A DNA stretch of 64,000 nucleotides. It comes from Candidatus Iainarchaeum sp. GTDB lineage: Archaea; Iainarchaeota; Iainarchaeia; Iainarchaeales; GCA-2688035. The stretch lies in NCBI GenBank assembly GCA_017610205.1, contig JAFCCL010000001.1:90805-154804 (forward strand). Reading direction: 5' to 3'. Shown piece after piece: positions 1-64,000 of this stretch. The position numbers and the translations under genes were made by a program. The notes below the pieces were generated by a model. It was given only the letters and a program-made list of their open reading frames with translations. It was not told where the DNA came from and did not search any database. Numbering within the stretch: position 1 is the first letter of the stretch; every line of letters starts with the position of its first letter.

Positions 1-936
1 TTTTCCAAGTTCTAAAATAGCAGAATAGCATTCTTTGCTTGAATTTTTCTTTATAACATCTATTTTTTCTTTCCGTTCTGTTTTTGGATGTGGAATAAAA
101 CGTTCTTTTGCCATTAATAATTTCATTTCCGGTGTTATTTTTCTTTTCAAAAAATTTGAAATCTTTTCAAGTTCTGGTTCTGGTTTTGTTGACAATAATT
201 CATATGTAAGAAAATGTATTCTTTTGCTATAGTTGTCAGGCAGTTTTTTTAAAGATTTTATACTCATTTTGTTCAAAGTTTGCATTGATGTGATTATTCG
301 GTCCATTTCTGACATTTTTGCATATTTATCAGTCCATTGGTATGCAAACCATGGTACTGGTCCATTTTTTCCTTTTATTGGAATGCTAAATACTTTTGGG
401 TCTTTGCCCCATCTTTTTCCATAACCTCTTTTAAACCAAGAGTATGTTAGATCAACAGGGTTTCTTTTGATTTTAATTACTTTTAATTTTGGGTAAATAT
501 CAAAAAAGAGTTTTATATTTGACATGGCTTCATGCAAAACAAACGGAAAAATTTTTTCGCTTTTTTTTATTTTTTGCACTGCTGAATCACCGTCTTCTTC
601 AAATAATCGTTTCATATAACTATCTGCCTTTGGAGAATTAGTGATGCTGCTTTTGTCAGAAAAACGAAAATTAAGATTTCGGCCAATTACCCTGTTATAA
701 ACAAAGTTATCAATTTGGCTTCCGATAATGGCTTTTGCAGTTTCTTTTTCAATAAATCCAAGCATATTTAGTTGTGAAATTTGTTCAGGTATACTAAAAT
801 ACAGGAATTTTTCGACATTTTCAAATCCTTCGATTAGGTTTGCTAAAAACATTTTTCCTGCTCTGGTGTGCCCGTCAAGAAAAATAATATTTTCAACAAG
901 TTTTGCTCTTTCACTTAAATGAATTTCTTTTGACAT
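1..936 (-). CDS. Sulfotransferase-family (PAPS-dependent, P-loop) protein; 3' end runs off the window
   Basis: Not in the ORF track because it has no stop in the window. Manual translation from ATG 936 gives MSKEIHLSERAKLVENIIFLDGHTRAGKMFLANL...IKRNPVDL...FLTYELL, resembling the 5'-PSB loop (G.xRSGT), 3'-PB (RDP.D) and YE.L motifs of sulfotransferases. The frame is open to position 1. Confidence 0.7.
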   Translation of the reverse strand, partial: MSKEIHLSERAKLVENIIFLDGHTRAGKMFLANLIEGFENVEKFLYFSIPEQISQLNMLGFIEKETAKAIIGSQIDNFVYNRVIGRNLNFRFSDKSSITNSPKADSYMKRLFEEDGDSAVQKIKKSEKIFPFVLHEAMSNIKLFFDIYPKLKVIKIKRNPVDLTYSWFKRGYGKRWGKDPKVFSIPIKGKNGPVPWFAYQWTDKYAKMSEMDRIITSMQTLNKMSIKSLKKLPDNYSKRIHFLTYELLSTKPEPELEKISNFLKRKITPEMKLLMAKERFIPHPKTERKEKIDVIKKNSSKECYSAILELGK

Positions 937-1072
937 TTATACAAACTCCTTTTTTGATAAGAAAATGTTTTTTAGTTATCTTATTTTTAAAATTTAATTA
1001 ACTAATAAATACTTTTTACTGCAAACATATATATATATTGATTTTTGGTGCATTTTCAATTTATAAATTTCT

Positions 1073-2857
1073 CTATTTTAACAATCTGATAATTCTTTCA
1101 GTTGCTTTTCCATCCTGTTTAAATCCAAATTCATATAAAAATTTGGCTACTTTTTTTTCATGGGCTTTTTTGTTATCTTTTTCTTTCAAAAACTTTTGAA
1201 TTGATTTCTTAAAGTTGTCTTTTTTTCCGGTAATTCTTTTAATTCCTTCAAAAAGAGTCTGGTCTTTAGTTTTTCTATAGATTGCTGTTGGCTTTTTTAA
1301 AGCCATTGCTTCAAGACCAATAATTGGTGAAATGGCTATTACTGCATCTGCACAGTTAATAAGCCGATGTAAATCTGTTTTATTTAAAAGAATTGCCTTT
1401 CCTTTGCTGTTTGTTATTATTTTAGCATAATCTTTTTTGTTTTCAAATGCGTGGATTTTAATAACAAGTTTTGTATTTTTGATTTCTTTTACTGCTTCCA
1501 TTGCTGCAGAAGCAATTTCAATTGGCAAAACTTTGTTTTTTTCAACTGGTTGGGTTACAAGTACCACCAACTTTTCTTTTTTGGAAACACCAATGCTTTT
1601 TCTAAAAGAATACCCGTTGGTTTTCTTGTTATACAAAACATCAAAGCGCGGAGACCCTGTAATAGAAATTTTTTTGCCAGGGACCATTTTTTTTTCCAAA
1701 TTTTTTTTGTAATGAGGTCCCCAAACAGCAATTTTGTCTGCTACAACTGGTGCAAACCCCCTTATGAAATCAGGTTGGTTTGTGTTTGCGCTGAAAAGTC
1801 CGTGTTGTACAACCACGCTTTTTGCATTAATTTTTTTTGCAAGAAGTACACAAATTCTTTCAAATGGAATCCAATCTTCCCAAACAACAACTGCACACGG
1901 CTTTTTTTCCTTAAACTCTTTCAAAAGCATTTCAATAAGGAAAACAAATTCTGGCCAGTCCCTTTCACTAAAGCGTGGCATGAATTTGAAAAAAACATCT
2001 GCGAAGTTAATGTCATTAAAAACCATTTTTTTTCTAAATTTTGATTTTTCAGAAAGTTCTTTGAAAAGTCCTTTGAAAAAAATTCTTTTTTCTTTTTTTG
2101 TTTTTACAAATCTTTTTGCATTCCATGGCATTAAAATTTTTCTTACAACAAAGTTGTCAAGTGAACTAACTGAAAAACTATTGTTTTTTTCAACTTCTTT
2201 TGAAAAGCGGTCTAGATAGCCATTACTTTTTACAAAAACAATATCTGCTCCGTTTTTTATGATTATTTTTTCTTTCAAAATTGAAAAAACTTTTTTTTGA
2301 AAATCTGCAATTTTTTTCTTGTTAAAATTTAATTTTCTTTTTTTTTCTAATGGTTGTTCTATTTCAATTTCTTTAAATCTTGCAGATGTTGCTTTTGCAA
2401 CTGCCTTTGCGCAGTCACTTGAAAAACTGTCTTTAATGCCAATAAAAGTTTTGGTTTTTTCACACTTTGCGGCATTAATGCCTGAGTTTATTGCAAGGAA
2501 AGTTTGTCTAAAAAGGTTGTAAATTGCAAAATCTGAAACAAAACCAAGTGAAATTTCTTTCATTGTGCTTGCCTGTTCGATTTTTTTGTCAAATTTGTAC
2601 CAATTTCTTGAAAAAAACAATGCCTTTTTATTAATAAAATAAAGTTCTCTATCTGAAACAAGGTCTGTTTCTTCAAAAACTTTAATGTTTTTTGCAAAAA
2701 TTCTTTGCCCTGGCCAAAATTCAAGACAAATGCATTTTATTATTACATTTGGTTTTTTTGCAGCAAATTTGAGAACTCCATCAAATTCTTTTCTGTTTGA
2801 AGCAAACGCAATAATGTTTTCCATTTTTTTTCTGTTTGAAGAAGTGATTTTTTCCAT
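1073..2857 (-). CDS. GT-B fold surface-carbohydrate biosynthesis protein (CDP-glycerol glycerophosphotransferase / capsule-biosynthesis-like C-terminal domain)
   Basis: 594 aa. C-terminal half has VVQHG, DKIAVWG, ITGSPRFD, VIKIH and LINCADAVI motifs typical of TagF/capsule polymerase-like GT-B proteins. Confidence 0.6.
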   Translation of the reverse strand: MEKITSSNRKKMENIIAFASNRKEFDGVLKFAAKKPNVIIKCICLEFWPGQRIFAKNIKVFEETDLVSDRELYFINKKALFFSRNWYKFDKKIEQASTMKEISLGFVSDFAIYNLFRQTFLAINSGINAAKCEKTKTFIGIKDSFSSDCAKAVAKATSARFKEIEIEQPLEKKRKLNFNKKKIADFQKKVFSILKEKIIIKNGADIVFVKSNGYLDRFSKEVEKNNSFSVSSLDNFVVRKILMPWNAKRFVKTKKEKRIFFKGLFKELSEKSKFRKKMVFNDINFADVFFKFMPRFSERDWPEFVFLIEMLLKEFKEKKPCAVVVWEDWIPFERICVLLAKKINAKSVVVQHGLFSANTNQPDFIRGFAPVVADKIAVWGPHYKKNLEKKMVPGKKISITGSPRFDVLYNKKTNGYSFRKSIGVSKKEKLVVLVTQPVEKNKVLPIEIASAAMEAVKEIKNTKLVIKIHAFENKKDYAKIITNSKGKAILLNKTDLHRLINCADAVIAISPIIGLEAMALKKPTAIYRKTKDQTLFEGIKRITGKKDNFKKSIQKFLKEKDNKKAHEKKVAKFLYEFGFKQDGKATERIIRLLK

Positions 2858-3955
2858 TCAATCACCTAAAATTGAGGCATATGCTGCAGCAGTTTGCTTT
2901 GCAGCCGCCTTCCAAAGGAATTTTTTTTCAATGTGCTTTCGCAATCCTGACTTGCTTCCGCTTACAAGAATTTTTTCAATTTTTTCCCTGATGTCACTAA
3001 TTCTTCCTGGATTAACGTAAAGGGCGTAGTTTTCAAAATATTCTTTGGTACAGCCTTCCTGTGTAATTATAATGTCTGCTCCTGCAAGTCCTGCTTCAAG
3101 AGCTGCAAGGCCAGGTGTTTCATACCAGCTTGGCAGTGCAAAAACCCTGCATGCAGCGTAGGCAGATGAAAGCAACTCATCGTTATGTAGCATGGGTTTT
3201 AGAAATACAACATCTTTTCCTGCCACTTCAAGACATTTTTTGTAATATTCACTGCTGTTTGATGTAGGTCCTCCAATAATTACAAGTTTTTCGTTTACTC
3301 CTTTCATTGCTTTAATCAGTGAAAGCACATTTTTTCTTTCCTCTATTCTTCCTACATACAGTACAAAATTCTTTAATCCAAATCTTTTTTCAAAAACTTC
3401 TGGTTTTGCTTTTGCAAACCTTGCATCAACACCGTTTCTTACAATGTGAATTTTTCTTTCATCTGCGTGAAAAATTTTTTTCAAAACATTTGCTTCTGCT
3501 TTGCTATTTGGTAGCAGAACATCTGCTGTTCTTACAATTTGTTTTGCTTTTGAAATTCCAATTCGTTTTGCAAGCTCTGCTGCAACAGCTTTTCCCTTTC
3601 CTTTCACTCCCTTGTTCCACAATATTGCGCTTTTAAGCGAAGGCCAGTAAATTGTACTTACTGCAATTGGAATTCCTGCTTTTTCTGCCTGCATTACAAA
3701 TGGGTAATTGTCTCTGTGAATGTTAAAATTGTGAAACAAATCAAATTCGGAAAAATCAACGGCGTAATCTTGTTCTTCAAGAATTTTTACTTCAAAGCCA
3801 AGATTTTCCAGCTCTTTTTTTGTTTCAAGTAATTGTATTTCTCCTCCGCCAGGGCTTTTGAAAGAGCCTGGTGAAGTGTTGAACAAAATTTTCTTTGCAG
3901 CTTTTGAATTTTTCTTCATTGCTTTTGAATCTTTCGTCCTTTTAGAATCTTTCAT
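2858..3955 (-). CDS. Glycosyltransferase family 4
   Basis: GGGEIQ, YVGRIEERKN, FALPSWYETPGLAALEA (ExxGxxxxE). Confidence 0.9.
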   Translation of the reverse strand: MKDSKRTKDSKAMKKNSKAAKKILFNTSPGSFKSPGGGEIQLLETKKELENLGFEVKILEEQDYAVDFSEFDLFHNFNIHRDNYPFVMQAEKAGIPIAVSTIYWPSLKSAILWNKGVKGKGKAVAAELAKRIGISKAKQIVRTADVLLPNSKAEANVLKKIFHADERKIHIVRNGVDARFAKAKPEVFEKRFGLKNFVLYVGRIEERKNVLSLIKAMKGVNEKLVIIGGPTSNSSEYYKKCLEVAGKDVVFLKPMLHNDELLSSAYAACRVFALPSWYETPGLAALEAGLAGADIIITQEGCTKEYFENYALYVNPGRISDIREKIEKILVSGSKSGLRKHIEKKFLWKAAAKQTAAAYASILGD

Positions 3956-6021
3956 TACGTTCGCCCCATTGCCTTTTTTGCCTTGTGCTTTAGTCCTCTT
4001 TTCAATGAATCAATTCTTTTGTCTTTTTCTGATTTAAATATTCTAATTTCAAGCCCTGATTTTAGCACTGCTCCAAACTTGGCTTTGTATGCAGGGCTTC
4101 CTCCAAGCAAATCAAATTCCTTAATGCCCCTGCTGCAGCAATATTCTATTGCCTTAATGAACAAAACATTTCCAATGCTCTGTTTTGGATTGTAATTTTT
4201 TCCAAATCCTATATTGAGTACACTAAATTTCTTTCCTTGTTCTATTGCCAAAAGAATTCCTGCAAGCTTGTTGTCAAGTTTTAGGTTTAGGAAACGCAAT
4301 TTTCCCTCTGCTGCTGCATTAAAGCAGGATTGTTTGTAGATTGCCCGAAACTCTTCCTCTTCCAACACCGTTTTTTCGCCTTTTCTTTCCATATTTTCAA
4401 AATGCAGTCTTAGGAAATCCTTCCATTGCTTTTCAAATTCTTTTGCGTTTGAAACAATCTCCACTTTAATTTTAAATTCTCTTCCAAGCCTGTTTAAATC
4501 GTTTCTTTGATTTTTTCGCAGTTTTTTCTTAAGTCCTGCCCAATATTTTTCCATTGTATTAGGAAGTTCTACTACTGCGCAGGCATCGCCTTGTTCTAAT
4601 GCAATTTCAATTCCTTCTTTTTTGCATTTTTCCTGCAGTGCTTTCATAAACAAGGGCTTGTCAACCAAATGTCTGAAGAAAATACTTTTCCAATCAGGGT
4701 TTGCAAAAACAAATTCAATAATTTTTTCAGCAACCTTTTTTTCTTTTCCTTTTTCTGACAAAAAGTCAAGGTGGTATGAAAAGTCCTGTGCCAACAGCCC
4801 AAGTTTTTTGTTTTCAACTGAAAAGAATGCAAGTCCCAATGGTTTTCCCTTGCTTCCTGCAATTGCAACCAATGCATTGCCTTTCTTTTCCTCTGCCATT
4901 ATCCAGGGCATTAGCCAGGAGGGTGATAGGAAAAAATTGTCTGACTTTTTGGCAAGCGAATTCCATTCCCTTTCAATGTCTTTAACTTTTCCGCCTGCTT
5001 CAAAACTTTCAGCGCAGCCTGCCTTTGTTCCTGTCGCTTTTGTACTTTTTGCTTTTGCACTGCCTGCCATTGCAGCATAGCCTTTGCTTTGGTAAAGCTT
5101 TCTTTTTGAAACAATGTCTTTTGTGTCCTTTAAATTAAGCCAGTAGGCTTCAATCAGCCATGGAAAGCGCATGCTGAAAGCATTTTTTCCAAGCCTTAGG
5201 CTTTCCCAAAATGCCGCCTTTGCAAGCCTTCTTTTTGGAAAATGCAAAAGCATATACCTTATTCTGTTTCTGTTCAATGCCAAAAACTTCCATTTGCTTG
5301 GTTGTGCATTTGTTGCAGCTGATTCATAGTGAATTATTTTGCTTTTTGGAGTAAACATTATTTTAAATCCGGCTTTTCTTGCCCTTGCACAGTAGTCCGA
5401 ATCCTCAAAATATATTGGAAAAAAGCCTTTGTCAAGTACTCCAATTGCATCAATTACTCTCCTTTTGACAAAAAATGCCCCTCCTGAAACCATTTCTGCT
5501 TCCCCTTCCTCTTTTTTGAAGCTGTCTCTTGAAATTCCCTTATTATCAACAAAGCCTGGTCCAAAAATCGTGTTTTTGTGCGCGGCGTTTGGAAACCATG
5601 GTCCAAGAATGCCAACATCCTGCCTTTTATCTGCAAGTTCAACCAATGGCTTAAGCCAGTTCTTTGTAACCTTTGTGTCATTGTTTAGCAGAAGAATAAA
5701 TTCTCCTTCAGAAACTTTTATTCCTGCATTGTTGCCTCCGCCAAAGCCAAGGTTTTTGCCACTAAGCACGAGCTTTTGCACCTTTCCATTTTTTTTCATT
5801 TTTTTGAGCAGTTCAATGCTTCCGTCAGTGCTTCCATTGTCTGAAACAACAATTTCAAATTTTTTGTATGAGGTGTTTTTCAGAATTGAATCAATGCAGT
5901 CTTTTAGAAAGTGCTTTCCATTCCAATTTAGAATAATAATCGAAACAAGTCCCTCTTTCACTGGCTTCATTTTTGAAACAATCCCTTTTTTCTCAGGCTT
6001 CATAGGCTCCATTTGCTTCAT
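3955..6021 (-). CDS. Fusion of a GT2 glycosyltransferase (WbbL-like) and a GNAT/FemAB-like (CelD/BcsL, Acetyltransf_6) domain
   Basis: N-half: SIIILNWNG, DNGSTDGS, LLNND, YFEDSDYC. Ala/Lys/Thr linker. C-half: NFFLSPSWLMPW, KKLRKNQR, SIGNVLF, FDLLGGSPAYKAKFG. Confidence 0.8.
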   Translation of the reverse strand: MKQMEPMKPEKKGIVSKMKPVKEGLVSIIILNWNGKHFLKDCIDSILKNTSYKKFEIVVSDNGSTDGSIELLKKMKKNGKVQKLVLSGKNLGFGGGNNAGIKVSEGEFILLLNNDTKVTKNWLKPLVELADKRQDVGILGPWFPNAAHKNTIFGPGFVDNKGISRDSFKKEEGEAEMVSGGAFFVKRRVIDAIGVLDKGFFPIYFEDSDYCARARKAGFKIMFTPKSKIIHYESAATNAQPSKWKFLALNRNRIRYMLLHFPKRRLAKAAFWESLRLGKNAFSMRFPWLIEAYWLNLKDTKDIVSKRKLYQSKGYAAMAGSAKAKSTKATGTKAGCAESFEAGGKVKDIEREWNSLAKKSDNFFLSPSWLMPWIMAEEKKGNALVAIAGSKGKPLGLAFFSVENKKLGLLAQDFSYHLDFLSEKGKEKKVAEKIIEFVFANPDWKSIFFRHLVDKPLFMKALQEKCKKEGIEIALEQGDACAVVELPNTMEKYWAGLKKKLRKNQRNDLNRLGREFKIKVEIVSNAKEFEKQWKDFLRLHFENMERKGEKTVLEEEEFRAIYKQSCFNAAAEGKLRFLNLKLDNKLAGILLAIEQGKKFSVLNIGFGKNYNPKQSIGNVLFIKAIEYCCSRGIKEFDLLGGSPAYKAKFGAVLKSGLEIRIFKSEKDKRIDSLKRGLKHKAKKAMGRT

Positions 6022-6872
6022 TTATGTAGCCTCCTTGAAATCTTTTTCTTTTCAACGCGCATTAACTGTCCTTTGTAAAATGATTTCATTTTCCTGTTTT
6101 TGCTTTTTTTGGCTTCTACAAAAACATTGTGTTCATTCCACGTTGTTTTTCTTTGCTTAAACTTTTTCTTTTTCCAAAAGTTAGCATACTCTGTCAGGTT
6201 TGTAAACCAAACGTCGTCAAGTTCCTTAACTTTTTCAAAAATCTTTTCAAGCACTTTTGGATGCGCTCCAATTCTTCCTGTGGGGTGCCCGTACAAAAAT
6301 ATCGGAATCTGTTTTTCGTAAAGCAGTTTAATTATTTTGTCAAAATATTCAATTGCCTCTTTTTCATTATAGCCTGATTCAAAAAGGCTTCCAAGGCAGA
6401 TTGGGTGAATTGGAACCTGAAGAACCTTTGACTTTTTTCCGTTACCCTTGGGGTAAAATGGAAATATGTTTTTTCCTTTTCTGAATTCACTGCTGTATTC
6501 ATATCCTGTTTTTTCCAGTGCACTTCCAAGTTCTTTGTTCCAAAACCCAAACGGTGCAGCAAAGCCGCTGCATTTAACACCCATTTCCTGCAGCAATTTA
6601 TCTCCCTTCATTATGTTCTCAAAATTTTTCACACTGTCCTTAAACGTTTCGTGAAGAAAAGCGTGGTTTTGCACATCCTGTGTTTTTGCAATTCTTTTTA
6701 TTTCGCGTTCGTGAAATTGGCCCGTTTCCATATTCACAAACCAGGTCATATCGATTTCGTGCTTTTCTGCAGCCTTCAAAGTTTTTTCAACGTGCTTTGG
6801 GTGAAAAAAATCAAGGTCTATTCTGAATGCAAAAATTCCCTTGTGGCCGTTGAATTCTTTTTTCTTTTCCAT
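6018..6872 (-). CDS. Polysaccharide deacetylase (NodB/CE4-like)
   Basis: FRIDLD, QNHAFLH, GFAAPFG, YSSEF and YGHP motifs. Confidence 0.8.
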   Translation of the reverse strand: MEKKKEFNGHKGIFAFRIDLDFFHPKHVEKTLKAAEKHEIDMTWFVNMETGQFHEREIKRIAKTQDVQNHAFLHETFKDSVKNFENIMKGDKLLQEMGVKCSGFAAPFGFWNKELGSALEKTGYEYSSEFRKGKNIFPFYPKGNGKKSKVLQVPIHPICLGSLFESGYNEKEAIEYFDKIIKLLYEKQIPIFLYGHPTGRIGAHPKVLEKIFEKVKELDDVWFTNLTEYANFWKKKKFKQRKTTWNEHNVFVEAKKSKNRKMKSFYKGQLMRVEKKKISRRLHK

Positions 6873-6874
6873 GT

Positions 6875-7972
6875 TTATTCCCTCAAAATTATTTCAACAA
6901 TCTTCTGGCTTGTCTTTCCGTCTCCAAAAGGGCATGGCTCTTTTTCAAGTCTTTTCTTCAATTCAGGGTAATTTTCCATTGCCTTTTTGCTTTCTTCAAC
7001 TATTTTTTCTTTGCAGTAGCCTGTCAGTCTTCCAAACTTTTCTAATATTTCTGGTCGTTCTGTATTGTCTCTTAGAATAACAATCCATTTTTTGTAAACG
7101 CTTGCCTCTTCCTGAATGCCTCCGCTGTCCGACAGCAAAAACATTGCGTTGCTTGCAAGCTTTAGAAAATCAAAATAGCCAGCTGGCTCAATAAACTGCA
7201 GGTTTGGAATTGCTTTTGCTTTTTTAAGCAAGTTAAATGCCGTAAGGTTCTTCAAAGTTCTTGGATGGGCAGGGAACACGACCTTTATGTCAATTTCTGC
7301 GATTGCTGAAAGTAATTCTTCCAAATTTTCTTTTTTGTCAACATATTCCTGTCTGTGGGCTGTAAGAACTGCATATTTTTCCGGCGTTAACCCAAGTGTT
7401 TCAAGAATTTTTGAGTCTTTTGCCTTTTCAAGGTTTTTTTGCACTGCTTCAACTATTGTGTTGCCTGTTAGGAAAATCTTGGCTTCCTCTATTTTATCAT
7501 CCTGCAAATGTTTTACTGCAATATCTGTTGGGGCAAAAGCATAATCTGCAAGTTTGTCTGCTTCAATCCTGTTTTTTTCTTCCGGCATTCTTTCATCAAA
7601 GCTTCTTAGCCCTGCTTCAACATGGGCAAATTTTGTGCCTATATCTTTTGCTGCAAGGGCTGCTGCAAGAACACTGTTTGTGTCCCCTTCTGCAATCACA
7701 ATTTCTGGTTTTTCTTTTAAAAAAAACTCACCCAGCTTTTTTTCCATTAGTGTAACCTGTTTTTCATTGCCTCCGCCGCTTATTCCTAAATTTATGTCAA
7801 TTTTTGGCAGTTCAAGTTCTTCCATAAAAATCTGGCAAAGGTTGTAATCATAATGCTGTCCTGTGAAAGCAATTACTGTTTTTGCTTCATGATGTTCTTT
7901 TAAAAGTCTTATGAGCTCTGCGAGTTTTATTATTTCTGGTCTTGTTCCAAGGACAATTGCAATTTTTTTCAA
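6875..7972 (-). CDS. wecB: UDP-N-acetylglucosamine 2-epimerase (non-hydrolysing)
   Basis: GTRPEIIK, TGQHYD, GDTNS, HVEAGLRS, PEEKNR, DSGGIQEEA, RDNTERPE. Confidence 0.93.
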   Translation of the reverse strand: MKKIAIVLGTRPEIIKLAELIRLLKEHHEAKTVIAFTGQHYDYNLCQIFMEELELPKIDINLGISGGGNEKQVTLMEKKLGEFFLKEKPEIVIAEGDTNSVLAAALAAKDIGTKFAHVEAGLRSFDERMPEEKNRIEADKLADYAFAPTDIAVKHLQDDKIEEAKIFLTGNTIVEAVQKNLEKAKDSKILETLGLTPEKYAVLTAHRQEYVDKKENLEELLSAIAEIDIKVVFPAHPRTLKNLTAFNLLKKAKAIPNLQFIEPAGYFDFLKLASNAMFLLSDSGGIQEEASVYKKWIVILRDNTERPEILEKFGRLTGYCKEKIVEESKKAMENYPELKKRLEKEPCPFGDGKTSQKIVEIILRE

Positions 7973-9414
7973 GCAACAACCCCCTTTTCAAAAATTTCTT
8001 CCAAAATTCGTCCATCAAGTCCTTTTGGTTGTTTTACTTTCATAAGTTTCATTATTGTTGGAGCCAAATCAAATATGCTTGCCTTGCCTGCATCAAATCC
8101 TTTTTTTATTCCGTTGCCTTTTACTATAAAAACTCCGTCTTTGTGGTGTGTCGCAATCCATCTGCTTCCAAGTTCAAATATTTCCTTGCCTCCAAGCGGG
8201 CTGCAGACTTCGCACCATGGTTTTGCAAGTGTTATTAGGTCAGGTGCTTTGTCTAAATAAGGTCCGTTGTAAATTTCTTCTTTTGAAAAAATTTTTTCAA
8301 TTACTGTGTCGCCTGTTCCAGGAAGTCTTACTTCCAAAAGCTTTTCTTTAATCTCTTTTGCAATATGCTTTCGTTCCACTTCTGAAAGATTTGGATTTAT
8401 ATAAAAGAGATTGCTTGCGTGGCTGATTACTTTACTTTTTTTCCAGTCAAACAAATATCCTTTGGCTTCGCCTCCGATTAAACCATGGCTTGACTTGATT
8501 TTCTTAGTTACCTTTGCAGGAACAAGTTTTTTTACAATTTTTTCAAGACCGAGTTTTTTAAGAAGTCCAACTGCTGTTTCTTTGTTAATTCCCAATTTAA
8601 ACAATGTGTTTGTCATACCCTCTTTTGTTTTTTGATAACCTTCTTTTTGCAGCCATATATTTGCCAAAAACATTGCCTTTAGTCTTGCAAAGCCATGGTC
8701 TGACATTATAATAAAAGTACAGTCCCTGCCTGCCTTCTGCATTGTTTTTCCAATGCATTCGTCAATTTTTTTGAAAATCTTTTTGGAAAAGTCGTCATTC
8801 CAGTAAAAATGCATAATGTAATCTGTGAAAACAATTGTAAGATGCAAAAAGTCTGCTTTGTCAAGGTTTGCGTCCAAAATGTCAAACCTTGTTTCAATCA
8901 ATGAAAAAATCTCATCTTTTAGTTCGTCTGTAGGCAAATCAAGCCTGCCTTCAACGTCTGGTTTGTAGTTAAATTTTTCTTTGAGTTCTTTTTGAAGTTT
9001 TTTTGGATATGTGTAATTGTCATAATTTGGCGGTTCAATGCTTCCAATCATAAAACCGTTGATTTTTTTTGGAGGATATGTTGTTGGCATGTCAATTACA
9101 CCAACCTTTTTTCCTGCTGCTCCCAAATAATCCCAAATTTCTTTGCTTTTGTAATTTGTTGAATCAACCGGTGTAATTTTTCCGCTCTCAAAATCAATAT
9201 CTGTTCTTGAGAACACCCCAAGCTTGGCTGCATTCTTTCCCGTGCTGTAATATTTCCAGGCAGGGCAGGTAAGTGGTGGTGTTTGTGTTTCCAAAATGCC
9301 CGCGCTTCCTTCTTTAACCATTTTTGCAAGGTTTGGAAGTTCATTTCTTTCAACCCACGGTTTTAGAATTTTCCAGGTAACCCCATCCAATCCAATTACT
9401 ACAACTTTTGCCAT
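7969..9414 (-). CDS. Alkaline phosphatase superfamily type I phosphodiesterase / nucleotide pyrophosphatase
   Basis: VIGLDG, PPLTCPAW..TG, SDHGF, H..DGVF, DLAPTI. Confidence 0.85.
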   Translation of the reverse strand: MAKVVVIGLDGVTWKILKPWVERNELPNLAKMVKEGSAGILETQTPPLTCPAWKYYSTGKNAAKLGVFSRTDIDFESGKITPVDSTNYKSKEIWDYLGAAGKKVGVIDMPTTYPPKKINGFMIGSIEPPNYDNYTYPKKLQKELKEKFNYKPDVEGRLDLPTDELKDEIFSLIETRFDILDANLDKADFLHLTIVFTDYIMHFYWNDDFSKKIFKKIDECIGKTMQKAGRDCTFIIMSDHGFARLKAMFLANIWLQKEGYQKTKEGMTNTLFKLGINKETAVGLLKKLGLEKIVKKLVPAKVTKKIKSSHGLIGGEAKGYLFDWKKSKVISHASNLFYINPNLSEVERKHIAKEIKEKLLEVRLPGTGDTVIEKIFSKEEIYNGPYLDKAPDLITLAKPWCEVCSPLGGKEIFELGSRWIATHHKDGVFIVKGNGIKKGFDAGKASIFDLAPTIMKLMKVKQPKGLDGRILEEIFEKGVVA

Positions 9415-9447
9415 TTTTTCACTTCCAAAACATATATATCCTTTTTT

Positions 9448-10554
9448 TCATTTACTTACGCATTCTGCATAATTTTTTTCATACTCTTTTGTCTTTTTGC
9501 TCCAGTCAAAGCCTGAAGCAAACTCTTTTGCCTTACCTTCCAAAACCTTTTTCTCTGCAGCATTCATTGAAATTGATTTTGCAATCTGCACCGCTGCTTT
9601 TTCAGGTGTTTCAAAATTAATCAAAACACAACTTTCGCTTCTTTTGGAAAAATTTTCAAATACTGGGATTTTGTTAAGCAATGGAATAACTCCTGCAGCC
9701 ATTGCTTCAAGAACTGTTATTCCAAAACCCTCATATTTTGATGCGCTTGCAAAAAATCCTGTTATTGACAAAAGGTCTGCAAGTTTTTCATTGCTTACTT
9801 TGCCTGTAAACAAAACGTTTTTTTCAATTCCTAATTCTTTTACTTTTTCTTTTAGCTTTTGAGTTATTTCTTCATTGCCGCTTCCTGCAATTACAAGCCG
9901 TCCGATTCCGTTATTTTTTTTAAACTCTGCAAATGCAGAAACAAGGTTGAATAGTCCTTTGTTTTTTGCAATCCTTCCAAAGTATAGAATCATTCCTTTT
10001 TCAGGAACTCTTTTAATTTTTGAAAATTTTGCAAAATCAATTCCGTTTTCAACAAGCACTAGTTTTTTTCTTGCTTTTGAAAAAAGTTCTTTGTCCTGTT
10101 TGCTTACTGCCACGATTTTGTCAAACCTTTCTGACAAAAACATGTTCCAGAGTTTGAAATAAATTTTTTTAACAGCTATCATGTTTTTGGTGTGAAATAT
10201 TCCGCCATGCGTTGAAAGAACAAGTGGTTTTTTGTGCAAAAACTTTGTTATTGCAAGAAAATCTGCAAAAAACCCAAGCCCGTGCATGTGAACAATATCA
10301 AATTCTTTTAACCTACCTAATCCAAACGGGGCAATTTTGTAAAAGCCAAGGTTTAGAAAACCAATTCTTTCAACTTCTGCTTCAGGAAAGCTTTCTTTTG
10401 CTGCAAGCTTTTTGTTTCCTGCAGTGTATTTGTTAAGGCAAAGCACACTGCATTGGTTTCCATTATCTTTTAACCTGCGGCATAGTTCAAAAATTACTGT
10501 TTCAATTCCTCCAATACATGGTTTGTAATGGTGGTATACATGCAAAATTCTCAT
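9448..10554 (-). CDS. Glycosyltransferase family 4
   Basis: GGIE, GRIAKNKG, YEGFGITVLEAMAAG. Confidence 0.92.
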   Translation of the reverse strand: MRILHVYHHYKPCIGGIETVIFELCRRLKDNGNQCSVLCLNKYTAGNKKLAAKESFPEAEVERIGFLNLGFYKIAPFGLGRLKEFDIVHMHGLGFFADFLAITKFLHKKPLVLSTHGGIFHTKNMIAVKKIYFKLWNMFLSERFDKIVAVSKQDKELFSKARKKLVLVENGIDFAKFSKIKRVPEKGMILYFGRIAKNKGLFNLVSAFAEFKKNNGIGRLVIAGSGNEEITQKLKEKVKELGIEKNVLFTGKVSNEKLADLLSITGFFASASKYEGFGITVLEAMAAGVIPLLNKIPVFENFSKRSESCVLINFETPEKAAVQIAKSISMNAAEKKVLEGKAKEFASGFDWSKKTKEYEKNYAECVSK

Positions 10555-11525
10555 TTGCCAGTCACCTGCCTTATTGTTCCAAGTACAAATCCTGTGCTAA
10601 ACAATACTGTTCTTGGAATTGCAATAAATGGAAATACAATCCCTACTGCAAGGTCTTTTTTTGCTGCCCAAAAAGCAAATGGAATTCCTGTAAGAAAAAG
10701 CAATGCAAAAATTGTTGCCGTGTAAATCCACCCAAAGCCAAATAATGGCAGTGAAAGGCTTGCAATGAAAAGGCAGAAAAGTACAAGTTGGAGTTTAATT
10801 GTCTGGCTTGTGTAACTGTCTTTTATCATTTTGCCTTTGTGGCTTTTGTAAACTTTTGTTCTCCAAAATGCTCTGAAGAATTTTATTTTAAAATACTTGC
10901 GAAGGCTTGTTGGGTGGGTATGATAAACGTTTGCTTCCGGTCTGAAAACCATTTTGTATCCTGCTTCGTGAACTCTGAAGCTAAAATCAGTGTCTTCACC
11001 GCTTGCTATTGGAAAAGAGGTGTCAAAACCGCCGAGTTTTTCAAAAACGCTTTTTCTGTAAGCTGCGCTATAACTTCCTATAAAGTCAATAAATTTTTGT
11101 TTTGCCATTCTTGCATAGCTTGATTCAATTTCAAGCTGAATAAGTCTTGCAACAAGTTCTTTTTGTCTGCATTTATACGTTCCCTGCACTCCTGCTACTC
11201 CCTTATTGGAAAATGGCTTTAGCATTTCTTCAAGCCAGTTTTTTTTAGGTTCGCAGTCTGAATCAGTAAAAATAATTATTTCACCCCTTGCTTTTTTGGC
11301 TCCGTTGTTTCTTGCAAGTGCAGGTCCTGCATTTTTTTGCTGCAACAGCCTTACTTTTGAAAAGCTTTTGGCAATTTCGCTTGTTTTGTCAGAGCTTCCG
11401 TCGTCAACTACAATTATTTCAAACTCTTTGGAAAATATTTGTGCTTCAAGAGCTTTAACGCATTGCCTTATTGTTTTTTCCGCATTGAAAGCGGGGACTA
11501 TCACGCTTGCTATGATTTTTTCCAT
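10551..11525 (-). CDS. Glycosyltransferase family 2 with C-terminal membrane helices
   Basis: SVIVPAFN, DDGSSD, FTDSDC, GEDTD, hydrophobic C-terminus. Confidence 0.92.
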   Translation of the reverse strand: MEKIIASVIVPAFNAEKTIRQCVKALEAQIFSKEFEIIVVDDGSSDKTSEIAKSFSKVRLLQQKNAGPALARNNGAKKARGEIIIFTDSDCEPKKNWLEEMLKPFSNKGVAGVQGTYKCRQKELVARLIQLEIESSYARMAKQKFIDFIGSYSAAYRKSVFEKLGGFDTSFPIASGEDTDFSFRVHEAGYKMVFRPEANVYHTHPTSLRKYFKIKFFRAFWRTKVYKSHKGKMIKDSYTSQTIKLQLVLFCLFIASLSLPLFGFGWIYTATIFALLFLTGIPFAFWAAKKDLAVGIVFPFIAIPRTVLFSTGFVLGTIRQVTGK

Positions 11526-11548
11526 AAAAAAACCATCTTTTTGCCTGT

Positions 11549-12484
11549 TTAGGTATCTGCAAACAGGTGATATACTCCGTGGTGGAATTTGTCTTCCGCA
11601 ATCATTTCGTCAATAGTTCTTTCAAATCTTCCCTGTTCTGAAAGAACATTTTTTGAAAGGATTTTTTTAGAAAATTTTAGTATATCCATTGATTCCCAAA
11701 CCACCAGGCATTTGCGAACGCCGTGTTTTTTCAAAAGCCTGTAAAACTCCTTTGTTTTTTCCACTCCCAAAAAATCACAATGTACTTCAATAAACAGCTG
11801 AAGATGTCCTGTTTCCTTAAAAGTTTTTTTCATTCCTTTCAGTATCTCAAATTCGTATCCTTCAACATCCATTCTTACAATATCTGGAAGCCGTTTGTCT
11901 TTGAGAAAAGAATCAAGGGTAGTAACTTCAACAGGAACTGTTTCCCCTGTTTGATCCAAATCAATATTTTTGCAAAAGGTTGACAGGTTTGATTGCTTTG
12001 AAACAAAAATATCCTGCTTTCCGTTCTTGTCTCCAACAGCTTTGTTAAAAACCTCAATGTTTTTGTAATTATTTGCATCAATGTTTTTCTTCAGCAACTC
12101 AACATTTCCAATAATTGGTTCTATTGCGTAAACTTTTCCTTTTGGGCCAACAGCCTTTGCTTCCATTAGCACATAATAGCCAATGTTTGCTCCAATGTCG
12201 GCAATAACCTGTCCTGATTTCAGCCTTTTCTGGAATTCAACTGTTGCATGAGCTTCTCGTATTCCATTAAGGTATAATTCTGATGAAAGCCCTTTGTCGT
12301 CTCTTATGTTAAGAAATATTTTGCTTCCCTGCACGTCTTTTAAGACAAAATCCTCTCTATGTCTCATTTTTGCAATTGCCATTTTTATTCCTGTAACACC
12401 TCGGTCAGCTTTTATTAGCATAATTTTTATTCCTCGTTGAATAAAAGTTGCAGGGCTGTCTTCTAAAAGTCTACTCCAATTCAA
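11549..12484 (-). CDS. FkbM family methyltransferase
   Basis: DIGANIGYY, YAIEP, RMDVEGYEFEILKG, FIEVH. Confidence 0.92.
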   Translation of the reverse strand: MNWSRLLEDSPATFIQRGIKIMLIKADRGVTGIKMAIAKMRHREDFVLKDVQGSKIFLNIRDDKGLSSELYLNGIREAHATVEFQKRLKSGQVIADIGANIGYYVLMEAKAVGPKGKVYAIEPIIGNVELLKKNIDANNYKNIEVFNKAVGDKNGKQDIFVSKQSNLSTFCKNIDLDQTGETVPVEVTTLDSFLKDKRLPDIVRMDVEGYEFEILKGMKKTFKETGHLQLFIEVHCDFLGVEKTKEFYRLLKKHGVRKCLVVWESMDILKFSKKILSKNVLSEQGRFERTIDEMIAEDKFHHGVYHLFADT

Positions 12485-13950
12485 TCTTCTCTCCTCCTCT
12501 TTGATTTTACAACATACTTTATAAATGTCTTTCCTCCCTTCACTAATCTTGGTATTTCGCTTGGTTGTGTGACTGCCTGCAGTGCTTTTCCCATCATATA
12601 ACTTGGTCTGAAATAAAATTCTTTTCTTGCTCTGTCACACCATTCAACCATTTCCTTGTTTGATAGTTCGGGCATTGACACCATGCAATTATGCCACCCG
12701 TTTTCGTCAATCCACTGCCTAAAATCTTCTGATACAAGATGTCCTTTTTTTCTAAAATGTTCGTATGAAGCTGTTCCTGGATAAACCATAATTGGAAAAA
12801 ATTGTGCTGAATCTGGGTTTAGTCTTTTTGCAAGTTCAATTGTTGCCCTGATTGTTTCTTTATTGTCCCCTGGGTTTCCAACCATAAAACACCCGTGTAC
12901 AAGAACACCTGCTTTTTTTGCATCTTTTATAAATTGTTCCATTTTTGGAACAATTGTTCCTTTTGAAACATTGTTTAAAATTTCCTGGCTTCCTGATTCA
13001 AATCCAACACACAAAAGCCTGCAGCTAGCTTTTTTCATAAGTTTTAATGTTTCCAATGGCACATCAGCCCTTGCATTGCAGCTCCACTTTACTTTTATTC
13101 CTGCTTTTATTTTTTCTTTGCAAAAATTGTCAACTCTTTTGTGGTCTGCAGTAAAGGTGTCGTCTTCAAGGAAAACCTCTTTTATTCCTGGAAAGCTTTT
13201 CACAATAAATTCAAATTCTTTTATTACATTTGCAATGCTTCTTTTTCTGTAAGGACCTGGGTTAAGGTTCTGCACCCAGTTGCAAAACTTGCAGTTAAAA
13301 GGGCATCCTCTGCCTGTAACAATTGCAACCTCTGGATAAAGATTGGCACTATAAAAATAATCCTTATAATTCAAATGCTTTTTGTAAACCCTGCTGACAA
13401 AAGGCAGTTTGTCAAGGTTTTTTATTTTTTCCCTTAACTTGTTTTTTACAATTTTTGCACCTTGTTTAAATGCAATTCCTTTAACCTTTGCAAGCTTTGG
13501 CTTTTTCTTCTCCAGTTCTTTTGCCAACGCCCTTAAAGTGTAATCGTATTCCTGCATGCACACTGCATCAATTGCTTTGCTCATCTTCATTGTTTCAACA
13601 GGCAAAGCACTTACGTGTGTGCCAACCAATACTCCAAAGCACCTGTGGGCTTTCTTTACCTTTCGCAAAACTTCGACATCATTGTGGATGCTTGCAGTGC
13701 TTGTATCCAACACCACCATGTCTGGTTTAAATTTTCTTACAATTGCAAGCACTTTCTTTTCGCTTAAAGGAATGGCTGGTGCGTCAACAAGCTTTACTTC
13801 GTGTCCTGCTTTTTCCAAAACGCCTGTGGCATATGCAAGCCACATTGGATAATAGATTGTTCCGCCTTTTGTAACGGCAGGCGACCTGCTGCTCCTGCTA
13901 TACTTTGGAAAGAACGGGGGATTTAACATTAAAATTCGCATGAAATTCAC
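12481..13950 (-). CDS. Cobalamin-binding radical SAM protein (HpnJ-like clade)
   Basis: LNPPF..YSRSSRSPAVTKGGTIYYPMWLAYA N-terminus, GRGCPFNCKFC, EDDTF, VGFESG, YPGT. Confidence 0.9.
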   Translation of the reverse strand: MNFMRILMLNPPFFPKYSRSSRSPAVTKGGTIYYPMWLAYATGVLEKAGHEVKLVDAPAIPLSEKKVLAIVRKFKPDMVVLDTSTASIHNDVEVLRKVKKAHRCFGVLVGTHVSALPVETMKMSKAIDAVCMQEYDYTLRALAKELEKKKPKLAKVKGIAFKQGAKIVKNKLREKIKNLDKLPFVSRVYKKHLNYKDYFYSANLYPEVAIVTGRGCPFNCKFCNWVQNLNPGPYRKRSIANVIKEFEFIVKSFPGIKEVFLEDDTFTADHKRVDNFCKEKIKAGIKVKWSCNARADVPLETLKLMKKASCRLLCVGFESGSQEILNNVSKGTIVPKMEQFIKDAKKAGVLVHGCFMVGNPGDNKETIRATIELAKRLNPDSAQFFPIMVYPGTASYEHFRKKGHLVSEDFRQWIDENGWHNCMVSMPELSNKEMVEWCDRARKEFYFRPSYMMGKALQAVTQPSEIPRLVKGGKTFIKYVVKSKRRRED

Positions 13951-14684
13951 TTTTCTTTTTTGCTTAGTTTCTTGGTTTCCAAATTTGCATTCAAAAGGTC
14001 TTCAAAGTCTCCTGCGTCAAGCCAGTTGCCTTTGAGTTTTGCTGCTGAAAGTTTTCCTTTTTCAAGGAAATGCCTTTGCACGTCGGTTATTTCTGTTTCG
14101 CCTCTTGCACTTGGCTTTATTCCCCTAATTGCTTTGAACACGCTTGGATTCATAAAATATATTCCAATAATTATGTTGTTGCTTGTGGGCTTTGCAGGCT
14201 TTTCAATTACTTGAGTAACTTTTTCTCCTTCAACATCTGCAACCCCGCTTTTTTTTGCCTCTTCTGTTGTTCCTTCGTACAAAAGAATCTGCATTTCTGA
14301 ATCTCCTTTTTCAAATTGTTCTGCAAATGGTTTCAGGCTTTCAAAAACAATGTTGTCTCCATTAATTGAAATAAATTTATCGTCTCCGACAAAATCCTCT
14401 GCCAAAGAAATTGCGCTTGGAATTCCTCCTGCTTCATCCTGAACCCTGTAAGTGAATTTTACTCCAAAATCCTTTCCTGAACCCAAATGTGAAAAAATGT
14501 CTCCTGCATGGTATGTTCCTGTAATAATCAGAATATCTTTTACTCCTGCACTTTTAAGCATTTCAATCGGGTAATAAATCATTGGCTTGTTGTAAACAGG
14601 CAAAAGATGTTTATTTGTTGTAAGAGTCAAGGGGCGTAAACGAGATCCTGTCCCTCCAGCAAGAATTACTCCTCTAAGTGTCAT
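13947..14684 (-). CDS. rmlA: Glucose-1-phosphate thymidylyltransferase (short form)
   Basis: GVILAGGTGSRLRPLT..NKHLLPVYNKPMIYY, EKP, RGETEITD, WLDAG; near rmlB. Confidence 0.88.
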   Translation of the reverse strand: MTLRGVILAGGTGSRLRPLTLTTNKHLLPVYNKPMIYYPIEMLKSAGVKDILIITGTYHAGDIFSHLGSGKDFGVKFTYRVQDEAGGIPSAISLAEDFVGDDKFISINGDNIVFESLKPFAEQFEKGDSEMQILLYEGTTEEAKKSGVADVEGEKVTQVIEKPAKPTSNNIIIGIYFMNPSVFKAIRGIKPSARGETEITDVQRHFLEKGKLSAAKLKGNWLDAGDFEDLLNANLETKKLSKKEK

Positions 14685-15529
14685 TAACTTAACCTCCTTT
14701 TTATTTCAAGATATTTTGTATATTTTCTATCTAAATAATATGAGGGGTTTGAATAAAGCCAATCAAAAATTTTGATTGCTTGAAATCTTCCCCTATATCT
14801 TAGAGCAAAGTGATTAGTTAGTTTTGTATTTCTTGTTAATTTAGTCTTTCTTAACTCTAAATATTTCATCAATTGTAATTGAATTCCTGTTAAAAGTTCT
14901 TTTGTTCCAACTATCTGAAAACATGGTGATTGTGTTTTTTCATCAAACAAAAGACTTCCGTCTCCTTCAAATATCCCTTGAATAAAATTTTTTATGATTT
15001 TTTCATTATAGGTTTCTTTAATTAATTTAGGAAATTTAATTTTAAGACTTTTATTTTTGACTATGCCATACTCTTTAAGTTTGCTTACAATTTTTTTACT
15101 TGTTATCTTTAGATGCATTTGTTCATATTCTTTACCTGTTTTTTCAAGTTTTACCGTTACCTCATAAACAGGCCCATTGTATTTGAGTAACTTTTTTATT
15201 TTTTGAATTATATCTGAATCTTTTTTTGATACTTTTATACCAACGCTTATTGCATTGCCACATTTATTAACAAATCCATTGCTTGCAAGCCAACCTAATA
15301 TCCATGCATTTAAGGGATTTAACTCTTCAAAAAAATTATCGTTCACCGAATACTTTCGCTTATGAATTTTCCATGTTTTTTCTTTAGCCTTTAAACCATA
15401 CTTTTTCATTCTATGACTTATAACCCATTGAGAGGTTCCCAATTCGCTGGCTATATCTTGTTGAGATTTATTTTTCTCAAAATATTCTTGTTCAATAAAT
15501 TCTTTGCTGATATCATATTTTTTAGGCAT
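14684..15529 (-). CDS. Free-standing two-motif LAGLIDADG endonuclease-family protein with N-terminal HTH
   Basis: HTH (SQQDIASELGTSQWVISHRMKKYGL), motif 1 AWILGWLASNG, motif 2 FIQGIFEGDGS, FQIVGT, LDRKY. Start placed at ATG 15529, behind a TTTAAA TATA-like box; the frame is open to 15628. Confidence 0.85.
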   Translation of the reverse strand: MPKKYDISKEFIEQEYFEKNKSQQDIASELGTSQWVISHRMKKYGLKAKEKTWKIHKRKYSVNDNFFEELNPLNAWILGWLASNGFVNKCGNAISVGIKVSKKDSDIIQKIKKLLKYNGPVYEVTVKLEKTGKEYEQMHLKITSKKIVSKLKEYGIVKNKSLKIKFPKLIKETYNEKIIKNFIQGIFEGDGSLLFDEKTQSPCFQIVGTKELLTGIQLQLMKYLELRKTKLTRNTKLTNHFALRYRGRFQAIKIFDWLYSNPSYYLDRKYTKYLEIKRRLS

Positions 15530-15618
15530 GTAATAATCAAAGTTTATCCCTTTAAAGACGCTTTCTAAAGAGTAGGTTTCCGGTGATTTGTTGTCTCCTT
15601 CTTCTACAAATAATTGAT

Positions 15619-15927
15619 TCAATACCATAAAATTGATCGCCTCTTAGTGGTTCTAAAGTATATTGCAAAAAAAGTACCGAGAATTGAAACGAAAACAAAT
15701 CCTTGCAAAAATTGAATAGCCCAGTGTGGATAAACATAAGTTGCATTTACTAAGAAATAATTTGAATTAATTAGATCAAGAATGAAAAAAAAAGAAAGTC
15801 CAATTAAACACAATCCAACGACTGCTAAAGTTTTTTTTGGGTCCGTCCATGTATACTCAATTGCTTTTACAAATAACTGTTTAATAATAATTATTTTTTC
15901 GTTTGAGATTATTTTTTCGCCCTTCAT
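15619..15927 (-). CDS. Hypothetical small membrane protein (2 TM)
   Basis: 102 aa, two hydrophobic segments, GAGGGG upstream. Confidence 0.55.
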   Translation of the reverse strand: MKGEKIISNEKIIIIKQLFVKAIEYTWTDPKKTLAVVGLCLIGLSFFFILDLINSNYFLVNATYVYPHWAIQFLQGFVFVSILGTFFAIYFRTTKRRSILWY

Positions 15928-16071
15928 TTGTACAAATTCCCCTCTTTTTTTAGAAAAAAATTGGTCTGCAATTTATAGTATATATTGTATTTATTTCCTC
16001 CAAACCTTCATTATAAAGGCTTTGGTACAGTTTTGGAAAACGACCTTAATTAACAAAAAAGAGCCACAATT

Positions 16072-17037
16072 TCAAGTTTGCTTGATTAAAGGCTTCCACC
16101 AGGCTTCGTTTTTTTTGTACCATTCAACTGTTTCTTTCAAACCTTTTTTGAAATCTGTTTCGGCTTTCCAGCTCAATTCCTTTTCAATTTTTGAACAGTC
16201 GAGGCTGTAGCGCAGGTCGTGTCCCAACCTGTCCTTAACTTTTTCAATCATTTCGTCGCCCTTGCCTAATTCTGCAAGAATCATTTTTGTAAGCTCGATA
16301 TTCTGCAACTCGTTTCCGCCGCCAATGTTGTAAACTTCTCCAATCTTTCCCTTTTCAAGTACTGTATCAATTCCGCTGCAGTTGTCTAAAACAAAAAGCC
16401 AGTCACGAACATTCTTTCCCTCTCCATACAATGGAACTTTTTTGCCTGTAATGATGTTTGTTACAAAAAGCGGAACAATTTTTTCAGGAAACTGGAAAGG
16501 ACCATAATTATTGCTGCTTCTTGTTACAAGAACAGGCAATCCATAGGTTGTAAAATAGCTCATTGCAAGAAGTTTGCCTCCTGCCTTTGCTGCACTGTAA
16601 GGGTTTCTTGGGTTTAGCTTGTCTGTTTCCTTAAAGCTTCCTTCTGCAATTTGCCCATAGACTTCGTCTGTTGAAATCTGAATAAATTTTTTAACATCCT
16701 GTTTTCTTGCCTGTTCGCACAAAACTTTTACTCCAAAAAAATTTGTCCTTGCAAATGCATCCGAATCCTCAATTGACCTGTCAACATGGCTTTCTGCAGC
16801 AAAATTTATTACTGTTTCACATCCTTCCATTGCTTTTTTCACATCGCTAGGATTGCAAATGTCTCCTTTGAAAAACGTGTAATTTGTGTTGTTTTCAATG
16901 TCCTGAAGGCTTTCCTTTCTGCCTGCGTAAGTAAGCTTGTCAAGGTTTACAATTTGGTCTTCTGGAAATTTTTCAAGGCGTTGCCTGATATAATTACTTC
17001 CAATAAAGCCACAACCTCCTGTTACAAGAATCTTCAT
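16072..17037 (-). CDS. rmlB: dTDP-glucose 4,6-dehydratase
   Basis: ILVTGGCGFIGSN, DKLTYAG, FAAESHVDRSI, STDEVYG, YSAAK, NNYGP.QFPEK, DRLGHDLRY. Start set at ATG 17037 after the GGTGG SD. Confidence 0.95.
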   Translation of the reverse strand: MKILVTGGCGFIGSNYIRQRLEKFPEDQIVNLDKLTYAGRKESLQDIENNTNYTFFKGDICNPSDVKKAMEGCETVINFAAESHVDRSIEDSDAFARTNFFGVKVLCEQARKQDVKKFIQISTDEVYGQIAEGSFKETDKLNPRNPYSAAKAGGKLLAMSYFTTYGLPVLVTRSSNNYGPFQFPEKIVPLFVTNIITGKKVPLYGEGKNVRDWLFVLDNCSGIDTVLEKGKIGEVYNIGGGNELQNIELTKMILAELGKGDEMIEKVKDRLGHDLRYSLDCSKIEKELSWKAETDFKKGLKETVEWYKKNEAWWKPLIKQT

Positions 17038-17116
17038 AAATTCCACCAATTCCTTTTATCAATAACTCCTGTTAATTTTTTTGTCAATAAATTCCACTAA
17101 TTCCTTTTATCAATAA
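17036..17116. repeat. 30-bp direct repeat (17036-17065 and 17087-17116, 1 mismatch) duplicating the rmlB ribosome-binding region
   Basis: ataaattccac(c/t)aattccttttatcaataa occurs twice, 51 bp apart. Confidence 0.9.
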
Positions 17117-17139
17117 TTGCATGAAATTTATATATATCG

Positions 17140-17201
17140 TTTGGTGCAATCCTCAAAGCCAGGCCGCCTGCAAAGGTTTTAAAACATCTCTTGAATTATT
17201 T
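17140..17201 (+). promoter_or_regulatory. 62-bp conserved element, copy 1 (back-to-back BRE-like sites, TATA and a CAGG..GCCTG inverted repeat)
   Basis: 58/62 identical to 18775-18836. Contains GTTTTAAAAC about 50 nt before the ATG. Confidence 0.75.
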
Positions 17202-17235
17202 CTCATATACTTATTAACTCAGGATTTGTTTGAAT

Positions 17236-18750
17236 ATGCAAAAAAAGCAAAAAGTTGTACTTTTTTTACCAAAAGCAAGAAAGCACACATTTCACGGAAC
17301 TTTGCCTGTTGCCTTGCTTAAACTTGCTTCAATGGTTGACAGAAAAAAGTTTGATTTGGATTTAATTATTGCAAAACCAAATGTAGATTATGAAAAGCAG
17401 GTGGTTGAAGCATCCAAGGGTGCTATGTGTGTTTGTTTAAGTGTTCTGACTGGTAATGATATTACTAATGCATTGACGATTACAAAAAAAATCAGAGTTG
17501 TTTCAAAGGCTACTGTTGTTTGGGGTGGCTGGCATGCAAGTATTTTTCCAGAGCAAACTCTTGAGAATCAATATGTTGACATTGTAATCAGGGGACAGGG
17601 GGAAAGAACTTTTCAAAAGCTAATTGAACGTCTTGCTGAAAAGAAAAGCCTAAAAGGATTACTTGGTGTTTCCTACAAAGAAGGGGGAAAAATTAAGCGC
17701 AATGAAGACCGGCCTTTTGAGGACATAAACAATTTTCCGCCAATTTCCTACAATTTAGTTAATTTAGAAGATTATATTTCAACCTTTAATGGAATGCGTG
17801 GCATGGTTAGTTTTACCAGCCAGGGCTGTCCTTTCAACTGCAAATTCTGTGCAGAGCCATTGGTTTACAAACAGCAATATTCTGCGCTTTCAAATGACAG
17901 GATTCTTGACGAATGGGAATTTTTTGTTAAGGAACATAATATTAAGTTTGTTGGAATTACTGACGACAATTTTTTTGTTAATGAAGCAAAAATAATTGAC
18001 TTTTGTCAAAAGCTTCTTAAAAGAAAGCTTGGAGTAAAATGGGGCAAGGCTTGTGGAAGGGTTAGACAAATGCTTGCGTTCAAAGACAGCACTTGGCAGC
18101 TTATTGCCGATGCAGGTTGTATGGATATTGAAATTGGAGACGAAAGTGGAATTCAGAGCACTCTTGATTTTATTAACAAACAGTTGTCTGTTGAAGAAAT
18201 TGTGGAATTTACAAATAAATGCAGAAAGTATGGTTTTGAGGTAATGCACAATTGGCTTTATGGAATTCCTTTGCCTCAGTTCAAAACAATGAACAAAAAG
18301 GAAATTAATGCCTGGATTTGGAAAGAGTGGCTTGCAATGTTTGATGTAATGGATAAATGCCACCACAAATACAAGGATTATGATGAAGTTAGAGTTTGTC
18401 CATACTATCCCTATCCTGGAAATCCACTCTTTGACCTGTCATGCGAGCTTGGGTTCAAACCGCCAACAAAGCTTGAAAACTGGGCTAACCTCAAACCAGC
18501 TATATGGCTTGATGACTCCTGGAATGACAAGCGAAGAATGCTTTTGCATTTTATTTTTCCATATGCATCGGATTTTTATGCTGAAAGGCACATGAAAAAA
18601 TTTAGGCTGGTTCAAAGATTTTTCCACGAAACAGCAAAGTTTAGGTGGAAGTACAGATATTTTGGATTTCCATTAGACTACAGGTTGTATGAGTTTTACA
18701 CCAATTTCAGAATGAAAATCACAGGCGTTTCTGCAACTGAGCACGATTAA
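17236..18750 (+). CDS. Cobalamin-binding radical SAM protein (class B methyltransferase-like), paralog 1
   Basis: VVWGGWHAS, IRGQGE, SQGCPFNCKFC, DDNFF, GDESG, PYPG. Confidence 0.9.
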   Translation: MQKKQKVVLFLPKARKHTFHGTLPVALLKLASMVDRKKFDLDLIIAKPNVDYEKQVVEASKGAMCVCLSVLTGNDITNALTITKKIRVVSKATVVWGGWHASIFPEQTLENQYVDIVIRGQGERTFQKLIERLAEKKSLKGLLGVSYKEGGKIKRNEDRPFEDINNFPPISYNLVNLEDYISTFNGMRGMVSFTSQGCPFNCKFCAEPLVYKQQYSALSNDRILDEWEFFVKEHNIKFVGITDDNFFVNEAKIIDFCQKLLKRKLGVKWGKACGRVRQMLAFKDSTWQLIADAGCMDIEIGDESGIQSTLDFINKQLSVEEIVEFTNKCRKYGFEVMHNWLYGIPLPQFKTMNKKEINAWIWKEWLAMFDVMDKCHHKYKDYDEVRVCPYYPYPGNPLFDLSCELGFKPPTKLENWANLKPAIWLDDSWNDKRRMLLHFIFPYASDFYAERHMKKFRLVQRFFHETAKFRWKYRYFGFPLDYRLYEFYTNFRMKITGVSATEHD

Positions 18751-18774
18751 AACAAAGTTGTTTTATCTTAAGAC

Positions 18775-18836
18775 TTTGGTGCAATTCTCAAAGCCAGGTT
18801 GCCTGCAAAGGTTTTAAAACATCTCTTGGATTATTT
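18775..18836 (+). promoter_or_regulatory. 62-bp conserved element, copy 2
   Basis: tttggtgcaattctcaaagccaggttgcctgcaaaggttttaaaacatctcttggattattt. Confidence 0.75.
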
Positions 18837-18872
18837 ATGCTATTGAATCACTTTTTTTTGGGTTTGACTAAT

Positions 18873-20390
18873 ATGCCGGTAAGACAAAAAATAATTCTTT
18901 TTTCTCCAAAACCAAGAAGACATACTTACAGCAACAGTATTCCTGTTGCATTGCTCAAAATTGCGTCAATGATTGACCGTAAAAAATACGAATCGGTAAT
19001 TGTTTCAGCAACACCAAAATATGACTACGAAACCCAGATTTTGAAGGATTCAAAAGATGCATTGTGCTTTGCTGTTCGCGTGTTAACAGGACACGACATA
19101 ATTGAAGCAATAGAGCTAATAAAAAAAATCAAAAAAGTTAACCCAAACCTTCCTATTGTATGGGGTGGATGGCATGGTGCAATTTTTCCAGATCAAACTC
19201 TTGAAAGCAGCTATGCTGATATAATTATAAGGGGTCAGGGTGAGCGCACTTTCAAAGAACTTGTTGAAAGGTTGGTTACAAAAAAAGATCTTAAAGGATT
19301 ACCAGGCATTATTTACAAAGACAAAAGCGGAAAAATAATTCACAACCCTGAAAGGCCTTTTGAAGACATAAATAATTTTCCGGACATTCCCTACGATCTC
19401 ATTAACATAGACGATTACGTTGACAACTTTGACGGTTTGCGTGCGGCATTTTATGTCACAAGCCAAGGCTGTCCTTTTAAATGTAAATTTTGCGCGGAAC
19501 CACTTGTATTCAAGCAACGATGGTCTTCCCTAAGCAACGAGCGCATTCTCAAAGACTGGGAATACCTTTCAAAAAAAGGCATTGAATTTATCATAATTGG
19601 TGATGACAACTTTTTTGTAAACGAAAAAAAAGTCAAAGACTTTTGTGAAAAATTCATTGCAAAAAAACTTCCGTTAAAATGGGGCCGTGTTTCTGGAAGG
19701 GTTAGGCAAATGCTTGCTTTTTCTGACGAAACCTGGCAGCTTATCAAAGACACTGGCTGTACAGACATACAGGTTGGCGCAGAAACAGGCGACCAAAATG
19801 TGCTTGACTACATTGGAAAAGAGCTTACTGTTGACGAAATAGTGCAATTTATTGAAAGGGCAAGGAAATTCAAAATAAAGGCAACTCCTGCCTTCATTCT
19901 CGGTCTTCCAACAGAGGAATTCAGAAAAGCTTCATCAAAAGAAATTCAAAAACTTTTAGACAAACAGTGGAATGCATTTTTTGACGTAATGGACAGGTGC
20001 TATAAAGACCACAAGGACTATGACGAAATCCGTTTGTTTGCCTACGATCCTTATCCTGGAAACCCACTTTATGATTTATCCTGTGAGCTTGGTTTTGACG
20101 CGCCAAAAAAGCTTGAAGAATGGGCAATAATTCGACCTGCTCCTTGGATAAAAGAAAGTCTTCGTGAAAAAATAAGAATGCTTCAATATTTTTTGTTTCC
20201 CTATGCTCGCGATGGTTACGCAGGCAGACACATAAAAAAATTCAAGCTGTTGCAAAAGCTTTTTCACAAAAGCGCACAATGGCGATGGAAGCACAGATTC
20301 TTTGCACTGCCAATAGAATACAAAATGTACCGGGCTTATACAAACCTTAGAACCAAAAAAACAGGGCAATCTGCAACAGACCATGAATAA
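18873..20390 (+). CDS. Cobalamin-binding radical SAM protein, paralog 2
   Basis: IVWGGWHGA, IRGQGE, SQGCPFKCKFC, DDNFF, GAETG, PYPG. Collinear with paralog 1; start set at ATG 18873 by alignment. Confidence 0.9.
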   Translation: MPVRQKIILFSPKPRRHTYSNSIPVALLKIASMIDRKKYESVIVSATPKYDYETQILKDSKDALCFAVRVLTGHDIIEAIELIKKIKKVNPNLPIVWGGWHGAIFPDQTLESSYADIIIRGQGERTFKELVERLVTKKDLKGLPGIIYKDKSGKIIHNPERPFEDINNFPDIPYDLINIDDYVDNFDGLRAAFYVTSQGCPFKCKFCAEPLVFKQRWSSLSNERILKDWEYLSKKGIEFIIIGDDNFFVNEKKVKDFCEKFIAKKLPLKWGRVSGRVRQMLAFSDETWQLIKDTGCTDIQVGAETGDQNVLDYIGKELTVDEIVQFIERARKFKIKATPAFILGLPTEEFRKASSKEIQKLLDKQWNAFFDVMDRCYKDHKDYDEIRLFAYDPYPGNPLYDLSCELGFDAPKKLEEWAIIRPAPWIKESLREKIRMLQYFLFPYARDGYAGRHIKKFKLLQKLFHKSAQWRWKHRFFALPIEYKMYRAYTNLRTKKTGQSATDHE

Positions 20391-20462
20391 AAGAAATTAA
20401 TAAAACAGAAAAGAACAAAATAGGAGTTTACTGATTTTAAATTAGTACATTTTAAATAGTTT

Positions 20463-21713
20463 TTAAATTGGCACATTCCAAATTATATTTACGAGTATTG
20501 GGTTATAGTTTATTAACAACACTATATCAAACAAAAGCATACTGGAAAGAACAATCCAAACAAATGTCTTTGCCCATTTTTCCTGCCTGATTGTTTTCAT
20601 AAAAGAAAGTAAACCTGCAATAAAAAGTATTGCGATAAGTCCAACTGTTCCAAACATCCATCTTGCATCAGGTCCTACTACAAAAAAATTTATGTATGCA
20701 ACTCCTGCAAGGTTTAAAAGAATTGGGAGAATAAGAACAGCTGTTATTAGTTTTTTTCTTTTGTTGTTCCATTTATTTCCAAGAATTAATTTTACAAACC
20801 CTATTAGTGCAACAATTGAAACAATTGCATAAAATCCAAAGAAAACAAATCTATATTCAGGAATTGTTGCAGTTCCATATTCCTGAAGCCACATTCCTGC
20901 AAATAAATATGTTAAAAAATAAGCAAGCCATTGAATATCAATTGCCATCATTGGCTTTAAAAAGCTTGGGAAAAAATTCCCCGATAGCAAAAGGTACCTG
21001 TAAAACGTGACTATTCCCAGCAATGGTACAGAACATGCCAAAATTCTTTTCCACAATTTTTCTTTTCCCTTAAATAAAAATACAAACCACGCAATTCCAA
21101 ATGTTACTGCAACTGCAAGTCCTGTAAGCATCGTAAGTAAAACTCCAGCCATAAAAAGTCCGGCAATTGCCATATCTTTTGTCTTTTTTTCTTTAAACAC
21201 TTTAATACTGTAGTATATTACCACTAGGCATAAGAGCCAGCTTAAAGTTCCATTACTGACTGTTGCGCTTGTAATTATATGTGTTGGAAGTAAAGCAACA
21301 AACATTGCACTTCCAAGTCTTACAATTTTTCCAAAATTCAGTTTTTTTGCAATAATATATGTTAGAAGAATGCAAGCAGTTCCAAACGCAACAGAAAGAA
21401 GCCTTAGAACATGCACAATAGTGTCAATGCTCTGGCTTGCGATTGGAATGTAAAAAATTGCTGCAATACTATGGAATAAAGGTGGTTGCGAAAGGCTTTC
21501 ATTTGAAATGCTTGCAAGAGTTTCGTGTGTAAGCGGAATCATAGGCAGTCTGGCATTGTCTCCAATGAATTCAATGTAAAAAATATGAGCTCCTTCTTCA
21601 GGTCCAGACCAAACAGGAAAAAGTGCACTTCCTGCAAGTCTTAAACCCAACCCAAACAAAATTATAAGGACAATGACCTTAAATTCATTTTTTTCTCGCA
21701 ATTTCAAAAACAT
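20463..21713 (-). CDS. GT-C fold polytopic membrane glycosyltransferase (DUF2142 / ArnT / PMT-like)
   Basis: PEEGAH..YI and QPPLFH in the first external loop, RLLSV, about 10 hydrophobic segments. Confidence 0.7.
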   Translation of the reverse strand: MFLKLREKNEFKVIVLIILFGLGLRLAGSALFPVWSGPEEGAHIFYIEFIGDNARLPMIPLTHETLASISNESLSQPPLFHSIAAIFYIPIASQSIDTIVHVLRLLSVAFGTACILLTYIIAKKLNFGKIVRLGSAMFVALLPTHIITSATVSNGTLSWLLCLVVIYYSIKVFKEKKTKDMAIAGLFMAGVLLTMLTGLAVAVTFGIAWFVFLFKGKEKLWKRILACSVPLLGIVTFYRYLLLSGNFFPSFLKPMMAIDIQWLAYFLTYLFAGMWLQEYGTATIPEYRFVFFGFYAIVSIVALIGFVKLILGNKWNNKRKKLITAVLILPILLNLAGVAYINFFVVGPDARWMFGTVGLIAILFIAGLLSFMKTIRQEKWAKTFVWIVLSSMLLFDIVLLINYNPILVNIIWNVPI

Positions 21714-21765
21714 TCACCTCCACTCAGAACTGAAGTCTTTTTTGAATGCATAATCTTAATCATAT

Positions 21766-22056
21766 CTACGAGTCCTCTTCAAATTCAATAAAATTACCGC
21801 TTTGAATTTTAGCCCTTGTGCTAATGCTTTCCTCTTCAGAATCGCATTTCAGGCGTTCAACTTCAATATTTTGATTATATATACAATCTTCTTTTTTGCC
21901 ATAACACAAATACCTAGTATTTTTAACATGCCAGCAGGCAAAATTCTCTTCGAAACTGTAGTCAACAGGTCCTTGAAACAAAATCAAAAAATCCACTGCA
22001 ACTATGATTATTAGTATAACAAAAAAACAAATTAATCTAAAAAACTTAACCGGCAT
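21766..22056 (-). CDS. Hypothetical small membrane-anchored Cys-containing protein
   Basis: GGTGAT SD, N-terminal hydrophobic helix, 4 Cys in the soluble part. Confidence 0.6.
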   Translation of the reverse strand: MPVKFFRLICFFVILIIIVAVDFLILFQGPVDYSFEENFACWHVKNTRYLCYGKKEDCIYNQNIEVERLKCDSEEESISTRAKIQSGNFIEFEEDS

Positions 22057-22092
22057 TTAATATCACCACGCTCTTTTTTTCCAAAAAAACAC

Positions 22093-23013
22093 TTACACGT
22101 CCTTTTTGAATTTGGCAAAGCATCTTTTAATGCCTTCATCCAAACTAATTTTTGGCTTCCAATCCAATTCCGAACAAGCTCTTGAAATATCGCACACAAG
22201 TCGTTGCACTTCACAGGCTTTGTTAAGGCGATTTATTTCAATGTTGTTTCCAGTTGCCTTTTTAACTTTTTCAGCAAGGTTGTTTAGTGAAATAACCTTG
22301 CCTGATCCAAGATTAAAAATTTTAAATCTGCTTTTGTTAAAACCAGCTGCAATAACCCCGCTTGCAAGGTCTTCTGCATGCAAAAAATCCTTTTCAGAGC
22401 TTCCGTTTCCATAAATCACAATCGGCTTGTTCCTTAATGCATTAAAAACAAAGTTTGCTATAACACCTGTTCCCTTGGAAACTACCTGCCTTTCACCATA
22501 GCTTGTTGTTGGCCTTAGAATTGCATAATCAATTCCGTAAACTCTGTTAAAGTATTCAATATATTTTTCAATTGCCATTTTTGAAACAGCATATGGTGTC
22601 ATTGGTTCAAGTCTGGCATTTTCTTTTGCCGGAATGGTTTTTGTGTTTCCGTAAACAACAATAGAACTCAAGTAAACAATTTTTTTTACTCCAAGTTCAC
22701 ATGAATCCCTCAAAATATTAATGCTTGGCAAAATATTTGTTTCTGCGTCAAAAACAGGCTTTTCAATGCTTGTTCTTGGAACAGTTGTGTGAATGCAGTG
22801 AAAAACATATTCAATTCCATCCAATGCCTGCCTTACATCCTTTTGATTAATGTAATCTCCTTTAACCTTTTCAATTTTTGTTTCAATTGCCTTTAAGTTG
22901 TTCTTGCCAGTAAACTTGTCAAAGACTCTGACATTGCAGCCTTTTGCAACAAGCTTCTCTGCAACAAAGCTTCCAATAAGTCCGTTTCCTCCTAAAACAA
23001 GGCAATTATTCAT
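22093..23013 (-). CDS. NAD-dependent nucleotide-sugar epimerase/dehydratase (GalE-like SDR)
   Basis: LVLGGNGLIG, YAVSK (YxxxK), KDFLHAED. Confidence 0.88.
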   Translation of the reverse strand: MNNCLVLGGNGLIGSFVAEKLVAKGCNVRVFDKFTGKNNLKAIETKIEKVKGDYINQKDVRQALDGIEYVFHCIHTTVPRTSIEKPVFDAETNILPSINILRDSCELGVKKIVYLSSIVVYGNTKTIPAKENARLEPMTPYAVSKMAIEKYIEYFNRVYGIDYAILRPTTSYGERQVVSKGTGVIANFVFNALRNKPIVIYGNGSSEKDFLHAEDLASGVIAAGFNKSRFKIFNLGSGKVISLNNLAEKVKKATGNNIEINRLNKACEVQRLVCDISRACSELDWKPKISLDEGIKRCFAKFKKDV

Positions 23014-23054
23014 AAAAGTAATAGGACAGCTAAACCCTTATTAATTTTTCCAAA

Positions 23055-24062
23055 CTAAATCGTTATTTTTTTAGGGAACAAAAGAGCCTGCGTTGTTCCA
23101 ATACTGTATGCAATGTGTGTTATAAAAACAATAAAGATGCAAAATGGTACATGAACTGGTTTGACAGAATGCTCAAGGCAGTCAATTCCAATAGCGGTTG
23201 CATAAAACACAAAGCTGGCAGCATAAAAAATCCACAGTATTGGAAACACGATGGCAACAAATGGCATAAAAACAACGTAAAATAAGAATGCAATTACCAC
23301 TGTGTTTGTAATTCTAAAAGAATCAGTTTCCTTCAATACATCTATTTTTCCCCTTCCATAATCTTTAAGTCTTGGAATGTATTCTGAAAAACTTCTCTTG
23401 TTGTGATGGTGCACTGCAGTTTCTTTGTTGTACAGTATAAGCTTTCCTGTTTTTCTGAGTAGGATGCATGCTTTTACATCCTCACCTGTTGGGCAATTTT
23501 CGTCAAACTTTCCTATCTGAAGTAAAAGGTTTCGTTTTATTATAATGTTGCTTGTTGGCAGTTCCTTGTATACTAGAATTCCTTTATGTTTTTTGAAAGT
23601 ACTATGCATTCCTGTATCTGTTACGTAAAGATGCATAGTTTTTATTGCAAGTGATTCCCAAAGTCCTATGTTTTTTGGTTCGAGGTTTGGTCCACCGACA
23701 GCGGCAACTTTATCATCCCTCAAAAATGGCAATGCACTTTCAAGCCATTTGGATTGCGGGTATGCATCTGAATCAATACACGCTATAAATTCAGCTTTTG
23801 TGTTTTCAATTCCAATATTGCGTTTTGCTGAAGCAACTCCTTTTGGAAGGTTTTGCCCGGTAGGAATACATCTTATTTTCTCCGACTTTTTTTTACCAAA
23901 CTTTTCAACCAGTGCCTGTTTTTCTATTTTGTTGTCTGGTAATAATATTAATTCAAAATCCTGTCTTGTCTGATTCAAACAACCTTCAATACATTCCAAA
24001 ACAAAACTGTCCAATGTCTTAAATGGTACAATTATTGCAAACAAAGGCTTTTTTTCCATCAT
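23055..24062 (-). CDS. Glycosyltransferase family 2 with C-terminal membrane helices
   Basis: IIVP, KRNIG, IDSDAYP, GEDV, hydrophobic C-terminus. Confidence 0.88.
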   Translation of the reverse strand: MMEKKPLFAIIVPFKTLDSFVLECIEGCLNQTRQDFELILLPDNKIEKQALVEKFGKKKSEKIRCIPTGQNLPKGVASAKRNIGIENTKAEFIACIDSDAYPQSKWLESALPFLRDDKVAAVGGPNLEPKNIGLWESLAIKTMHLYVTDTGMHSTFKKHKGILVYKELPTSNIIIKRNLLLQIGKFDENCPTGEDVKACILLRKTGKLILYNKETAVHHHNKRSFSEYIPRLKDYGRGKIDVLKETDSFRITNTVVIAFLFYVVFMPFVAIVFPILWIFYAASFVFYATAIGIDCLEHSVKPVHVPFCIFIVFITHIAYSIGTTQALLFPKKITI

Positions 24063-25153
24063 TTCCCAACCTGAAGCTTGAGTCTAATCCATTGAAGCAG
24101 AACTTTCAAAAGTTCTGTTGCGTTGAATGCAACATTTGACGTGAGCTGGCATTCAAACGTGCAAAAACATTTGCTTTCTCTTATGGATTTTGCAATCTTT
24201 CTATTTTCTTTTGTTGAAAGCAGTTTTTTCAAATTAAAGTCAAAGTTTTTGAGATTTCCAAGAAAAAGATCCTGCCTGATTTCACAGGCAAATACATTAC
24301 CATTTGAATAAATGATGCAATTTGTTGTAGCAGCATAACATGGTAACTGAAATTTGTTTTCCTTCAAAGTTTTGAGAATCACCTGCTTATATCTTTTGTT
24401 TAAACATGTATAAAAGTCCCCAAAGATTTGGTGGCCCTTATATTTCTTTTTTGCAAGATCTGTTGCAATTTCTTTGTTCACTTTCATATATTGTTCAATT
24501 GTTTCCTTTGATTTCCTTGCGTTTTTTGGTTCGCCTCTTAAAAAATTTATCTGAAACTGGTTTATATCAAAGTCTGAAAGCATTTTTTTGTACACAGACA
24601 TCGTTTCTTGCGCATTGTCTTCACTAATAGTGTAAATTACTCCAATCTTTAGGTTTTTGAATCTTATTTTAAGTTCTAAAAGCTTTGCTAAAGTTTTGCA
24701 CGCATTTGAGAATGCATTTTTTGATCCTCTTATTTGATTATGTATTTTCTCAGTGCCATCAATTGAAACTGAAATATTGAAAATTATATCAGGGTTTTCT
24801 TCAGCCATCTTGGTTGCTTTTGCTACAATTTTTTCAGTAAACGTGCCGTTTGTTGGAATTGAAATTATTTTTACACTGCTGTTTTTTGCAAACAATGCTG
24901 CGATTTTGTCAATGTCTTCTCTGAGAAATGGTTCACCCCCTGTTAGACTTACATGTATCAAACTCGGCATGCTTTTTGATATTTTTTCAATTTCTTTGAG
25001 TGGAATTTCTTCAGGCTTGTTCAGTGATTTGTGAAAAAAACAGTGGCTGCATTTAAGATTGCATCTGCTTGTGATATAAAGAATCACATAAACAGGAAGC
25101 ATGTTTTTCTTGAATAAGACATTTTTTGCCTGTTTCAATATTGAAATTTTCAT
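24059..25153 (-). CDS. Radical SAM protein with SPASM/twitch domain
   Basis: CNLKCSHC, TGGEP, SIDG, CYAA...GNVFACE...CFCTFEC. Confidence 0.9.
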   Translation of the reverse strand: MKISILKQAKNVLFKKNMLPVYVILYITSRCNLKCSHCFFHKSLNKPEEIPLKEIEKISKSMPSLIHVSLTGGEPFLREDIDKIAALFAKNSSVKIISIPTNGTFTEKIVAKATKMAEENPDIIFNISVSIDGTEKIHNQIRGSKNAFSNACKTLAKLLELKIRFKNLKIGVIYTISEDNAQETMSVYKKMLSDFDINQFQINFLRGEPKNARKSKETIEQYMKVNKEIATDLAKKKYKGHQIFGDFYTCLNKRYKQVILKTLKENKFQLPCYAATTNCIIYSNGNVFACEIRQDLFLGNLKNFDFNLKKLLSTKENRKIAKSIRESKCFCTFECQLTSNVAFNATELLKVLLQWIRLKLQVGK

Positions 25154-26640
25154 AAAAAACCGCCTCTTTTCAACAGCTTGTTTTTCCTGTTAATAAATTC
25201 TCTTTCCATCTTAAGCGACTGCTTGTTTAAAATAACATCAAAACACATTTTCAACACCTTTAGCGGGTGGAAAATTGCCTTGTAGAGTAGGAACGTAAAG
25301 TAAAGTTCTTTAACATATTTATTCACTTCCAAACTGTTTGGATACCATCCAGGTACTGTTCCTATATTTAGGTCGTCAATTCCCTTTATATTTTTGTTAA
25401 AATATTTTTTCCTAATTTCTGTATTTGGATATGGAATACATGGAAACACACCAACTTCATCCACTCCAATCCTTGCAAGCCTTTTCAGATATGCCCTTGT
25501 CTTCTGTTTATCATCTTCAGTTTCAACTGGTAATCCAACGACAAAGAACGCGGTTGTTTTTATTCCAACATTCTTACAATTTTTTATACAATTTGCAATG
25601 TTTTCAAGATCAATATGCTTGTTGTAAACTTCTTTAAGGATTCTTTGACTTCCTGATTCAGGTGCAAACACCAACAATTTGCATCCGCTTTCTTTCATTA
25701 GCTTAAGTGTTTCAAGGTCAAGGTACTCGGATCTTACTCCGTTTGGTGTTGTCCAAGTTATCCTGAGTTTTTTTTTCTTAATAAGCCTGAAGATTTTTTT
25801 TGCTCTCTCAATATTAAGCGTAAGGTTGTCATCTTCTATTTCAAATTCAGTTGTGCCATATTTTTCAATACAATGTTGAATTTCTTTAACAAAATTTTCT
25901 GGTTTTCTTGCAACCCAATGCCTGCGCCAGAATACAGCGCTTGAGCAATAGGTACAATTGTATGGACATCCCCTTGAAGAAATTATTGGAGTGAATTTTT
26001 TGTTTACTGGCCCGTGGCTCCTTTTGGCTTTCCAGTAATTTTCTAATGGAAAAAGATGCCTTGCTGGAAATGGCAGCATATCAAGATTTTCAATGAACTC
26101 TTTTTTTTCCCTGCTTACAATCTTTCCATTTTTTATATATGCGATTCCATTAATTGCCTCAATTGAACCACTTTTTTTTGACAGTTTGTCAATAAGTTTT
26201 AACAGAGTTTCCTCTGCTTCTCCAAGTACTGCATAGTCTACTCCCTTCTCAAGGAACCTTTTATAATTTGCTGTTGCCTCGTTTCCGCCAATTATTATCT
26301 TTTTTTTCGGAAATCTCTTTTTAAGTCTTGAAACCAGATCAAGATAAACCTTGTGCTGTGAAGTAAAGTTTGCTGAAATGCAGATTAATTCACTTTCTTT
26401 AGGAATCATTTCGATTAATTCTTCAATATCAAGGCCTCTAAGGAATAATCTGTGTTTCCAATCGCTTACCTTCTCTATCCCAAGCCCAAGAGCGTCAATT
26501 ACCTTTACCTTAAAACCTTTTTTTAGAAGATAGGCTGCAAGGTATGCAAGGCCCAATGGCATAGTTGTAACAAAAATCTGGCTTCCTGGGATTTCTGCAA
26601 CTGGTGGATTAATTAAGACGATTGGTTTGCTGTAGCTCGT
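25150..26640 (-). CDS. Cobalamin-binding radical SAM protein; N-terminus extends to an ACG codon at 26640 (first ATG is 26562)
   Basis: PLGLAYLA, SRGCPYNCTYC, EDDN, APESG, PYPNT. The in-frame upstream segment SYSKPIVLINPP follows a GGTGAT SD and ACG. Confidence 0.85.
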   Translation of the reverse strand, partial: TSYSKPIVLINPPVAEIPGSQIFVTTMPLGLAYLAAYLLKKGFKVKVIDALGLGIEKVSDWKHRLFLRGLDIEELIEMIPKESELICISANFTSQHKVYLDLVSRLKKRFPKKKIIIGGNEATANYKRFLEKGVDYAVLGEAEETLLKLIDKLSKKSGSIEAINGIAYIKNGKIVSREKKEFIENLDMLPFPARHLFPLENYWKAKRSHGPVNKKFTPIISSRGCPYNCTYCSSAVFWRRHWVARKPENFVKEIQHCIEKYGTTEFEIEDDNLTLNIERAKKIFRLIKKKKLRITWTTPNGVRSEYLDLETLKLMKESGCKLLVFAPESGSQRILKEVYNKHIDLENIANCIKNCKNVGIKTTAFFVVGLPVETEDDKQKTRAYLKRLARIGVDEVGVFPCIPYPNTEIRKKYFNKNIKGIDDLNIGTVPGWYPNSLEVNKYVKELYFTFLLYKAIFHPLKVLKMCFDVILNKQSLKMEREFINRKNKLLKRGGFL

Positions 26641-27407
26641 GCAATCACCACTTTTAACCTTTTTACTCTGTTTCTTATAATGATTAAGTCAAGTAGCATT
26701 TTTGCTATATCAGTTCCTTTAACTTTGCTGTCCTTGTCATTGTCCCAATTTACTGGACATTCTTTGATTTTAAATCCAAGAGCTTTTGCTATTGCAAGTA
26801 ATTCAGCATCAAAAGTCCAACCTTCTATTTTTTGCAGGCTAAAAACCTTTATTGCACAATCTCTTTTGAAAAGCTTGAAACCACATTGGCTATCGCTTAT
26901 ATCCAACTGTAATATAAATGAAACAAGTCCGGCAAAGCCTGTTCCAAGCATATATCTAATTAACCCCCTTGACTTGATGTTTGACTCTGGCAGGTTTCTT
27001 GAACCGATAACAATATCATAATCCTTTATATACTGCAAAAAGTTATTCAAGAAAATTAATGGAGTACTTAAATCAACATCTGTGAACAATATAATTTCTT
27101 TTTTGCTGGCAAGAACTCCTTTTTTCACAGAATACCCTTTGCCTCTGTTTTTTTTGTTCCTTAAAAGTCTTATGCCTGGTTGTTTTGCTTCCATGGCTGT
27201 GTTGTCTGTGCTACCATCATCAACTACAATTATTTCAAAATTATTCAAGTTATTTTTTTTCAGAAATTCTCTGATTTCATCAAGCGTTTTGGAAATTTTT
27301 TTCTCTTCATTGAATGCAGGTACAACTATAGAAATTCCTGAAATTTGTTCTCTTTTTGCCTTTTGAATTTCAGCCGAGTTGAGTTTGGACCTTGTTTTAT
27401 TTTTCAT
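26613..27407 (-). CDS. Polyprenyl-phosphate glycosyltransferase (DPM1/ALG5/AglJ-like GT2)
   Basis: SIVVPAFNE, DDGSTD, NRGKG, FTDVDLS, DSQCGFKLF, FDAELL. Start at ATG 27407 after GGAGT. Confidence 0.88.
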   Translation of the reverse strand: MKNKTRSKLNSAEIQKAKREQISGISIVVPAFNEEKKISKTLDEIREFLKKNNLNNFEIIVVDDGSTDNTAMEAKQPGIRLLRNKKNRGKGYSVKKGVLASKKEIILFTDVDLSTPLIFLNNFLQYIKDYDIVIGSRNLPESNIKSRGLIRYMLGTGFAGLVSFILQLDISDSQCGFKLFKRDCAIKVFSLQKIEGWTFDAELLAIAKALGFKIKECPVNWDNDKDSKVKGTDIAKMLLDLIIIRNRVKRLKVVIARATANQSS

Positions 27408-27450
27408 GTTATACTCCAATACAATTATCAATTTAAAATAAACTGCGACA

Positions 27451-28341
27451 TTAAATAAGCAGCTTTCTAAATCTAATGCTTCCAATAATTCTGTAAAATT
27501 TTATTGCAAAGACATATCCAATTCCTGCAATAACAATTGCAAGAAAGTGCAAAGGGCTTTTGTTTTCAAGCATTACAATTCCGCGTGGCGATCCGAGTTT
27601 TAATTTTTTGCTGCTTCCCGCCCATTTATTAACAACAACCTTAAAGTCCTGCCTTGGATCAACCAAAAATCCTAGCTTAACATGCAAAAAATCTTTTGCA
27701 AGCTTTGAGTGCTTTTTGTAAAGAAGTGGGTCATTTTCGTGGTAATGCAGCCTTTTCAAAACATATCCAATCATTGCCTTTTTTCCCTTTGGTGCAATCT
27801 CTTTGTGGTCATGCTTGTAATCTGCCTTAACGACTTTGTATTCAAAACCCAAATCCATTATGCTGAATGTAAGATCGGTGTCTTCCCTGTAATAAAAGAA
27901 CTTTTTGTCATATCCCCCAACTTTGTCAAGCAATTCTTTCCTGAAAGCTGTTGAAGTTCCACCAAAGCTTCCAAAACTGCTTACCACCCCGACTTTTGGG
28001 CCTTCAAATCCCTTTACCAAATCGCGCAGCCATTCCTTGCTTGGAATGCAGTCGTGGTCCATATTAACAACAATTGGGAATTTTGCAACCTTAATGCCTT
28101 CGTTTCTTGCAGTGCAAACGCCCATGTTTCTTCCATAGCTTATAACTTTTACCTTTTTGTTTTCTCCAAACTTTTTGTGCAGCATTTCAATTGTACCGTC
28201 TCTGCTTCCGTCATCCACCACAATTATTTCATACTCGTTTGGATAATCAAGTACCAGCATTGCATCCAAAACCCGCTCAAGCACAACCTTGTTGTTGTAA
28301 GACGCAATTACAATACTTGCTTTTGGAAAATTAAATGCCAT
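27451..28341 (-). CDS. Glycosyltransferase family 2
   Basis: SIVIASYN, DDGSRD, MDHDC, REDTD. Confidence 0.9.
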   Translation of the reverse strand: MAFNFPKASIVIASYNNKVVLERVLDAMLVLDYPNEYEIIVVDDGSRDGTIEMLHKKFGENKKVKVISYGRNMGVCTARNEGIKVAKFPIVVNMDHDCIPSKEWLRDLVKGFEGPKVGVVSSFGSFGGTSTAFRKELLDKVGGYDKKFFYYREDTDLTFSIMDLGFEYKVVKADYKHDHKEIAPKGKKAMIGYVLKRLHYHENDPLLYKKHSKLAKDFLHVKLGFLVDPRQDFKVVVNKWAGSSKKLKLGSPRGIVMLENKSPLHFLAIVIAGIGYVFAIKFYRIIGSIRFRKLLI

Positions 28342-28345
28342 GGTA

Positions 28346-29464
28346 TCACTTTTTCAATTCCTCTTCATAAATTTTTTCAAGCCTGTCAACACTTGCTTTA
28401 ATACTGTAAATTTTTTCAACTCTTTCTCTTGCTTTTTTTCCAAGTCGTTTTCTTAATCCCCTATCTTCTATTAGCTTAATGATTCCTTTAGCCATTGCTT
28501 TTTCGGTATTTGATTTTACCACCAATGCAGCATCTCCAACAAAAGACCTTACATTTCCTATATCATTTACTACACAAGCTTTTCCCATTGCAAGGTATTC
28601 AAGCAAGGAAATTGATGTTGAAAATTCATAAACATATCCATGTGGCGCAATTTCAGTAGCCGCCCAGACTTTTTTGCAGTCTTCAGGTTTTATTGGTCCT
28701 GCAACAATAACATTTTTTTTCAATCCGAGTTTTTTGACAAATTCTTTAAGCTCAAGCATTTCTGTTCCTCCTCCAAAAATAACATATTTATATTTCGGGT
28801 GCTTTTTGCCAACAATTTTCATTGCCTTAACAATTGGCTTGAGGCCTTTGACATTTGTTCCCCACAATGTTTTAATTGAAGTAATCAAATGCTTTCCATA
28901 TTTTTTTTTAATCTCATCCCCACTTACATTCAATGGGTAATTATCAAGATTTATGGCAGCTGGCATTACTTCTATTCTTTTTTCTTCAATTCCCCATGGC
29001 AAAAGGAATTTTTGCTTCATTTGCTCTGTCCAAACAACCACTCTGTTGTAATTAAGCCTTGGCAGGAAAACCCTTTCAGTAACATGAATAAATCTTGTAT
29101 GCAGGTTTGCATTCTTTGAACTTAACAGCTCTATTAGCAAAACATGTGGCACTTTGAGTTTTCTTTTGAGAACATGTCCAATAAATCCCATCATGCTGTT
29201 GCTGTGGCTTTGAATTATATCCGGCTTAAATTCCCTTGCTGCTTTTAGTGCTTTTCTGTATGAAAAAGGTGCTTCAAATTTCCAAAAGGCATGATGCCCT
29301 GCTTTAGGCAAGTAAACCATTTTTGCTCTCTTTATACTGTAATGGTTTGGAGTGCAAACCATTACCTTGTGACCTCTTTTAATTAATTCATTTATAAGGT
29401 CCCTTGTGTAAATTTCGCTGCCTCCGCTGTCTCCTAAAACACTTGTCAGATAAAATATTTTCAT
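28346..29464 (-). CDS. Glycosyltransferase family 4
   Basis: GGSE, EFSTSISLLEYLAMG. Confidence 0.88.
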   Translation of the reverse strand: MKIFYLTSVLGDSGGSEIYTRDLINELIKRGHKVMVCTPNHYSIKRAKMVYLPKAGHHAFWKFEAPFSYRKALKAAREFKPDIIQSHSNSMMGFIGHVLKRKLKVPHVLLIELLSSKNANLHTRFIHVTERVFLPRLNYNRVVVWTEQMKQKFLLPWGIEEKRIEVMPAAINLDNYPLNVSGDEIKKKYGKHLITSIKTLWGTNVKGLKPIVKAMKIVGKKHPKYKYVIFGGGTEMLELKEFVKKLGLKKNVIVAGPIKPEDCKKVWAATEIAPHGYVYEFSTSISLLEYLAMGKACVVNDIGNVRSFVGDAALVVKSNTEKAMAKGIIKLIEDRGLRKRLGKKARERVEKIYSIKASVDRLEKIYEEELKK

Positions 29465-29516
29465 TCGTGTTCAGCCCAAACAAGGTCTTTTTTTCAGCAG
29501 ATTTTTTCCAATCTTC

Positions 29517-30632
29517 TTAAATAAGGCCTTTTTTCTTTAATTCACCTGTTGCCTGGTCAAATTTGTCTTCAGACTTTATGTTATGGCTCCATTCAATTAT
29601 TTCTTTCATTCCTTTCTCAAAAGAAATACTTGGAGCAAAACCAAGCTTGTTTTTAATTTTTGAAATATCTGCAAAACAATGTCTTACATCTCCTTTCCTG
29701 AACTTGTTTGTTATTTTTGGCTTGAGGTCTGAACCGTAAAGTTTTGCAATTGTTTCAGCAACCTCTTTGATTGAAATAGGGGTTCCGCTTCCAACATTTA
29801 AAATTTCATAATTTGCAGAATTGCTTTTCATTGCAAGAAGATTTGCAGCTGCAATATCTTTCACTGAAACAAAATCACGAGTTTGCAGTCCGTCTTCATA
29901 AATAACCGGCCTGTTGCTATTTTTTATCCTGCTCATAAAAATTGCTGCAACACCTGTATAAGGATTGCTTAGGCTTTGCCTTGGCCCAAACACATTAAAG
30001 TAACGCAATGCAACAGCTTTTATCCCATAAGCCTTGCCCATCATTAGCACAAGCTCTTCCTGGTCTTTTTTTGTCAAAGCATAAACGCTGTTGCAATCCA
30101 AATGCTTTGTTTCAGGAGTTGGCATTGGCTTTAATTCCTTTCCACACTCCGGGCAAAATTGTTCAAACTTGCATTCAGCCATCTGCTTTTCGCCCCTTAA
30201 AGAGGGTTCAACCAAACCGCATTTTTCACATTTGTAAAGTCCTTCACCATACTCGCTCATTGAAGCAGCAACCATCATCTTTTTTACATCGTGCTCTTCA
30301 TTTGCAAGAAACTCCAAAATGTTTGCTGTTCCCCTTGTGTTTGCATCAACATAATAGTTTAGTTCATACATGCTTTGGCCAACACCAACAGCAGCTGCTT
30401 CGTGGAACAATATTTCGATTCCTTCCATTGCCTTTTTTACATCGCCCTTGTTCCTGACATCCCCTTTCATGAACTCTGCCTTTGCATTAAGCCACTCTGG
30501 TTTTTCCCCTGTTGGATGCACCTGCTTGTCCAAATTGTCAAGAATTCTTACTTCATAGCCTTTTTCCACAAGACCGTCAACAATAAACGAGCCAATAAAA
30601 CCTGCTCCGCCTGTTACCAAAACCTTTACCAT
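29517..30632 (-). CDS. NAD-dependent epimerase/dehydratase with CxxC..CxxC insert (WbiB-like)
   Basis: TGGAGFIGS, AAAVGVGQS, CEKC..CPEC, YALTK, SLSNPYTGV. Confidence 0.85.
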   Translation of the reverse strand: MVKVLVTGGAGFIGSFIVDGLVEKGYEVRILDNLDKQVHPTGEKPEWLNAKAEFMKGDVRNKGDVKKAMEGIEILFHEAAAVGVGQSMYELNYYVDANTRGTANILEFLANEEHDVKKMMVAASMSEYGEGLYKCEKCGLVEPSLRGEKQMAECKFEQFCPECGKELKPMPTPETKHLDCNSVYALTKKDQEELVLMMGKAYGIKAVALRYFNVFGPRQSLSNPYTGVAAIFMSRIKNSNRPVIYEDGLQTRDFVSVKDIAAANLLAMKSNSANYEILNVGSGTPISIKEVAETIAKLYGSDLKPKITNKFRKGDVRHCFADISKIKNKLGFAPSISFEKGMKEIIEWSHNIKSEDKFDQATGELKKKGLI

Positions 30633-30640
30633 TTTATCAC

Positions 30641-31666
30641 CTACAAATCCTTAAACATTTTTTTATTTTCTTTAACCCACTCATAAAGTTTCTGAACTCC
30701 TTGCTTTGCTCCAATTTCGGGTTTCCAGCCTAAAATATTTTCTGCCTTTGAAATATCTGAAACATAAACAGGCTGGTCCCCAGGACGCCAGTCACTGTAT
30801 CTGATATCTATTTTTTTTCCAAAAAATTCTTCAAGATATGCCAACAGCTCAAGCAATGACATTGTGTTTTTGGGGCCTCCGCCTATATTGAATATCTGGC
30901 CTTTTGCCTTTTCAATTTTTTGTGTAGCAATAGCGTATGCTTTTACAAGGTCGTCAATATGCAGCACATCCCTTACCTGCTTTCCGTTGCCGTAAATTGT
31001 AAGCTTTTTCCGAAGTGCTGACGCAATAGTAAACCATGCAACCCACCCCTGGTCTTCTATTCCAAACTGCCTTTGGCCATAAATGCAGCTTTGCCTAAAC
31101 ACAACTGTGTTCATGCCATAAATTCTTGCATAATCCCTAGTATACTGGTCAGCACACCCTTTGCTGCAACCATAAGGGCTATGAAAATCCAAATTTGTTG
31201 ATTCGGAAATTCCTTTTGGAAAATCTTCATATTCATACCTGTTATTTCTTTCAATAACCTTTACTTCTTCCATTCCGCCATAAACCTTGTTTGTGCTGCT
31301 GTAAAAAAATGCAGCTTTGTCAGCATTTTTTCTTAGGGCTTCAAGGACATTAAATGTTCCAAGTGCATTCTCTTCAAAGTCCTTTCTTGGTTCTGTTACA
31401 CTTGTTGTAACCGCCACCTGTGCCGCAAAATGGTAAACAGCATCACTGCCTTTTACAGTTTCCTCAAGCTGCTTTTGATCTGTTACAATATCTGCTTTAA
31501 TAACTTTTATGTTTTCGTGTCTTTGTTTAAGCCATTCAACATTTTCTTTATAGCCAGGTCTTGAAAAATTATCAAATATAATTACTTTTTTGCAGCTTTT
31601 TGCAAATTTATCCGCAAGGTTGCAGCCGATAAATCCTGCGCCTCCGGTAATAACTATTTTTTCCAT
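30641..31666 (-). CDS. CDP-paratose 2-epimerase-like SDR (RfbE/Tyv family)
   Basis: AAQVAVTTS, STNKVYG, HSPYGCSKG, RQSCIYG, EDQGWVAWF, WRPGDQ. Start at ATG 31666. Confidence 0.85.
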   Translation of the reverse strand: MEKIVITGGAGFIGCNLADKFAKSCKKVIIFDNFSRPGYKENVEWLKQRHENIKVIKADIVTDQKQLEETVKGSDAVYHFAAQVAVTTSVTEPRKDFEENALGTFNVLEALRKNADKAAFFYSSTNKVYGGMEEVKVIERNNRYEYEDFPKGISESTNLDFHSPYGCSKGCADQYTRDYARIYGMNTVVFRQSCIYGQRQFGIEDQGWVAWFTIASALRKKLTIYGNGKQVRDVLHIDDLVKAYAIATQKIEKAKGQIFNIGGGPKNTMSLLELLAYLEEFFGKKIDIRYSDWRPGDQPVYVSDISKAENILGWKPEIGAKQGVQKLYEWVKENKKMFKDL

Positions 31667-31750
31667 CAATTCACCAATTATTTTATTCAATTACTATCAA
31701 TCTATTGGAAAATTCATCTTAAATACCATTTTGGTGCAATATTCAAATTC

Positions 31751-32464
31751 CTATTGCATTTTTTTAATGAACTTTTTGCCAACTGCCTTAACCTGTTTTG
31801 GCATTCCAAACCTGATGTTTGCCTTGCTTACTGTTGTAAAAAAATTCTTAAGAAGCAAAACATGCCTGTTTGCAATCCTTTCCCTAACACTGTTTTTTTC
31901 AACCTTTTCAGCAAACGTAATTGAGTCAACAAAACCAATGTTTCTAAAATGCCTTGATTTGAAAACACTGTCTTCCACAACCCTTTTTGGCCCGTCTACA
32001 AGCATTGTGTCATGAAAAGCCATTATTCCCTGCTCCCTGACTTTTGGAAACCATAATTCAAAATCCTGCTTTGCATGCTTGTAAGAATGGTCCCCGTCAA
32101 TGAAAATAAGTGCAATTTCTTTTCCAAATTCTTTTGCGGCATCTTCAGAGGTTTTAACAACAGGCTTTACTAAATCAAATGCCTTTGCTGCCTTAAGGTT
32201 TTGCTTAAATTCCTTAAAGCTGTTTCCCTGCGGCATCTCCGGCGAGCTTGTATGGGGGTCAATTGCAACAATCTTTTTTCTCTGTCCATCCTTGCTTCCT
32301 TTTGCAAGCCATATGGTTGAACGGCCTTTCCAGCTTCCAATTTCTACAATTTCTCCATTTCCACTGCATTCCCTGGCAAGCCTGTACAAAAGAATTCCCT
32401 CTGGCTTTGAAAGAAAACCAGGTGCCTTCATTGCCCATTTTTCAGCTTCCTTTAATGACATCAT
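31751..32464 (-). CDS. Class I SAM methyltransferase (Methyltransf_24-like)
   Basis: VEIGSWKGRST, AIDPH, FIDGDHSY, AFHD. Confidence 0.88.
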   Translation of the reverse strand: MMSLKEAEKWAMKAPGFLSKPEGILLYRLARECSGNGEIVEIGSWKGRSTIWLAKGSKDGQRKKIVAIDPHTSSPEMPQGNSFKEFKQNLKAAKAFDLVKPVVKTSEDAAKEFGKEIALIFIDGDHSYKHAKQDFELWFPKVREQGIMAFHDTMLVDGPKRVVEDSVFKSRHFRNIGFVDSITFAEKVEKNSVRERIANRHVLLLKNFFTTVSKANIRFGMPKQVKAVGKKFIKKMQ

Positions 32465-32540
32465 ATCACTTTCATTAATTTTTTCATTAATTTAAAACAA
32501 TTTTTCCTTCCTTTTTTTCCAATCAGTTTTGCTTTCTTAT

Positions 32541-33467
32541 TTAGAACAATTTTGCCTTCCTTTTCTTTCTTTGTTTCAAAACTTCCTGCCAGTTTGCAAT
32601 ATTTTCCGCATATGTTCCAAGCAAGTGCATTGTCATTCCCTGTTCAAAACTGTTTAAAAAAATAAGTCCCAATCCAGGTACGTGTTTTGCCATATCACCC
32701 AGGCTTAAATTGTAAAGCATTACTCTAATCCTATTTCTTTCAAGCAATTTGTACCTTGCAATTGCCTTGATGCTTTTTGTTGTGTCCTGCCCGCCAATAT
32801 GGTAAACTCTGCTTGCATTTGTTTCAACTACCTTAAACCCGGCATTTCTTGCCCTGTAGCACCAGTCCTGTTCCTCTCCATAAATGGGTGACCAAAGCCT
32901 TGCGTCAAGGTTTCCAACCCTCTTCAATGCTTTTTTCGAGTACATCATTGCCGCTCCGCACACAGCAAGCCTTTCCCTTACAACTTCCTGCCCTTTAAGT
33001 CCTTTCCCATAATTTTTTTTGCCAACAATAAGGCTTCCAACAGCACCAACCATTCCCTTTAGGTCTTCAGCTGCTTCAACAGCCTTTGAAAGCCATTTTT
33101 TTTCAACAAGGGTATCATTATCCAAATGGTAAATATACTTTCCCCTGCTTTCCTTAAACCCCTGGTTTACTCCGTTGCTATAGCCAACATTTTTTTTGTT
33201 CAAAACAAGCTTTTTTACAATTCTCCTGCGCTTCATTTCCTTTAACATCTTCACGCTTCCATCAGTACTTCCGTTGTCTACAACAATAATTTCATAATTT
33301 GGATAGCTTGTGTTTTTTTGAACAGACTTAATACAATCAGCAGTAAGCTTTTTTCCATTCATGTTCAAAAGCATTACGCTTACAAGCGTATTTGCAACCC
33401 TGCTTGAGTTTTTTGAACCCTTGCTTGTTTTTTTTGTACTTTTGCTTGATTTTTTTGCAGCACTCAT
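32541..33467 (-). CDS. Glycosyltransferase family 2
   Basis: DNGSTDGS, HLDND, EEQDWCYRA; K/S-rich N-terminal extension. Confidence 0.9.
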   Translation of the reverse strand: MSAAKKSSKSTKKTSKGSKNSSRVANTLVSVMLLNMNGKKLTADCIKSVQKNTSYPNYEIIVVDNGSTDGSVKMLKEMKRRRIVKKLVLNKKNVGYSNGVNQGFKESRGKYIYHLDNDTLVEKKWLSKAVEAAEDLKGMVGAVGSLIVGKKNYGKGLKGQEVVRERLAVCGAAMMYSKKALKRVGNLDARLWSPIYGEEQDWCYRARNAGFKVVETNASRVYHIGGQDTTKSIKAIARYKLLERNRIRVMLYNLSLGDMAKHVPGLGLIFLNSFEQGMTMHLLGTYAENIANWQEVLKQRKKRKAKLF

Positions 33468-33964
33468 GTTTCTTCCTCCAAAAAGAGGGAAATTCTTTTT
33501 ATCAAGTTTTCCTTGTCTGACGAAAGCTCTGGCTTGAATGAAAAAGCCTGCAAAATTTGTTTCTCCAATTCCCTCGTGTCAAAAACTGTTTTTGCTTTGT
33601 TCTTTTTTTCAAGGGCTTTTGCAAGGTCAAGCTGGTGGTCGTTTGTGTGCTCTCCAAACTTTTTCAAACGAGGCACTATAATCAACGGCTTTTTGTTCAA
33701 AAATGCATTTATTATTGTGCCTGCTCCGCCATGGCTTAGCACTATGTCAGCCCACTGCATTTTTTCATCAAATTCTTTTCCTTTAACAAATTTTTTAAAA
33801 GCAAAATTCTTTGGCTTGTAATTTGAATTGCCTGTTTGTCCAAAAATTTTCCACTCGCTGTGCTTTGCTGCAACAATGTCAAGTTCTTTAAGTAAACGGT
33901 CAAAGGGCTGTGAATGTGTTCCGACGCTTGCAAATATTTTTTTCACACCATTTCCAATCGCCAT
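33464..33964 (-). CDS. Alg13/PssE-like glycosyltransferase subunit (GT28 C-terminal domain)
   Basis: FASVGTH..PFDRL, SHGGAGT, VPR...GEH.NDHQ. Confidence 0.88.
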   Translation of the reverse strand: MAIGNGVKKIFASVGTHSQPFDRLLKELDIVAAKHSEWKIFGQTGNSNYKPKNFAFKKFVKGKEFDEKMQWADIVLSHGGAGTIINAFLNKKPLIIVPRLKKFGEHTNDHQLDLAKALEKKNKAKTVFDTRELEKQILQAFSFKPELSSDKENLIKRISLFLEEET

Positions 33965-34416
33965 TAAAACACACCTCCTTCATATTCTGCTTTTGGAAAA
34001 AACTTTTTGTTCTCAGGCCATTGAACAAGAAACAGGTCGGCCTTTCCGTACATTAATTTTCCGCTGAGGCTTGGCTTTTTTATTCTGCAAAAGGACTCAA
34101 TAAACACAATTTTTTTTCCGAAAAATTTTGCAATAAGGCATGTTGGAATTGCGGTGTCTGCCCCTGTGCTTATAACTACTGTTGGTTTTTTCCAAAGGAA
34201 AAGCCACAGTGACTGTACAAAGTTTATTGCCAGATTGATTGGATTTCTTTTAGGGCATGAAACAAAAAATACTTTTTCTTTTTTTGCCAGGTCAATTGCA
34301 TTAAGCCTTTTGTCCGAAACAAAATAATGCGGTTTGCCCTGCCATGCTTTTTTAAGCTGAAGCAGCTCTGTCAAATGCCCTCCTGCACTGCAGGCAAGGC
34401 AGATTTTTTCCTGCAT
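33964..34416 (-). CDS. Alg14/PssD-like glycosyltransferase subunit
   Basis: CSAGGHL.EL, STGA, FIESF.R...PSLSG, VQW. Confidence 0.88.
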   Translation of the reverse strand: MQEKICLACSAGGHLTELLQLKKAWQGKPHYFVSDKRLNAIDLAKKEKVFFVSCPKRNPINLAINFVQSLWLFLWKKPTVVISTGADTAIPTCLIAKFFGKKIVFIESFCRIKKPSLSGKLMYGKADLFLVQWPENKKFFPKAEYEGGVF

Positions 34417-34425
34417 TAAAAACAC

Positions 34426-35463
34426 CTAAAAAAGCCTGAAGTATGAAATTGAAAATACTATTATGCTTAGTATTGCTTGTGCAAGCAAAATTATTTCAAC
34501 AACCTTTTTTTCAGTAAAGCGCCCTATTCCCATAATAATATGTGTTACGCTTGCAGTATATTTTGGAGCCTTTAAAATTCCTGATTTTGTTGGAATTCCA
34601 AAACTTTGCCTTTGCATTCTGTATCTTGCCTTAAGCACTAGCTCAATAAAGTAAATTCCTAAAAGCAATATTCCTATTTTTTCCATGTTTCCCAAAATTG
34701 CTGTTGTTGCAATACTTGCCCCAATCATCAAAGTAAGCGAGTCGCCTCCAAACACTTTTGCCGGGAACCAATTAAATCGAAGGAATGCTATTAGTGCACC
34801 AAGCATTGCAATTGAAACAATCGCTGCCTCCATTTGTCCCTGAGTTAAGGCAACTGCGAGCATTGTGGTAGAAATTATTGCACCAAGTCCTGCTTCAAGC
34901 CCGTTTAAACCAGCAAGCATGTTTGTTGCATTGCTTGCTCCGGTAACTCCTATTGGGACAAAAATAAGGCTGTAAATTAACCCAAAGCTTACCACTCCAA
35001 TAAAAGGTATTACAATTTCTGCTGGTGCAAAGCCAAAAAACGGAATTGATATTGGAGGATTGCTTATTTCTATTGCCATAAGTGGCAATGCTGCAAAGAC
35101 AGGTATGAGAGCATGCTGCCATTGTCTTATGCCCTTTCTCCATCCTATAAGGTCGTCAATTACTCCCAAAAATCCAACCATTACAATTGTGCTAAATCCT
35201 GCAAGCAAAAAGGTCAGGTTTATTTCAATCCATTCAAGGTATGAAAACATAAAAATGCTTACAATAATTCCCGCACTAAAGCCAAGCCAGACACATATTC
35301 CGCCCATTTCCGAAATTTTGGGCTTGTTAAACTTGTTCATGTCAATGCCGGTAATATGCCTTGCCTTCATTCTTGCAATTAAAAACGGCAAAAATTTGTT
35401 TGTTACAATAAATGCTACAAAAAAACACAAAAGCAGTGTTGCAATAACAGCAGGCATAGGCAT
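34426..35463 (-). CDS. aglH: UDP-GlcNAc:polyprenyl-phosphate GlcNAc-1-phosphate transferase (AglH/Alg7-like)
   Basis: GIDMNK, EMGG, GVIDD, NATNMLAGLNGLEAG, FNWFPAKVFGGD; polytopic. Confidence 0.85.
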   Translation of the reverse strand: MPMPAVIATLLLCFFVAFIVTNKFLPFLIARMKARHITGIDMNKFNKPKISEMGGICVWLGFSAGIIVSIFMFSYLEWIEINLTFLLAGFSTIVMVGFLGVIDDLIGWRKGIRQWQHALIPVFAALPLMAIEISNPPISIPFFGFAPAEIVIPFIGVVSFGLIYSLIFVPIGVTGASNATNMLAGLNGLEAGLGAIISTTMLAVALTQGQMEAAIVSIAMLGALIAFLRFNWFPAKVFGGDSLTLMIGASIATTAILGNMEKIGILLLGIYFIELVLKARYRMQRQSFGIPTKSGILKAPKYTASVTHIIMGIGRFTEKKVVEIILLAQAILSIIVFSISYFRLF

Positions 35464-35549
35464 AATTAATCAGCTTTAAGGATTTAAAAAGAAACCATTC
35501 TATTTTTGTAACAACCCAAAGCACATTTTTTCAGCAAAAAAGCCATTGC

Positions 35550-37682
35550 CTAATTTGCATAAAGTGCTTCTTTGTTTACCTTGAATATTCTCATTCCGGC
35601 TGCATTAAAAACTTCGCCAAAGTATTTCATTGTCTCATCTTCGTGGAACCAAAGCTTTGAAAGCATGCTTTCGTTTACAGCAGGATTTGTAATATAAAGC
35701 TCTGAATTGTCCTCTGCTCTATAAACATACAATGGAACAACTCCCTCATACATCTGGTTTGAAACACTTGTCCATTTTGCAGGAATAGTTCCCATTTGAT
35801 CTGCAGGAATATTATTTGTTCCACATGCAAACCCTGCTTCGCTTTGACTGCAAGGCATTGCAGCATGCGGTGCAACAAGGAATTGTATTATGCGAGGGTC
35901 GCTGCTGTCCATTGTATCATACCCATAATTTCCAAAAGACCCGATTTTGAGGAATGTATCACTGTCAAGTACGATATAATCAAAATCATAGTCTCTTGCA
36001 ATTTTTAACGCATTTTCAAGGCTGCTTTCAATAACAAAAAGTGAAAAGTCGCGGTTTCCCTCAAAACTCATATTCCTGTTATCAGCAGAAACCGCCCTTT
36101 CTCCAATAAAACTAATCCAATGCCCTTCATCCCACCAGTTGAAAAATTTTGCATCCTCAGGAGTGTTTGCAGGGTCCTGCATCCAGTGCAGTGTTGCCTT
36201 CCAGTCAGGATAACCGCCTTCAATGTGCGGAACCTTGTCTGGCACAAAAATTGTAGCAGAAGCAATTCCAACCAAAAGCATAAAGCCAAGGCAAAGCACA
36301 ACAAGCTTTTGCTCAAGGTCTGTTCTTCCTTTAAGGTAATAAAACATTTCTGCAGCAATCACACCAGCAGCTGCCGCTATTGGCAGGCCAAAAGTGTAAG
36401 TGAATTTGAGCTTGTACCACGCCATAAAAAAAGTAATCATTATCCAAAAGAAAATCAAGACACTAAGATGGTCTTTTTTGTTCCTGTAAAACATTATTGG
36501 AATCAAAATCATTGCAAGCCATGGGAAAATAATTAATGCATTATATTTTATTCCAAAAAACTGGTGGCCGGTGTTTTCCTCCCCAACAGTCATTCCAAGA
36601 ACCGAGTTTTCCTCAAACAATTTCGGGGTTGTCATAAAAGTAAGAGCCAGTGAAATTACTGCAATATAAAGCAAAACAACTGCAATAATATTAATTGTTT
36701 TATTTCCTGATTTTCTTTTGCCAACCTCCCTGTTTGCATAAGCAAGATACACTATAAATGCTCCGATTGCAAGAACAACTGCGACTGCTGCCGAAAAACC
36801 CATTGCTTCAGGCATTCCAAAAGCCGCTGCCGCCTTTGAAACAGAATTTGTTGCATAACTCAAAGCACTAGTATGCCAGTTTGCGCCATAATTTAATGCA
36901 GCAATTACCCAAAAAATAACAAAAGAAATTGCAAAAAGCTTAACAAAATCAACAAGCTTTTTGAAACCCATTTTTGTATAAATCCCAATCACACCAAAGA
37001 AAACATAAAGCCCTAATACCAGAGGGATAAGCAAGTACATATCCCAGGTTATTGCCATTAATCCAAAGAAAATTCCAGAAAGCACTGCATTAATTATTCC
37101 CTTTTTATTAAACACAGGATTCTTAACTGCTCTTGCAAAGAAAACCAATCCAATCACAAGCCACAAAAACCCAAGGCTGTCTTCTTCAAAAAAACCTGCA
37201 AGCGTTCTGTAAACATAGCTTGGAATAACAGCCGCAATCAAGGCCATTACATAGCCTGCTTTTTTGTTGTAAAGTTCCTTTCCAAAGAAAAACATTGCAG
37301 CAACAGTTAATGCCCCAAAAAGAGCCGGCAAAATTTTAACAAACAATATCCAGGTGTCCTTATCATAAGGCGCTCCCAAAGTTGCAACCTTATAAATGCC
37401 TGCAGTAAACTGCCAAAAGAACTGGTTTCTTGGAGGAGCAACTCCTCCTTCAACAAAATAATATGCAGTTGGATCAACAGCAGGAACAACCCCTGTTTGC
37501 AAAAGCTCTCCAGTCATCCTTGCATGGTAATAGGAATCAAAACCAAACATATACTCATACTTTAAAAGATGCCCTCTTACGCCAAAAGCAAGAGCAAAAA
37601 TCAAAAAAAGCAGAAAAAGCTGTTTTCTGTCAACATTCTTTATTTTGCCAACAATGTCAGATGCATTAACAAGCTCAGGCAT
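35550..37682 (-). CDS. aglB: Oligosaccharyltransferase AglB (STT3)
   Basis: FDSYYHAR, GFFEED, TVGEE (TIxE-like), WWDEGHWI (WWDxG); multi-TM N-terminal domain followed by a soluble domain. Confidence 0.88.
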   Translation of the reverse strand: MPELVNASDIVGKIKNVDRKQLFLLFLIFALAFGVRGHLLKYEYMFGFDSYYHARMTGELLQTGVVPAVDPTAYYFVEGGVAPPRNQFFWQFTAGIYKVATLGAPYDKDTWILFVKILPALFGALTVAAMFFFGKELYNKKAGYVMALIAAVIPSYVYRTLAGFFEEDSLGFLWLVIGLVFFARAVKNPVFNKKGIINAVLSGIFFGLMAITWDMYLLIPLVLGLYVFFGVIGIYTKMGFKKLVDFVKLFAISFVIFWVIAALNYGANWHTSALSYATNSVSKAAAAFGMPEAMGFSAAVAVVLAIGAFIVYLAYANREVGKRKSGNKTINIIAVVLLYIAVISLALTFMTTPKLFEENSVLGMTVGEENTGHQFFGIKYNALIIFPWLAMILIPIMFYRNKKDHLSVLIFFWIMITFFMAWYKLKFTYTFGLPIAAAAGVIAAEMFYYLKGRTDLEQKLVVLCLGFMLLVGIASATIFVPDKVPHIEGGYPDWKATLHWMQDPANTPEDAKFFNWWDEGHWISFIGERAVSADNRNMSFEGNRDFSLFVIESSLENALKIARDYDFDYIVLDSDTFLKIGSFGNYGYDTMDSSDPRIIQFLVAPHAAMPCSQSEAGFACGTNNIPADQMGTIPAKWTSVSNQMYEGVVPLYVYRAEDNSELYITNPAVNESMLSKLWFHEDETMKYFGEVFNAAGMRIFKVNKEALYAN

Positions 37683-37762
37683 TCTAGGTTCCCTCAATAA
37701 AAAAAAGAGCAATAACTTTAAATAAGAAACTAAAAACTAGCATTTGCTTTAAACAGTATTAA

Positions 37763-38530
37763 TTATTTCTTCTTTGCGTCTTTGCCGGCATCTTTTCCTT
37801 TCTCTTCCTTTCCAGCTTCCTTCTTGCCGTCTTCTTTTCCTGTATCCTTTCCTTCTTCTTTCTTGCCAGCGTCCTTACCTTTGCCTTCGCCTTCCTTGCC
37901 TTTTGCGTCCTTGTCTTCGCTTTCTTTACCCTTGGCTTCTTCTGCTGCCTTCTTCTCTTCCTTAATCATATCCCTTGTTTTCTTAGGTCTTGTTCCAATG
38001 CTTTTGACATCTGTGCCAACACTAATGCTTACTCCAAGGCCCAGTTTTGAATTAGCCCTTCTCAAAGCAGTTTTTGCAACTTCAATGTGTTCCTTGTCAA
38101 CCAAAACAGAAATAATCTTTTGACCAGGCCTTACTCTAACAGCCCTGCCAATATTTTTTCCAAAAGCGTGGCTCATTCCCTGCGAAACACGGTCTGCTCC
38201 AGCACCCTGTGCAAGCTTGTTTTCCCTCAAAACCTGAAATGGATAAACCCTAATTTTCATAAAATAGCCATCCTTGCCAACATTTTTGTTCAAAACCCTG
38301 TTAATTGCCATTCTAATACTTTCAATTGCATTGTCCCTAATCTGACCATGGGCTTCTACTTTAAGGTCAAGAATGTGCGAAAATTCTTTTACTCCATTTC
38401 CCATATTAAACTGCCTGGTTCTAATTCCAGGAATTGCACCAACAAAACTCTTCCTATGATTCTTAACCGCGTAACGCGTAAACGCCCTGTCTTCCTTGCT
38501 GTTATAGCAGTGCCCTGGCCTCAAACCCAT
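37763..38530 (-). CDS. rpl10e: 50S ribosomal protein uL16 (L10e) with long charged C-terminal extension
   Basis: MGLRPGHCY, QIRDNAIES.R, RVYPFQVLRENK..GAGADR.SQGMSHAFGK. Confidence 0.95.
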   Translation of the reverse strand: MGLRPGHCYNSKEDRAFTRYAVKNHRKSFVGAIPGIRTRQFNMGNGVKEFSHILDLKVEAHGQIRDNAIESIRMAINRVLNKNVGKDGYFMKIRVYPFQVLRENKLAQGAGADRVSQGMSHAFGKNIGRAVRVRPGQKIISVLVDKEHIEVAKTALRRANSKLGLGVSISVGTDVKSIGTRPKKTRDMIKEEKKAAEEAKGKESEDKDAKGKEGEGKGKDAGKKEEGKDTGKEDGKKEAGKEEKGKDAGKDAKKK

Positions 38531-38731
38531 TCAAATCACTTTTAAAAAAAAATAACAAAATCCAAAAAAATAGGATTTCAACACAAATAATAGCCCAAGA
38601 AAAGCTTTAAAAAGCTTGAGTGAACACCCTCAAGCAAAATCTTACCCAAACATAAAAGATTTATCCAACTATAGAATAATTTTGCCCCCAATAAAACATT
38701 TATTAAACAATTAAAAGAATAATACAATTAT

Positions 38732-39895
38732 ATGCAATACATTTTCATTACCGGCAGAAACCCAGAACTTGCCCTTGCAGAAGCACTTTCATTGCTTGAA
38801 AAACAAAACATTAACGCAATTCCCTCAACCCCCAAAACAAACGCATTCCTTCTTGACACCAGTAAAGGAATTGACACAAAACAAATTCTTCCAATGCTTG
38901 GAGGAACAATTGCAATAGGAAAAATTTTGTGCACAGGAAACCTTTCCAAAATAAAAAATTTCATTGAAACAGAAGAAGTATACTTTGGGCAAAAAAACAA
39001 ATTCCTATATTCCTGCCTTAACTTTGCCAGCGAAGACAGCCTTAACACAATACTTGGCGCACTCAAGCAAAAATTCAGAAAAGAAAAAACCAAGGCAAGA
39101 TTCAAGTCCGCAAGAGGCACAATCTTAATGCAGTCAGGCAAAGTTGTAGCAGGCACTCCCTCAAAAATTTCAGCAGCAGACACAACCTATTTTCTCTTCA
39201 AAAACAACAACTATTCATTCGGCTTTGTTCAGGCATTCTCGGATTCAAAAGAAACCGAAGCAAGGGACATGGGCAAGCCAGTAAGACGGGAACAATTTGC
39301 AATCTCCCCACGGCTTGCAAAAATCCTTGTAAATCTTTCCCAAACAAACCAAGGGAAAACACTGCTTGACCCATTCTGTGGAATTGGAGTAATCCTGCAA
39401 GAGGCAATACTGCAAGGAATTAACGTTGTTGGAGTTGACTTAAATTTAACAGCCACAACCGGTGCCAAAAAAAACATTGAGTGGATTAAGAAAAAATATC
39501 ATGCAAAAGCAACGTCTGAAATTTTTACAGGAGATTCGCGCAAAACATCTCTGCAAAACATTGCCGGAATTGCAACAGAACCATCTCTTGGAAAACTTCT
39601 TAAAAAAATTCCCTCAAAAAAACAGGCAATACAAATGCAGTTTCGCTTTGAAAACCTAATGATTGAAGTTCTAAACAATACAAAAAATTCGCTTGTTTCA
39701 AACGCAAAAATTGCTTTTACCGCCCCATACATTAACACCGGCAAAAGCAGGTTTGGCTGCAGCATTCAAAAAATCTGCAACAGCACAGGCCTTCAAATCC
39801 ACGCACTTAAAACCCAAAAGTCAAAGTTTCCTGTTTGCGACTTTCGGCCAAATCAAATAGTCGGAAGGGAAATCTTTGTGCTGGAAAAAAAGTAA
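38732..39895 (+). CDS. Trm11/TrmG10-like RNA (guanine-N2) methyltransferase
   Basis: GRNPELALAE, ISPRLAKILVNL, LDPFCGIG, IATEP.LG. Confidence 0.75.
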   Translation: MQYIFITGRNPELALAEALSLLEKQNINAIPSTPKTNAFLLDTSKGIDTKQILPMLGGTIAIGKILCTGNLSKIKNFIETEEVYFGQKNKFLYSCLNFASEDSLNTILGALKQKFRKEKTKARFKSARGTILMQSGKVVAGTPSKISAADTTYFLFKNNNYSFGFVQAFSDSKETEARDMGKPVRREQFAISPRLAKILVNLSQTNQGKTLLDPFCGIGVILQEAILQGINVVGVDLNLTATTGAKKNIEWIKKKYHAKATSEIFTGDSRKTSLQNIAGIATEPSLGKLLKKIPSKKQAIQMQFRFENLMIEVLNNTKNSLVSNAKIAFTAPYINTGKSRFGCSIQKICNSTGLQIHALKTQKSKFPVCDFRPNQIVGREIFVLEKK

Positions 39896-39909
39896 AAGAA
39901 ATTGAAAAC

Positions 39910-40028
39910 GATTAGCAGCTTTAAGACCGCTCCAAGCAAAAACTCAGTGCAAAACCTTTTCCCCGCAGGTCTTAACTTCCGGGTTCGAGATGGGACCGGG
40001 TGTTTCCCCTGTAGCATGGCCGCTAATC
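39910..40028 (-). rRNA. rrf: 5S ribosomal RNA
   Basis: Minus strand reads GATTAGCGGCCAT...ACACCCGGTCCCATCTCGAACCCGGAAGTTAAG...GCTGCTAATC. 119 nt, paired termini, TATA-like TTTAAA about 25 nt upstream. Confidence 0.93.
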
Positions 40029-40073
40029 AATTAGTATTGGGTTTGCTAAGCTTTAAATAGCTTGCTTTTTGCT

Positions 40074-40493
40074 TTAAAACTCTCTGTAGCGGGCATTTCC
40101 AGCGTGGCCAAAAACATCCAGCAAAAGGCTTTTGTTTGAGCCAAAATGTGATCTTTTAACATTTACTTTTTCTTTTCCGAGATTGGCTTCAATCCTATTT
40201 AAGGCAGATAATCCTTTCTCAGAGCCAGCTATCTTGTTTGACAAGTGTGCAAAAGGCACAAGCACTACATTTTCACTTCCGACTTCTTTGCACATTTTGA
40301 TAATTTCTTCAGCAAGACCTTTTGCAACAAGAATTGGCTCGTCTTTTTTTTCAACGGTTACAAATGCAACAATGCAATCATTGCATTCCTGCTTTTGGTC
40401 TTTCAAAGCCTCTGGTTTTATTTTAGCTGGCCTGTTGGAGAATGAATCAAACTCGGTCATATAGTGCTTGCAGTGAAAGAGAAGGGTTCTCAC
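40074..40493 (-). CDS. Free-standing threonyl-tRNA synthetase editing-domain protein (archaeal type)
   Basis: MRTLLFHC, FVTVEKKD, LVPFAHLS, FG..K...LDVFGH..N.RYREF. GTG start at 40493 just after the tbp stop. Confidence 0.85.
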   Translation of the reverse strand: MRTLLFHCKHYMTEFDSFSNRPAKIKPEALKDQKQECNDCIVAFVTVEKKDEPILVAKGLAEEIIKMCKEVGSENVVLVPFAHLSNKIAGSEKGLSALNRIEANLGKEKVNVKRSHFGSNKSLLLDVFGHAGNARYREF

Positions 40494-40497
40494 AAAA

Positions 40498-41103
40498 TCA
40501 CTTATTTTTTTTCTTTCCTGGCTTTTTTGCTGCAGATTTTTTTTTTGCTGGCTTTTTTGCAACCTTTTTCTTCTTGCCAATAACTAATTCCTCTGCAACC
40601 TTTAGGCCCTTTCTCAAAAGGCTTTCCCTTTTTGCACCTGCACAAATCATTTTGCCGTTTTTGAACAGCAAGAGCGTGAGCTTTGGGTCGGCAATTCTTA
40701 GGATTGCTCCTGGAAACTGTTCTGGCTCATACTCTACGTTGTCCAAATCCATTGCTGTTTGAAACAAGTCAAGGTTTTGGTTCAGGTTTGCTGTTGCAAC
40801 CAAATTCACAACATTGTACTTTACAGTTTTTTGAATCTTTACCTGTTTTTGAATTCCGTGAATTAGCTTGCTTGCCTTTCTAATAGCCTGTGCAATCTGC
40901 TTTTCGCTGCTTGCACCGCTGCAAATAACCTTTCCGTTTTTGAACAAAAGCATTGAAACTTTTGGCTCCTTCAGTTTCAAAATTGCTCCAGGAAACTGCT
41001 CTGGCTCATACTCAATATTTGGAATGCTCACAGCTAAATTATATAAGTCAAGTGTGGCATTCAAATTGGATGAGGCAACCAAATTCACAATAGTATACTT
41101 CAT
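40498..41103 (-). CDS. tbp: TATA-box binding protein with Lys/Ala-rich tail
   Basis: Two repeats of VNLVA...EYEPEQFPGAIL...LLFKNGK..C.GA. Confidence 0.96.
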   Translation of the reverse strand: MKYTIVNLVASSNLNATLDLYNLAVSIPNIEYEPEQFPGAILKLKEPKVSMLLFKNGKVICSGASSEKQIAQAIRKASKLIHGIQKQVKIQKTVKYNVVNLVATANLNQNLDLFQTAMDLDNVEYEPEQFPGAILRIADPKLTLLLFKNGKMICAGAKRESLLRKGLKVAEELVIGKKKKVAKKPAKKKSAAKKPGKKKNK

Positions 41104-41176
41104 AAGGCATCAACTCCAGTGGTTCCAACCCAAAAAAAGGCCTTTATAAACCATTAATAAAAGGGTTTCGGAAGGT

Positions 41177-41845
41177 TTAAAAAGGCAAGCAAAAGCCACG
41201 AGGCGGTTTTGTCTTTGCTATTTTTTTGCTTGCGACTACAATTATTCCTTCGCTTAGTCTGCGTGGCATTGGAATGTTTTTGCTGATTTCCCTGCCGTTG
41301 TAACCCAAAATTGTTTCTACTTTGAATCCTGCCTGTTCAACTTCTTTGGCGATTGTTTTTGGGTTGAAGAAGCGAATGTGGGCCTTGTCTCCGCTGAGGA
41401 ATATGTCGTTGCCGAACAAAAGGCGAATTCTGTTTGAATAGTTTATTACATTTGGTGTTGTGAGAAACAGAATGCCTCCTTTGTTTAGTGCATTGGAGCA
41501 GTTTTTGAGAAATGTTTGGGTGTCAAAAACGTGTTCAATTATTTCTGTTGCAAAAATTGAATTGTATTTTTTTCCGGTTTTAATTTTCTTTTTTCCAAAA
41601 TCGCATTGGAAAAAACTTAGTTTTGGATTGTTTTTTTTTGCTCTTGCAATCGCTGCCTTGCTTATGTCGCATCCGTCAACTTTGTCAAAATGTTTTGCCA
41701 GCCACTTTGTTTTTTGACCATAGTAACATCCAAGGTCTAAAACAGGGCTTTTAAGGAATTTTAGTGCAATCTTGTTTACTTTTTTTGAATTGACCTGCAC
41801 AAAGCCCTTTTCTGCATAGTCTTCGTAGAATTCTTCAAGACTCAT
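41177..41845 (-). CDS. Class I SAM-dependent methyltransferase
   Basis: VLDLGC..G, GCDIS, EIIEHV, LTTPN, HIRFF. Confidence 0.88.
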   Translation of the reverse strand: MSLEEFYEDYAEKGFVQVNSKKVNKIALKFLKSPVLDLGCYYGQKTKWLAKHFDKVDGCDISKAAIARAKKNNPKLSFFQCDFGKKKIKTGKKYNSIFATEIIEHVFDTQTFLKNCSNALNKGGILFLTTPNVINYSNRIRLLFGNDIFLSGDKAHIRFFNPKTIAKEVEQAGFKVETILGYNGREISKNIPMPRRLSEGIIVVASKKIAKTKPPRGFCLPF

Positions 41846-42067
41846 AAAACGTACACCACTTTATTCATTTTAAATTACATCTTTCATACTTTTTAATGTT
41901 CTGGTGAATGTTTAAATTGAATTTGTTTTGTTTAACTTGAATTAATTTTTGTTTCAAAAAAGCTTTTTTGGGCTTTAATGTCAGCTATTTAAAGCTTTCT
42001 TTGCTTATATTTTTAATTCAGTGTCTTAATTTAAGTAGTTACATTTCTGAAAAAATGGTGATTTAAA

Positions 42068-42367
42068 ATGGTAAACAAAAAAGCAAAGGGAAAAAGGGCC
42101 AAAACAAGGTCAAAGCTCAAAAACAAGGCGGGTAAAGCCTCTGTTAATGAAATTCTAAGACCTTTTGGGAAAGGAGCAAAGGTTCAGATAAACATAAGGC
42201 CTGACATGCACAGCGGAATGCCGCCTGCAATCTACCAAGGTAGTTTTGGTATTGTAAAAGGAATGCAGGGCACTGCATACAATGTTTCGGTTAAAAAAGG
42301 CAACCTTAAAAATACTCTTATAGTTCGTGGAATTCACCTAAAAGAACAGGAGGGGAAATTCAAATGA
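42068..42367 (+). CDS. rpl21e: 50S ribosomal protein eL21
   Basis: G.R.KTRSKL, HSGMP...YQG..G, HLK; conserved rpl21e-rpoF-DUF655-ksgA order. Confidence 0.92.
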   Translation: MVNKKAKGKRAKTRSKLKNKAGKASVNEILRPFGKGAKVQINIRPDMHSGMPPAIYQGSFGIVKGMQGTAYNVSVKKGNLKNTLIVRGIHLKEQEGKFK

Positions 42368-42699
42368 TTGGAGAAAAATTCATTAACCAAAAGCCGGTTA
42401 GCCTGGCTGAAGTAAAGCAATTGCTTGCTGACAGAAAAAAAGAAAAAGACTTAACTTACGAACAGGATATTACTCTAAAGTTTGCAAAAAAGTTTTCAAA
42501 GCTTAGTTTGGCAAACGCAAAAAAGTTGCAGGCAGAGCTTGAAAAAATTGAAGAGCTTGATTCGGAAACAGTAACAAAGATCATTGACATTTTGCCGGAG
42601 AAAAAGGAAAAATTGCAGCTTCTTTTTATTAAGGAAACTGTGTTAAACGAGGTTGACTTGCAAAAAATCCTTTCCCTATGCAAAAAGTACAGGAAATAA
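42364..42699 (+). CDS. rpoF: DNA-directed RNA polymerase subunit Rpo4 (RpoF)
   Basis: MIGEK...VSLAEVK, LTYEQ, KFSKL, KIIDILP; synteny. Confidence 0.9.
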   Translation: MIGEKFINQKPVSLAEVKQLLADRKKEKDLTYEQDITLKFAKKFSKLSLANAKKLQAELEKIEELDSETVTKIIDILPEKKEKLQLLFIKETVLNEVDLQKILSLCKKYRK

Positions 42700-42729
42700 C
42701 TGATTTTTTTTTAAAAGCGGTGATATCCT

Positions 42730-43299
42730 ATGCCAAACGAAGAAGAAGCACTTGTATTAGATTACATGTCAAAAGGAAAGCCAAACAGCTTTAAGCCAGA
42801 GCCAATTGCCCAAATTTTGGGAAAGCAATTTTTTTCATTGCTTGAAGTGGTTCCAAAAGAAGACCTTAAGATAATGGAAACTGTTTATGTAGGCAAGGAC
42901 GAAAGGGCAAAAATTGATTTTATTAAGCGAAGAATAAACTTTAACATGCTTACAAGTACGGCAATTGCAGAACTTCAAAAGGCTGTTGAAAAAATTGTAA
43001 CCGATGACAAAAAAAGGTTTCTTGACTTTTTCAACAACGCACGTTCCATTACTCTTAGAAGGCACCAGCTTGAGCTTTTGCCAGGAATGGGAAAAAAGCA
43101 CATGCTTGACATTCTAAAAGAACGTGAAAAAAAGCCATTTGAGTCATTTGAAGACCTGATTGCAAGAGTAAAGCTTTTGCCAGATCCTTCAAAAACAATT
43201 GTAAAAAGAATAATGCTTGAACTGGAGGACGAAACACTCAACCATTATATTTTTGCCAGACCACCTGTAAAAGAAAAAACTTTTGGCAAAAGATTCTAA
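42730..43299 (+). CDS. DUF655 family putative RNA-binding protein
   Basis: EE.ALVLDY, FFSLLE, FFN....T.R.HQLELLPG.GKK, PFESFED. Confidence 0.92.
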   Translation: MPNEEEALVLDYMSKGKPNSFKPEPIAQILGKQFFSLLEVVPKEDLKIMETVYVGKDERAKIDFIKRRINFNMLTSTAIAELQKAVEKIVTDDKKRFLDFFNNARSITLRRHQLELLPGMGKKHMLDILKEREKKPFESFEDLIARVKLLPDPSKTIVKRIMLELEDETLNHYIFARPPVKEKTFGKRF

Positions 43300-43304
43300 A
43301 TTTT

Positions 43305-44123
43305 ATGAGCCTTTTTAACGAACTGCAAAACCTAATGGTAAAATACCGATTTAGGGCAAACAGAAAACTTTCACAAAATTTTGCAATAAACGAACAACTT
43401 ATTGAAAAAATTGTTGAACTTGCAGACTTAAAAGAAAGCGACACAGTTCTTGAAATTGGAGCAGGAACCGGTTTTCTTACAAGAGTTCTTTTGAAAAAAA
43501 GCAAAGTTGTAGCTGTTGAAAAAGATAACGGGCTTTGCGCATTGCTTGAAGAAGAGCTTTCCAAAAAAAACCTCGCCCTTGTATGCGGTGATTTCTTAAA
43601 AGCAAAGCTTCCAAAATACAACAAAGTTGTATCGCTTCCGCCCTACTCGCAAAGTTCAGCCATAATCTACAAGCTTTTGGAAAATCCATTTGAATTAGGA
43701 GTTCTTGTTTTTCAAAAAGAGTTTGCAGAAAAGCTTGTTGCCTGGCCTGGTTTTGATGAATACTGTGCTTTAACTGTTTTAACCCAATGCTATTTTGATC
43801 CAAAAATTGTGCAAACAGTGTCATCAGGCTTATTTTTTCCAAAACCAAAAAGCGAAAGCGTAATTATTGTGCTCAAGCAATGTTCAGAACCTCCAAAAAT
43901 CAAAGACAAAAAAAAGTTTGTTCTTTTTGTAAAAACTCTTTTCAGGTTCAGAAACAAAAATCTTGCAAATGCCTTAAACAAAAGCAGGCAATTTTTACTA
44001 CCCTCGTTTGGAATTAGTGCGGAAAAGTTCAACAAAAGAGTCGCCTCTATTGAACTGTCGGAAGAAAAGGTTGACCTGCTTCCAGTTGAATACTTTGTCG
44101 AAATATTTAATGAACTGGCTTAA
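43305..44123 (+). CDS. rsmA: 16S rRNA adenine dimethyltransferase (KsgA/Dim1)
   Basis: LSQNF, VLEIGAGTG.LT, SLPPY, FQKEFA, FFPKPK.ES. Confidence 0.92.
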   Translation: MSLFNELQNLMVKYRFRANRKLSQNFAINEQLIEKIVELADLKESDTVLEIGAGTGFLTRVLLKKSKVVAVEKDNGLCALLEEELSKKNLALVCGDFLKAKLPKYNKVVSLPPYSQSSAIIYKLLENPFELGVLVFQKEFAEKLVAWPGFDEYCALTVLTQCYFDPKIVQTVSSGLFFPKPKSESVIIVLKQCSEPPKIKDKKKFVLFVKTLFRFRNKNLANALNKSRQFLLPSFGISAEKFNKRVASIELSEEKVDLLPVEYFVEIFNELA

Positions 44124-44129
44124 AAAGTT

Positions 44130-45662
44130 TCACGGCATTATTTCAATTATGTTGCGTTCCAATGCAACAATTTCGTTCTTTTTTGCATAGTCCAAAGCAA
44201 GCTTGAGCTTTCTCTTGTTTTTGCTAAAAATTCTAAACAACGGCTGCTTTTTTTTAAGAATGTTGCCTTCTTCAACATAAAGATACAGTCCTGCTTCCTT
44301 GTCGGCAGGAGCTCCGGCAATTCTTGCAACCGTATTGCATTTTCTTACATTAATCTTGTCAATTGTTCCGGATCCTGTTGAAAGCACATCCTTTCCAAGC
44401 TTTAACTTTGGCATTTTACTGCTTTTAAGGTAATGTCTGCCCTGTGCTTTTATTATTTGCTGCATTTTTTTCAAAGCCCTTCCGCTTTCAAGAATTTCCT
44501 TTGCAATCGTATAACCCTTTCCTTTTTTTGCCTTGCCGCACAATTCCAAAAGAATTCCAGCAAGCTCACAGCTTTTTTGTGCAAGATCATCAAAAAACTC
44601 ACCTTCCAAAATCTGCATTACATACTTTGCTTCAAGTGCTGGCCCAAAAACCTTTCCGCATGGATGCGTTCCGTCAGTCAAAACAGCCTGAACTTTTATT
44701 CCAAGGTGCTTTCCAACAGCAATAAATTTTCTTGCCATATCCTCTGCTTTTTCCTTTGTATGAATTTTTACATCTGGTCCAACAGGCAAATCAATTACAA
44801 CAAACCTGCTTCCAACACTTGCTTTTTTTGCCATTACTGAAGCAATAACCTGCCCAGGTGGGTCAAGAGAAAAAGGGTGCTCTATTTTGATTATTTCGTC
44901 GTCAACAGGAGCAAGGTCTAATGCGCCACCCCATGCAATCACTCCTCCAATATTTTCAGTAATGCTTTTTATCTTGTTCATTGAAAGCGAAACATCTGCA
45001 AGCACTTCCATTACGTCGGCTGTTCCTGCAGCGCTGGTAATGCTTCTGCTGCTTGTTTTTGGAATAAAACATCCTGCCGAGGCAACAATTGGAACAACAA
45101 TCATTGTAGTCCTGCCATTTGTTCCGCCAATGCAGTGCTTGTCAACAACCGGCTTTTTTGAAATTTTTATTTCCTTTCCATTTTCCGCCAATGCCTTTGT
45201 CATTGCAACCGTTTCATCCAAAGTGTATCCATGAACAAATACCGCGCTTACAAAAGCGCTTGTTTCAATTTCACTCAAAGCATTTTTGCCCATGTCGCTT
45301 ATAATTTCTCTAATTTCTTTTTCTCGCAATTCCTCTCCGTTAAGCTTTTTTTTAATGTAAACAAGCGAAACAAGTTTTGGAACAGGGGTAACTCTTATCC
45401 TGCTTTTTCCATCAAGCGAAAGCTTTTCCTTAACGCTTTTGAATACTCCAAGTTGGTTTGGCTTTACCATTGAATCAGTAACATCCACAACTGTTACAAT
45501 TTTTCTGCTGCTTCCAACTGCCTTTAATTCAACCCTGTCAAGTGGAAAAAGCCCAAGCTCGCCTGCATCAATTCTGTTCATTATGCAAATCATGCGCTGG
45601 GCTTCAATGTCAAAAGACTTCACAGACATTATCTGACTATATGCACTCTTGCTTTTTTTCAT
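44130..45662 (-). CDS. AMP phosphorylase (thymidine phosphorylase family, long archaeal form)
   Basis: N-terminal beta-barrel extension, DKHCIGG, KTSSRSITSAAGTAD.ME, LAP.DD.II.IE, SVMAKK, GPALEA, AR.AGAP.DK.AG. Confidence 0.9.
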   Translation of the reverse strand: MKKSKSAYSQIMSVKSFDIEAQRMICIMNRIDAGELGLFPLDRVELKAVGSSRKIVTVVDVTDSMVKPNQLGVFKSVKEKLSLDGKSRIRVTPVPKLVSLVYIKKKLNGEELREKEIREIISDMGKNALSEIETSAFVSAVFVHGYTLDETVAMTKALAENGKEIKISKKPVVDKHCIGGTNGRTTMIVVPIVASAGCFIPKTSSRSITSAAGTADVMEVLADVSLSMNKIKSITENIGGVIAWGGALDLAPVDDEIIKIEHPFSLDPPGQVIASVMAKKASVGSRFVVIDLPVGPDVKIHTKEKAEDMARKFIAVGKHLGIKVQAVLTDGTHPCGKVFGPALEAKYVMQILEGEFFDDLAQKSCELAGILLELCGKAKKGKGYTIAKEILESGRALKKMQQIIKAQGRHYLKSSKMPKLKLGKDVLSTGSGTIDKINVRKCNTVARIAGAPADKEAGLYLYVEEGNILKKKQPLFRIFSKNKRKLKLALDYAKKNEIVALERNIIEIMP

Positions 45663-45713
45663 GCTAACTAGTAAAGTGAAAAGAGGTATTTAATTCTATC
45701 CTGCCTTTGTGGC

Positions 45714-45774
45714 TTACAGCTTGCTTGTCAGTTCTTCCGTTACACTGGTTTTTATAATTTGCTTGTCAGTTCTT
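45714..45774 (-). repeat. 23-bp duplication of the pyrF 3' end (both copies encode ELTSKL-stop)
   Basis: ttacagcttgcttgtcagttctt (45714-45736) versus ttataatttgcttgtcagttctt (45752-45774). Confidence 0.85.
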
Positions 45775-46456
45775 TTGCTGCCTTTGTTTTGTCTTCTGCA
45801 TTGTAAATGCCTCTTCCAACAATAGCATGCCATCTTTTGCCTGCTGCCTTTCCGCTTTCACTGATTTCTCCACCTTGTGCTACAAGACCTGGGCTGTACA
45901 AAACAGGTTCAATTCCCTTGCTTTCAAAAAGTTCCTTGTAAGAAGCAATCTTCTCCGGTTTGTTTCCTGGAACAACAAAGTCTGTTACCCCTTCTTCAAT
46001 TGCAATCTCGTACATTCTTTTTGGAGAAGAGTTGTCAATAAAACCACCGTTTTCTTTCAAGTAGGTTGGGTGGGTCATCTCTCCCCCAACGATTACTCCA
46101 AGACCTTTGGCTTTTGCTGCTTCAATCCATGCCTTTTCTGTTTGAGGGCCGGCTTGTGGAAAAAATATCACTGCGTCAATTCCTGCTTCACTGCAAACGC
46201 TTGCAAACTTTTCCCCCATTGGCGGAATGTCTGTTCCTGCCTTTTGATGGTCGTAAATAATTGGCTTGTCGCTGTACTCTCTTATTGTGCTTACAACCTT
46301 TCCCAAACCAAATCCAAGGCCCAAAGAAAAGCCAACTTTGTAGGCACCAATCTTTTTCACACCAGCAGTTGCTTTTACAAGTTCATCAAGTTCTTGCAAT
46401 GTTGCAACATCACAGGCAGGAATAATGCTTTTGTTTATTGGAATTATTTTGTTCAT
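45752..46456 (-). CDS. pyrF: Orotidine-5'-phosphate decarboxylase
   Basis: IPACD, YKVG, DHQKAGTDIP, EMTHP, SPG..AQGG, IVGR.IY; adjacent to pyrE. Confidence 0.88.
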   Translation of the reverse strand: MNKIIPINKSIIPACDVATLQELDELVKATAGVKKIGAYKVGFSLGLGFGLGKVVSTIREYSDKPIIYDHQKAGTDIPPMGEKFASVCSEAGIDAVIFFPQAGPQTEKAWIEAAKAKGLGVIVGGEMTHPTYLKENGGFIDNSSPKRMYEIAIEEGVTDFVVPGNKPEKIASYKELFESKGIEPVLYSPGLVAQGGEISESGKAAGKRWHAIVGRGIYNAEDKTKAAKELTSKL

Positions 46457-46457
46457 T

Positions 46458-47093
46458 TTAGTTTACCTCCTTGTCAGCCATCTTTTTACTCCATTCTTCT
46501 GAATTTGAAAGATAGTCTTTAATTGAATCAAATTGTTTCTGAGAAATTTTTCCTGTTTCAACCAGGTATTGTAGCAATTCAGAAACCTTCAAAACAGCGT
46601 GCAACTCATAGCCCTTTTCCTTCAATTCTTCTGGACCGCCTTGCTCTCTGTCAATTAGCACAACAATGTCCTTTACTTTCAATCCTGCTTCTTCTAAGGG
46701 CTTTACTGCCTCAAACTTGCTTGTTCCTCTGGTAATCAAATCGTCTATTACCAGAACTGTTTCCCCATCCTTGAAAACTCCTTCAATTGAGTTCTTTGTG
46801 CCGTGTGCCTTTATGTCCTTTCTGGGGTAAATCATTGACCATCCTGATTCTAAAGAAACGGCTGTGGCAATTGGCATTGCAGCATAGGGGATTCCTGCAA
46901 TCCTGTCAAATTCCAAGCCTTTTCCAATTTCAACCAGTTTACTGGAAACCATTTTTAATGCATCTGGATACGAGGCCAACAGCCTTAAATCAATGTAGAT
47001 TGGACTAAGCAACCCGCTCTTTAGCGTAAACTTTCCAAACTTCACTGCTCCAATCTCAAACAGCTTTTCGCACAATTCCTGTTTTGAAGTCAT
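46458..47093 (-). CDS. pyrE: Orotate phosphoribosyltransferase
   Basis: FG.FTLKSG..SPIYIDLR, RK..K.HGT, VIDDLIT.G.S, DREQGG. Confidence 0.95.
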   Translation of the reverse strand: MTSKQELCEKLFEIGAVKFGKFTLKSGLLSPIYIDLRLLASYPDALKMVSSKLVEIGKGLEFDRIAGIPYAAMPIATAVSLESGWSMIYPRKDIKAHGTKNSIEGVFKDGETVLVIDDLITRGTSKFEAVKPLEEAGLKVKDIVVLIDREQGGPEELKEKGYELHAVLKVSELLQYLVETGKISQKQFDSIKDYLSNSEEWSKKMADKEVN

Positions 47094-47218
47094 TTCAATT
47101 TTTCCTCCTGTCTTTTTTTAATATTACCCATACGTTTCACCTATAAATCTTAATCTTCTTTTCATTTTTAACACCTTTTCTGCAATTATAAGCAAATTAG
47201 AAACTCTTTTTTTAACTA

Positions 47219-47437
47219 CTAACTAATGTTTGTGCGGTTTCCATCAGTTTCGCCTTTTCCAATGTTATTTCTTCGTTTGGCCTCATTTTGCATTAACTTT
47301 TTTGCCAAAGGGTTTGTTTCCCTTTTAGCTTCATTAGCAACTCTTTCGGTTTCCCTTCTAAACAGCCTGTTTAACATTCTTCCAAATCTTCCACCAGGGC
47401 TAGGAGTTCTGCCAATTTTTTTTGGGAGCCTTCTCAT
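47219..47437 (-). CDS. Hypothetical small Arg/Lys-rich protein
   Basis: 72 aa, GGTGAT SD before the ATG, directly downstream of pyrC. Confidence 0.65.
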   Translation of the reverse strand: MRRLPKKIGRTPSPGGRFGRMLNRLFRRETERVANEAKRETNPLAKKLMQNEAKRRNNIGKGETDGNRTNIS

Positions 47438-47465
47438 AATTTATCACCATCCATTAATTATAATG

Positions 47466-48755
47466 TCAAGAAATGTTTCCATTGCTAAAAACAACTTTCC
47501 CCTTAACAATTGTATAAACAGCCTTTCCCTTTAACTTCATTCCTGCAAAGGGTGTGTTTCTTCCCTTTGATTCAAATTTTTCAGGGTCAACTTTTTCTTC
47601 TTTGTTCAAGTCAATTATTGTAATATCTGCGTTCGCTCCCTTTGAAAGCGTGCCCTTGTCAAGACCAAGAACCTTTGCTGGGTTGATTGACATTTTTGCA
47701 ATTGCATCCTCCAAAGAAAGAATCTTTTCGTTCACAAGCTTTGTTAAAACCAATGGCAGTGTTGTCTCAAGTCCAACCATTCCATTTTCGCACAAGTCAA
47801 ACTCTCTAAACTTTTCAACAAGAGTGTGTGGTGCGTGGTCTGAGGCAATAACCTCAATTGTTCCATCCTTCAACCCTTCCTTTACTGCTTCAACATGTTC
47901 TTTGCTTCTCAAAGGAGGGTTAACCTTTGCGTTCACATTATAGCCTCTAACATCCTTGTCTGAGAGGGCAAAATAGTGCGGGCATGTTTCGGCTGAAACC
48001 TTTTGCTCAGCTTTCTTTGCTGTTCTAACAAGCTCAACGCTTCCCTTTGTGGAAACATGGCAGAAGTGAATTGGCCATTGCACCATCTTGCTCAAAATTA
48101 TTTCCCTTGCAACCATTACTTCTTCGGCTGCAGCTGGCTTTCCAGCCAAACCAAGTTCTGTACTAACAAGACCCTCGTGCATTACTCCGCCTGCAGCCAA
48201 TCTGATGTCCTCTGAGTGCGACAAAACAGGCATATTCCACATCCTGCAATACTCTAAAGCTTTTCTCATAAGGTTTGCATCCTGGACATCAGAGCCATCA
48301 TCGCTTACTGCAACAGCGCCTGTTTTCTTTAGCTCTCCAATTTCTGCCAATTCCTTTCCCTTCCTGCCCTTTGTAATTGCTCCAACAGGCAGAACGTTTA
48401 CAATTGCCTCCTTTGCTGCCTTGCTTTTCACAAACTCAATAACTGTCTGGTTGTCTGCATCAGGGGTTGTGTTCGGCATTCCAACAATTGTTGCAAAACC
48501 TCCTTTTGCAGCAGCCTTTGAAGCAGTCCTAATTGTTTCCTTGTCTTCTCTGCCTGGTTCCCTTAAATGAACATGCATGTCAATTAAGCCTGGAACAACA
48601 ATTAATCCCTCTGCGCTAATTGTTTCATCAGCCTTTGCATCAATTCCTTTTCCAACCTCTTTTATTTTGCCGTTTTCAACCAAAATGTCAAGTTTCTTGT
48701 CTATCTTGTTTGCCGGGTCAATTACTCTTCCTCCTTTTATTAGCAGGCTTGTCAT
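47466..48755 (-). CDS. pyrC: Dihydroorotase (long, ATCase-associated type)
   Basis: DMHVHLREPG, MPNT, SDDG, HSED, CHVST, KVNPPLR, ASDHAPH, SK.RNTPF. Confidence 0.95.
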   Translation of the reverse strand: MTSLLIKGGRVIDPANKIDKKLDILVENGKIKEVGKGIDAKADETISAEGLIVVPGLIDMHVHLREPGREDKETIRTASKAAAKGGFATIVGMPNTTPDADNQTVIEFVKSKAAKEAIVNVLPVGAITKGRKGKELAEIGELKKTGAVAVSDDGSDVQDANLMRKALEYCRMWNMPVLSHSEDIRLAAGGVMHEGLVSTELGLAGKPAAAEEVMVAREIILSKMVQWPIHFCHVSTKGSVELVRTAKKAEQKVSAETCPHYFALSDKDVRGYNVNAKVNPPLRSKEHVEAVKEGLKDGTIEVIASDHAPHTLVEKFREFDLCENGMVGLETTLPLVLTKLVNEKILSLEDAIAKMSINPAKVLGLDKGTLSKGANADITIIDLNKEEKVDPEKFESKGRNTPFAGMKLKGKAVYTIVKGKVVFSNGNIS

Positions 48756-49771
48756 CTTCTATCGCCTCCCAATAGCAGGTAAAGCAATGCAAGCCTTAGG
48801 GCAAAACCGTTTTCGACCTGGGCTTCTACAGCACTTCTATCAGATTCCATTATCTCAGTTTTTAAATCAACCTCTCTGTTGATTGGACCAGGGTGCATGA
48901 CAATTGCGTCAAATTTGGCAAGTGCAAGCCTTTCCTGATTAACACAATAACTTTTGCTGTATTCCCTTACTGAGGGAATGTCTCCGCCTGCAGCCCTCTC
49001 TAATTGAATTCTCAAAGCATAAATTATGTCAACTCCCTTAACTGCTTCGTCCAGGTGGTTAAAGACCTTGCATTTGAATACTTTTTCCATTCCGTACGGC
49101 ATCAGGGTTGGTGGTCCAACAATGTGTGGCTTTACTCCAAACTTGTTTAAGGCTCTAATCAGCGAGCCTGCTACTCTGCTGTGTTTTATGTCTCCAACAA
49201 GAGCTACTTTTAATCCCTCAATTTGCCCTCTTTTATCAAGCATTGTATAAAGGTCAAGCATTGCCTGTGTTGGGTGCTCGTGCCACCCGTCTCCTGCATT
49301 GATAACAGGTGCATTAATCTGCCCTGCAATCATTTCGGGAGAACCAGCTTTTGCGTGCCTTAGAATAATTATATCCGCGTGCATTGCATTCAATGTTCTA
49401 ACAACGTCGTTTAGTGTTTCGCCCTTTTTGTCAATAGTGCTTCCTGAACCAGAAACATTTATTGTGTCAATGCTTAGGTTTTTTCCAGCCAGTTCAAAGG
49501 AAACCCTTGTTCTGGTGCTTGCTTCAAAGAAAAAGTTTATTTGGCTCATTCCCTTCAAGAGATTAATTTTTTTGTCTGGCTTGATAATAAATTCTTTAAA
49601 AAGTTTTGTGCAGTCAAAAACAAGTTCCATATCTTCCTTGCTTAATTCATCAATGCTGATAATGTTTTTGCCTGGAAGTTTTCTGTTACCAATTACCTTA
49701 ATTAATCTGTCTTCAAAGTCTTCCTGCCACTTTCCAATTTCTTCCCAGAGCTTTTGTCTTCTTGGATGCAA
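48752..49771 (-). CDS. pyrB: Aspartate carbamoyltransferase catalytic subunit (bacterial PyrB-PyrC type)
   Basis: FFEASTRTRVSFE, KGETL.D, NAGDG.HEHPTQ, GDIKHSRVA.S, RIQLER, HPGPINR; TTG start. Confidence 0.95.
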   Translation of the reverse strand: MHPRRQKLWEEIGKWQEDFEDRLIKVIGNRKLPGKNIISIDELSKEDMELVFDCTKLFKEFIIKPDKKINLLKGMSQINFFFEASTRTRVSFELAGKNLSIDTINVSGSGSTIDKKGETLNDVVRTLNAMHADIIILRHAKAGSPEMIAGQINAPVINAGDGWHEHPTQAMLDLYTMLDKRGQIEGLKVALVGDIKHSRVAGSLIRALNKFGVKPHIVGPPTLMPYGMEKVFKCKVFNHLDEAVKGVDIIYALRIQLERAAGGDIPSVREYSKSYCVNQERLALAKFDAIVMHPGPINREVDLKTEIMESDRSAVEAQVENGFALRLALLYLLLGGDRR

Positions 49772-49898
49772 CTATCTCCCACCTAAAATTACTTCCTCAA
49801 TTACCCTTTTAAAACAATGCAGGGTTTTAGTCAAAACATCTTTTTTTATTAATTTTCAACTTTATTCTTCTTTTTGTCAACTACAAAATTTCTCCTAT

Positions 49899-50519
49899 TT
49901 ACTTAATGTTTATACTTAAATCCAATATAAAAGCAGTAATCTTTTTTTCCTTTGTGTCAATTAAGAATTCCCATGCATCATTAAGATCCAAACCCAATTC
50001 CTTTGCGCCATTTGTTTCTTTTTCAACATATTGCTTTACTTCTTCAATTGCATTTCCTTCAATGCCAAACTTTTCAGCAATCCTTTTAGCCAAAGAAAAT
50101 GACTTTGCTCTTAAATCTCCAATTTTTGTCAAATCTGTTAGCGCAACATGCTTTTCTCCATTAATTTCAGCAATCCTTATTGTTGATGGTACATGAAAGC
50201 CATTCTTTTTAAGTTTTTGAAATGTTTTGAATTCCTTTTCTGCAATGGTGCTTTGGGTTTCGCCCTTTGAGAATTGCCGAAGATTATACTTTTTCACAAC
50301 AAGCCTTCTTACCCTAGGCCCCTCGAAAACAATTAAATCAAAGGCCTTGCCATGTCTGCCTCTTGCTGGAGTGGTATATCGTTTTAGAATCTTTCTTCCA
50401 TCTGGAACAGCGGTTGTACTCATTGATTTAACTCTCTTCACATTTCTGTCCACAGCCAAAGCACTTGCAGCAAAATCCCTTTTTCCGCCCTTTAAAACAG
50501 TTGATTTCTTTGCCTTCAT
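49899..50519 (-). CDS. Hypothetical basic protein with possible degenerate protein-kinase-like (RIO/Kdo-like) fold
   Basis: LVVKKY, AEKEFKTFQKLKKNGFHVP and AFILDL resemble the beta3-Lys, helix-C Glu and DFG segments. ATG overlaps the pyrK stop. Confidence 0.5.
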   Translation of the reverse strand: MKAKKSTVLKGGKRDFAASALAVDRNVKRVKSMSTTAVPDGRKILKRYTTPARGRHGKAFDLIVFEGPRVRRLVVKKYNLRQFSKGETQSTIAEKEFKTFQKLKKNGFHVPSTIRIAEINGEKHVALTDLTKIGDLRAKSFSLAKRIAEKFGIEGNAIEEVKQYVEKETNGAKELGLDLNDAWEFLIDTKEKKITAFILDLSINIK

Positions 50520-51325
50520 TGCCTCCACTCCGCAAACTCCTTCAAAGAAACTTCCTTTCCTGATTTTAATAATGCCTTTTCTCCAAACTCGGGCATTTCA
50601 CGCAATTGCTCGCTTTTGAAGACAGGTCCGTCCTTGCAAACAAGCCACTTGCCCAAAGCACAGGCTCCACAAACTCCAAACCCGCATCGCATATATCTCT
50701 CCAAATTCAGCTGGCATTCAATTCCTTTCCTTTCACAAATTTCAAAAGCCTTCTTCATCATTGGCTCTGGTCCGCAGCCAAATACAATGTCAAACTTTTG
50801 TTTGGCAAGCAGTTTTTCCAGCATGCTTGTGGCATAACCCTTTTCTCCAAGAGAACCATCATCAGTTGTTATGTATAAGTTCTTAGTGGTTTTGCCTAGT
50901 CTTTCCTTAAACAGGCATTCCTTGCCTGTTTTTGCGCCAAGGATTACACTCAAGTCAATGCCTTTTTTCTTAAACTGCTCTGCCAGAAGAAGAACTGGTG
51001 CAGCCCCGCATCCTCCTGCAATAATGCAGACTTTCTTCACTTCCTCTGTACTGAATCCGTTTCCGTATGGACCGCGAATTCCAATCTTGCCTCCTTCTTT
51101 CAAATCACACATTGCTTTTGTAAATTTTCCCTTGCATTGCACTGTTACAGCGCACTCTTTTCCTTTGGCAGTAAGGGTAAATGGCTTTTCGTCAATGTCA
51201 GGAAGCCAGAGCATTGCAAATTGGCCTGGCTTTGCATTCATTTTGTGTTCAAGGTAGTATGTTTTGATGTTTGGGGTTTCCTGGACAATTCTCTTAATGG
51301 AAACCATTTTTGGCAGCTTGGTCAT
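50516..51325 (-). CDS. pyrK: Dihydroorotate dehydrogenase electron transfer subunit
   Basis: PGQF.M.W, RGPYGNGF, AGGCG.AP, CGPE.MM, ERYMRCG.G.CG.C...VCKDGPVF. Confidence 0.93.
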   Translation of the reverse strand: MTKLPKMVSIKRIVQETPNIKTYYLEHKMNAKPGQFAMLWLPDIDEKPFTLTAKGKECAVTVQCKGKFTKAMCDLKEGGKIGIRGPYGNGFSTEEVKKVCIIAGGCGAAPVLLLAEQFKKKGIDLSVILGAKTGKECLFKERLGKTTKNLYITTDDGSLGEKGYATSMLEKLLAKQKFDIVFGCGPEPMMKKAFEICERKGIECQLNLERYMRCGFGVCGACALGKWLVCKDGPVFKSEQLREMPEFGEKALLKSGKEVSLKEFAEWRQ

Positions 51326-51957
51326 TCTTTTGCCTCCAGTTTTTCAATCAATTCAGGTAATTCTCCAATGTCTTGAATAATAAAATCTGGTTTTGCCTTT
51401 TCTAGTTTCTTTTTGGAGTCATAGCCACATAAGACCGCAACACTTCTAATGCCTTCTTGTTGTGCTGTTTCCACATCGTGAACCATATCTCCAACATATA
51501 GCGTGCTTTCTTTTTCTATTTTGTGCCTTAAAACAATGGCTTCAATTTTTTTCCGCTTGTCTTCGTGGCTTGTATCCACACAGTCAATTAATTCCTTCAT
51601 TCCATAGTTTTCTATTTCTTTTTCCAGCAATGTTTGATTATGTGCGCTGAAAATTAGAATCTTTTTGTTGTGTTGTTTCAACCACTCCATTGCTTTTTTT
51701 GCAAACGGAAATGCTTTTACTAGGGGGTAGTATTTTGGAAACAGTCTTTCCCATTTATCATATTCTTCTTGAACTACTATTTTTATGCCAAGTTTTTTGT
51801 AGAATCGCATCCAGGGCATTTCGTACAGTTCCCTGAACTTTTCTTCTGAAAGTCTTGGGTGGCCCCTTTCTTCAAGCACATCATTTGAAGTAGCAAAGGT
51901 TGCTTCCCAGTCATTGCTTACTACTCCTGACCAGTCAAGTATTACAGCCTTAATCAT
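51322..51957 (-). CDS. HAD family hydrolase (phosphoglycolate phosphatase-like)
   Basis: ILDWSGVV, FSA, YVGDMVHD, KPDFII. Confidence 0.85.
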   Translation of the reverse strand: MIKAVILDWSGVVSNDWEATFATSNDVLEERGHPRLSEEKFRELYEMPWMRFYKKLGIKIVVQEEYDKWERLFPKYYPLVKAFPFAKKAMEWLKQHNKKILIFSAHNQTLLEKEIENYGMKELIDCVDTSHEDKRKKIEAIVLRHKIEKESTLYVGDMVHDVETAQQEGIRSVAVLCGYDSKKKLEKAKPDFIIQDIGELPELIEKLEAKE

Positions 51958-52622
51958 TATCTCATCGTTCCAAGTTTTCTGTCAACAATTTCTTCAATTA
52001 CCTCAAAACCAGTCTGTGTTAATTCAGGCAGTTGGTTTGAAAGCTCTTGAATGCATTTTTCTCCTGTTTCAATGGCTGCACAAAGCCTTGCCCTGTTGAA
52101 GAGAACTTCTTTTTCTCCCTTTTCAGTGATTTCTGCCAGGTTGTTCCTTGCTTTTTTTGCTTCTTTTTTGTAATAATTGTCAATGCCATTTTTCTCGCTT
52201 TTAAAAATTGAATTGCCTGCTTCCATTATTTTTGCAATTGACTCATACATTTTTTGGGCGTTTTTAACGCTAAGCCTGCCGTATTTGTTTTCAATGAGAA
52301 TTTTTTGAATAACCCAAGCACTGTTTGCAATGGCAATGCATTCCCTTTCAGCATTAAGTTTTTTTCCCATTCTGGTTGAAAACTTTTCCAAAACAAGCCT
52401 TTGCAGCAAAAGCCTCAGTATCTTTTTGCCCATTGGCCTGGTATATAATTCGTATTTTTCAACTAGTCCTCCAGCCATTTCTTTCATTCCAAGCTTATTA
52501 ATCTGTTTTCTGTAAGCGGTTTTTCTTTCATATCTCATAATCGCTTTTTTCTGTTTTTCCTTCAAATGCTTGGCAGTTTTAGTGCCCAGTGCCTTACTCC
52601 TTCTGTTAATCCATTTAGCCAT
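51957..52622 (-). CDS. Hypothetical basic, probably helical protein
   Basis: About 221 aa, overlaps the pyrD stop and the HAD start; no recognisable motif. Confidence 0.65.
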   Translation of the reverse strand: MAKWINRRSKALGTKTAKHLKEKQKKAIMRYERKTAYRKQINKLGMKEMAGGLVEKYELYTRPMGKKILRLLLQRLVLEKFSTRMGKKLNAERECIAIANSAWVIQKILIENKYGRLSVKNAQKMYESIAKIMEAGNSIFKSEKNGIDNYYKKEAKKARNNLAEITEKGEKEVLFNRARLCAAIETGEKCIQELSNQLPELTQTGFEVIEEIVDRKLGTMR

Positions 52623-53529
52623 GCGCACAGCCCCTAATTTCTTCCAAGGACTTTACTTCATTTTCCTTTATCCATTCTTTCATTTCCCTGCAGACCTTTT
52701 CAAAAACTCCAATTCCCTGATAGTAAACTCCTGAACCAATTCCTACAGCTGTTGCCCCTGCCTGAATGTATTCAATTGCGTCTCTTCCGGAGGAAATTCC
52801 TCCCATTCCAAGAATTGGAATCTTCACTGCTTTGAAAATTTGGTAAACGCACTTTATTCCAACAGGCTTTATTGCCGGGCCTGATATGCCTCCAAACTTG
52901 TTGCACAAAATTGGCTTTCTTGCGTCAATATCTATTGCCATTCCTGCAACTGTATTAATTGCACAAATTGCGTTTGCTTCTGCTTTCTCACAGGCGCTTG
53001 CAATTGCTGCAATGTTTGGAGCCTGCGGAGTAAGCTTTGCAATTAGTGGAATTTTTCCAATTTCTTTTTTTACAGAGGACACTACTTCTGCACTTGCTGT
53101 TTCATTTACTCCAAAAATCTGTCCGTGTTCCTGAGTATTGGGGCAACTGATGTTTACTTCAATTGCATCTGGCTTTTTTTCTGCAACAAATTTTGAAACC
53201 TCAACAAATTCTTCAACAGAGGCGCCGTAAATAGAGGCAATTAGTGGAAATTTTCTTTCCTCCAATTCGTTCCATTCCTCCTCCATATTTTTGTAGCCAG
53301 GGGACGGCAGGCCAACAGCATTTAGCAAACCATGCTCCAACTCCAAAACGCTTGGATTTGCATGCCCTGCTCTTTCCTCCGGGCCAATGCTTTTCATTGT
53401 TATTGCACCAGCGCCTCCTTCTTCAAAAACGCGTTTCATTAAGGCAGCGCTTGTTCCAAGCACGCCTGAAGCCAGAACAGTTGGATTTTTCAATTTCAAA
53501 CCAGCAAAATCGATTTCAAGAGACAACAA
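52615..53529 (-). CDS. pyrD: Dihydroorotate dehydrogenase class 1B catalytic subunit
   Basis: KNP.VLASG, KSI, LNAVGL, NISCPN, KLTP, INT, GGISGPAIKP, GMGGI. Confidence 0.95.
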   Translation of the reverse strand: MLSLEIDFAGLKLKNPTVLASGVLGTSAALMKRVFEEGGAGAITMKSIGPEERAGHANPSVLELEHGLLNAVGLPSPGYKNMEEEWNELEERKFPLIASIYGASVEEFVEVSKFVAEKKPDAIEVNISCPNTQEHGQIFGVNETASAEVVSSVKKEIGKIPLIAKLTPQAPNIAAIASACEKAEANAICAINTVAGMAIDIDARKPILCNKFGGISGPAIKPVGIKCVYQIFKAVKIPILGMGGISSGRDAIEYIQAGATAVGIGSGVYYQGIGVFEKVCREMKEWIKENEVKSLEEIRGCAHG

Positions 53530-53589
53530 AAACCCGCTAATATTAGATTTGGTTGTTTTTTTAAATTTAGTGCCCTTTCCTTTTTTTGA

Positions 53590-54246
53590 ATGAAAAAGAT
53601 TGCTCCCTCAATTCTATCCTCTGACATCTGTGACCTTGCCAAGCTTTTGCCTTCTTTGGAGAAGGAAGCAGAGTGGCTTCACCTTGATGTAATGGATGGG
53701 CATTTTGTGCAAAACATTACCTTTGGATTTCCTATAATAAAGTCTTTGAGACCAAAGACAAAAATGTTTTTTGACACCCATTCTATGATTTCAAAGCCAG
53801 AGCGCTATTTTGAAAGGTTTGCAGAAGCCGGTTCAAACGCAATTACCTTTCACTTGGAAACCGTTGAAAAGCCCTTGAATGCCATAAAGCAAATTCGTGC
53901 GCTTGGCTGCAAGGCAGGAATTGCTTTGAATAATCAAACAAGTGCAAAAAAGGCAATTCCTTTCTTGCACGAGGTGGATTTGGTGCTTGTAATGGGAATT
54001 GAAGCGGGCTTTGGTGGCCAAAAGCTTATCCCAAAAGACCTTGAGAAGGTTAGGTTATTTAGGAAGGAAATTGATTCCCGGAAACTTTCAACACTAATTT
54101 CCTTTGATGGCGGAGTAAACAGGCAAACTCTCCCGGATGTAATTGAGGCAGGGGCTGACATTTTTGCAATGGGAAGCGCAATCTTTGGAAAGGAAAATCC
54201 TGCTGAGGAATTAAAGCTGTTGAAGAAAGAATTTGGATTTTGCTAA
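53590..54246 (+). CDS. rpe: Ribulose-phosphate 3-epimerase
   Basis: IAPSILS, HLDVMDGHFV.NITFG, GFGGQK, DGGVN, GSAIF. Confidence 0.95.
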   Translation: MKKIAPSILSSDICDLAKLLPSLEKEAEWLHLDVMDGHFVQNITFGFPIIKSLRPKTKMFFDTHSMISKPERYFERFAEAGSNAITFHLETVEKPLNAIKQIRALGCKAGIALNNQTSAKKAIPFLHEVDLVLVMGIEAGFGGQKLIPKDLEKVRLFRKEIDSRKLSTLISFDGGVNRQTLPDVIEAGADIFAMGSAIFGKENPAEELKLLKKEFGFC

Positions 54247-55202
54247 CGCTTTTTCTTCAGCATGTCAATAAGTCCTAGGAATGGTTCCTGTCTTGTTCCA
54301 AGTTCTAGTTTGTGGTACATTTCCAGTGCAAAGTTTTCCGGGTCAAAGACTCCTATTTCGGAAATTATTGCGTGAATGTAGAATGCGTCAACAATGTCAA
54401 AACCCGGGTTTTTTATTTTGACTTTTTTTGGCGGGTTTTTCCAAACCTCCTCAATGTCCCTTTCCTCTATTTCTTCTTCAAATCCAAAGTATGTTGCTGG
54501 GTCAAAGCAATGTGAAGAAGTGCAGACAAAGAACGGGTTGTGGTGCTTTTTTGCAGCGTGTGCAATGTGGGTTGTACCAATTTTGTTTACAATTTCGCCG
54601 TTGCTTAAAACTGCGTCACATCCAATAAATATTTTGTCAACTGGATGCATATATTTGTCTGCTGCAGAGTCAACAATTAGTGTAACCGGAATGCCTGCCT
54701 TTGCCAAATTTGCTGCAGTGATTCTTCCCTGAAACCTGGGTCTTGTTTCAGTGCAGTAAACCATCTTAATCTTCTTTTTTGCTTTTTTTAAAATTTCTTC
54801 AACTGTGTGGGAATGGCAGTGGGTCATTATTGTGTCGCCTTTTTCAATTAGCCTGCTTCCGTACAATGCTATTTTTTCCATTGCCTTTTTTCGATTTGCT
54901 TCATATTGCTTAATAGTTTGAATTGTGTTTTCTTTTACTTCCTGCAAATTCCTTGAATGAAGCGAAGCGGCTTTGAGAATTATTCTTATGGCAGTTCTTG
55001 TCTCAGGTTCTGTTGGCCTGGTTTTTAAAAGCGCAAGGCAGTGTCTTTGAACTTCTCGCCTGAAGGCAGGCAGTGTTTTTGCACGGCTTTTTGAAACACT
55101 TTTTCTTAAAGCTGCAACAGCTTCTTTTCTTACCTTGCTGCTTCCCTGAATTTTTAATGTTTTGATGTCCTTTATTGTTTTGTTAAAAGATTTTGCTGCC
55201 AT
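54243..55202 (-). CDS. Ribose-1,5-bisphosphate isomerase (eIF2B-like family)
   Basis: IQG, RPTEP, THCHS (catalytic Cys), ETRP.FQG, GCDA (catalytic Asp), NKIGT, NPGFD. Confidence 0.85.
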   Translation of the reverse strand: MAAKSFNKTIKDIKTLKIQGSSKVRKEAVAALRKSVSKSRAKTLPAFRREVQRHCLALLKTRPTEPETRTAIRIILKAASLHSRNLQEVKENTIQTIKQYEANRKKAMEKIALYGSRLIEKGDTIMTHCHSHTVEEILKKAKKKIKMVYCTETRPRFQGRITAANLAKAGIPVTLIVDSAADKYMHPVDKIFIGCDAVLSNGEIVNKIGTTHIAHAAKKHHNPFFVCTSSHCFDPATYFGFEEEIEERDIEEVWKNPPKKVKIKNPGFDIVDAFYIHAIISEIGVFDPENFALEMYHKLELGTRQEPFLGLIDMLKKKR

Positions 55203-55252
55203 TCAAATCACTTTGTTAAAGATAAGTTCAAACTCATATTTGTGCTTTTTGG

Positions 55253-56137
55253 TCACCTTCGCTTTTTTCGCTGGTTTTGACTTTTCAGTTTTGCCAGTTC
55301 TCTTGCCTGCTTCTCCTGCATGCGCATATGATAAAGCCATTCTCTTTTGCTCTTTTTTTCTTTAATATTTCTTTTTACATTGCGGAGTCTTGTTGCTATT
55401 TGTTTTCTGGTTTCCAGGTAACTTTCTATAATTCTCAGGTCTTTTCCTATGTATCCTGGTTTGTGTTTTGCTTCTGCCTTCCTTCCAAGAGTGAATTTTG
55501 CATTTGCGAACTCTGCCTTTGGAATGAATGTATTTAGGGCTGTTTCAAGACCATATCCTGTTGAACAAATTGCATCCCACTTTTTTTTGTTCCTTTTCAA
55601 AGCCTGCAGTGAACGCAGTCTTATAGCCCGCTCTCCGTTAAAAGGGCTGTAACTCAAAAGTTCACCTGACCTTACTCTTGTTCCAATTACCATGTTTACC
55701 CATTTTCTTCTTGTTTTTTCCTTGCTTGGCAGTTTCAGCAGGGGCTTTACAAGCTTTGCTATATGCTCTGGCTTAATATTTTTTATGTCAGCATCAATGG
55801 AGACTACTATTGTTTTGTCCATTTTTTGCATCCAACGGTCGGCAGTCTTGAAGTTTTGTCTTAGTGCATACTTGTTGGAAAAATATTCAACAGCTTTGGC
55901 GTAAGCCATTGCCTTTCCTTGATTTTCTTTTAGAGTTATTACTTTGTCTGCTCCTGCCTTTTTTGCAAGCTCTGCTGTCTTGTCAGTGCTGCCGTCACTG
56001 ACCACTACAATTTCTGCCAACAGTCCCTGTCTTTTGCATTCGCGCAGTTCTTCTACAACCTGTTTAATGGATTCTGCCTCGTTCCAGGCAGGCACTACTG
56101 CTACAACCTGAAAACCCTTTGGCCACTTCTTTGCCAT
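55253..56137 (-). CDS. Glycosyltransferase family 2 (short form) with basic C-terminal tail
   Basis: VVPAWNE, SDGSTDKT, NQGK, IDAD, NGERA, YGLETALN. Confidence 0.8.
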   Translation of the reverse strand: MAKKWPKGFQVVAVVPAWNEAESIKQVVEELRECKRQGLLAEIVVVSDGSTDKTAELAKKAGADKVITLKENQGKAMAYAKAVEYFSNKYALRQNFKTADRWMQKMDKTIVVSIDADIKNIKPEHIAKLVKPLLKLPSKEKTRRKWVNMVIGTRVRSGELLSYSPFNGERAIRLRSLQALKRNKKKWDAICSTGYGLETALNTFIPKAEFANAKFTLGRKAEAKHKPGYIGKDLRIIESYLETRKQIATRLRNVKRNIKEKKSKREWLYHMRMQEKQARELAKLKSQNQRKKRR

Positions 56138-56277
56138 AAGTTAAATAGCTTTTTCTTTGAATAAAATGGTTTGCTTTTTTTGTAACCTGCTTGACTTTAC
56201 TTTTTTTTGAATTGATTAGAATGTTTTTTTTTGCTGTTGCAAAGGCTTAAAAGTATTGGTGCGTTTTATTATTGCAG

Positions 56278-56760
56278 ATGAAACTGGCTGAACATATTAG
56301 GTCTGGAATCGGCTTTGGATTGACTTCAAGCATTATTACAACTATTGGATTAATGGTTGGGTTGTTTTCCGGAACTCACCTGCGAATTGCTGTTATTGGC
56401 GGGGTTATTACAATTGCAATTGTTGATGCATTGTCTGATGCGTTTGCAATGCACATTTCGCAGGAATCAACAGGGAATGAAAGCGCAAGGGATATTTGGG
56501 CCTCAACCTTTTCAACATTTGGCGCAAAGTTTTTCTTTGCAATAATTTTTATTGTTCCAGTGCTGTTTTTGGAGCTTTCAACAGCAATAATTGTCAGCAT
56601 TGCATTTGGTCTTTTTCTTATAGCTGTTTTTAGTGTATGGATTGCCAGGTCTCAAAACAAAAATTTGGCAAATGTTGCAGGAGAGCATCTTCTTATTGCA
56701 ATTGCTGTAATTGTTCTCGCTTATCTTGCTGGCGTGTGGATTGCCGGAATTTTTGGGTGA
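56278..56760 (+). CDS. VIT1/CCC1-like membrane protein
   Basis: GFGLTS.IITTIGL.VG, IAIVDALSDAFAMHISQES; about 5 TM. Confidence 0.75.
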   Translation: MKLAEHIRSGIGFGLTSSIITTIGLMVGLFSGTHLRIAVIGGVITIAIVDALSDAFAMHISQESTGNESARDIWASTFSTFGAKFFFAIIFIVPVLFLELSTAIIVSIAFGLFLIAVFSVWIARSQNKNLANVAGEHLLIAIAVIVLAYLAGVWIAGIFG

Positions 56761-56825
56761 ATTTTTTCGGCGAGTAATTTTTTTCGGCGAGTAATTTTTT
56801 TCGGCAAGTAATTTTTTCGGCGAGT
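56760..56825. repeat. Minisatellite, 4 x AAT(6-7)CGGCRAGT (16-17 bp)
   Basis: Contiguous units at 56760, 56776, 56793 and 56810. Confidence 0.92.
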
Positions 56826-57076
56826 GATTTTTTGAATGGCGCACAATTTTTTTTTTTAAGAAATTTTTTTTCCCAGAAATTTTCTTTTAATGAATTTTTA
56901 TTTTTTGTTTTTCTTTTTTTTTAATAATTTTTTGTTTCCTTTGAGGATTTTTTCTTTTTTTGAGGATTTTTACAAAAAATGCGATTATGTATATTTGCTT
57001 TTATTATGTTTAATTCGCAGGCAATTGCTTTAAATTTGTTTTCAATAAGAATTATCTCTAATCTTATAATTCGGGG

Positions 57077-58207
57077 GTGCCTTATTTGGAGAGTGTGGTA
57101 AAGAAAGCTATTAAGCGGGCAAAAAAAAGGCCTGTTAAGGTCAAGACATCAGCTAAAGCAGCGCATGATAATGAAGATCTTATTAAATTGCTTGAAACAG
57201 CCAGAGCAAAAATTAGTGTGGTAGGAATTGGCGGCGGCGGATGCAATACAATTGAAAGAATGACTGAAGTAGGAATTACTGGTGCTGAAACCTTTGCTGT
57301 TAATACAGATGCACAGGATCTTTTGAATGCTATTGCTGACAAAAAGCTTTTGATTGGAAGGGAATTGACAAGGGGTCTTGGTTCTGGTTCTGACCCCAGC
57401 GTTGGAGAAAGCGCTGCAAGGGAATCCATTGAAGAGCTTGAAGATGTTTTGCACGATTCAGACCTTATTTTTATTACCTGTGGAATGGGTGGTGGAACTG
57501 GAACAGGTGCTGCTCCAATGATTGCAGAACTTGGCAAAGGAATGAAGGCTTTGACTATTGGTGTTGTAACACTTCCTTTTACTGTTGAGGGAAGGAAGAG
57601 AATGGAGAATGCTTTGACTGGATTGGCTACTTTAAGAAAGTATACTGACACAGTGATAGTAATTCCAAATGATAAAATTTTGGAAATTGCACCTGACTTG
57701 CCTGTGAATGCTGCCTTTAAGGTTGCTGATGAGGTTTTAACAAATGCTGTAAAGGGAATTACTGAAATGGTTACAAAGCCAGGTTTGATTAATTTGGATT
57801 ATGCTGACCTTAGAACAATTTTAAGCAGGGGTGGTGCAGCAATGATTGGATTGGGTGAATCTCATACAGATGAAAAGGGAGAAGCTCGTGCTTTGGAAGC
57901 TGTTGAAAATGCCTTAACAAGTCCTTTGCTTGATGTTGATATTACCGGGTCCAACAGGGCTTTGGTTAATGTAATTGGCGGAGCAGATATGACTTTGAGG
58001 GAAGCTGAAATGATTGTTGAAACTGTTTCAAGCAAAATTCATGCAAATGCACATATTATTTGGGGTGCAATGATTGATGAAAATCTGCCAAGAAACCAAA
58101 TTCAGGCAATGGTTGTTATTGCAGGCGGAAAGTTTCCCTACTTGCAGGACCTTGACAAAATTGACTTGTCTGAACCAATTGATTTGGGAATAGACTTTAC
58201 TGGCTGA
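57077..58207 (+). CDS. ftsZ: Cell division protein FtsZ (FtsZ1 type)
   Basis: GIGGGGCN, NTDAQDL, GMGGGTGTG, LINLDYAD; followed by secE-spt5. Confidence 0.97.
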   Translation: MPYLESVVKKAIKRAKKRPVKVKTSAKAAHDNEDLIKLLETARAKISVVGIGGGGCNTIERMTEVGITGAETFAVNTDAQDLLNAIADKKLLIGRELTRGLGSGSDPSVGESAARESIEELEDVLHDSDLIFITCGMGGGTGTGAAPMIAELGKGMKALTIGVVTLPFTVEGRKRMENALTGLATLRKYTDTVIVIPNDKILEIAPDLPVNAAFKVADEVLTNAVKGITEMVTKPGLINLDYADLRTILSRGGAAMIGLGESHTDEKGEARALEAVENALTSPLLDVDITGSNRALVNVIGGADMTLREAEMIVETVSSKIHANAHIIWGAMIDENLPRNQIQAMVVIAGGKFPYLQDLDKIDLSEPIDLGIDFTG

Positions 58208-58277
58208 AAAAAGCCAGATTTCTTTTCTTTTTAATACTTTCTTCTTCTAATTTTTCTTAATACAAAAGGTTTTTTTT

Positions 58278-58466
58278 ATGGAACTGCATTTGATGGAAAA
58301 TTTGAGGGCATTTATTGCAAGCAGCAAGCGTGTTTTTGTTATTGCAAAAAAGCCTGACTGGAAAGAATTTGAAACAATGGCAAAAGTAACAGGCGTTGGA
58401 ATACTTATAATTGCCTTAATTGCCTACGTGATTTTCCTGTTTTTTGCCTTTGTTTCGGTTGTGTAA
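58278..58466 (+). CDS. secE: Protein translocase SecE/Sec61-gamma
   Basis: RVF.IAKKPD..EF...AKVTG.G plus a TM helix. Confidence 0.92.
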   Translation: MELHLMENLRAFIASSKRVFVIAKKPDWKEFETMAKVTGVGILIIALIAYVIFLFFAFVSVV

Positions 58467-58522
58467 CTGCCTTTTTGGGCTTTACAAAAACCTTTTTAAT
58501 TGTTACCAGATTAAAGATATTC

Positions 58523-58562
58523 ACTGAGATAGGGCTATTAGGTTCTAATTCGCCCTCTTCAG
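58523..58562 (+). promoter_or_regulatory. Stem-loop in the probable 5' leader of the spt5-rpl11 transcript
   Basis: CTGAG.AGGGC.ATTAG-GTT-CTAAT.GCCCT.TTCAG, starting about 25 nt after a TATA-like TTTTTAAT. Confidence 0.45.
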
Positions 58563-58634
58563 AGTTTATTTGTTTGTGTTGAAAGATGTAAAAAAATATT
58601 GAAAAATGTTGAGAAAAAAAAAGGTGAACGAAAA

Positions 58635-59075
58635 ATGATTTTTCCGGTTAGAACAACTGTTGGACAGGAATCCCTTGTGGTAGACATAATTACAAACAGG
58701 TCAAAGCACGAAGAAATTCCTGTTTACAGCATTAGCGTAATTCCAGGACTTAAGGGCTATGTGCTAATTGAAGCAAAGGACGAGCTTTCGGTTAGAAGAA
58801 GCATTACAAACACACCACATATTAAGGGACAGGGAATTGTTAAGGGCGCAGTAAAAATTGAGGAATTAAGCAGCTTGCTTGAATCAAAACCTTTAATGCA
58901 GTCAATTGTTGTAGGTGCAAAAATTGAACTAATTGCCGGGCCATTCAAGGGCGAAAGAGCCAGTGTTTTAAGGGTTAATCCAACAAAGGAAGAGGTAACA
59001 GTTGAACTGCAGGAAGCGGCAGTAAAAATTCCTGTTACAATAAAAGCAGAGCATATTAGAATTATTAAGGAATAA
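58635..59075 (+). CDS. spt5: Transcription elongation factor Spt5 (NusG)
   Basis: RTTVGQE, LKGYV.IE, KOW motif GPFKGERA.V, IPVT. Start at ATG 58635 after GGTGA. Confidence 0.95.
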   Translation: MIFPVRTTVGQESLVVDIITNRSKHEEIPVYSISVIPGLKGYVLIEAKDELSVRRSITNTPHIKGQGIVKGAVKIEELSSLLESKPLMQSIVVGAKIELIAGPFKGERASVLRVNPTKEEVTVELQEAAVKIPVTIKAEHIRIIKE

Positions 59076-59114
59076 ATGAACTAGTAAAATACATTGAAAT
59101 TATTTAGGGTGTGA

Positions 59115-59597
59115 ATGAAAATGACAGAGATTAAGGTTTTGGTTGAAGGCGGAAAAGCATCTGCTGGTGCACCACTAGGCCCTGCTTTGGGTCCTTTGGG
59201 TGTAAACATTGGCGACGTTGTTGCCCAAATTAATGAAAAAACCAAAAGCTATGCAGGAATGAAGGTTCCTGTAATAGTTGAAGTTGACGCCGGCACAAAA
59301 ACCTTTGAAATTTCTGTTGGAAGCCCTCCGACAAGTGCTCTTATAAAAAAAGAAATCGGGCTTGACAAAGGAAGTTCAAATCCAAAGGCTGAAATTAAGG
59401 GAAACATTTCAATGGAACAGGTAAAAAAGGTTACTGAAATGAAAATTGAAAAGCTTGCATCCTACAAAATGAAAAGTGCAGCAAAAGAGGTTATTGGCGT
59501 TTGCAACAGCATGGGCATTACAGTTGAAGGAAAGCCTGCAAGGCAGGTAATTAAGGAAATTGACGAAGGAAAGTTTGACGAACAGTTAAAAGACTAA
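59115..59597 (+). CDS. rpl11: 50S ribosomal protein uL11
   Basis: VEGGKA..G.PLGPALGPLG, PPTSALIKKE, GVC.SMG. Confidence 0.97.
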   Translation: MKMTEIKVLVEGGKASAGAPLGPALGPLGVNIGDVVAQINEKTKSYAGMKVPVIVEVDAGTKTFEISVGSPPTSALIKKEIGLDKGSSNPKAEIKGNISMEQVKKVTEMKIEKLASYKMKSAAKEVIGVCNSMGITVEGKPARQVIKEIDEGKFDEQLKD

Positions 59598-59655
59598 AAA
59601 AAAGGGCAAAGAATTGTTTTTTAAAGCTTTCAGTGGAATTTTCTTTATAGCATTT

Positions 59656-59730
59656 AATTGGTTTAGAGAGTCTAATTTTGACTCCGATTACCACATCCTT
59701 TTTTTCGAAAAAGGCACTGTGGGAGGTTTT
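59656..59730 (+). promoter_or_regulatory. Structured leader of rpl1; candidate L1 autoregulatory site overlapping the SD
   Basis: TTACCACA / CCTTTTT-TTCG-AAAAAGG / TGTGGGAGGT nested stem, plus an upstream GAGTC/GACTC hairpin. Confidence 0.6.
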
Positions 59731-59735
59731 AAGAA

Positions 59736-60413
59736 ATGCAGAAAAAAGATATAATGCAAGCTTTAAAGACAATGCGCGAAAAAAGCAAGGAAAGAAAGTT
59801 TACACAATCAATTGAGCTAATTATAAATTTCAAAGACCTTGACACAAAAAAGCCAATAAACCAAGTTGACGTAAAGGTTACAATGCCAAACCCAACCGGA
59901 AAAAAAGGCAGTGGAAAAACACTTCTTTTTGCAAAAACAAAAGACTTTATTGAATCAGTAAAAGGCCAATTTGACCGAATCATAGAAGAGCCTGAAATTG
60001 CAAAACTTAAGAAAAAAAACATTGCGCTTATTGCAACAGAATTTGACATTCTTTTAGCAGAAGGACAGGTAATGATTGCCGTTGGAAAATATTTGGGACA
60101 ACAGCTTGCTCCAAAAGGCAAAATGCCAAAACCTGTTCAGCCAAACAAAGCAATAGTTGAACAAACCCTTAAAACAATGGGAAACGTTACAAGAGTTACA
60201 AACAAAAAAGGAAAATTTATGCCACTGGTGCAAACAGTAATTGGAAACGAAAAAATGGACGATGAACAACTTGCTCAAAATGCAATAGCTATATCAGACG
60301 CAGTTACAAAAGAACTTCCAAGAAAGCACCAAAACATCAAATCCATTTATGTAAAAGAATCAATGAGCCCCTGCGTAAAGCTTGGAGCAACAGTAGAGGC
60401 TGAAAAAAGATGA
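59736..60413 (+). CDS. rpl1: 50S ribosomal protein uL1
   Basis: RKFTQSIELIINFKDLD, LG..LAPKGKMPKP, IG.E.M, N.KSIYVK.SM. Confidence 0.96.
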   Translation: MQKKDIMQALKTMREKSKERKFTQSIELIINFKDLDTKKPINQVDVKVTMPNPTGKKGSGKTLLFAKTKDFIESVKGQFDRIIEEPEIAKLKKKNIALIATEFDILLAEGQVMIAVGKYLGQQLAPKGKMPKPVQPNKAIVEQTLKTMGNVTRVTNKKGKFMPLVQTVIGNEKMDDEQLAQNAIAISDAVTKELPRKHQNIKSIYVKESMSPCVKLGATVEAEKR

Positions 60414-61519
60414 CCTCTCACACAAAAAAATGGAAAGCAGAGCAAGTTTTGCAGCTACAACAGCTTGCAGATCAGTATTCAATAATTGCAATTGCTTCAC
60501 TGCAAAATTTCCCAGGCGCACTTGCAAAAGAGCTTAGGAAAAAATTGCAAGGAAAAGCAATAATAAAAGTTACAAAGACAAGAATTATAAAAAAAGCACT
60601 TGAAAATTCAAAACACGACATTTCTTCACTGAATGAACACCTCAAAGGAAGTGTTGCAGTAATATTCAGCGAAATAAACCCATTTGAACTTTATTCGCTT
60701 CTTAAAAAGAACTCTGTAAACATGCCTGCCAAAGCAGGACTTATTGCACCAAACGACATAGAAGTTCTGGCAGGAGACACCGGAATACCTCCTGGTCCGG
60801 CTTTGTCTGACTTAAAGGCAGCAGGGCTTAAAACAGTAATGCAAGGAGCAACAATTTCAATTGCAGAAAACAAAATTGTGGCCAAAAAAGGAGAAGTTAT
60901 TTCAAAAGGAGTTTCAGGAGCCCTTTCAAAACTTGGCATAAAACCAATAAAAGTAAGCCTTTCAATAACAAGCGCGCTTGAAAACGGTCAACTCTACCTA
61001 GGCGAAGTTCTCAATATTGACATTGATGCAACAAGACAAAATTTTGCAAAAGCAGCAAAAACAGCATTCAACATCGCAATTGAAACAGTATACTTTACAA
61101 ACCAAACAATGGCTGTTCTTATAACAAAGGGCTACAAGAACGCAAAAGCGGTTGCACTTGAAGCAAACATTCTTAACCCGGCAACAGTTGAAGACGTACT
61201 TGCAAAAGCAAACGCACAAGCGTCTGTTCTAAAAGCAAAAATTCCAAACACCATGCCGGAAAAAACTGCAAAAGAAGAAAAAGCTGGTGAAGAAAAGAAA
61301 ACCGAGGAAAAACCAGCAGAAGAAAAAGCTGAGAAAAAACCAGCAGAGAAAGAACCAGTAAAAGAAGAAAAAGCTGGTGAAAAAACCGAGGAAAAACCAG
61401 CAGAAGAAAAAGCTGAGAAAAAACCAGCAGAGAAAGAACCAGTAAAAGAAGAAAAAGCTGGTGAAAAAACCGAGGAAAAACCAGCAGAAGAAAAGAAAAC
61501 CGAAGAAAAAAAGGAGTAA
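60410..61519 (+). CDS. rpl10: 50S ribosomal protein uL10 (P0) with repetitive K/E tail
   Basis: KWK, LRKKL, NPFELY, AK.G.IAP.DI...GDTG.PPGP, L.KLGIKP. Confidence 0.95.
   Translation: MTSHTKKWKAEQVLQLQQLADQYSIIAIASLQNFPGALAKELRKKLQGKAIIKVTKTRIIKKALENSKHDISSLNEHLKGSVAVIFSEINPFELYSLLKKNSVNMPAKAGLIAPNDIEVLAGDTGIPPGPALSDLKAAGLKTVMQGATISIAENKIVAKKGEVISKGVSGALSKLGIKPIKVSLSITSALENGQLYLGEVLNIDIDATRQNFAKAAKTAFNIAIETVYFTNQTMAVLITKGYKNAKAVALEANILNPATVEDVLAKANAQASVLKAKIPNTMPEKTAKEEKAGEEKKTEEKPAEEKAEKKPAEKEPVKEEKAGEKTEEKPAEEKAEKKPAEKEPVKEEKAGEKTEEKPAEEKKTEEKKE
61298..61494 (+). repeat. 84-bp in-frame tandem repeat (about 2.3 copies) in the uL10 tail
   Basis: aaaaccgaggaaaaaccagcagaagaaaa recurs at 61298, 61382 and 61466; unit KTEEKPAEEKAEKKPAEKEPVKEEKAGE. 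Confidence 0.92.
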
Positions 61520-61557
61520 TTATTTTTTTATTAAAAAAATAAAACGGAGGGAATAAT

Positions 61558-61860
61558 ATGGAATATGTCTACACTGCGCTTTTGTTGCATGCTGCCGGAA
61601 AAGAAGTTTCTGAAGCAGCCGTAACCAAGATTTTAGAAGCAGCTGGAACAAAGCCTGATAGCGCAAGGGTCAAAGCACTAATTGCTTCATTGAAAGACGT
61701 AAACATTGAAGAAGCAATAAAAAACGCTGCGACAGTGCAGGCAGTTGCTGCAGCACCAGCTGCGGCAGGCCAAGCACAGCCAGAAGCAAAGGCAGAAAAA
61801 CAAGAAAAAAAGAAAACAGAGGAAGAAGCAGCAGAAGGCTTGGCAGGATTGTTTGGCTAA
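61558..61860 (+). CDS. rpl12: 50S ribosomal stalk protein P1 (L12p)
   Basis: MEYVY.ALLLH, Ala-rich hinge, EEEAAEGLAGLFG. Confidence 0.97.
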   Translation: MEYVYTALLLHAAGKEVSEAAVTKILEAAGTKPDSARVKALIASLKDVNIEEAIKNAATVQAVAAAPAAAGQAQPEAKAEKQEKKKTEEEAAEGLAGLFG

Positions 61861-61865
61861 AAGCC

Positions 61866-61897
61866 TTCACTTTTTTCTCTTTTTTCTTCACTTTTTC
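61866..61897 (+). terminator. Oligo-T/pyrimidine tract, probable archaeal terminator
   Basis: ttcacttttttctcttttttcttcactttttc directly after the rpl12 stop. Confidence 0.5.
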
Positions 61898-61975
61898 AGT
61901 GATGGATAACTGTCTAAGGCAGTTGTCTGCAAACAAAAACCTATTTAAATCACATTATCCTTACTATTAATTGCT

Positions 61976-64000
61976 ATGAAGAAAGCATTAATCTTTTTTT
62001 TAATACTATTACTGTCAACAAACTGCCTTGCTGTAATTGAATCAGATTCCCTGAAAGTTTTTGCTGTAACAGACCAGGGAAATGCAATGGTATCAGAACT
62101 TATTCTAACAATCAAACCAGGCACTGGAATGATTTGGACCGATATTGAACCATTTGTCGGCACAAGTACACAGTCAACCGCCAAAATTGCTGTTGAAACA
62201 GCACGCGATTACAGTAACGCTGTTGAAAAATATGACTATTTTTTTGACATAAAAAGCGATGCATCACTTGTAGAAGGTCCAAGTGCCGGAGCTGCAATGG
62301 CCCTGCTTGTTATCTCAATGCTGCAAGACAAAGTCATACCAGAAGAAGTAGCATTAACCGGTACAATTACTGCTGAAGGAGGTGTTGGTTCTGTAGGAGG
62401 TGTTTTTGAAAAGTCAAAAGAAGCGGCAAAAGTTGGAATAAAGCTTTTTATGATTCCTCCAGGTGATTCAAGACAAACTGTTAAAGAAGGCGGAGAAGTA
62501 AAATCAATAAACCTAATAGACCATGCAAATAAAAACTGGGGCATTAAAATTATTGAAGTAAACAACATTGATGAAGTATTGTTTTATGCCTTTACTGAAA
62601 TAGAGTCAATTGATGTAAACACACAGCAAGTTCCCCAAATAGATTTTATTCCTGACAAAATTAACTTAAATAAAAATTTGAATTCAATGAAAATTCTTAC
62701 TGAAAAATATCTTTTTGAAGCAAAAGATTCAGTAAGATCAGCAAAAACCGCCTTAAGCGGAACAATGCTTAACGATCCATTACTTATTGATGCAATGCTT
62801 TCCTACCTGAATGAAAGTGAAAAATCTCTTGCAATAGGAGAAATTCTCTACGAGCAAAATTACATTTATAGTGCAGCAAACTATTCTTTTCTTGCAACAA
62901 TTAACAGCAATTTTGTAAAAGACATTTCTGAAAATCCAGCAATTATTTCAAGAACTTCCACTGCATTCAACGACAAAGTAAACAAACTTTCAAACAATAT
63001 TGATTCACTTGCATTTGATCTAAACAAGTTTATTCCTGTTAACGACTTTGAATGGCACATTGCCGCCAAAGAACGACTAAGTTGGGCAAAACTTAAAATA
63101 AATAACATAGAGGCCTCAGATAATATTGTTATAATTGTTGAACAAAACGGTCTTGACCTTGAAAGAGTTGGAGAAATAATGGATTACGAATATGCACTTG
63201 CGTGGTATTCTGTTTCAAAAGACTTTTTTGAAATGACAAAAGAATCAACAGTAGGGGTATTTCCAGATTCAGCTCTTAAAGAGCTTGCAGATTCATATAT
63301 TGCAAATGCAGAAAATAGCTTTGAAGCTTTGAATGGCCCAGAAGCCGAAGACATTAAAAGACGTCTTGACAGTGCAAAAATGATGCGTGGAGGAGGCTGG
63401 CTTTACGCAACCTTATTTGATTCTTCCTCAGCACTTGCCCTTTCAAATTCAAAAATATTTTCAAAAGACAAAGACCTTGGAGAGCTTCAAAACGCACTTC
63501 TTGGAAGACTTGTACTGCTTGACCAAAAAATAAACGAAAACGAAAACAACTTTGTCTGGGCAAGACTTTATCTTGACCATGCAAAATTCTACCTTGACAG
63601 CTCTGAATTCTACAGCCTGCAGGATCAACCTGCTCTTGCTATTGCAAGTGCAAAAAGCGGACTTGACCTGGTTTTTTTGGCTGAAGGCGTTTTTGATGCA
63701 GCAAATGCAAGTTATAACCACATAAACGAACTTCCGCCAGCTAATTTTGTTAAAATTTCTTCAGGATGGCAGGAAAAACCAGAATTTGAAGATTCATTAT
63801 ATGCTATAATTCTCCTATTAGTTCTTGTTGTAGCACTAATACTTTTTGGCATTATTACTTCTGAAAAAAAGTTCCATTTCCTAAAGCCATTTTCTTTTGA
63901 AGACAACCTTGATGACATTCTCAAACAACAAAGAAAGCTAAGGAAAAGATTTGAAAAAAGCTATATCAAAAAAGAACAATTTGAAATTCTCAACAAGCCT
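61976..64000 (+). CDS. Secreted, membrane-anchored Lon-type (S16) serine protease without ATPase domain; 3' end runs off the window
   Basis: Not in the ORF track. Signal peptide MKKALIFFLILLLSTNCLA, VEGPSAG (Ser), ALTGTI, VGGVFEK (Lys), long helical region, TM helix near 63800-63860. Confidence 0.85.
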   Translation, partial: MKKALIFFLILLLSTNCLAVIESDSLKVFAVTDQGNAMVSELILTIKPGTGMIWTDIEPFVGTSTQSTAKIAVETARDYSNAVEKYDYFFDIKSDASLVEGPSAGAAMALLVISMLQDKVIPEEVALTGTITAEGGVGSVGGVFEKSKEAAKVGIKLFMIPPGDSRQTVKEGGEVKSINLIDHANKNWGIKIIEVNNIDEVLFYAFTEIESIDVNTQQVPQIDFIPDKINLNKNLNSMKILTEKYLFEAKDSVRSAKTALSGTMLNDPLLIDAMLSYLNESEKSLAIGEILYEQNYIYSAANYSFLATINSNFVKDISENPAIISRTSTAFNDKVNKLSNNIDSLAFDLNKFIPVNDFEWHIAAKERLSWAKLKINNIEASDNIVIIVEQNGLDLERVGEIMDYEYALAWYSVSKDFFEMTKESTVGVFPDSALKELADSYIANAENSFEALNGPEAEDIKRRLDSAKMMRGGGWLYATLFDSSSALALSNSKIFSKDKDLGELQNALLGRLVLLDQKINENENNFVWARLYLDHAKFYLDSSEFYSLQDQPALAIASAKSGLDLVFLAEGVFDAANASYNHINELPPANFVKISSGWQEKPEFEDSLYAIILLLVLVVALILFGIITSEKKFHFLKPFSFEDNLDDILKQQRKLRKRFEKSYIKKEQFEILNKP

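Follow-up and report, generated by a model that had tools for sequence, protein, structure and literature searches.

Radical SAM enzymes wired to glycosyltransferases in a surface-glycan island of an Iainarchaeia genome point to an undescribed modification of cell-surface sugars

The window, that is, the whole 64,000-nucleotide stretch of DNA analyzed here, carries the right-hand half of a surface-glycan island that lies beside aglB in a 1.37-Mb Iainarchaeia genome (Table 1). The preliminary description had assigned the island at least 37.7 kb and allowed for a reduced-genome archaeon; the organism is indeed one, a member of the DPANN, its named matches being Candidatus Diapherotrites/Iainarchaeum, whereas the size was understated, because the island continues to the left of the window, ends at about C3:50.8-51.9 kb and spans ~77 kb, or 5.6% of the genome. 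Its right edge is AglB, and ribosomal L10e comes next. The gene classes named in the preliminary description (AglB, AglH, Alg14/Alg13, glycosyltransferases (GTs), sulfotransferase, AlkP enzyme, deacetylase and methyltransferases) were all detected by Pfam at or near the expected places. Pfam analysis of the window revealed nine Leloir GT2/GT4 genes and a weak PMT_2-like GT-C gene; Wzx-type flippases are also among the island genes, and the sulfation module runs on to the left of the window with an APS kinase and a PHP phosphoesterase (Pfam APS_kinase, PHP). The island is a mosaic that contains an IS200-type transposase and a homing-endonuclease-like gene, and the left end of the window is low in GC (0.30-0.33). 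The LAGLIDADG/HTH gene, inserted between rmlA and rmlB, encodes a protein found at the same position in two other loci (L007 and L037; 61% identity) and is a passenger outside the pathway.

Table 1. Features of the window up to its aglB gene, with the evidence for each assignment.
Feature	Coordinates	Strand	Evidence
Sulfotransferase, cut by window edge	1..936	-	Pfam Sulfotransfer_1, 40.7 bits
Epimerase_2/glycerophosphotransferase-like "surface carbohydrate biosynthesis" protein	1073..2857	-	PF02350 + PF04464; TIGR04396 61.6 bits, below cut-off
GT4	2858..3955	-	Pfam Glycos_transf_1
GT2 fused to Acetyltransf_6 (GNAT-like) domain	3955..6021	-	Pfam
Polysaccharide deacetylase	6018..6872	-	Pfam Polysacc_deac_1
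UDP-GlcNAc 2-epimerase (WecB type)	6875..7972	-	Pfam Epimerase_2, 311 bits
Alkaline-phosphatase-superfamily phosphodiesterase	7969..9414	-	Pfam Phosphodiest, 128.6 bits
GT4	9448..10554	-	Pfam
Membrane GT2, conserved partner of rSAM1	10551..11525	-	Pfam, hydropathy, AF2
FkbM-family methyltransferase	11549..12484	-	Pfam Methyltransf_21; TIGR01444 109.8 bits, above cut-off
rSAM1, HpnJ-like radical SAM + B12-type domain	12481..13950	-	Pfam; TIGR03471
RmlA (glucose-1-phosphate thymidylyltransferase-like)	13947..14684	-	NTP_transferase 188.9 bits; TIGR01208 240.7 bits, below cut-off
Free-standing LAGLIDADG/HTH protein	14684..15628	-	Pfam LAGLIDADG_3 + HTH_50
RmlB, dTDP-glucose 4,6-dehydratase	16072..17049	-	TIGR01181 448.6 bits, above cut-off (365.1)
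rSAM2, radical SAM + B12-type domain	17230..18750	+	Pfam
rSAM3, radical SAM + B12-type domain	18837..20390	+	Pfam
Putative GT-C (PMT_2-like) membrane glycosyltransferase, weak	20463..21713	-	PMT_2 23.8 bits, below cut-off (26.1)
NAD-dependent sugar epimerase/dehydratase	22093..23013	-	Pfam Epimerase, 166 bits
GT2	23055..24062	-	Pfam
rSAM4, SPASM-like radical SAM	24059..25153	-	Pfam Radical_SAM + Fer4_12
rSAM5, radical SAM + B12-type domain	25150..26640 (first ATG 26562)	-	Pfam
GT2 like dolichyl/polyprenyl-phosphate hexose synthases	26613..27485	-	DPhHxTase_Halo, PpgS, AglJ (NCBIfam), all below cut-off
GT2	27451-28341	-	Pfam
GT4	28346-29464	-	Pfam
Two NAD-dependent sugar epimerase/dehydratase genes	29517..31690	-	Pfam
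Methyltransf_24/CmcI-like O-methyltransferase	31751..32464	-	Pfam
GT2	32541..33467	-	Pfam
Alg13-like half of split GT28	33464-33964	-	Pfam Glyco_tran_28_C
Alg14-like half of split GT28	33964-34425	-	Pfam Alg14
AglH-type phospho-sugar transferase (PF00953)	34426..35463	-	Pfam Glycos_transf_4, 114 bits
AglB oligosaccharyltransferase	35550..37712	-	Pfam STT3 + AglB_core-like

Eight radical SAM (rSAM) enzymes are encoded in the island, six with a B12 domain and two SPASM-like. The island thereby holds 8 of the 29 radical SAM domains of the genome and all six of its B12-binding domains; by our own arithmetic, with the tandem pair rSAM2/rSAM3 taken as one locus, the odds of five B12-rSAM loci falling in one such stretch by random placement are ~6e-7. 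The four B12-binding rSAM genes previously described in the window were all borne out by Pfam, and the left flank outside the window adds two further ones (C3:52983-54419 and C3:73757-75283) and a true SPASM rSAM (C3:76744-77886). The motif CX3CX2C is present in all eight proteins and DxHxxG in none of the eight. The gene at 24059, rSAM4, had been described as a SPASM enzyme; it does match Radical_SAM, but the Pfam SPASM model gave no match at E<=1e-3. We refer to it as SPASM-like because its C-terminal part has seven Cys and because SPASM was found in 3 of 15 scanned proteins of its family (P0254, P0261 and P0311).

The 4-bp overlaps reported between these genes and their neighbors were confirmed at four junctions, namely rmlA/rSAM1 (GTGA), rSAM1/FkbM (TTGA, which therefore depends on a TTG start), rSAM5/rSAM4 (ATGA) and rSAM4/GT2 (23055..24062; ATGA). 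By contrast, the junction of GT2 (26613) with rSAM5 is a 50-bp gap when measured from the first rSAM5 ATG. The conserved N-terminus of rSAM5 extends in frame upstream of this ATG, to ~26640, overlapping the 3′ end of the GT2 gene, and start analysis found no canonical start (ATG/GTG/TTG) for it.

HpnJ (TIGR03471) was by far the best NCBIfam model for rSAM1, matching it end to end with 419.8 bits (cut-off 577.6), while the next model gave 168 bits; judged from sequence, the rSAM1 family is probably a highly conserved sister family of this hopanoid enzyme. Among 8000 scored sequences, 4049 matched rSAM1 at E<=1e-3, every one of the best 120 with at least 53% identity, and 549 relatives were found in species genomes of archaea and bacteria. 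Of the 121 class genomes sampled, 71 carry an orthologue, as do 42 of the 50 of high quality; a manual comparison of 13 genomes that have just one B12 domain placed this domain in the rSAM1 orthologue every time. Within the lineage, rSAM1 is the core rSAM that has been conserved. Its predicted structure (AF2; pLDDT 85.7) matched the folds of AprD4, MgmA, TsrM and OxsB, the best match being AprD4 (PDB 6FD2) over the whole length (TM 0.73/0.78, 19% identity). A sequence comparison with the PDB likewise put AprD4 first for the radical SAM core (residues 192-406; E 1e-24), and the N-terminal domain matched the cobalamin-binding enzymes OxsB, TokK and CysS.

A GT2 gene lies within 700 bp of rSAM1 in 52 of 80 loci (43 of the 60 with full flanks, from archaea and bacteria) and, by our own reading of the synteny listing, within 3 kb in 55 of 60. 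The 12 loci annotated with Pfam all proved to be glycan contexts with an adjacent GT2, their genes including Bac_transf, AglH, Alg13/14, Wzx/MurJ, Wzy, GT4, GT9, NeuB and Poly_export, and hopanoid or lipid genes were found in none of the 12. The linkage of homologues to GT loci, on which the preliminary description had staked its reading, is thus strong and is accompanied by gene fusions. Since GT2 genes are frequent in glycan loci, part of the rSAM1-GT2 adjacency is context only. AglH/Alg14/Alg13 genes adjoin rSAM1 in 7 of 80 loci, and rSAM1 and FkbM form one uninterrupted ORF in two related contigs. rmlA (at least 50% identity) is found up to 1.2 kb upstream of rSAM1, with rmlB alongside, in 17 of 80 loci, a linkage limited to Iainarchaeia; in many Iainarchaeia loci GT4 (9448..10554) is kept directly downstream of the rSAM1-GT2 pair (tblastn synteny, 37-60% identity). 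The partner GT2 consists of a GT-A domain and, by hydropathy, 2-3 C-terminal TM helices, and its AF2 model (pLDDT 94.8) was closest to PcManGT 6YV7 and hyaluronan synthase (TM 0.76). Among NCBIfam models it is not HpnI-like, its best match being MftF (150 bits), and five bacterial loci (L050, L065, L066, L073 and L076) encode it as a fusion with the priming transferase Bac_transf.

The other rSAM genes are more scattered. rSAM2 and rSAM3 are tandem paralogues (55% identity); the best NCBIfam match of rSAM2 is BchE (119.6 bits, far below cut-off), and rSAM3 orthologues occur in 5 of 121 class genomes, the source genome included. rSAM5 is best matched by the Sden_1168 family (198 bits against a cut-off of 575) and has an orthologue (70% identity) in just one other class genome; of 59 metagenome loci with distant relatives of it, only 8 have a DPM-like GT2 nearby. 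The rSAM4 family has 923 representatives at E<=1e-30, and all 11 long relatives scanned were GT2-rSAM fusions with the GT2 domain in front; in 14 of 16 fusions this domain was closest to the partner GT2 of rSAM1. We propose, on thin neighborhood evidence for rSAM2/3 and rSAM5, that rSAM2/3, rSAM5 with rSAM4, and the two left-flank rSAMs are patchily distributed accessory decorators. Their neighbors include Dol-P-sugar-synthase-like GT2s and GT-C-like genes, which makes sugars linked to dolichol phosphate a possible substrate.

No genes for cobamide synthesis, remodelling or the known importer BtuCD were found in the genome. Considering that B12-dependent NrdJ is present in 52 of 121 class genomes and CobS in 0 of 121, cobamide scavenging is real in the lineage. 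The earlier suggestion that this archaeon may scavenge cobamide agrees with both observations, but NrdJ is present in 0 of 9 genomes of its own family, and the lack of a recognizable supply calls a methylcobalamin mechanism into question. According to its published description, AprD4 has a Rossmann-like domain yet binds no cobalamin; with AprD4 as the best structural match, the modeled fold would weaken the case for cobalamin dependence of rSAM1.

The island resembles the agl N-glycosylation loci of Haloferax, Methanococcus and Sulfolobus in its AglB, AglH-type priming, Alg13/14-type second step, many GT2/GT4 genes, Wzx-type flippases, methyltransferases and sulfation route, and differs from them in its size and share of the genome. 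We know of no characterized archaeal agl locus that uses radical SAM enzymes, and full-text literature searches turned up no published example. MoeK5, GenK and Fom3, likened here by description only, are class B radical SAM enzymes for sugar-type substrates, MoeK5 being thought to methylate a lipid-linked sugar, but they belong to antibiotic pathways rather than protein glycosylation. In a published review, Fom3, MoeK5 and HpnJ co-localize in a similarity network. The HpnJ-HpnI/HpnK system (bacteriohopanetetrol cyclitol ether) likewise has a B12-type rSAM, matched by rSAM1 over the full length of the model, beside a GT2 and on a probably membrane-anchored sugar. However, rSAM1 scores below the equivalog cut-off, its partner is not an HpnI, its loci have no conserved HpnK-type deacetylase and serve protein/polysaccharide glycan assembly (0 of 12 hopanoid loci), and its family also occurs in archaea, which to our knowledge make no hopanoids. 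HpnJ is genetically tied to the conversion of lipid-linked glucosamine to cyclitol and is a proposed non-methylating ring-contraction enzyme. A contraction of lipid-linked hexose to a carbocyclic cyclopentane polyol has been proposed for an archaeal radical SAM enzyme, the calditol synthase Cds of Sulfolobus acidocaldarius, likened by description only; there the substrate is a membrane-lipid head group and homologues are tied to acidophiles, unlike the rSAM1 family. AprD4, a radical SAM 1,2-diol dehydratase of apramycin biosynthesis, is a sugar-acting rSAM (an aminosugar, from the PDB title) with the best fold for rSAM1, but its low identity and core-restricted sequence match set it apart.

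What we observed are the genes of the island with their conservation, neighbors, fusions and folds, together with the missing cobamide genes; the substrate, step order, chemistry and any use of cobalamin are our inference. We somewhat favor the view that the island rSAMs are built-in sugar-tailoring enzymes, each paired with a neighboring glycosyltransferase, that act on lipid-linked glycans. In the core module, rmlB-rmlA-rSAM1-FkbM-GT2(10551)-GT4, RmlA and RmlB would provide dTDP-(6-deoxy)hexose, and the membrane-embedded GT2 would attach a sugar to the oligosaccharide on dolichol shortly after AglH and Alg13/14 have acted. rSAM1 would then take hydrogen from the added sugar via a 5'-deoxyadenosyl radical and change its carbon skeleton, after which FkbM would O-methylate the product and GT4 extend it. 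For this reaction we tentatively put a rearrangement or ring contraction of the HpnJ type first. The preliminary description had suggested C-methylated, branched or otherwise unusual sugars. Nothing found speaks for C-methylation in particular: the proposed role of HpnJ is non-methylating, and the NCBIfam methylase models PhpK, Sden_1168, HpnR, KedN5 and TIGR03975 all score far below cut-off. C-methylation ranks second, as a possible reaction, and an AprD4-kind dehydration or oxidation would be a doubtful third. The coupling of rSAM1 to rmlA in about 17 Iainarchaeia loci fits a dTDP-sugar as well as a lipid-linked one.

It is rather unlikely that the rSAMs instead tailor cytoplasmic nucleotide-activated sugars (e.g., dTDP-4-keto-6-deoxyglucose) before any GT acts, in the manner of DesII or Fom3, which act on nucleotide-linked substrates (a CMP-linked one for Fom3), so that GT2 merely transfers a finished unusual sugar. 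The GTGA overlap, rmlA and rmlB at 17 of 80 loci, an RmlB above the equivalog cut-off and, in the review's network, the placement of HpnJ with Fom3 all agree with such a route. Against it, the partner kept across domains is a membrane GT2, fused in bacteria to a priming transferase, whereas rmlA is an Iainarchaeia-only neighbor; relatives of rSAM4 carry a membrane GT2 domain in the same polypeptide, and HpnJ, the closest family, is thought to work after glycosyl transfer.

Modification of lipids, with either dolichol as the carrier or the ether lipids of the membrane as the target, as by GrsA/B, Tes, Gms/Gmm and the hopanoid methylases, had been the alternative offered in the preliminary description, and we consider it improbable. 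In its favor, the genome encodes GGGP synthase and makes its own lipids, the partner GT2s are membrane proteins, and lipid enzymes (HpnJ, HpnR, the ladderane B12-rSAM and Tes) are among the weak NCBIfam matches. Against it stand the glycan surroundings found in archaea and bacteria alike and the scores themselves, all far below cut-off (ladderane, 96-131 bits vs 360; Tes, 65.9 vs 450; HpnR, 67-112 vs 650), and HpnJ acts on a sugar head group rather than the lipid. In addition, the family is common to bacteria without archaeal lipids, none of the 12 annotated loci has lipid genes, and the fusions are to glycosyltransferases and a sugar-type O-methyltransferase. Ordinary, unrelated peptide, cofactor or tRNA rSAMs gathered in a variable, horizontally shuffled region would fit the mosaic island, with its transposase, homing-endonuclease-like gene and low-GC left end of the window, and the weak matches to ApyD, BchE, BzaD and NirJ. 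These scores are nowhere near cut-offs, however, the fusions argue for coupling, and the 4-bp overlaps with sugar genes, the GT2 adjacency kept across domains and the confinement of all six B12-domain genes to one glycan island also count against this explanation, which is already disfavored and very improbable.

Tailoring of lipid-linked glycans by rSAMs paired with glycosyltransferases is thus the reading we retain, and the GT-wired rSAMs of the island point to radical chemistry on cell-surface sugars of a kind not yet described.

The B12-type radical SAM protein rSAM1 aligned from end to end with the equivalog model of HpnJ (TIGR03471) at 419.8 bits, and its next-best NCBIfam family was BchE, at 168 bits. 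Both rSAM1 and a left-flank B12-type protein (287 bits) differ from HpnJ in staying below the equivalog cut-off of 577.6. The rSAM1 family is large, with 4049 proteins at E ≤ 1e-3 among 8000 scored, at least 53% identity to rSAM1 in all of the top 120 matches, and 549 relatives in species-representative genomes. Archaeal relatives were found in Iainarchaeia, Aenigmatarchaeota and Hydrothermarchaeota, and the bacterial ones, at about 50% identity, include many anaerobes (Scalindua/Brocadiaceae, Chloroflexota, Desulfobacteria, Fibrobacterota, Omnitrophota and Nitrospirota). Within the class Iainarchaeia, rSAM1 orthologues (E ≤ 1e-100) were present in 71 of the 121 sampled genomes and in 42 of the 50 high-quality ones; in genomes with a single B12 domain, compared by hand, that domain lay in the rSAM1 orthologue in 13 of 13. 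rSAM3-type genes occurred in 5 of the 121 genomes and a close rSAM5 orthologue (70% identity) in one other genome. The wide spread of rSAM1 against the rarity of rSAM3 and rSAM5 marks rSAM1 as the conserved core and the other radical SAM enzymes as variable decoration.

In a 20-sequence alignment of the rSAM1 family, the cysteines of the CX3CX2C motif (C216, C220 and C223) were invariant, and so were four more (C310, C314, C354 and C438). Five longer homologues (P0121-P0125) contain inteins (Intein_splicing plus LAGLIDADG_3), located at the third cysteine of the motif in four of them and near C310/C314 in the other, which underlines the strong constraint on these sites. The genomes compared are metagenome bins, with organism labels as deposited. 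Three rSAM1 loci labelled Chloroflexi/Chloroflexota or Thaumarchaeota (L004, L005 and L010) showed 74-83% identity to this island and the same gene order, rmlB-rmlA-rSAM1-FkbM-GT2-GT4; they are probably mis-binned or mislabelled, the two fully syntenic "Chloroflexi" contigs at 83% identity being probably archaeal.

To follow the preliminary description, which had tied its glycan reading to linkage with glycosyltransferase loci, we compared the window genes by tblastn with 80 rSAM1 loci, 60 of which extend for 1.3 kb or more to either side. Such linkage was found: a GT2 gene lay within 700 bp of rSAM1 in 52 of the 80 loci and 43 of the 60 well-flanked ones, and within 3 kb in 55 of the latter, as read from the table of hits (L039, L061, L068, L071 and L083 being without). 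An orthologue of the GT2_10551 type (at least 40% identity) was found within 700 bp in 32 of the 80. Pfam annotation of 93 neighbour proteins at 12 loci (three archaeal, nine bacterial) placed a GT2 next to the radical SAM gene in all 12, in contexts of glycan assembly (AglB/AglH/Alg13/Alg14, Bac_transf, Wzx/MurJ, Wzy, GT4, GT9, NeuB and Poly_export). This set of 93 included no genes of hopanoid or lipid pathways, and the absence of shc, hpnH, hpnI and hpnK sets the rSAM1 loci apart from the neighbourhood of HpnJ. AglH/Alg14/Alg13 stood beside the rSAM1-GT2 pair in 7 of the 80 loci.

Gene fusions were found in the same families. The GT2 orthologue was fused to the priming transferase Bac_transf in five bacterial loci, and the two proteins most similar to rSAM1 (83% identity) were rSAM1-FkbM fusions, with uninterrupted frames in both contigs. 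The rSAM4 family comprised 923 representatives at E ≤ 1e-30, and 16 of its top 150 were proteins of 618-741 aa; all 11 of these long relatives that were scanned proved to be GT2-rSAM fusions, and GT2_10551 was the nearest to the GT2 portion in 14 of the 16 long proteins. A longer bacterial cassette, made up of a B12-rSAM, a SPASM-type rSAM, DUF218, a further rSAM, rSAM1, GT2 and a methyltransferase, was observed in L046, L055, L075 and partly L043, with SPASM detected in L046 and L055.

GT2_10551, the rSAM1 partner, consists of a GT-A domain followed by two or three C-terminal transmembrane helices. The best structural matches of its model (pLDDT 94.8) were Pyrobaculum PcManGT and hyaluronan synthase (TMq up to 0.76), and in sequence the protein resembles chain-extending GT2s more than Dol-P-sugar synthases. 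We rejected a Dol-P-sugar synthase on the grounds of this fold and of the PDB sequence scores (157 bits for K4CP versus 61 for DPMS and about 48 for GtrB/ArnC). A transplanted HpnI/HpnJ pair was rejected as well, the partner GT2 having no HpnI match in NCBIfam.

The island proved to be about 77 kb long, twice the minimum of 37.7 kb proposed earlier, and takes up 5.6% of the 1.37-Mb genome (24 contigs, 92% complete), in which the window spans C3:90805-154804. ORF calling and Pfam searches of the flank placed its left end at about C3:51 kb, beyond which lie aromatic-amino-acid and purine housekeeping genes. Judging from its protein relatives, the organism is a DPANN archaeon, because all named ones belong to "Candidatus Diapherotrites/Iainarchaeum".

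Features of the glycan island and its contig (positions without a prefix are window positions; C3 is the contig that contains the window)
Feature	Position	Strand	Location or remark
rSAM1, B12-type radical SAM	12481-13950	-	window
rSAM2, B12-type radical SAM	17230-18750	+	window
rSAM3, B12-type radical SAM	18837-20390	+	window
rSAM4, SPASM-like radical SAM	24059-25153	-	window
rSAM5, B12-type radical SAM	25150-26640	-	window
GT2_10551, membrane GT2	10551-11525	-	window
FkbM	11549-12484	-	window
AglB	35550-37712		right edge of island
LAGLIDADG/HTH gene	14684-15628	-	between rmlA and rmlB
B12-rSAM	C3:52983-54419		left flank; HpnJ model 287 bits
B12-rSAM	C3:73757-75283		left flank
True SPASM rSAM	C3:76744-77886		left flank
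ArnC-like and AglJ-like GT2s; two further weak PMT_2-like genes			left flank
UDP-glucose dehydrogenase; DegT aminotransferase; CMP-sugar-type cytidylyltransferase; carbamoyltransferase			left flank
DUF6044 protein	C3:56608-58293		adjoins HpnJ-like rSAM
IS200-type (Y1) transposase gene	C3:59452-59991		within glycan island
Sulfation module	C3:84,000-91,700		spans window start
APS kinase	C3:90223-90759		sulfation module
Sulfotransferase	1-936		sulfation module
936-aa protein (PKD, Big_7, fn3)	C3:44094-46904		just beyond left island edge
Radical SAM cluster, four hits	C3:222,600-229,500		no B12 domains
Radical SAM cluster, three hits	C19:21,200-27,700		another contig; no B12 domains

Every gene class that had been described between 1 and 37712 was confirmed with Pfam and NCBIfam. 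Besides AglB, AglH, Alg14 and Alg13, this stretch encodes nine GT2/GT4 glycosyltransferases and one weak PMT_2-like GT-C, RmlA, RmlB (448.6 bits, above the NCBIfam cut-off), WecB and three more sugar epimerase/dehydratases, the methyltransferases FkbM and CmcI-like, a sulfotransferase, an AlkP-type phosphodiesterase, a deacetylase, and four B12-binding radical SAM proteins with one further radical SAM. Its designation as an agl locus was likewise upheld by STT3 with AglB_core, PF00953, Alg13/14 and GT2/GT4 in the window, together with two Wzx-type Polysacc_synt (flippase) genes in the left flank. The 4-bp overlaps were recovered at rmlA/rSAM1 (GTGA), rSAM5/rSAM4 (ATGA) and rSAM4/GT2 (ATGA), but the GT2/rSAM5 junction is not of this kind; the rSAM1/FkbM overlap (TTGA) depends on a TTG start. 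Contig C3 carries all six of the B12-binding domains that the genome encodes, two of them left of the window, and of a total of 29 radical SAM domains in the genome the island holds 8. The six B12-type proteins share 23-37% identity, except for the tandem pair rSAM2/rSAM3 (55%), and this pair apart they are anciently diverged. The genome's two other radical SAM clusters lie outside the island.

Several further features of the region were recorded. The DUF6044 protein (595 bits, full length) has an ArnC-like GT2 and an epimerase directly before it, and may be a membrane glycosyltransferase. The sulfation module also includes a PHP-family phosphoesterase and four ORFs with no Pfam match. GC content is 0.30-0.33 at window positions 1-4000 versus 0.35-0.40 elsewhere, which fits a segment of the island that is variable and has possibly been exchanged. 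The 936-aa protein is a candidate surface glycoprotein. The free-standing, homing-endonuclease-like LAGLIDADG/HTH gene has a counterpart (61% identity) at the same site in two more Iainarchaeia contigs (L007 and L037). A tRNA scan found no tRNA genes in the 64-kb window.

Each of the six B12-domain proteins has one CX3CX2C motif, and all six matched the B12-binding domain PF02310 at 41.7-96 bits (cut-off 32.1). The rSAM1 profile aligned through the N-terminal domain with OxsB, TokK and CysS, and with AprD4 in the core only; the N-terminal alignment supports a genuine cobalamin domain. The predicted rSAM1 structure (pLDDT 85.7, pTM 0.87) best matched the sugar diol-dehydratase AprD4 (TM 0.73/0.78), followed by the cobalamin enzymes MgmA, TsrM, OxsB, CysS and TokK (TMq 0.64-0.70). 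DxHxxG was absent from all six proteins, and we know of no sequence signature for cobalamin that is actually bound and used.

rSAM4 gave no match to the SPASM domain PF13186 at E ≤ 1e-3. It has seven C-terminal cysteines, SPASM was detected in its relatives P0254, P0261 and P0311, and its NCBIfam alignments to SPASM maturases, all below cut-off, extend to about residue 325. At 26562-26700 (minus strand), codons for the conserved N-terminus of rSAM5 (including KPIVLINPP) precede the first ATG in the same frame and overlap the GT2 gene at its 3′ end. No ATG, GTG or TTG is present between the position of the homologues' ATG (here ACG) and the upstream stop; the start codon may be non-canonical or may have been lost, or the assembly may be wrong here. 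A metagenome scan with the rSAM5 alignment retrieved mostly distant paralogues (31-40% identity), with 20 of 79 loci closer to rSAM1, and says little about the orthologous context of rSAM5.

We analyzed the genomes for a supply of cobalamin, absence being stated for the genomes sampled at their given completeness. A search of the organism's own genome (92% complete) for cob/cbi and btu genes, as the preliminary description had advised, found no recognisable cobamide synthesis or import: CobS, CbiB, CbiC, a FecCD/BtuC-type permease, PduO-type and CobA-type adenosyltransferases and NrdJ were all missing. The sole ECF transporter module was rejected as a cobalamin importer; it adjoins a RibL-like FAD synthetase gene, and riboflavin is the more likely substrate. 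Across the class, B12-binding domains occurred in 87 of the 121 genomes, with up to 15 in one genome of about 1.2 Mb. The B12-dependent ribonucleotide reductase NrdJ was above cut-off in 52 of the 121, whereas CobS was found in none and FecCD was above cut-off in two; NrdJ was found in none of the nine further genomes from the same family as the window. Judging by this gene content, the NrdJ-bearing relatives must scavenge cobalamin by an unrecognised uptake route, which makes real cobalamin use by the island enzymes plausible. Precedents for cobalamin-free activity are AprD4 and ArsL, which passages of PMC12931638 describe as cobalamin-free members of the B12-type radical SAM network.

The island enzymes scored far from other curated families: 65.9 bits for Tes (NF045702; cut-off 450), 76-131 for the ladderane B12-rSAM (TIGR04072; cut-off 360) and 67-112 for HpnR (cut-off 650). 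By model score, they lie outside HpnJ and every curated methylase or lipid-enzyme family tested. According to passages in PMC13459092 and PMC9204698, HpnJ is a non-methylating member of class B of the radical SAM enzymes; deletion of hpnJ abolishes the bacteriohopanetetrol cyclitol ether, and HpnJ is proposed to contract the ring of a glucosamine put on by the GT2 HpnI, calditol synthase being proposed to act alike on a lipid-linked hexose. In a similarity network described in the same passages, HpnJ groups with Fom3 and MoeK5 at a stringent threshold (PMC13459092, PMC9204698). The island enzymes plausibly work like HpnJ or MoeK5, by radical modification of a membrane-anchored sugar beside its transferase; substrate and chemistry are throughout what we infer. 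For rSAM1, sequence alone cannot separate three options: we tentatively place rearrangement first, C-methylation close behind it, and dehydration third as the least likely.

If rearrangement is taken together with the partner enzymes, the product of the rSAM1-GT2 pair on the lipid-linked glycan core would be a carbocyclic pseudo-sugar in ether linkage, formed from the sugar that the GT2 adds and similar to the calditol or cyclitol ethers, and FkbM would then O-methylate this unit, giving the N-glycans of these cells a link proof against glycosidases and acid. The B12-type enzymes would either be active without cobalamin or depend on an unknown uptake route in DPANN archaea. That the rSAM1-GT2 pair makes a carbocyclic ether unit in N-glycans and that one of these cobalamin alternatives holds is, taken jointly, improbable.

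Methylation or rearrangement of sugars by B12-type radical SAM enzymes is known from a few pathways to antibiotics and hopanoids; to our knowledge, no such enzyme has been described from protein N-glycosylation or from the general assembly of surface polysaccharides, and no characterised agl locus of an archaeon is known to employ radical SAM enzymes. Full-text searches that covered radical SAM enzymes in N-glycosylation by archaea, glycosylation in DPANN archaea, C-methylation of polysaccharides and the glycans of Iainarchaeia found no relevant paper. The radical SAM enzymes described here are a conserved part of the glycan machinery, and the rSAM1 family, near-core in an archaeal order and found as well in hundreds of anaerobic bacteria that have not been cultured, is tied to a membrane GT2. 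The occurrence of B12-type enzymes, and of NrdJ in relatives, without recognisable cobamide synthesis or import makes the cobalamin supply of ultra-small symbionts directly testable. If our reading is true, C-C rearrangement or C-methylation would be a new class of chemistry for cell-surface glycans, and the HpnJ reaction, still uncharacterised, would gain in rSAM1 a model that is soluble and well conserved.
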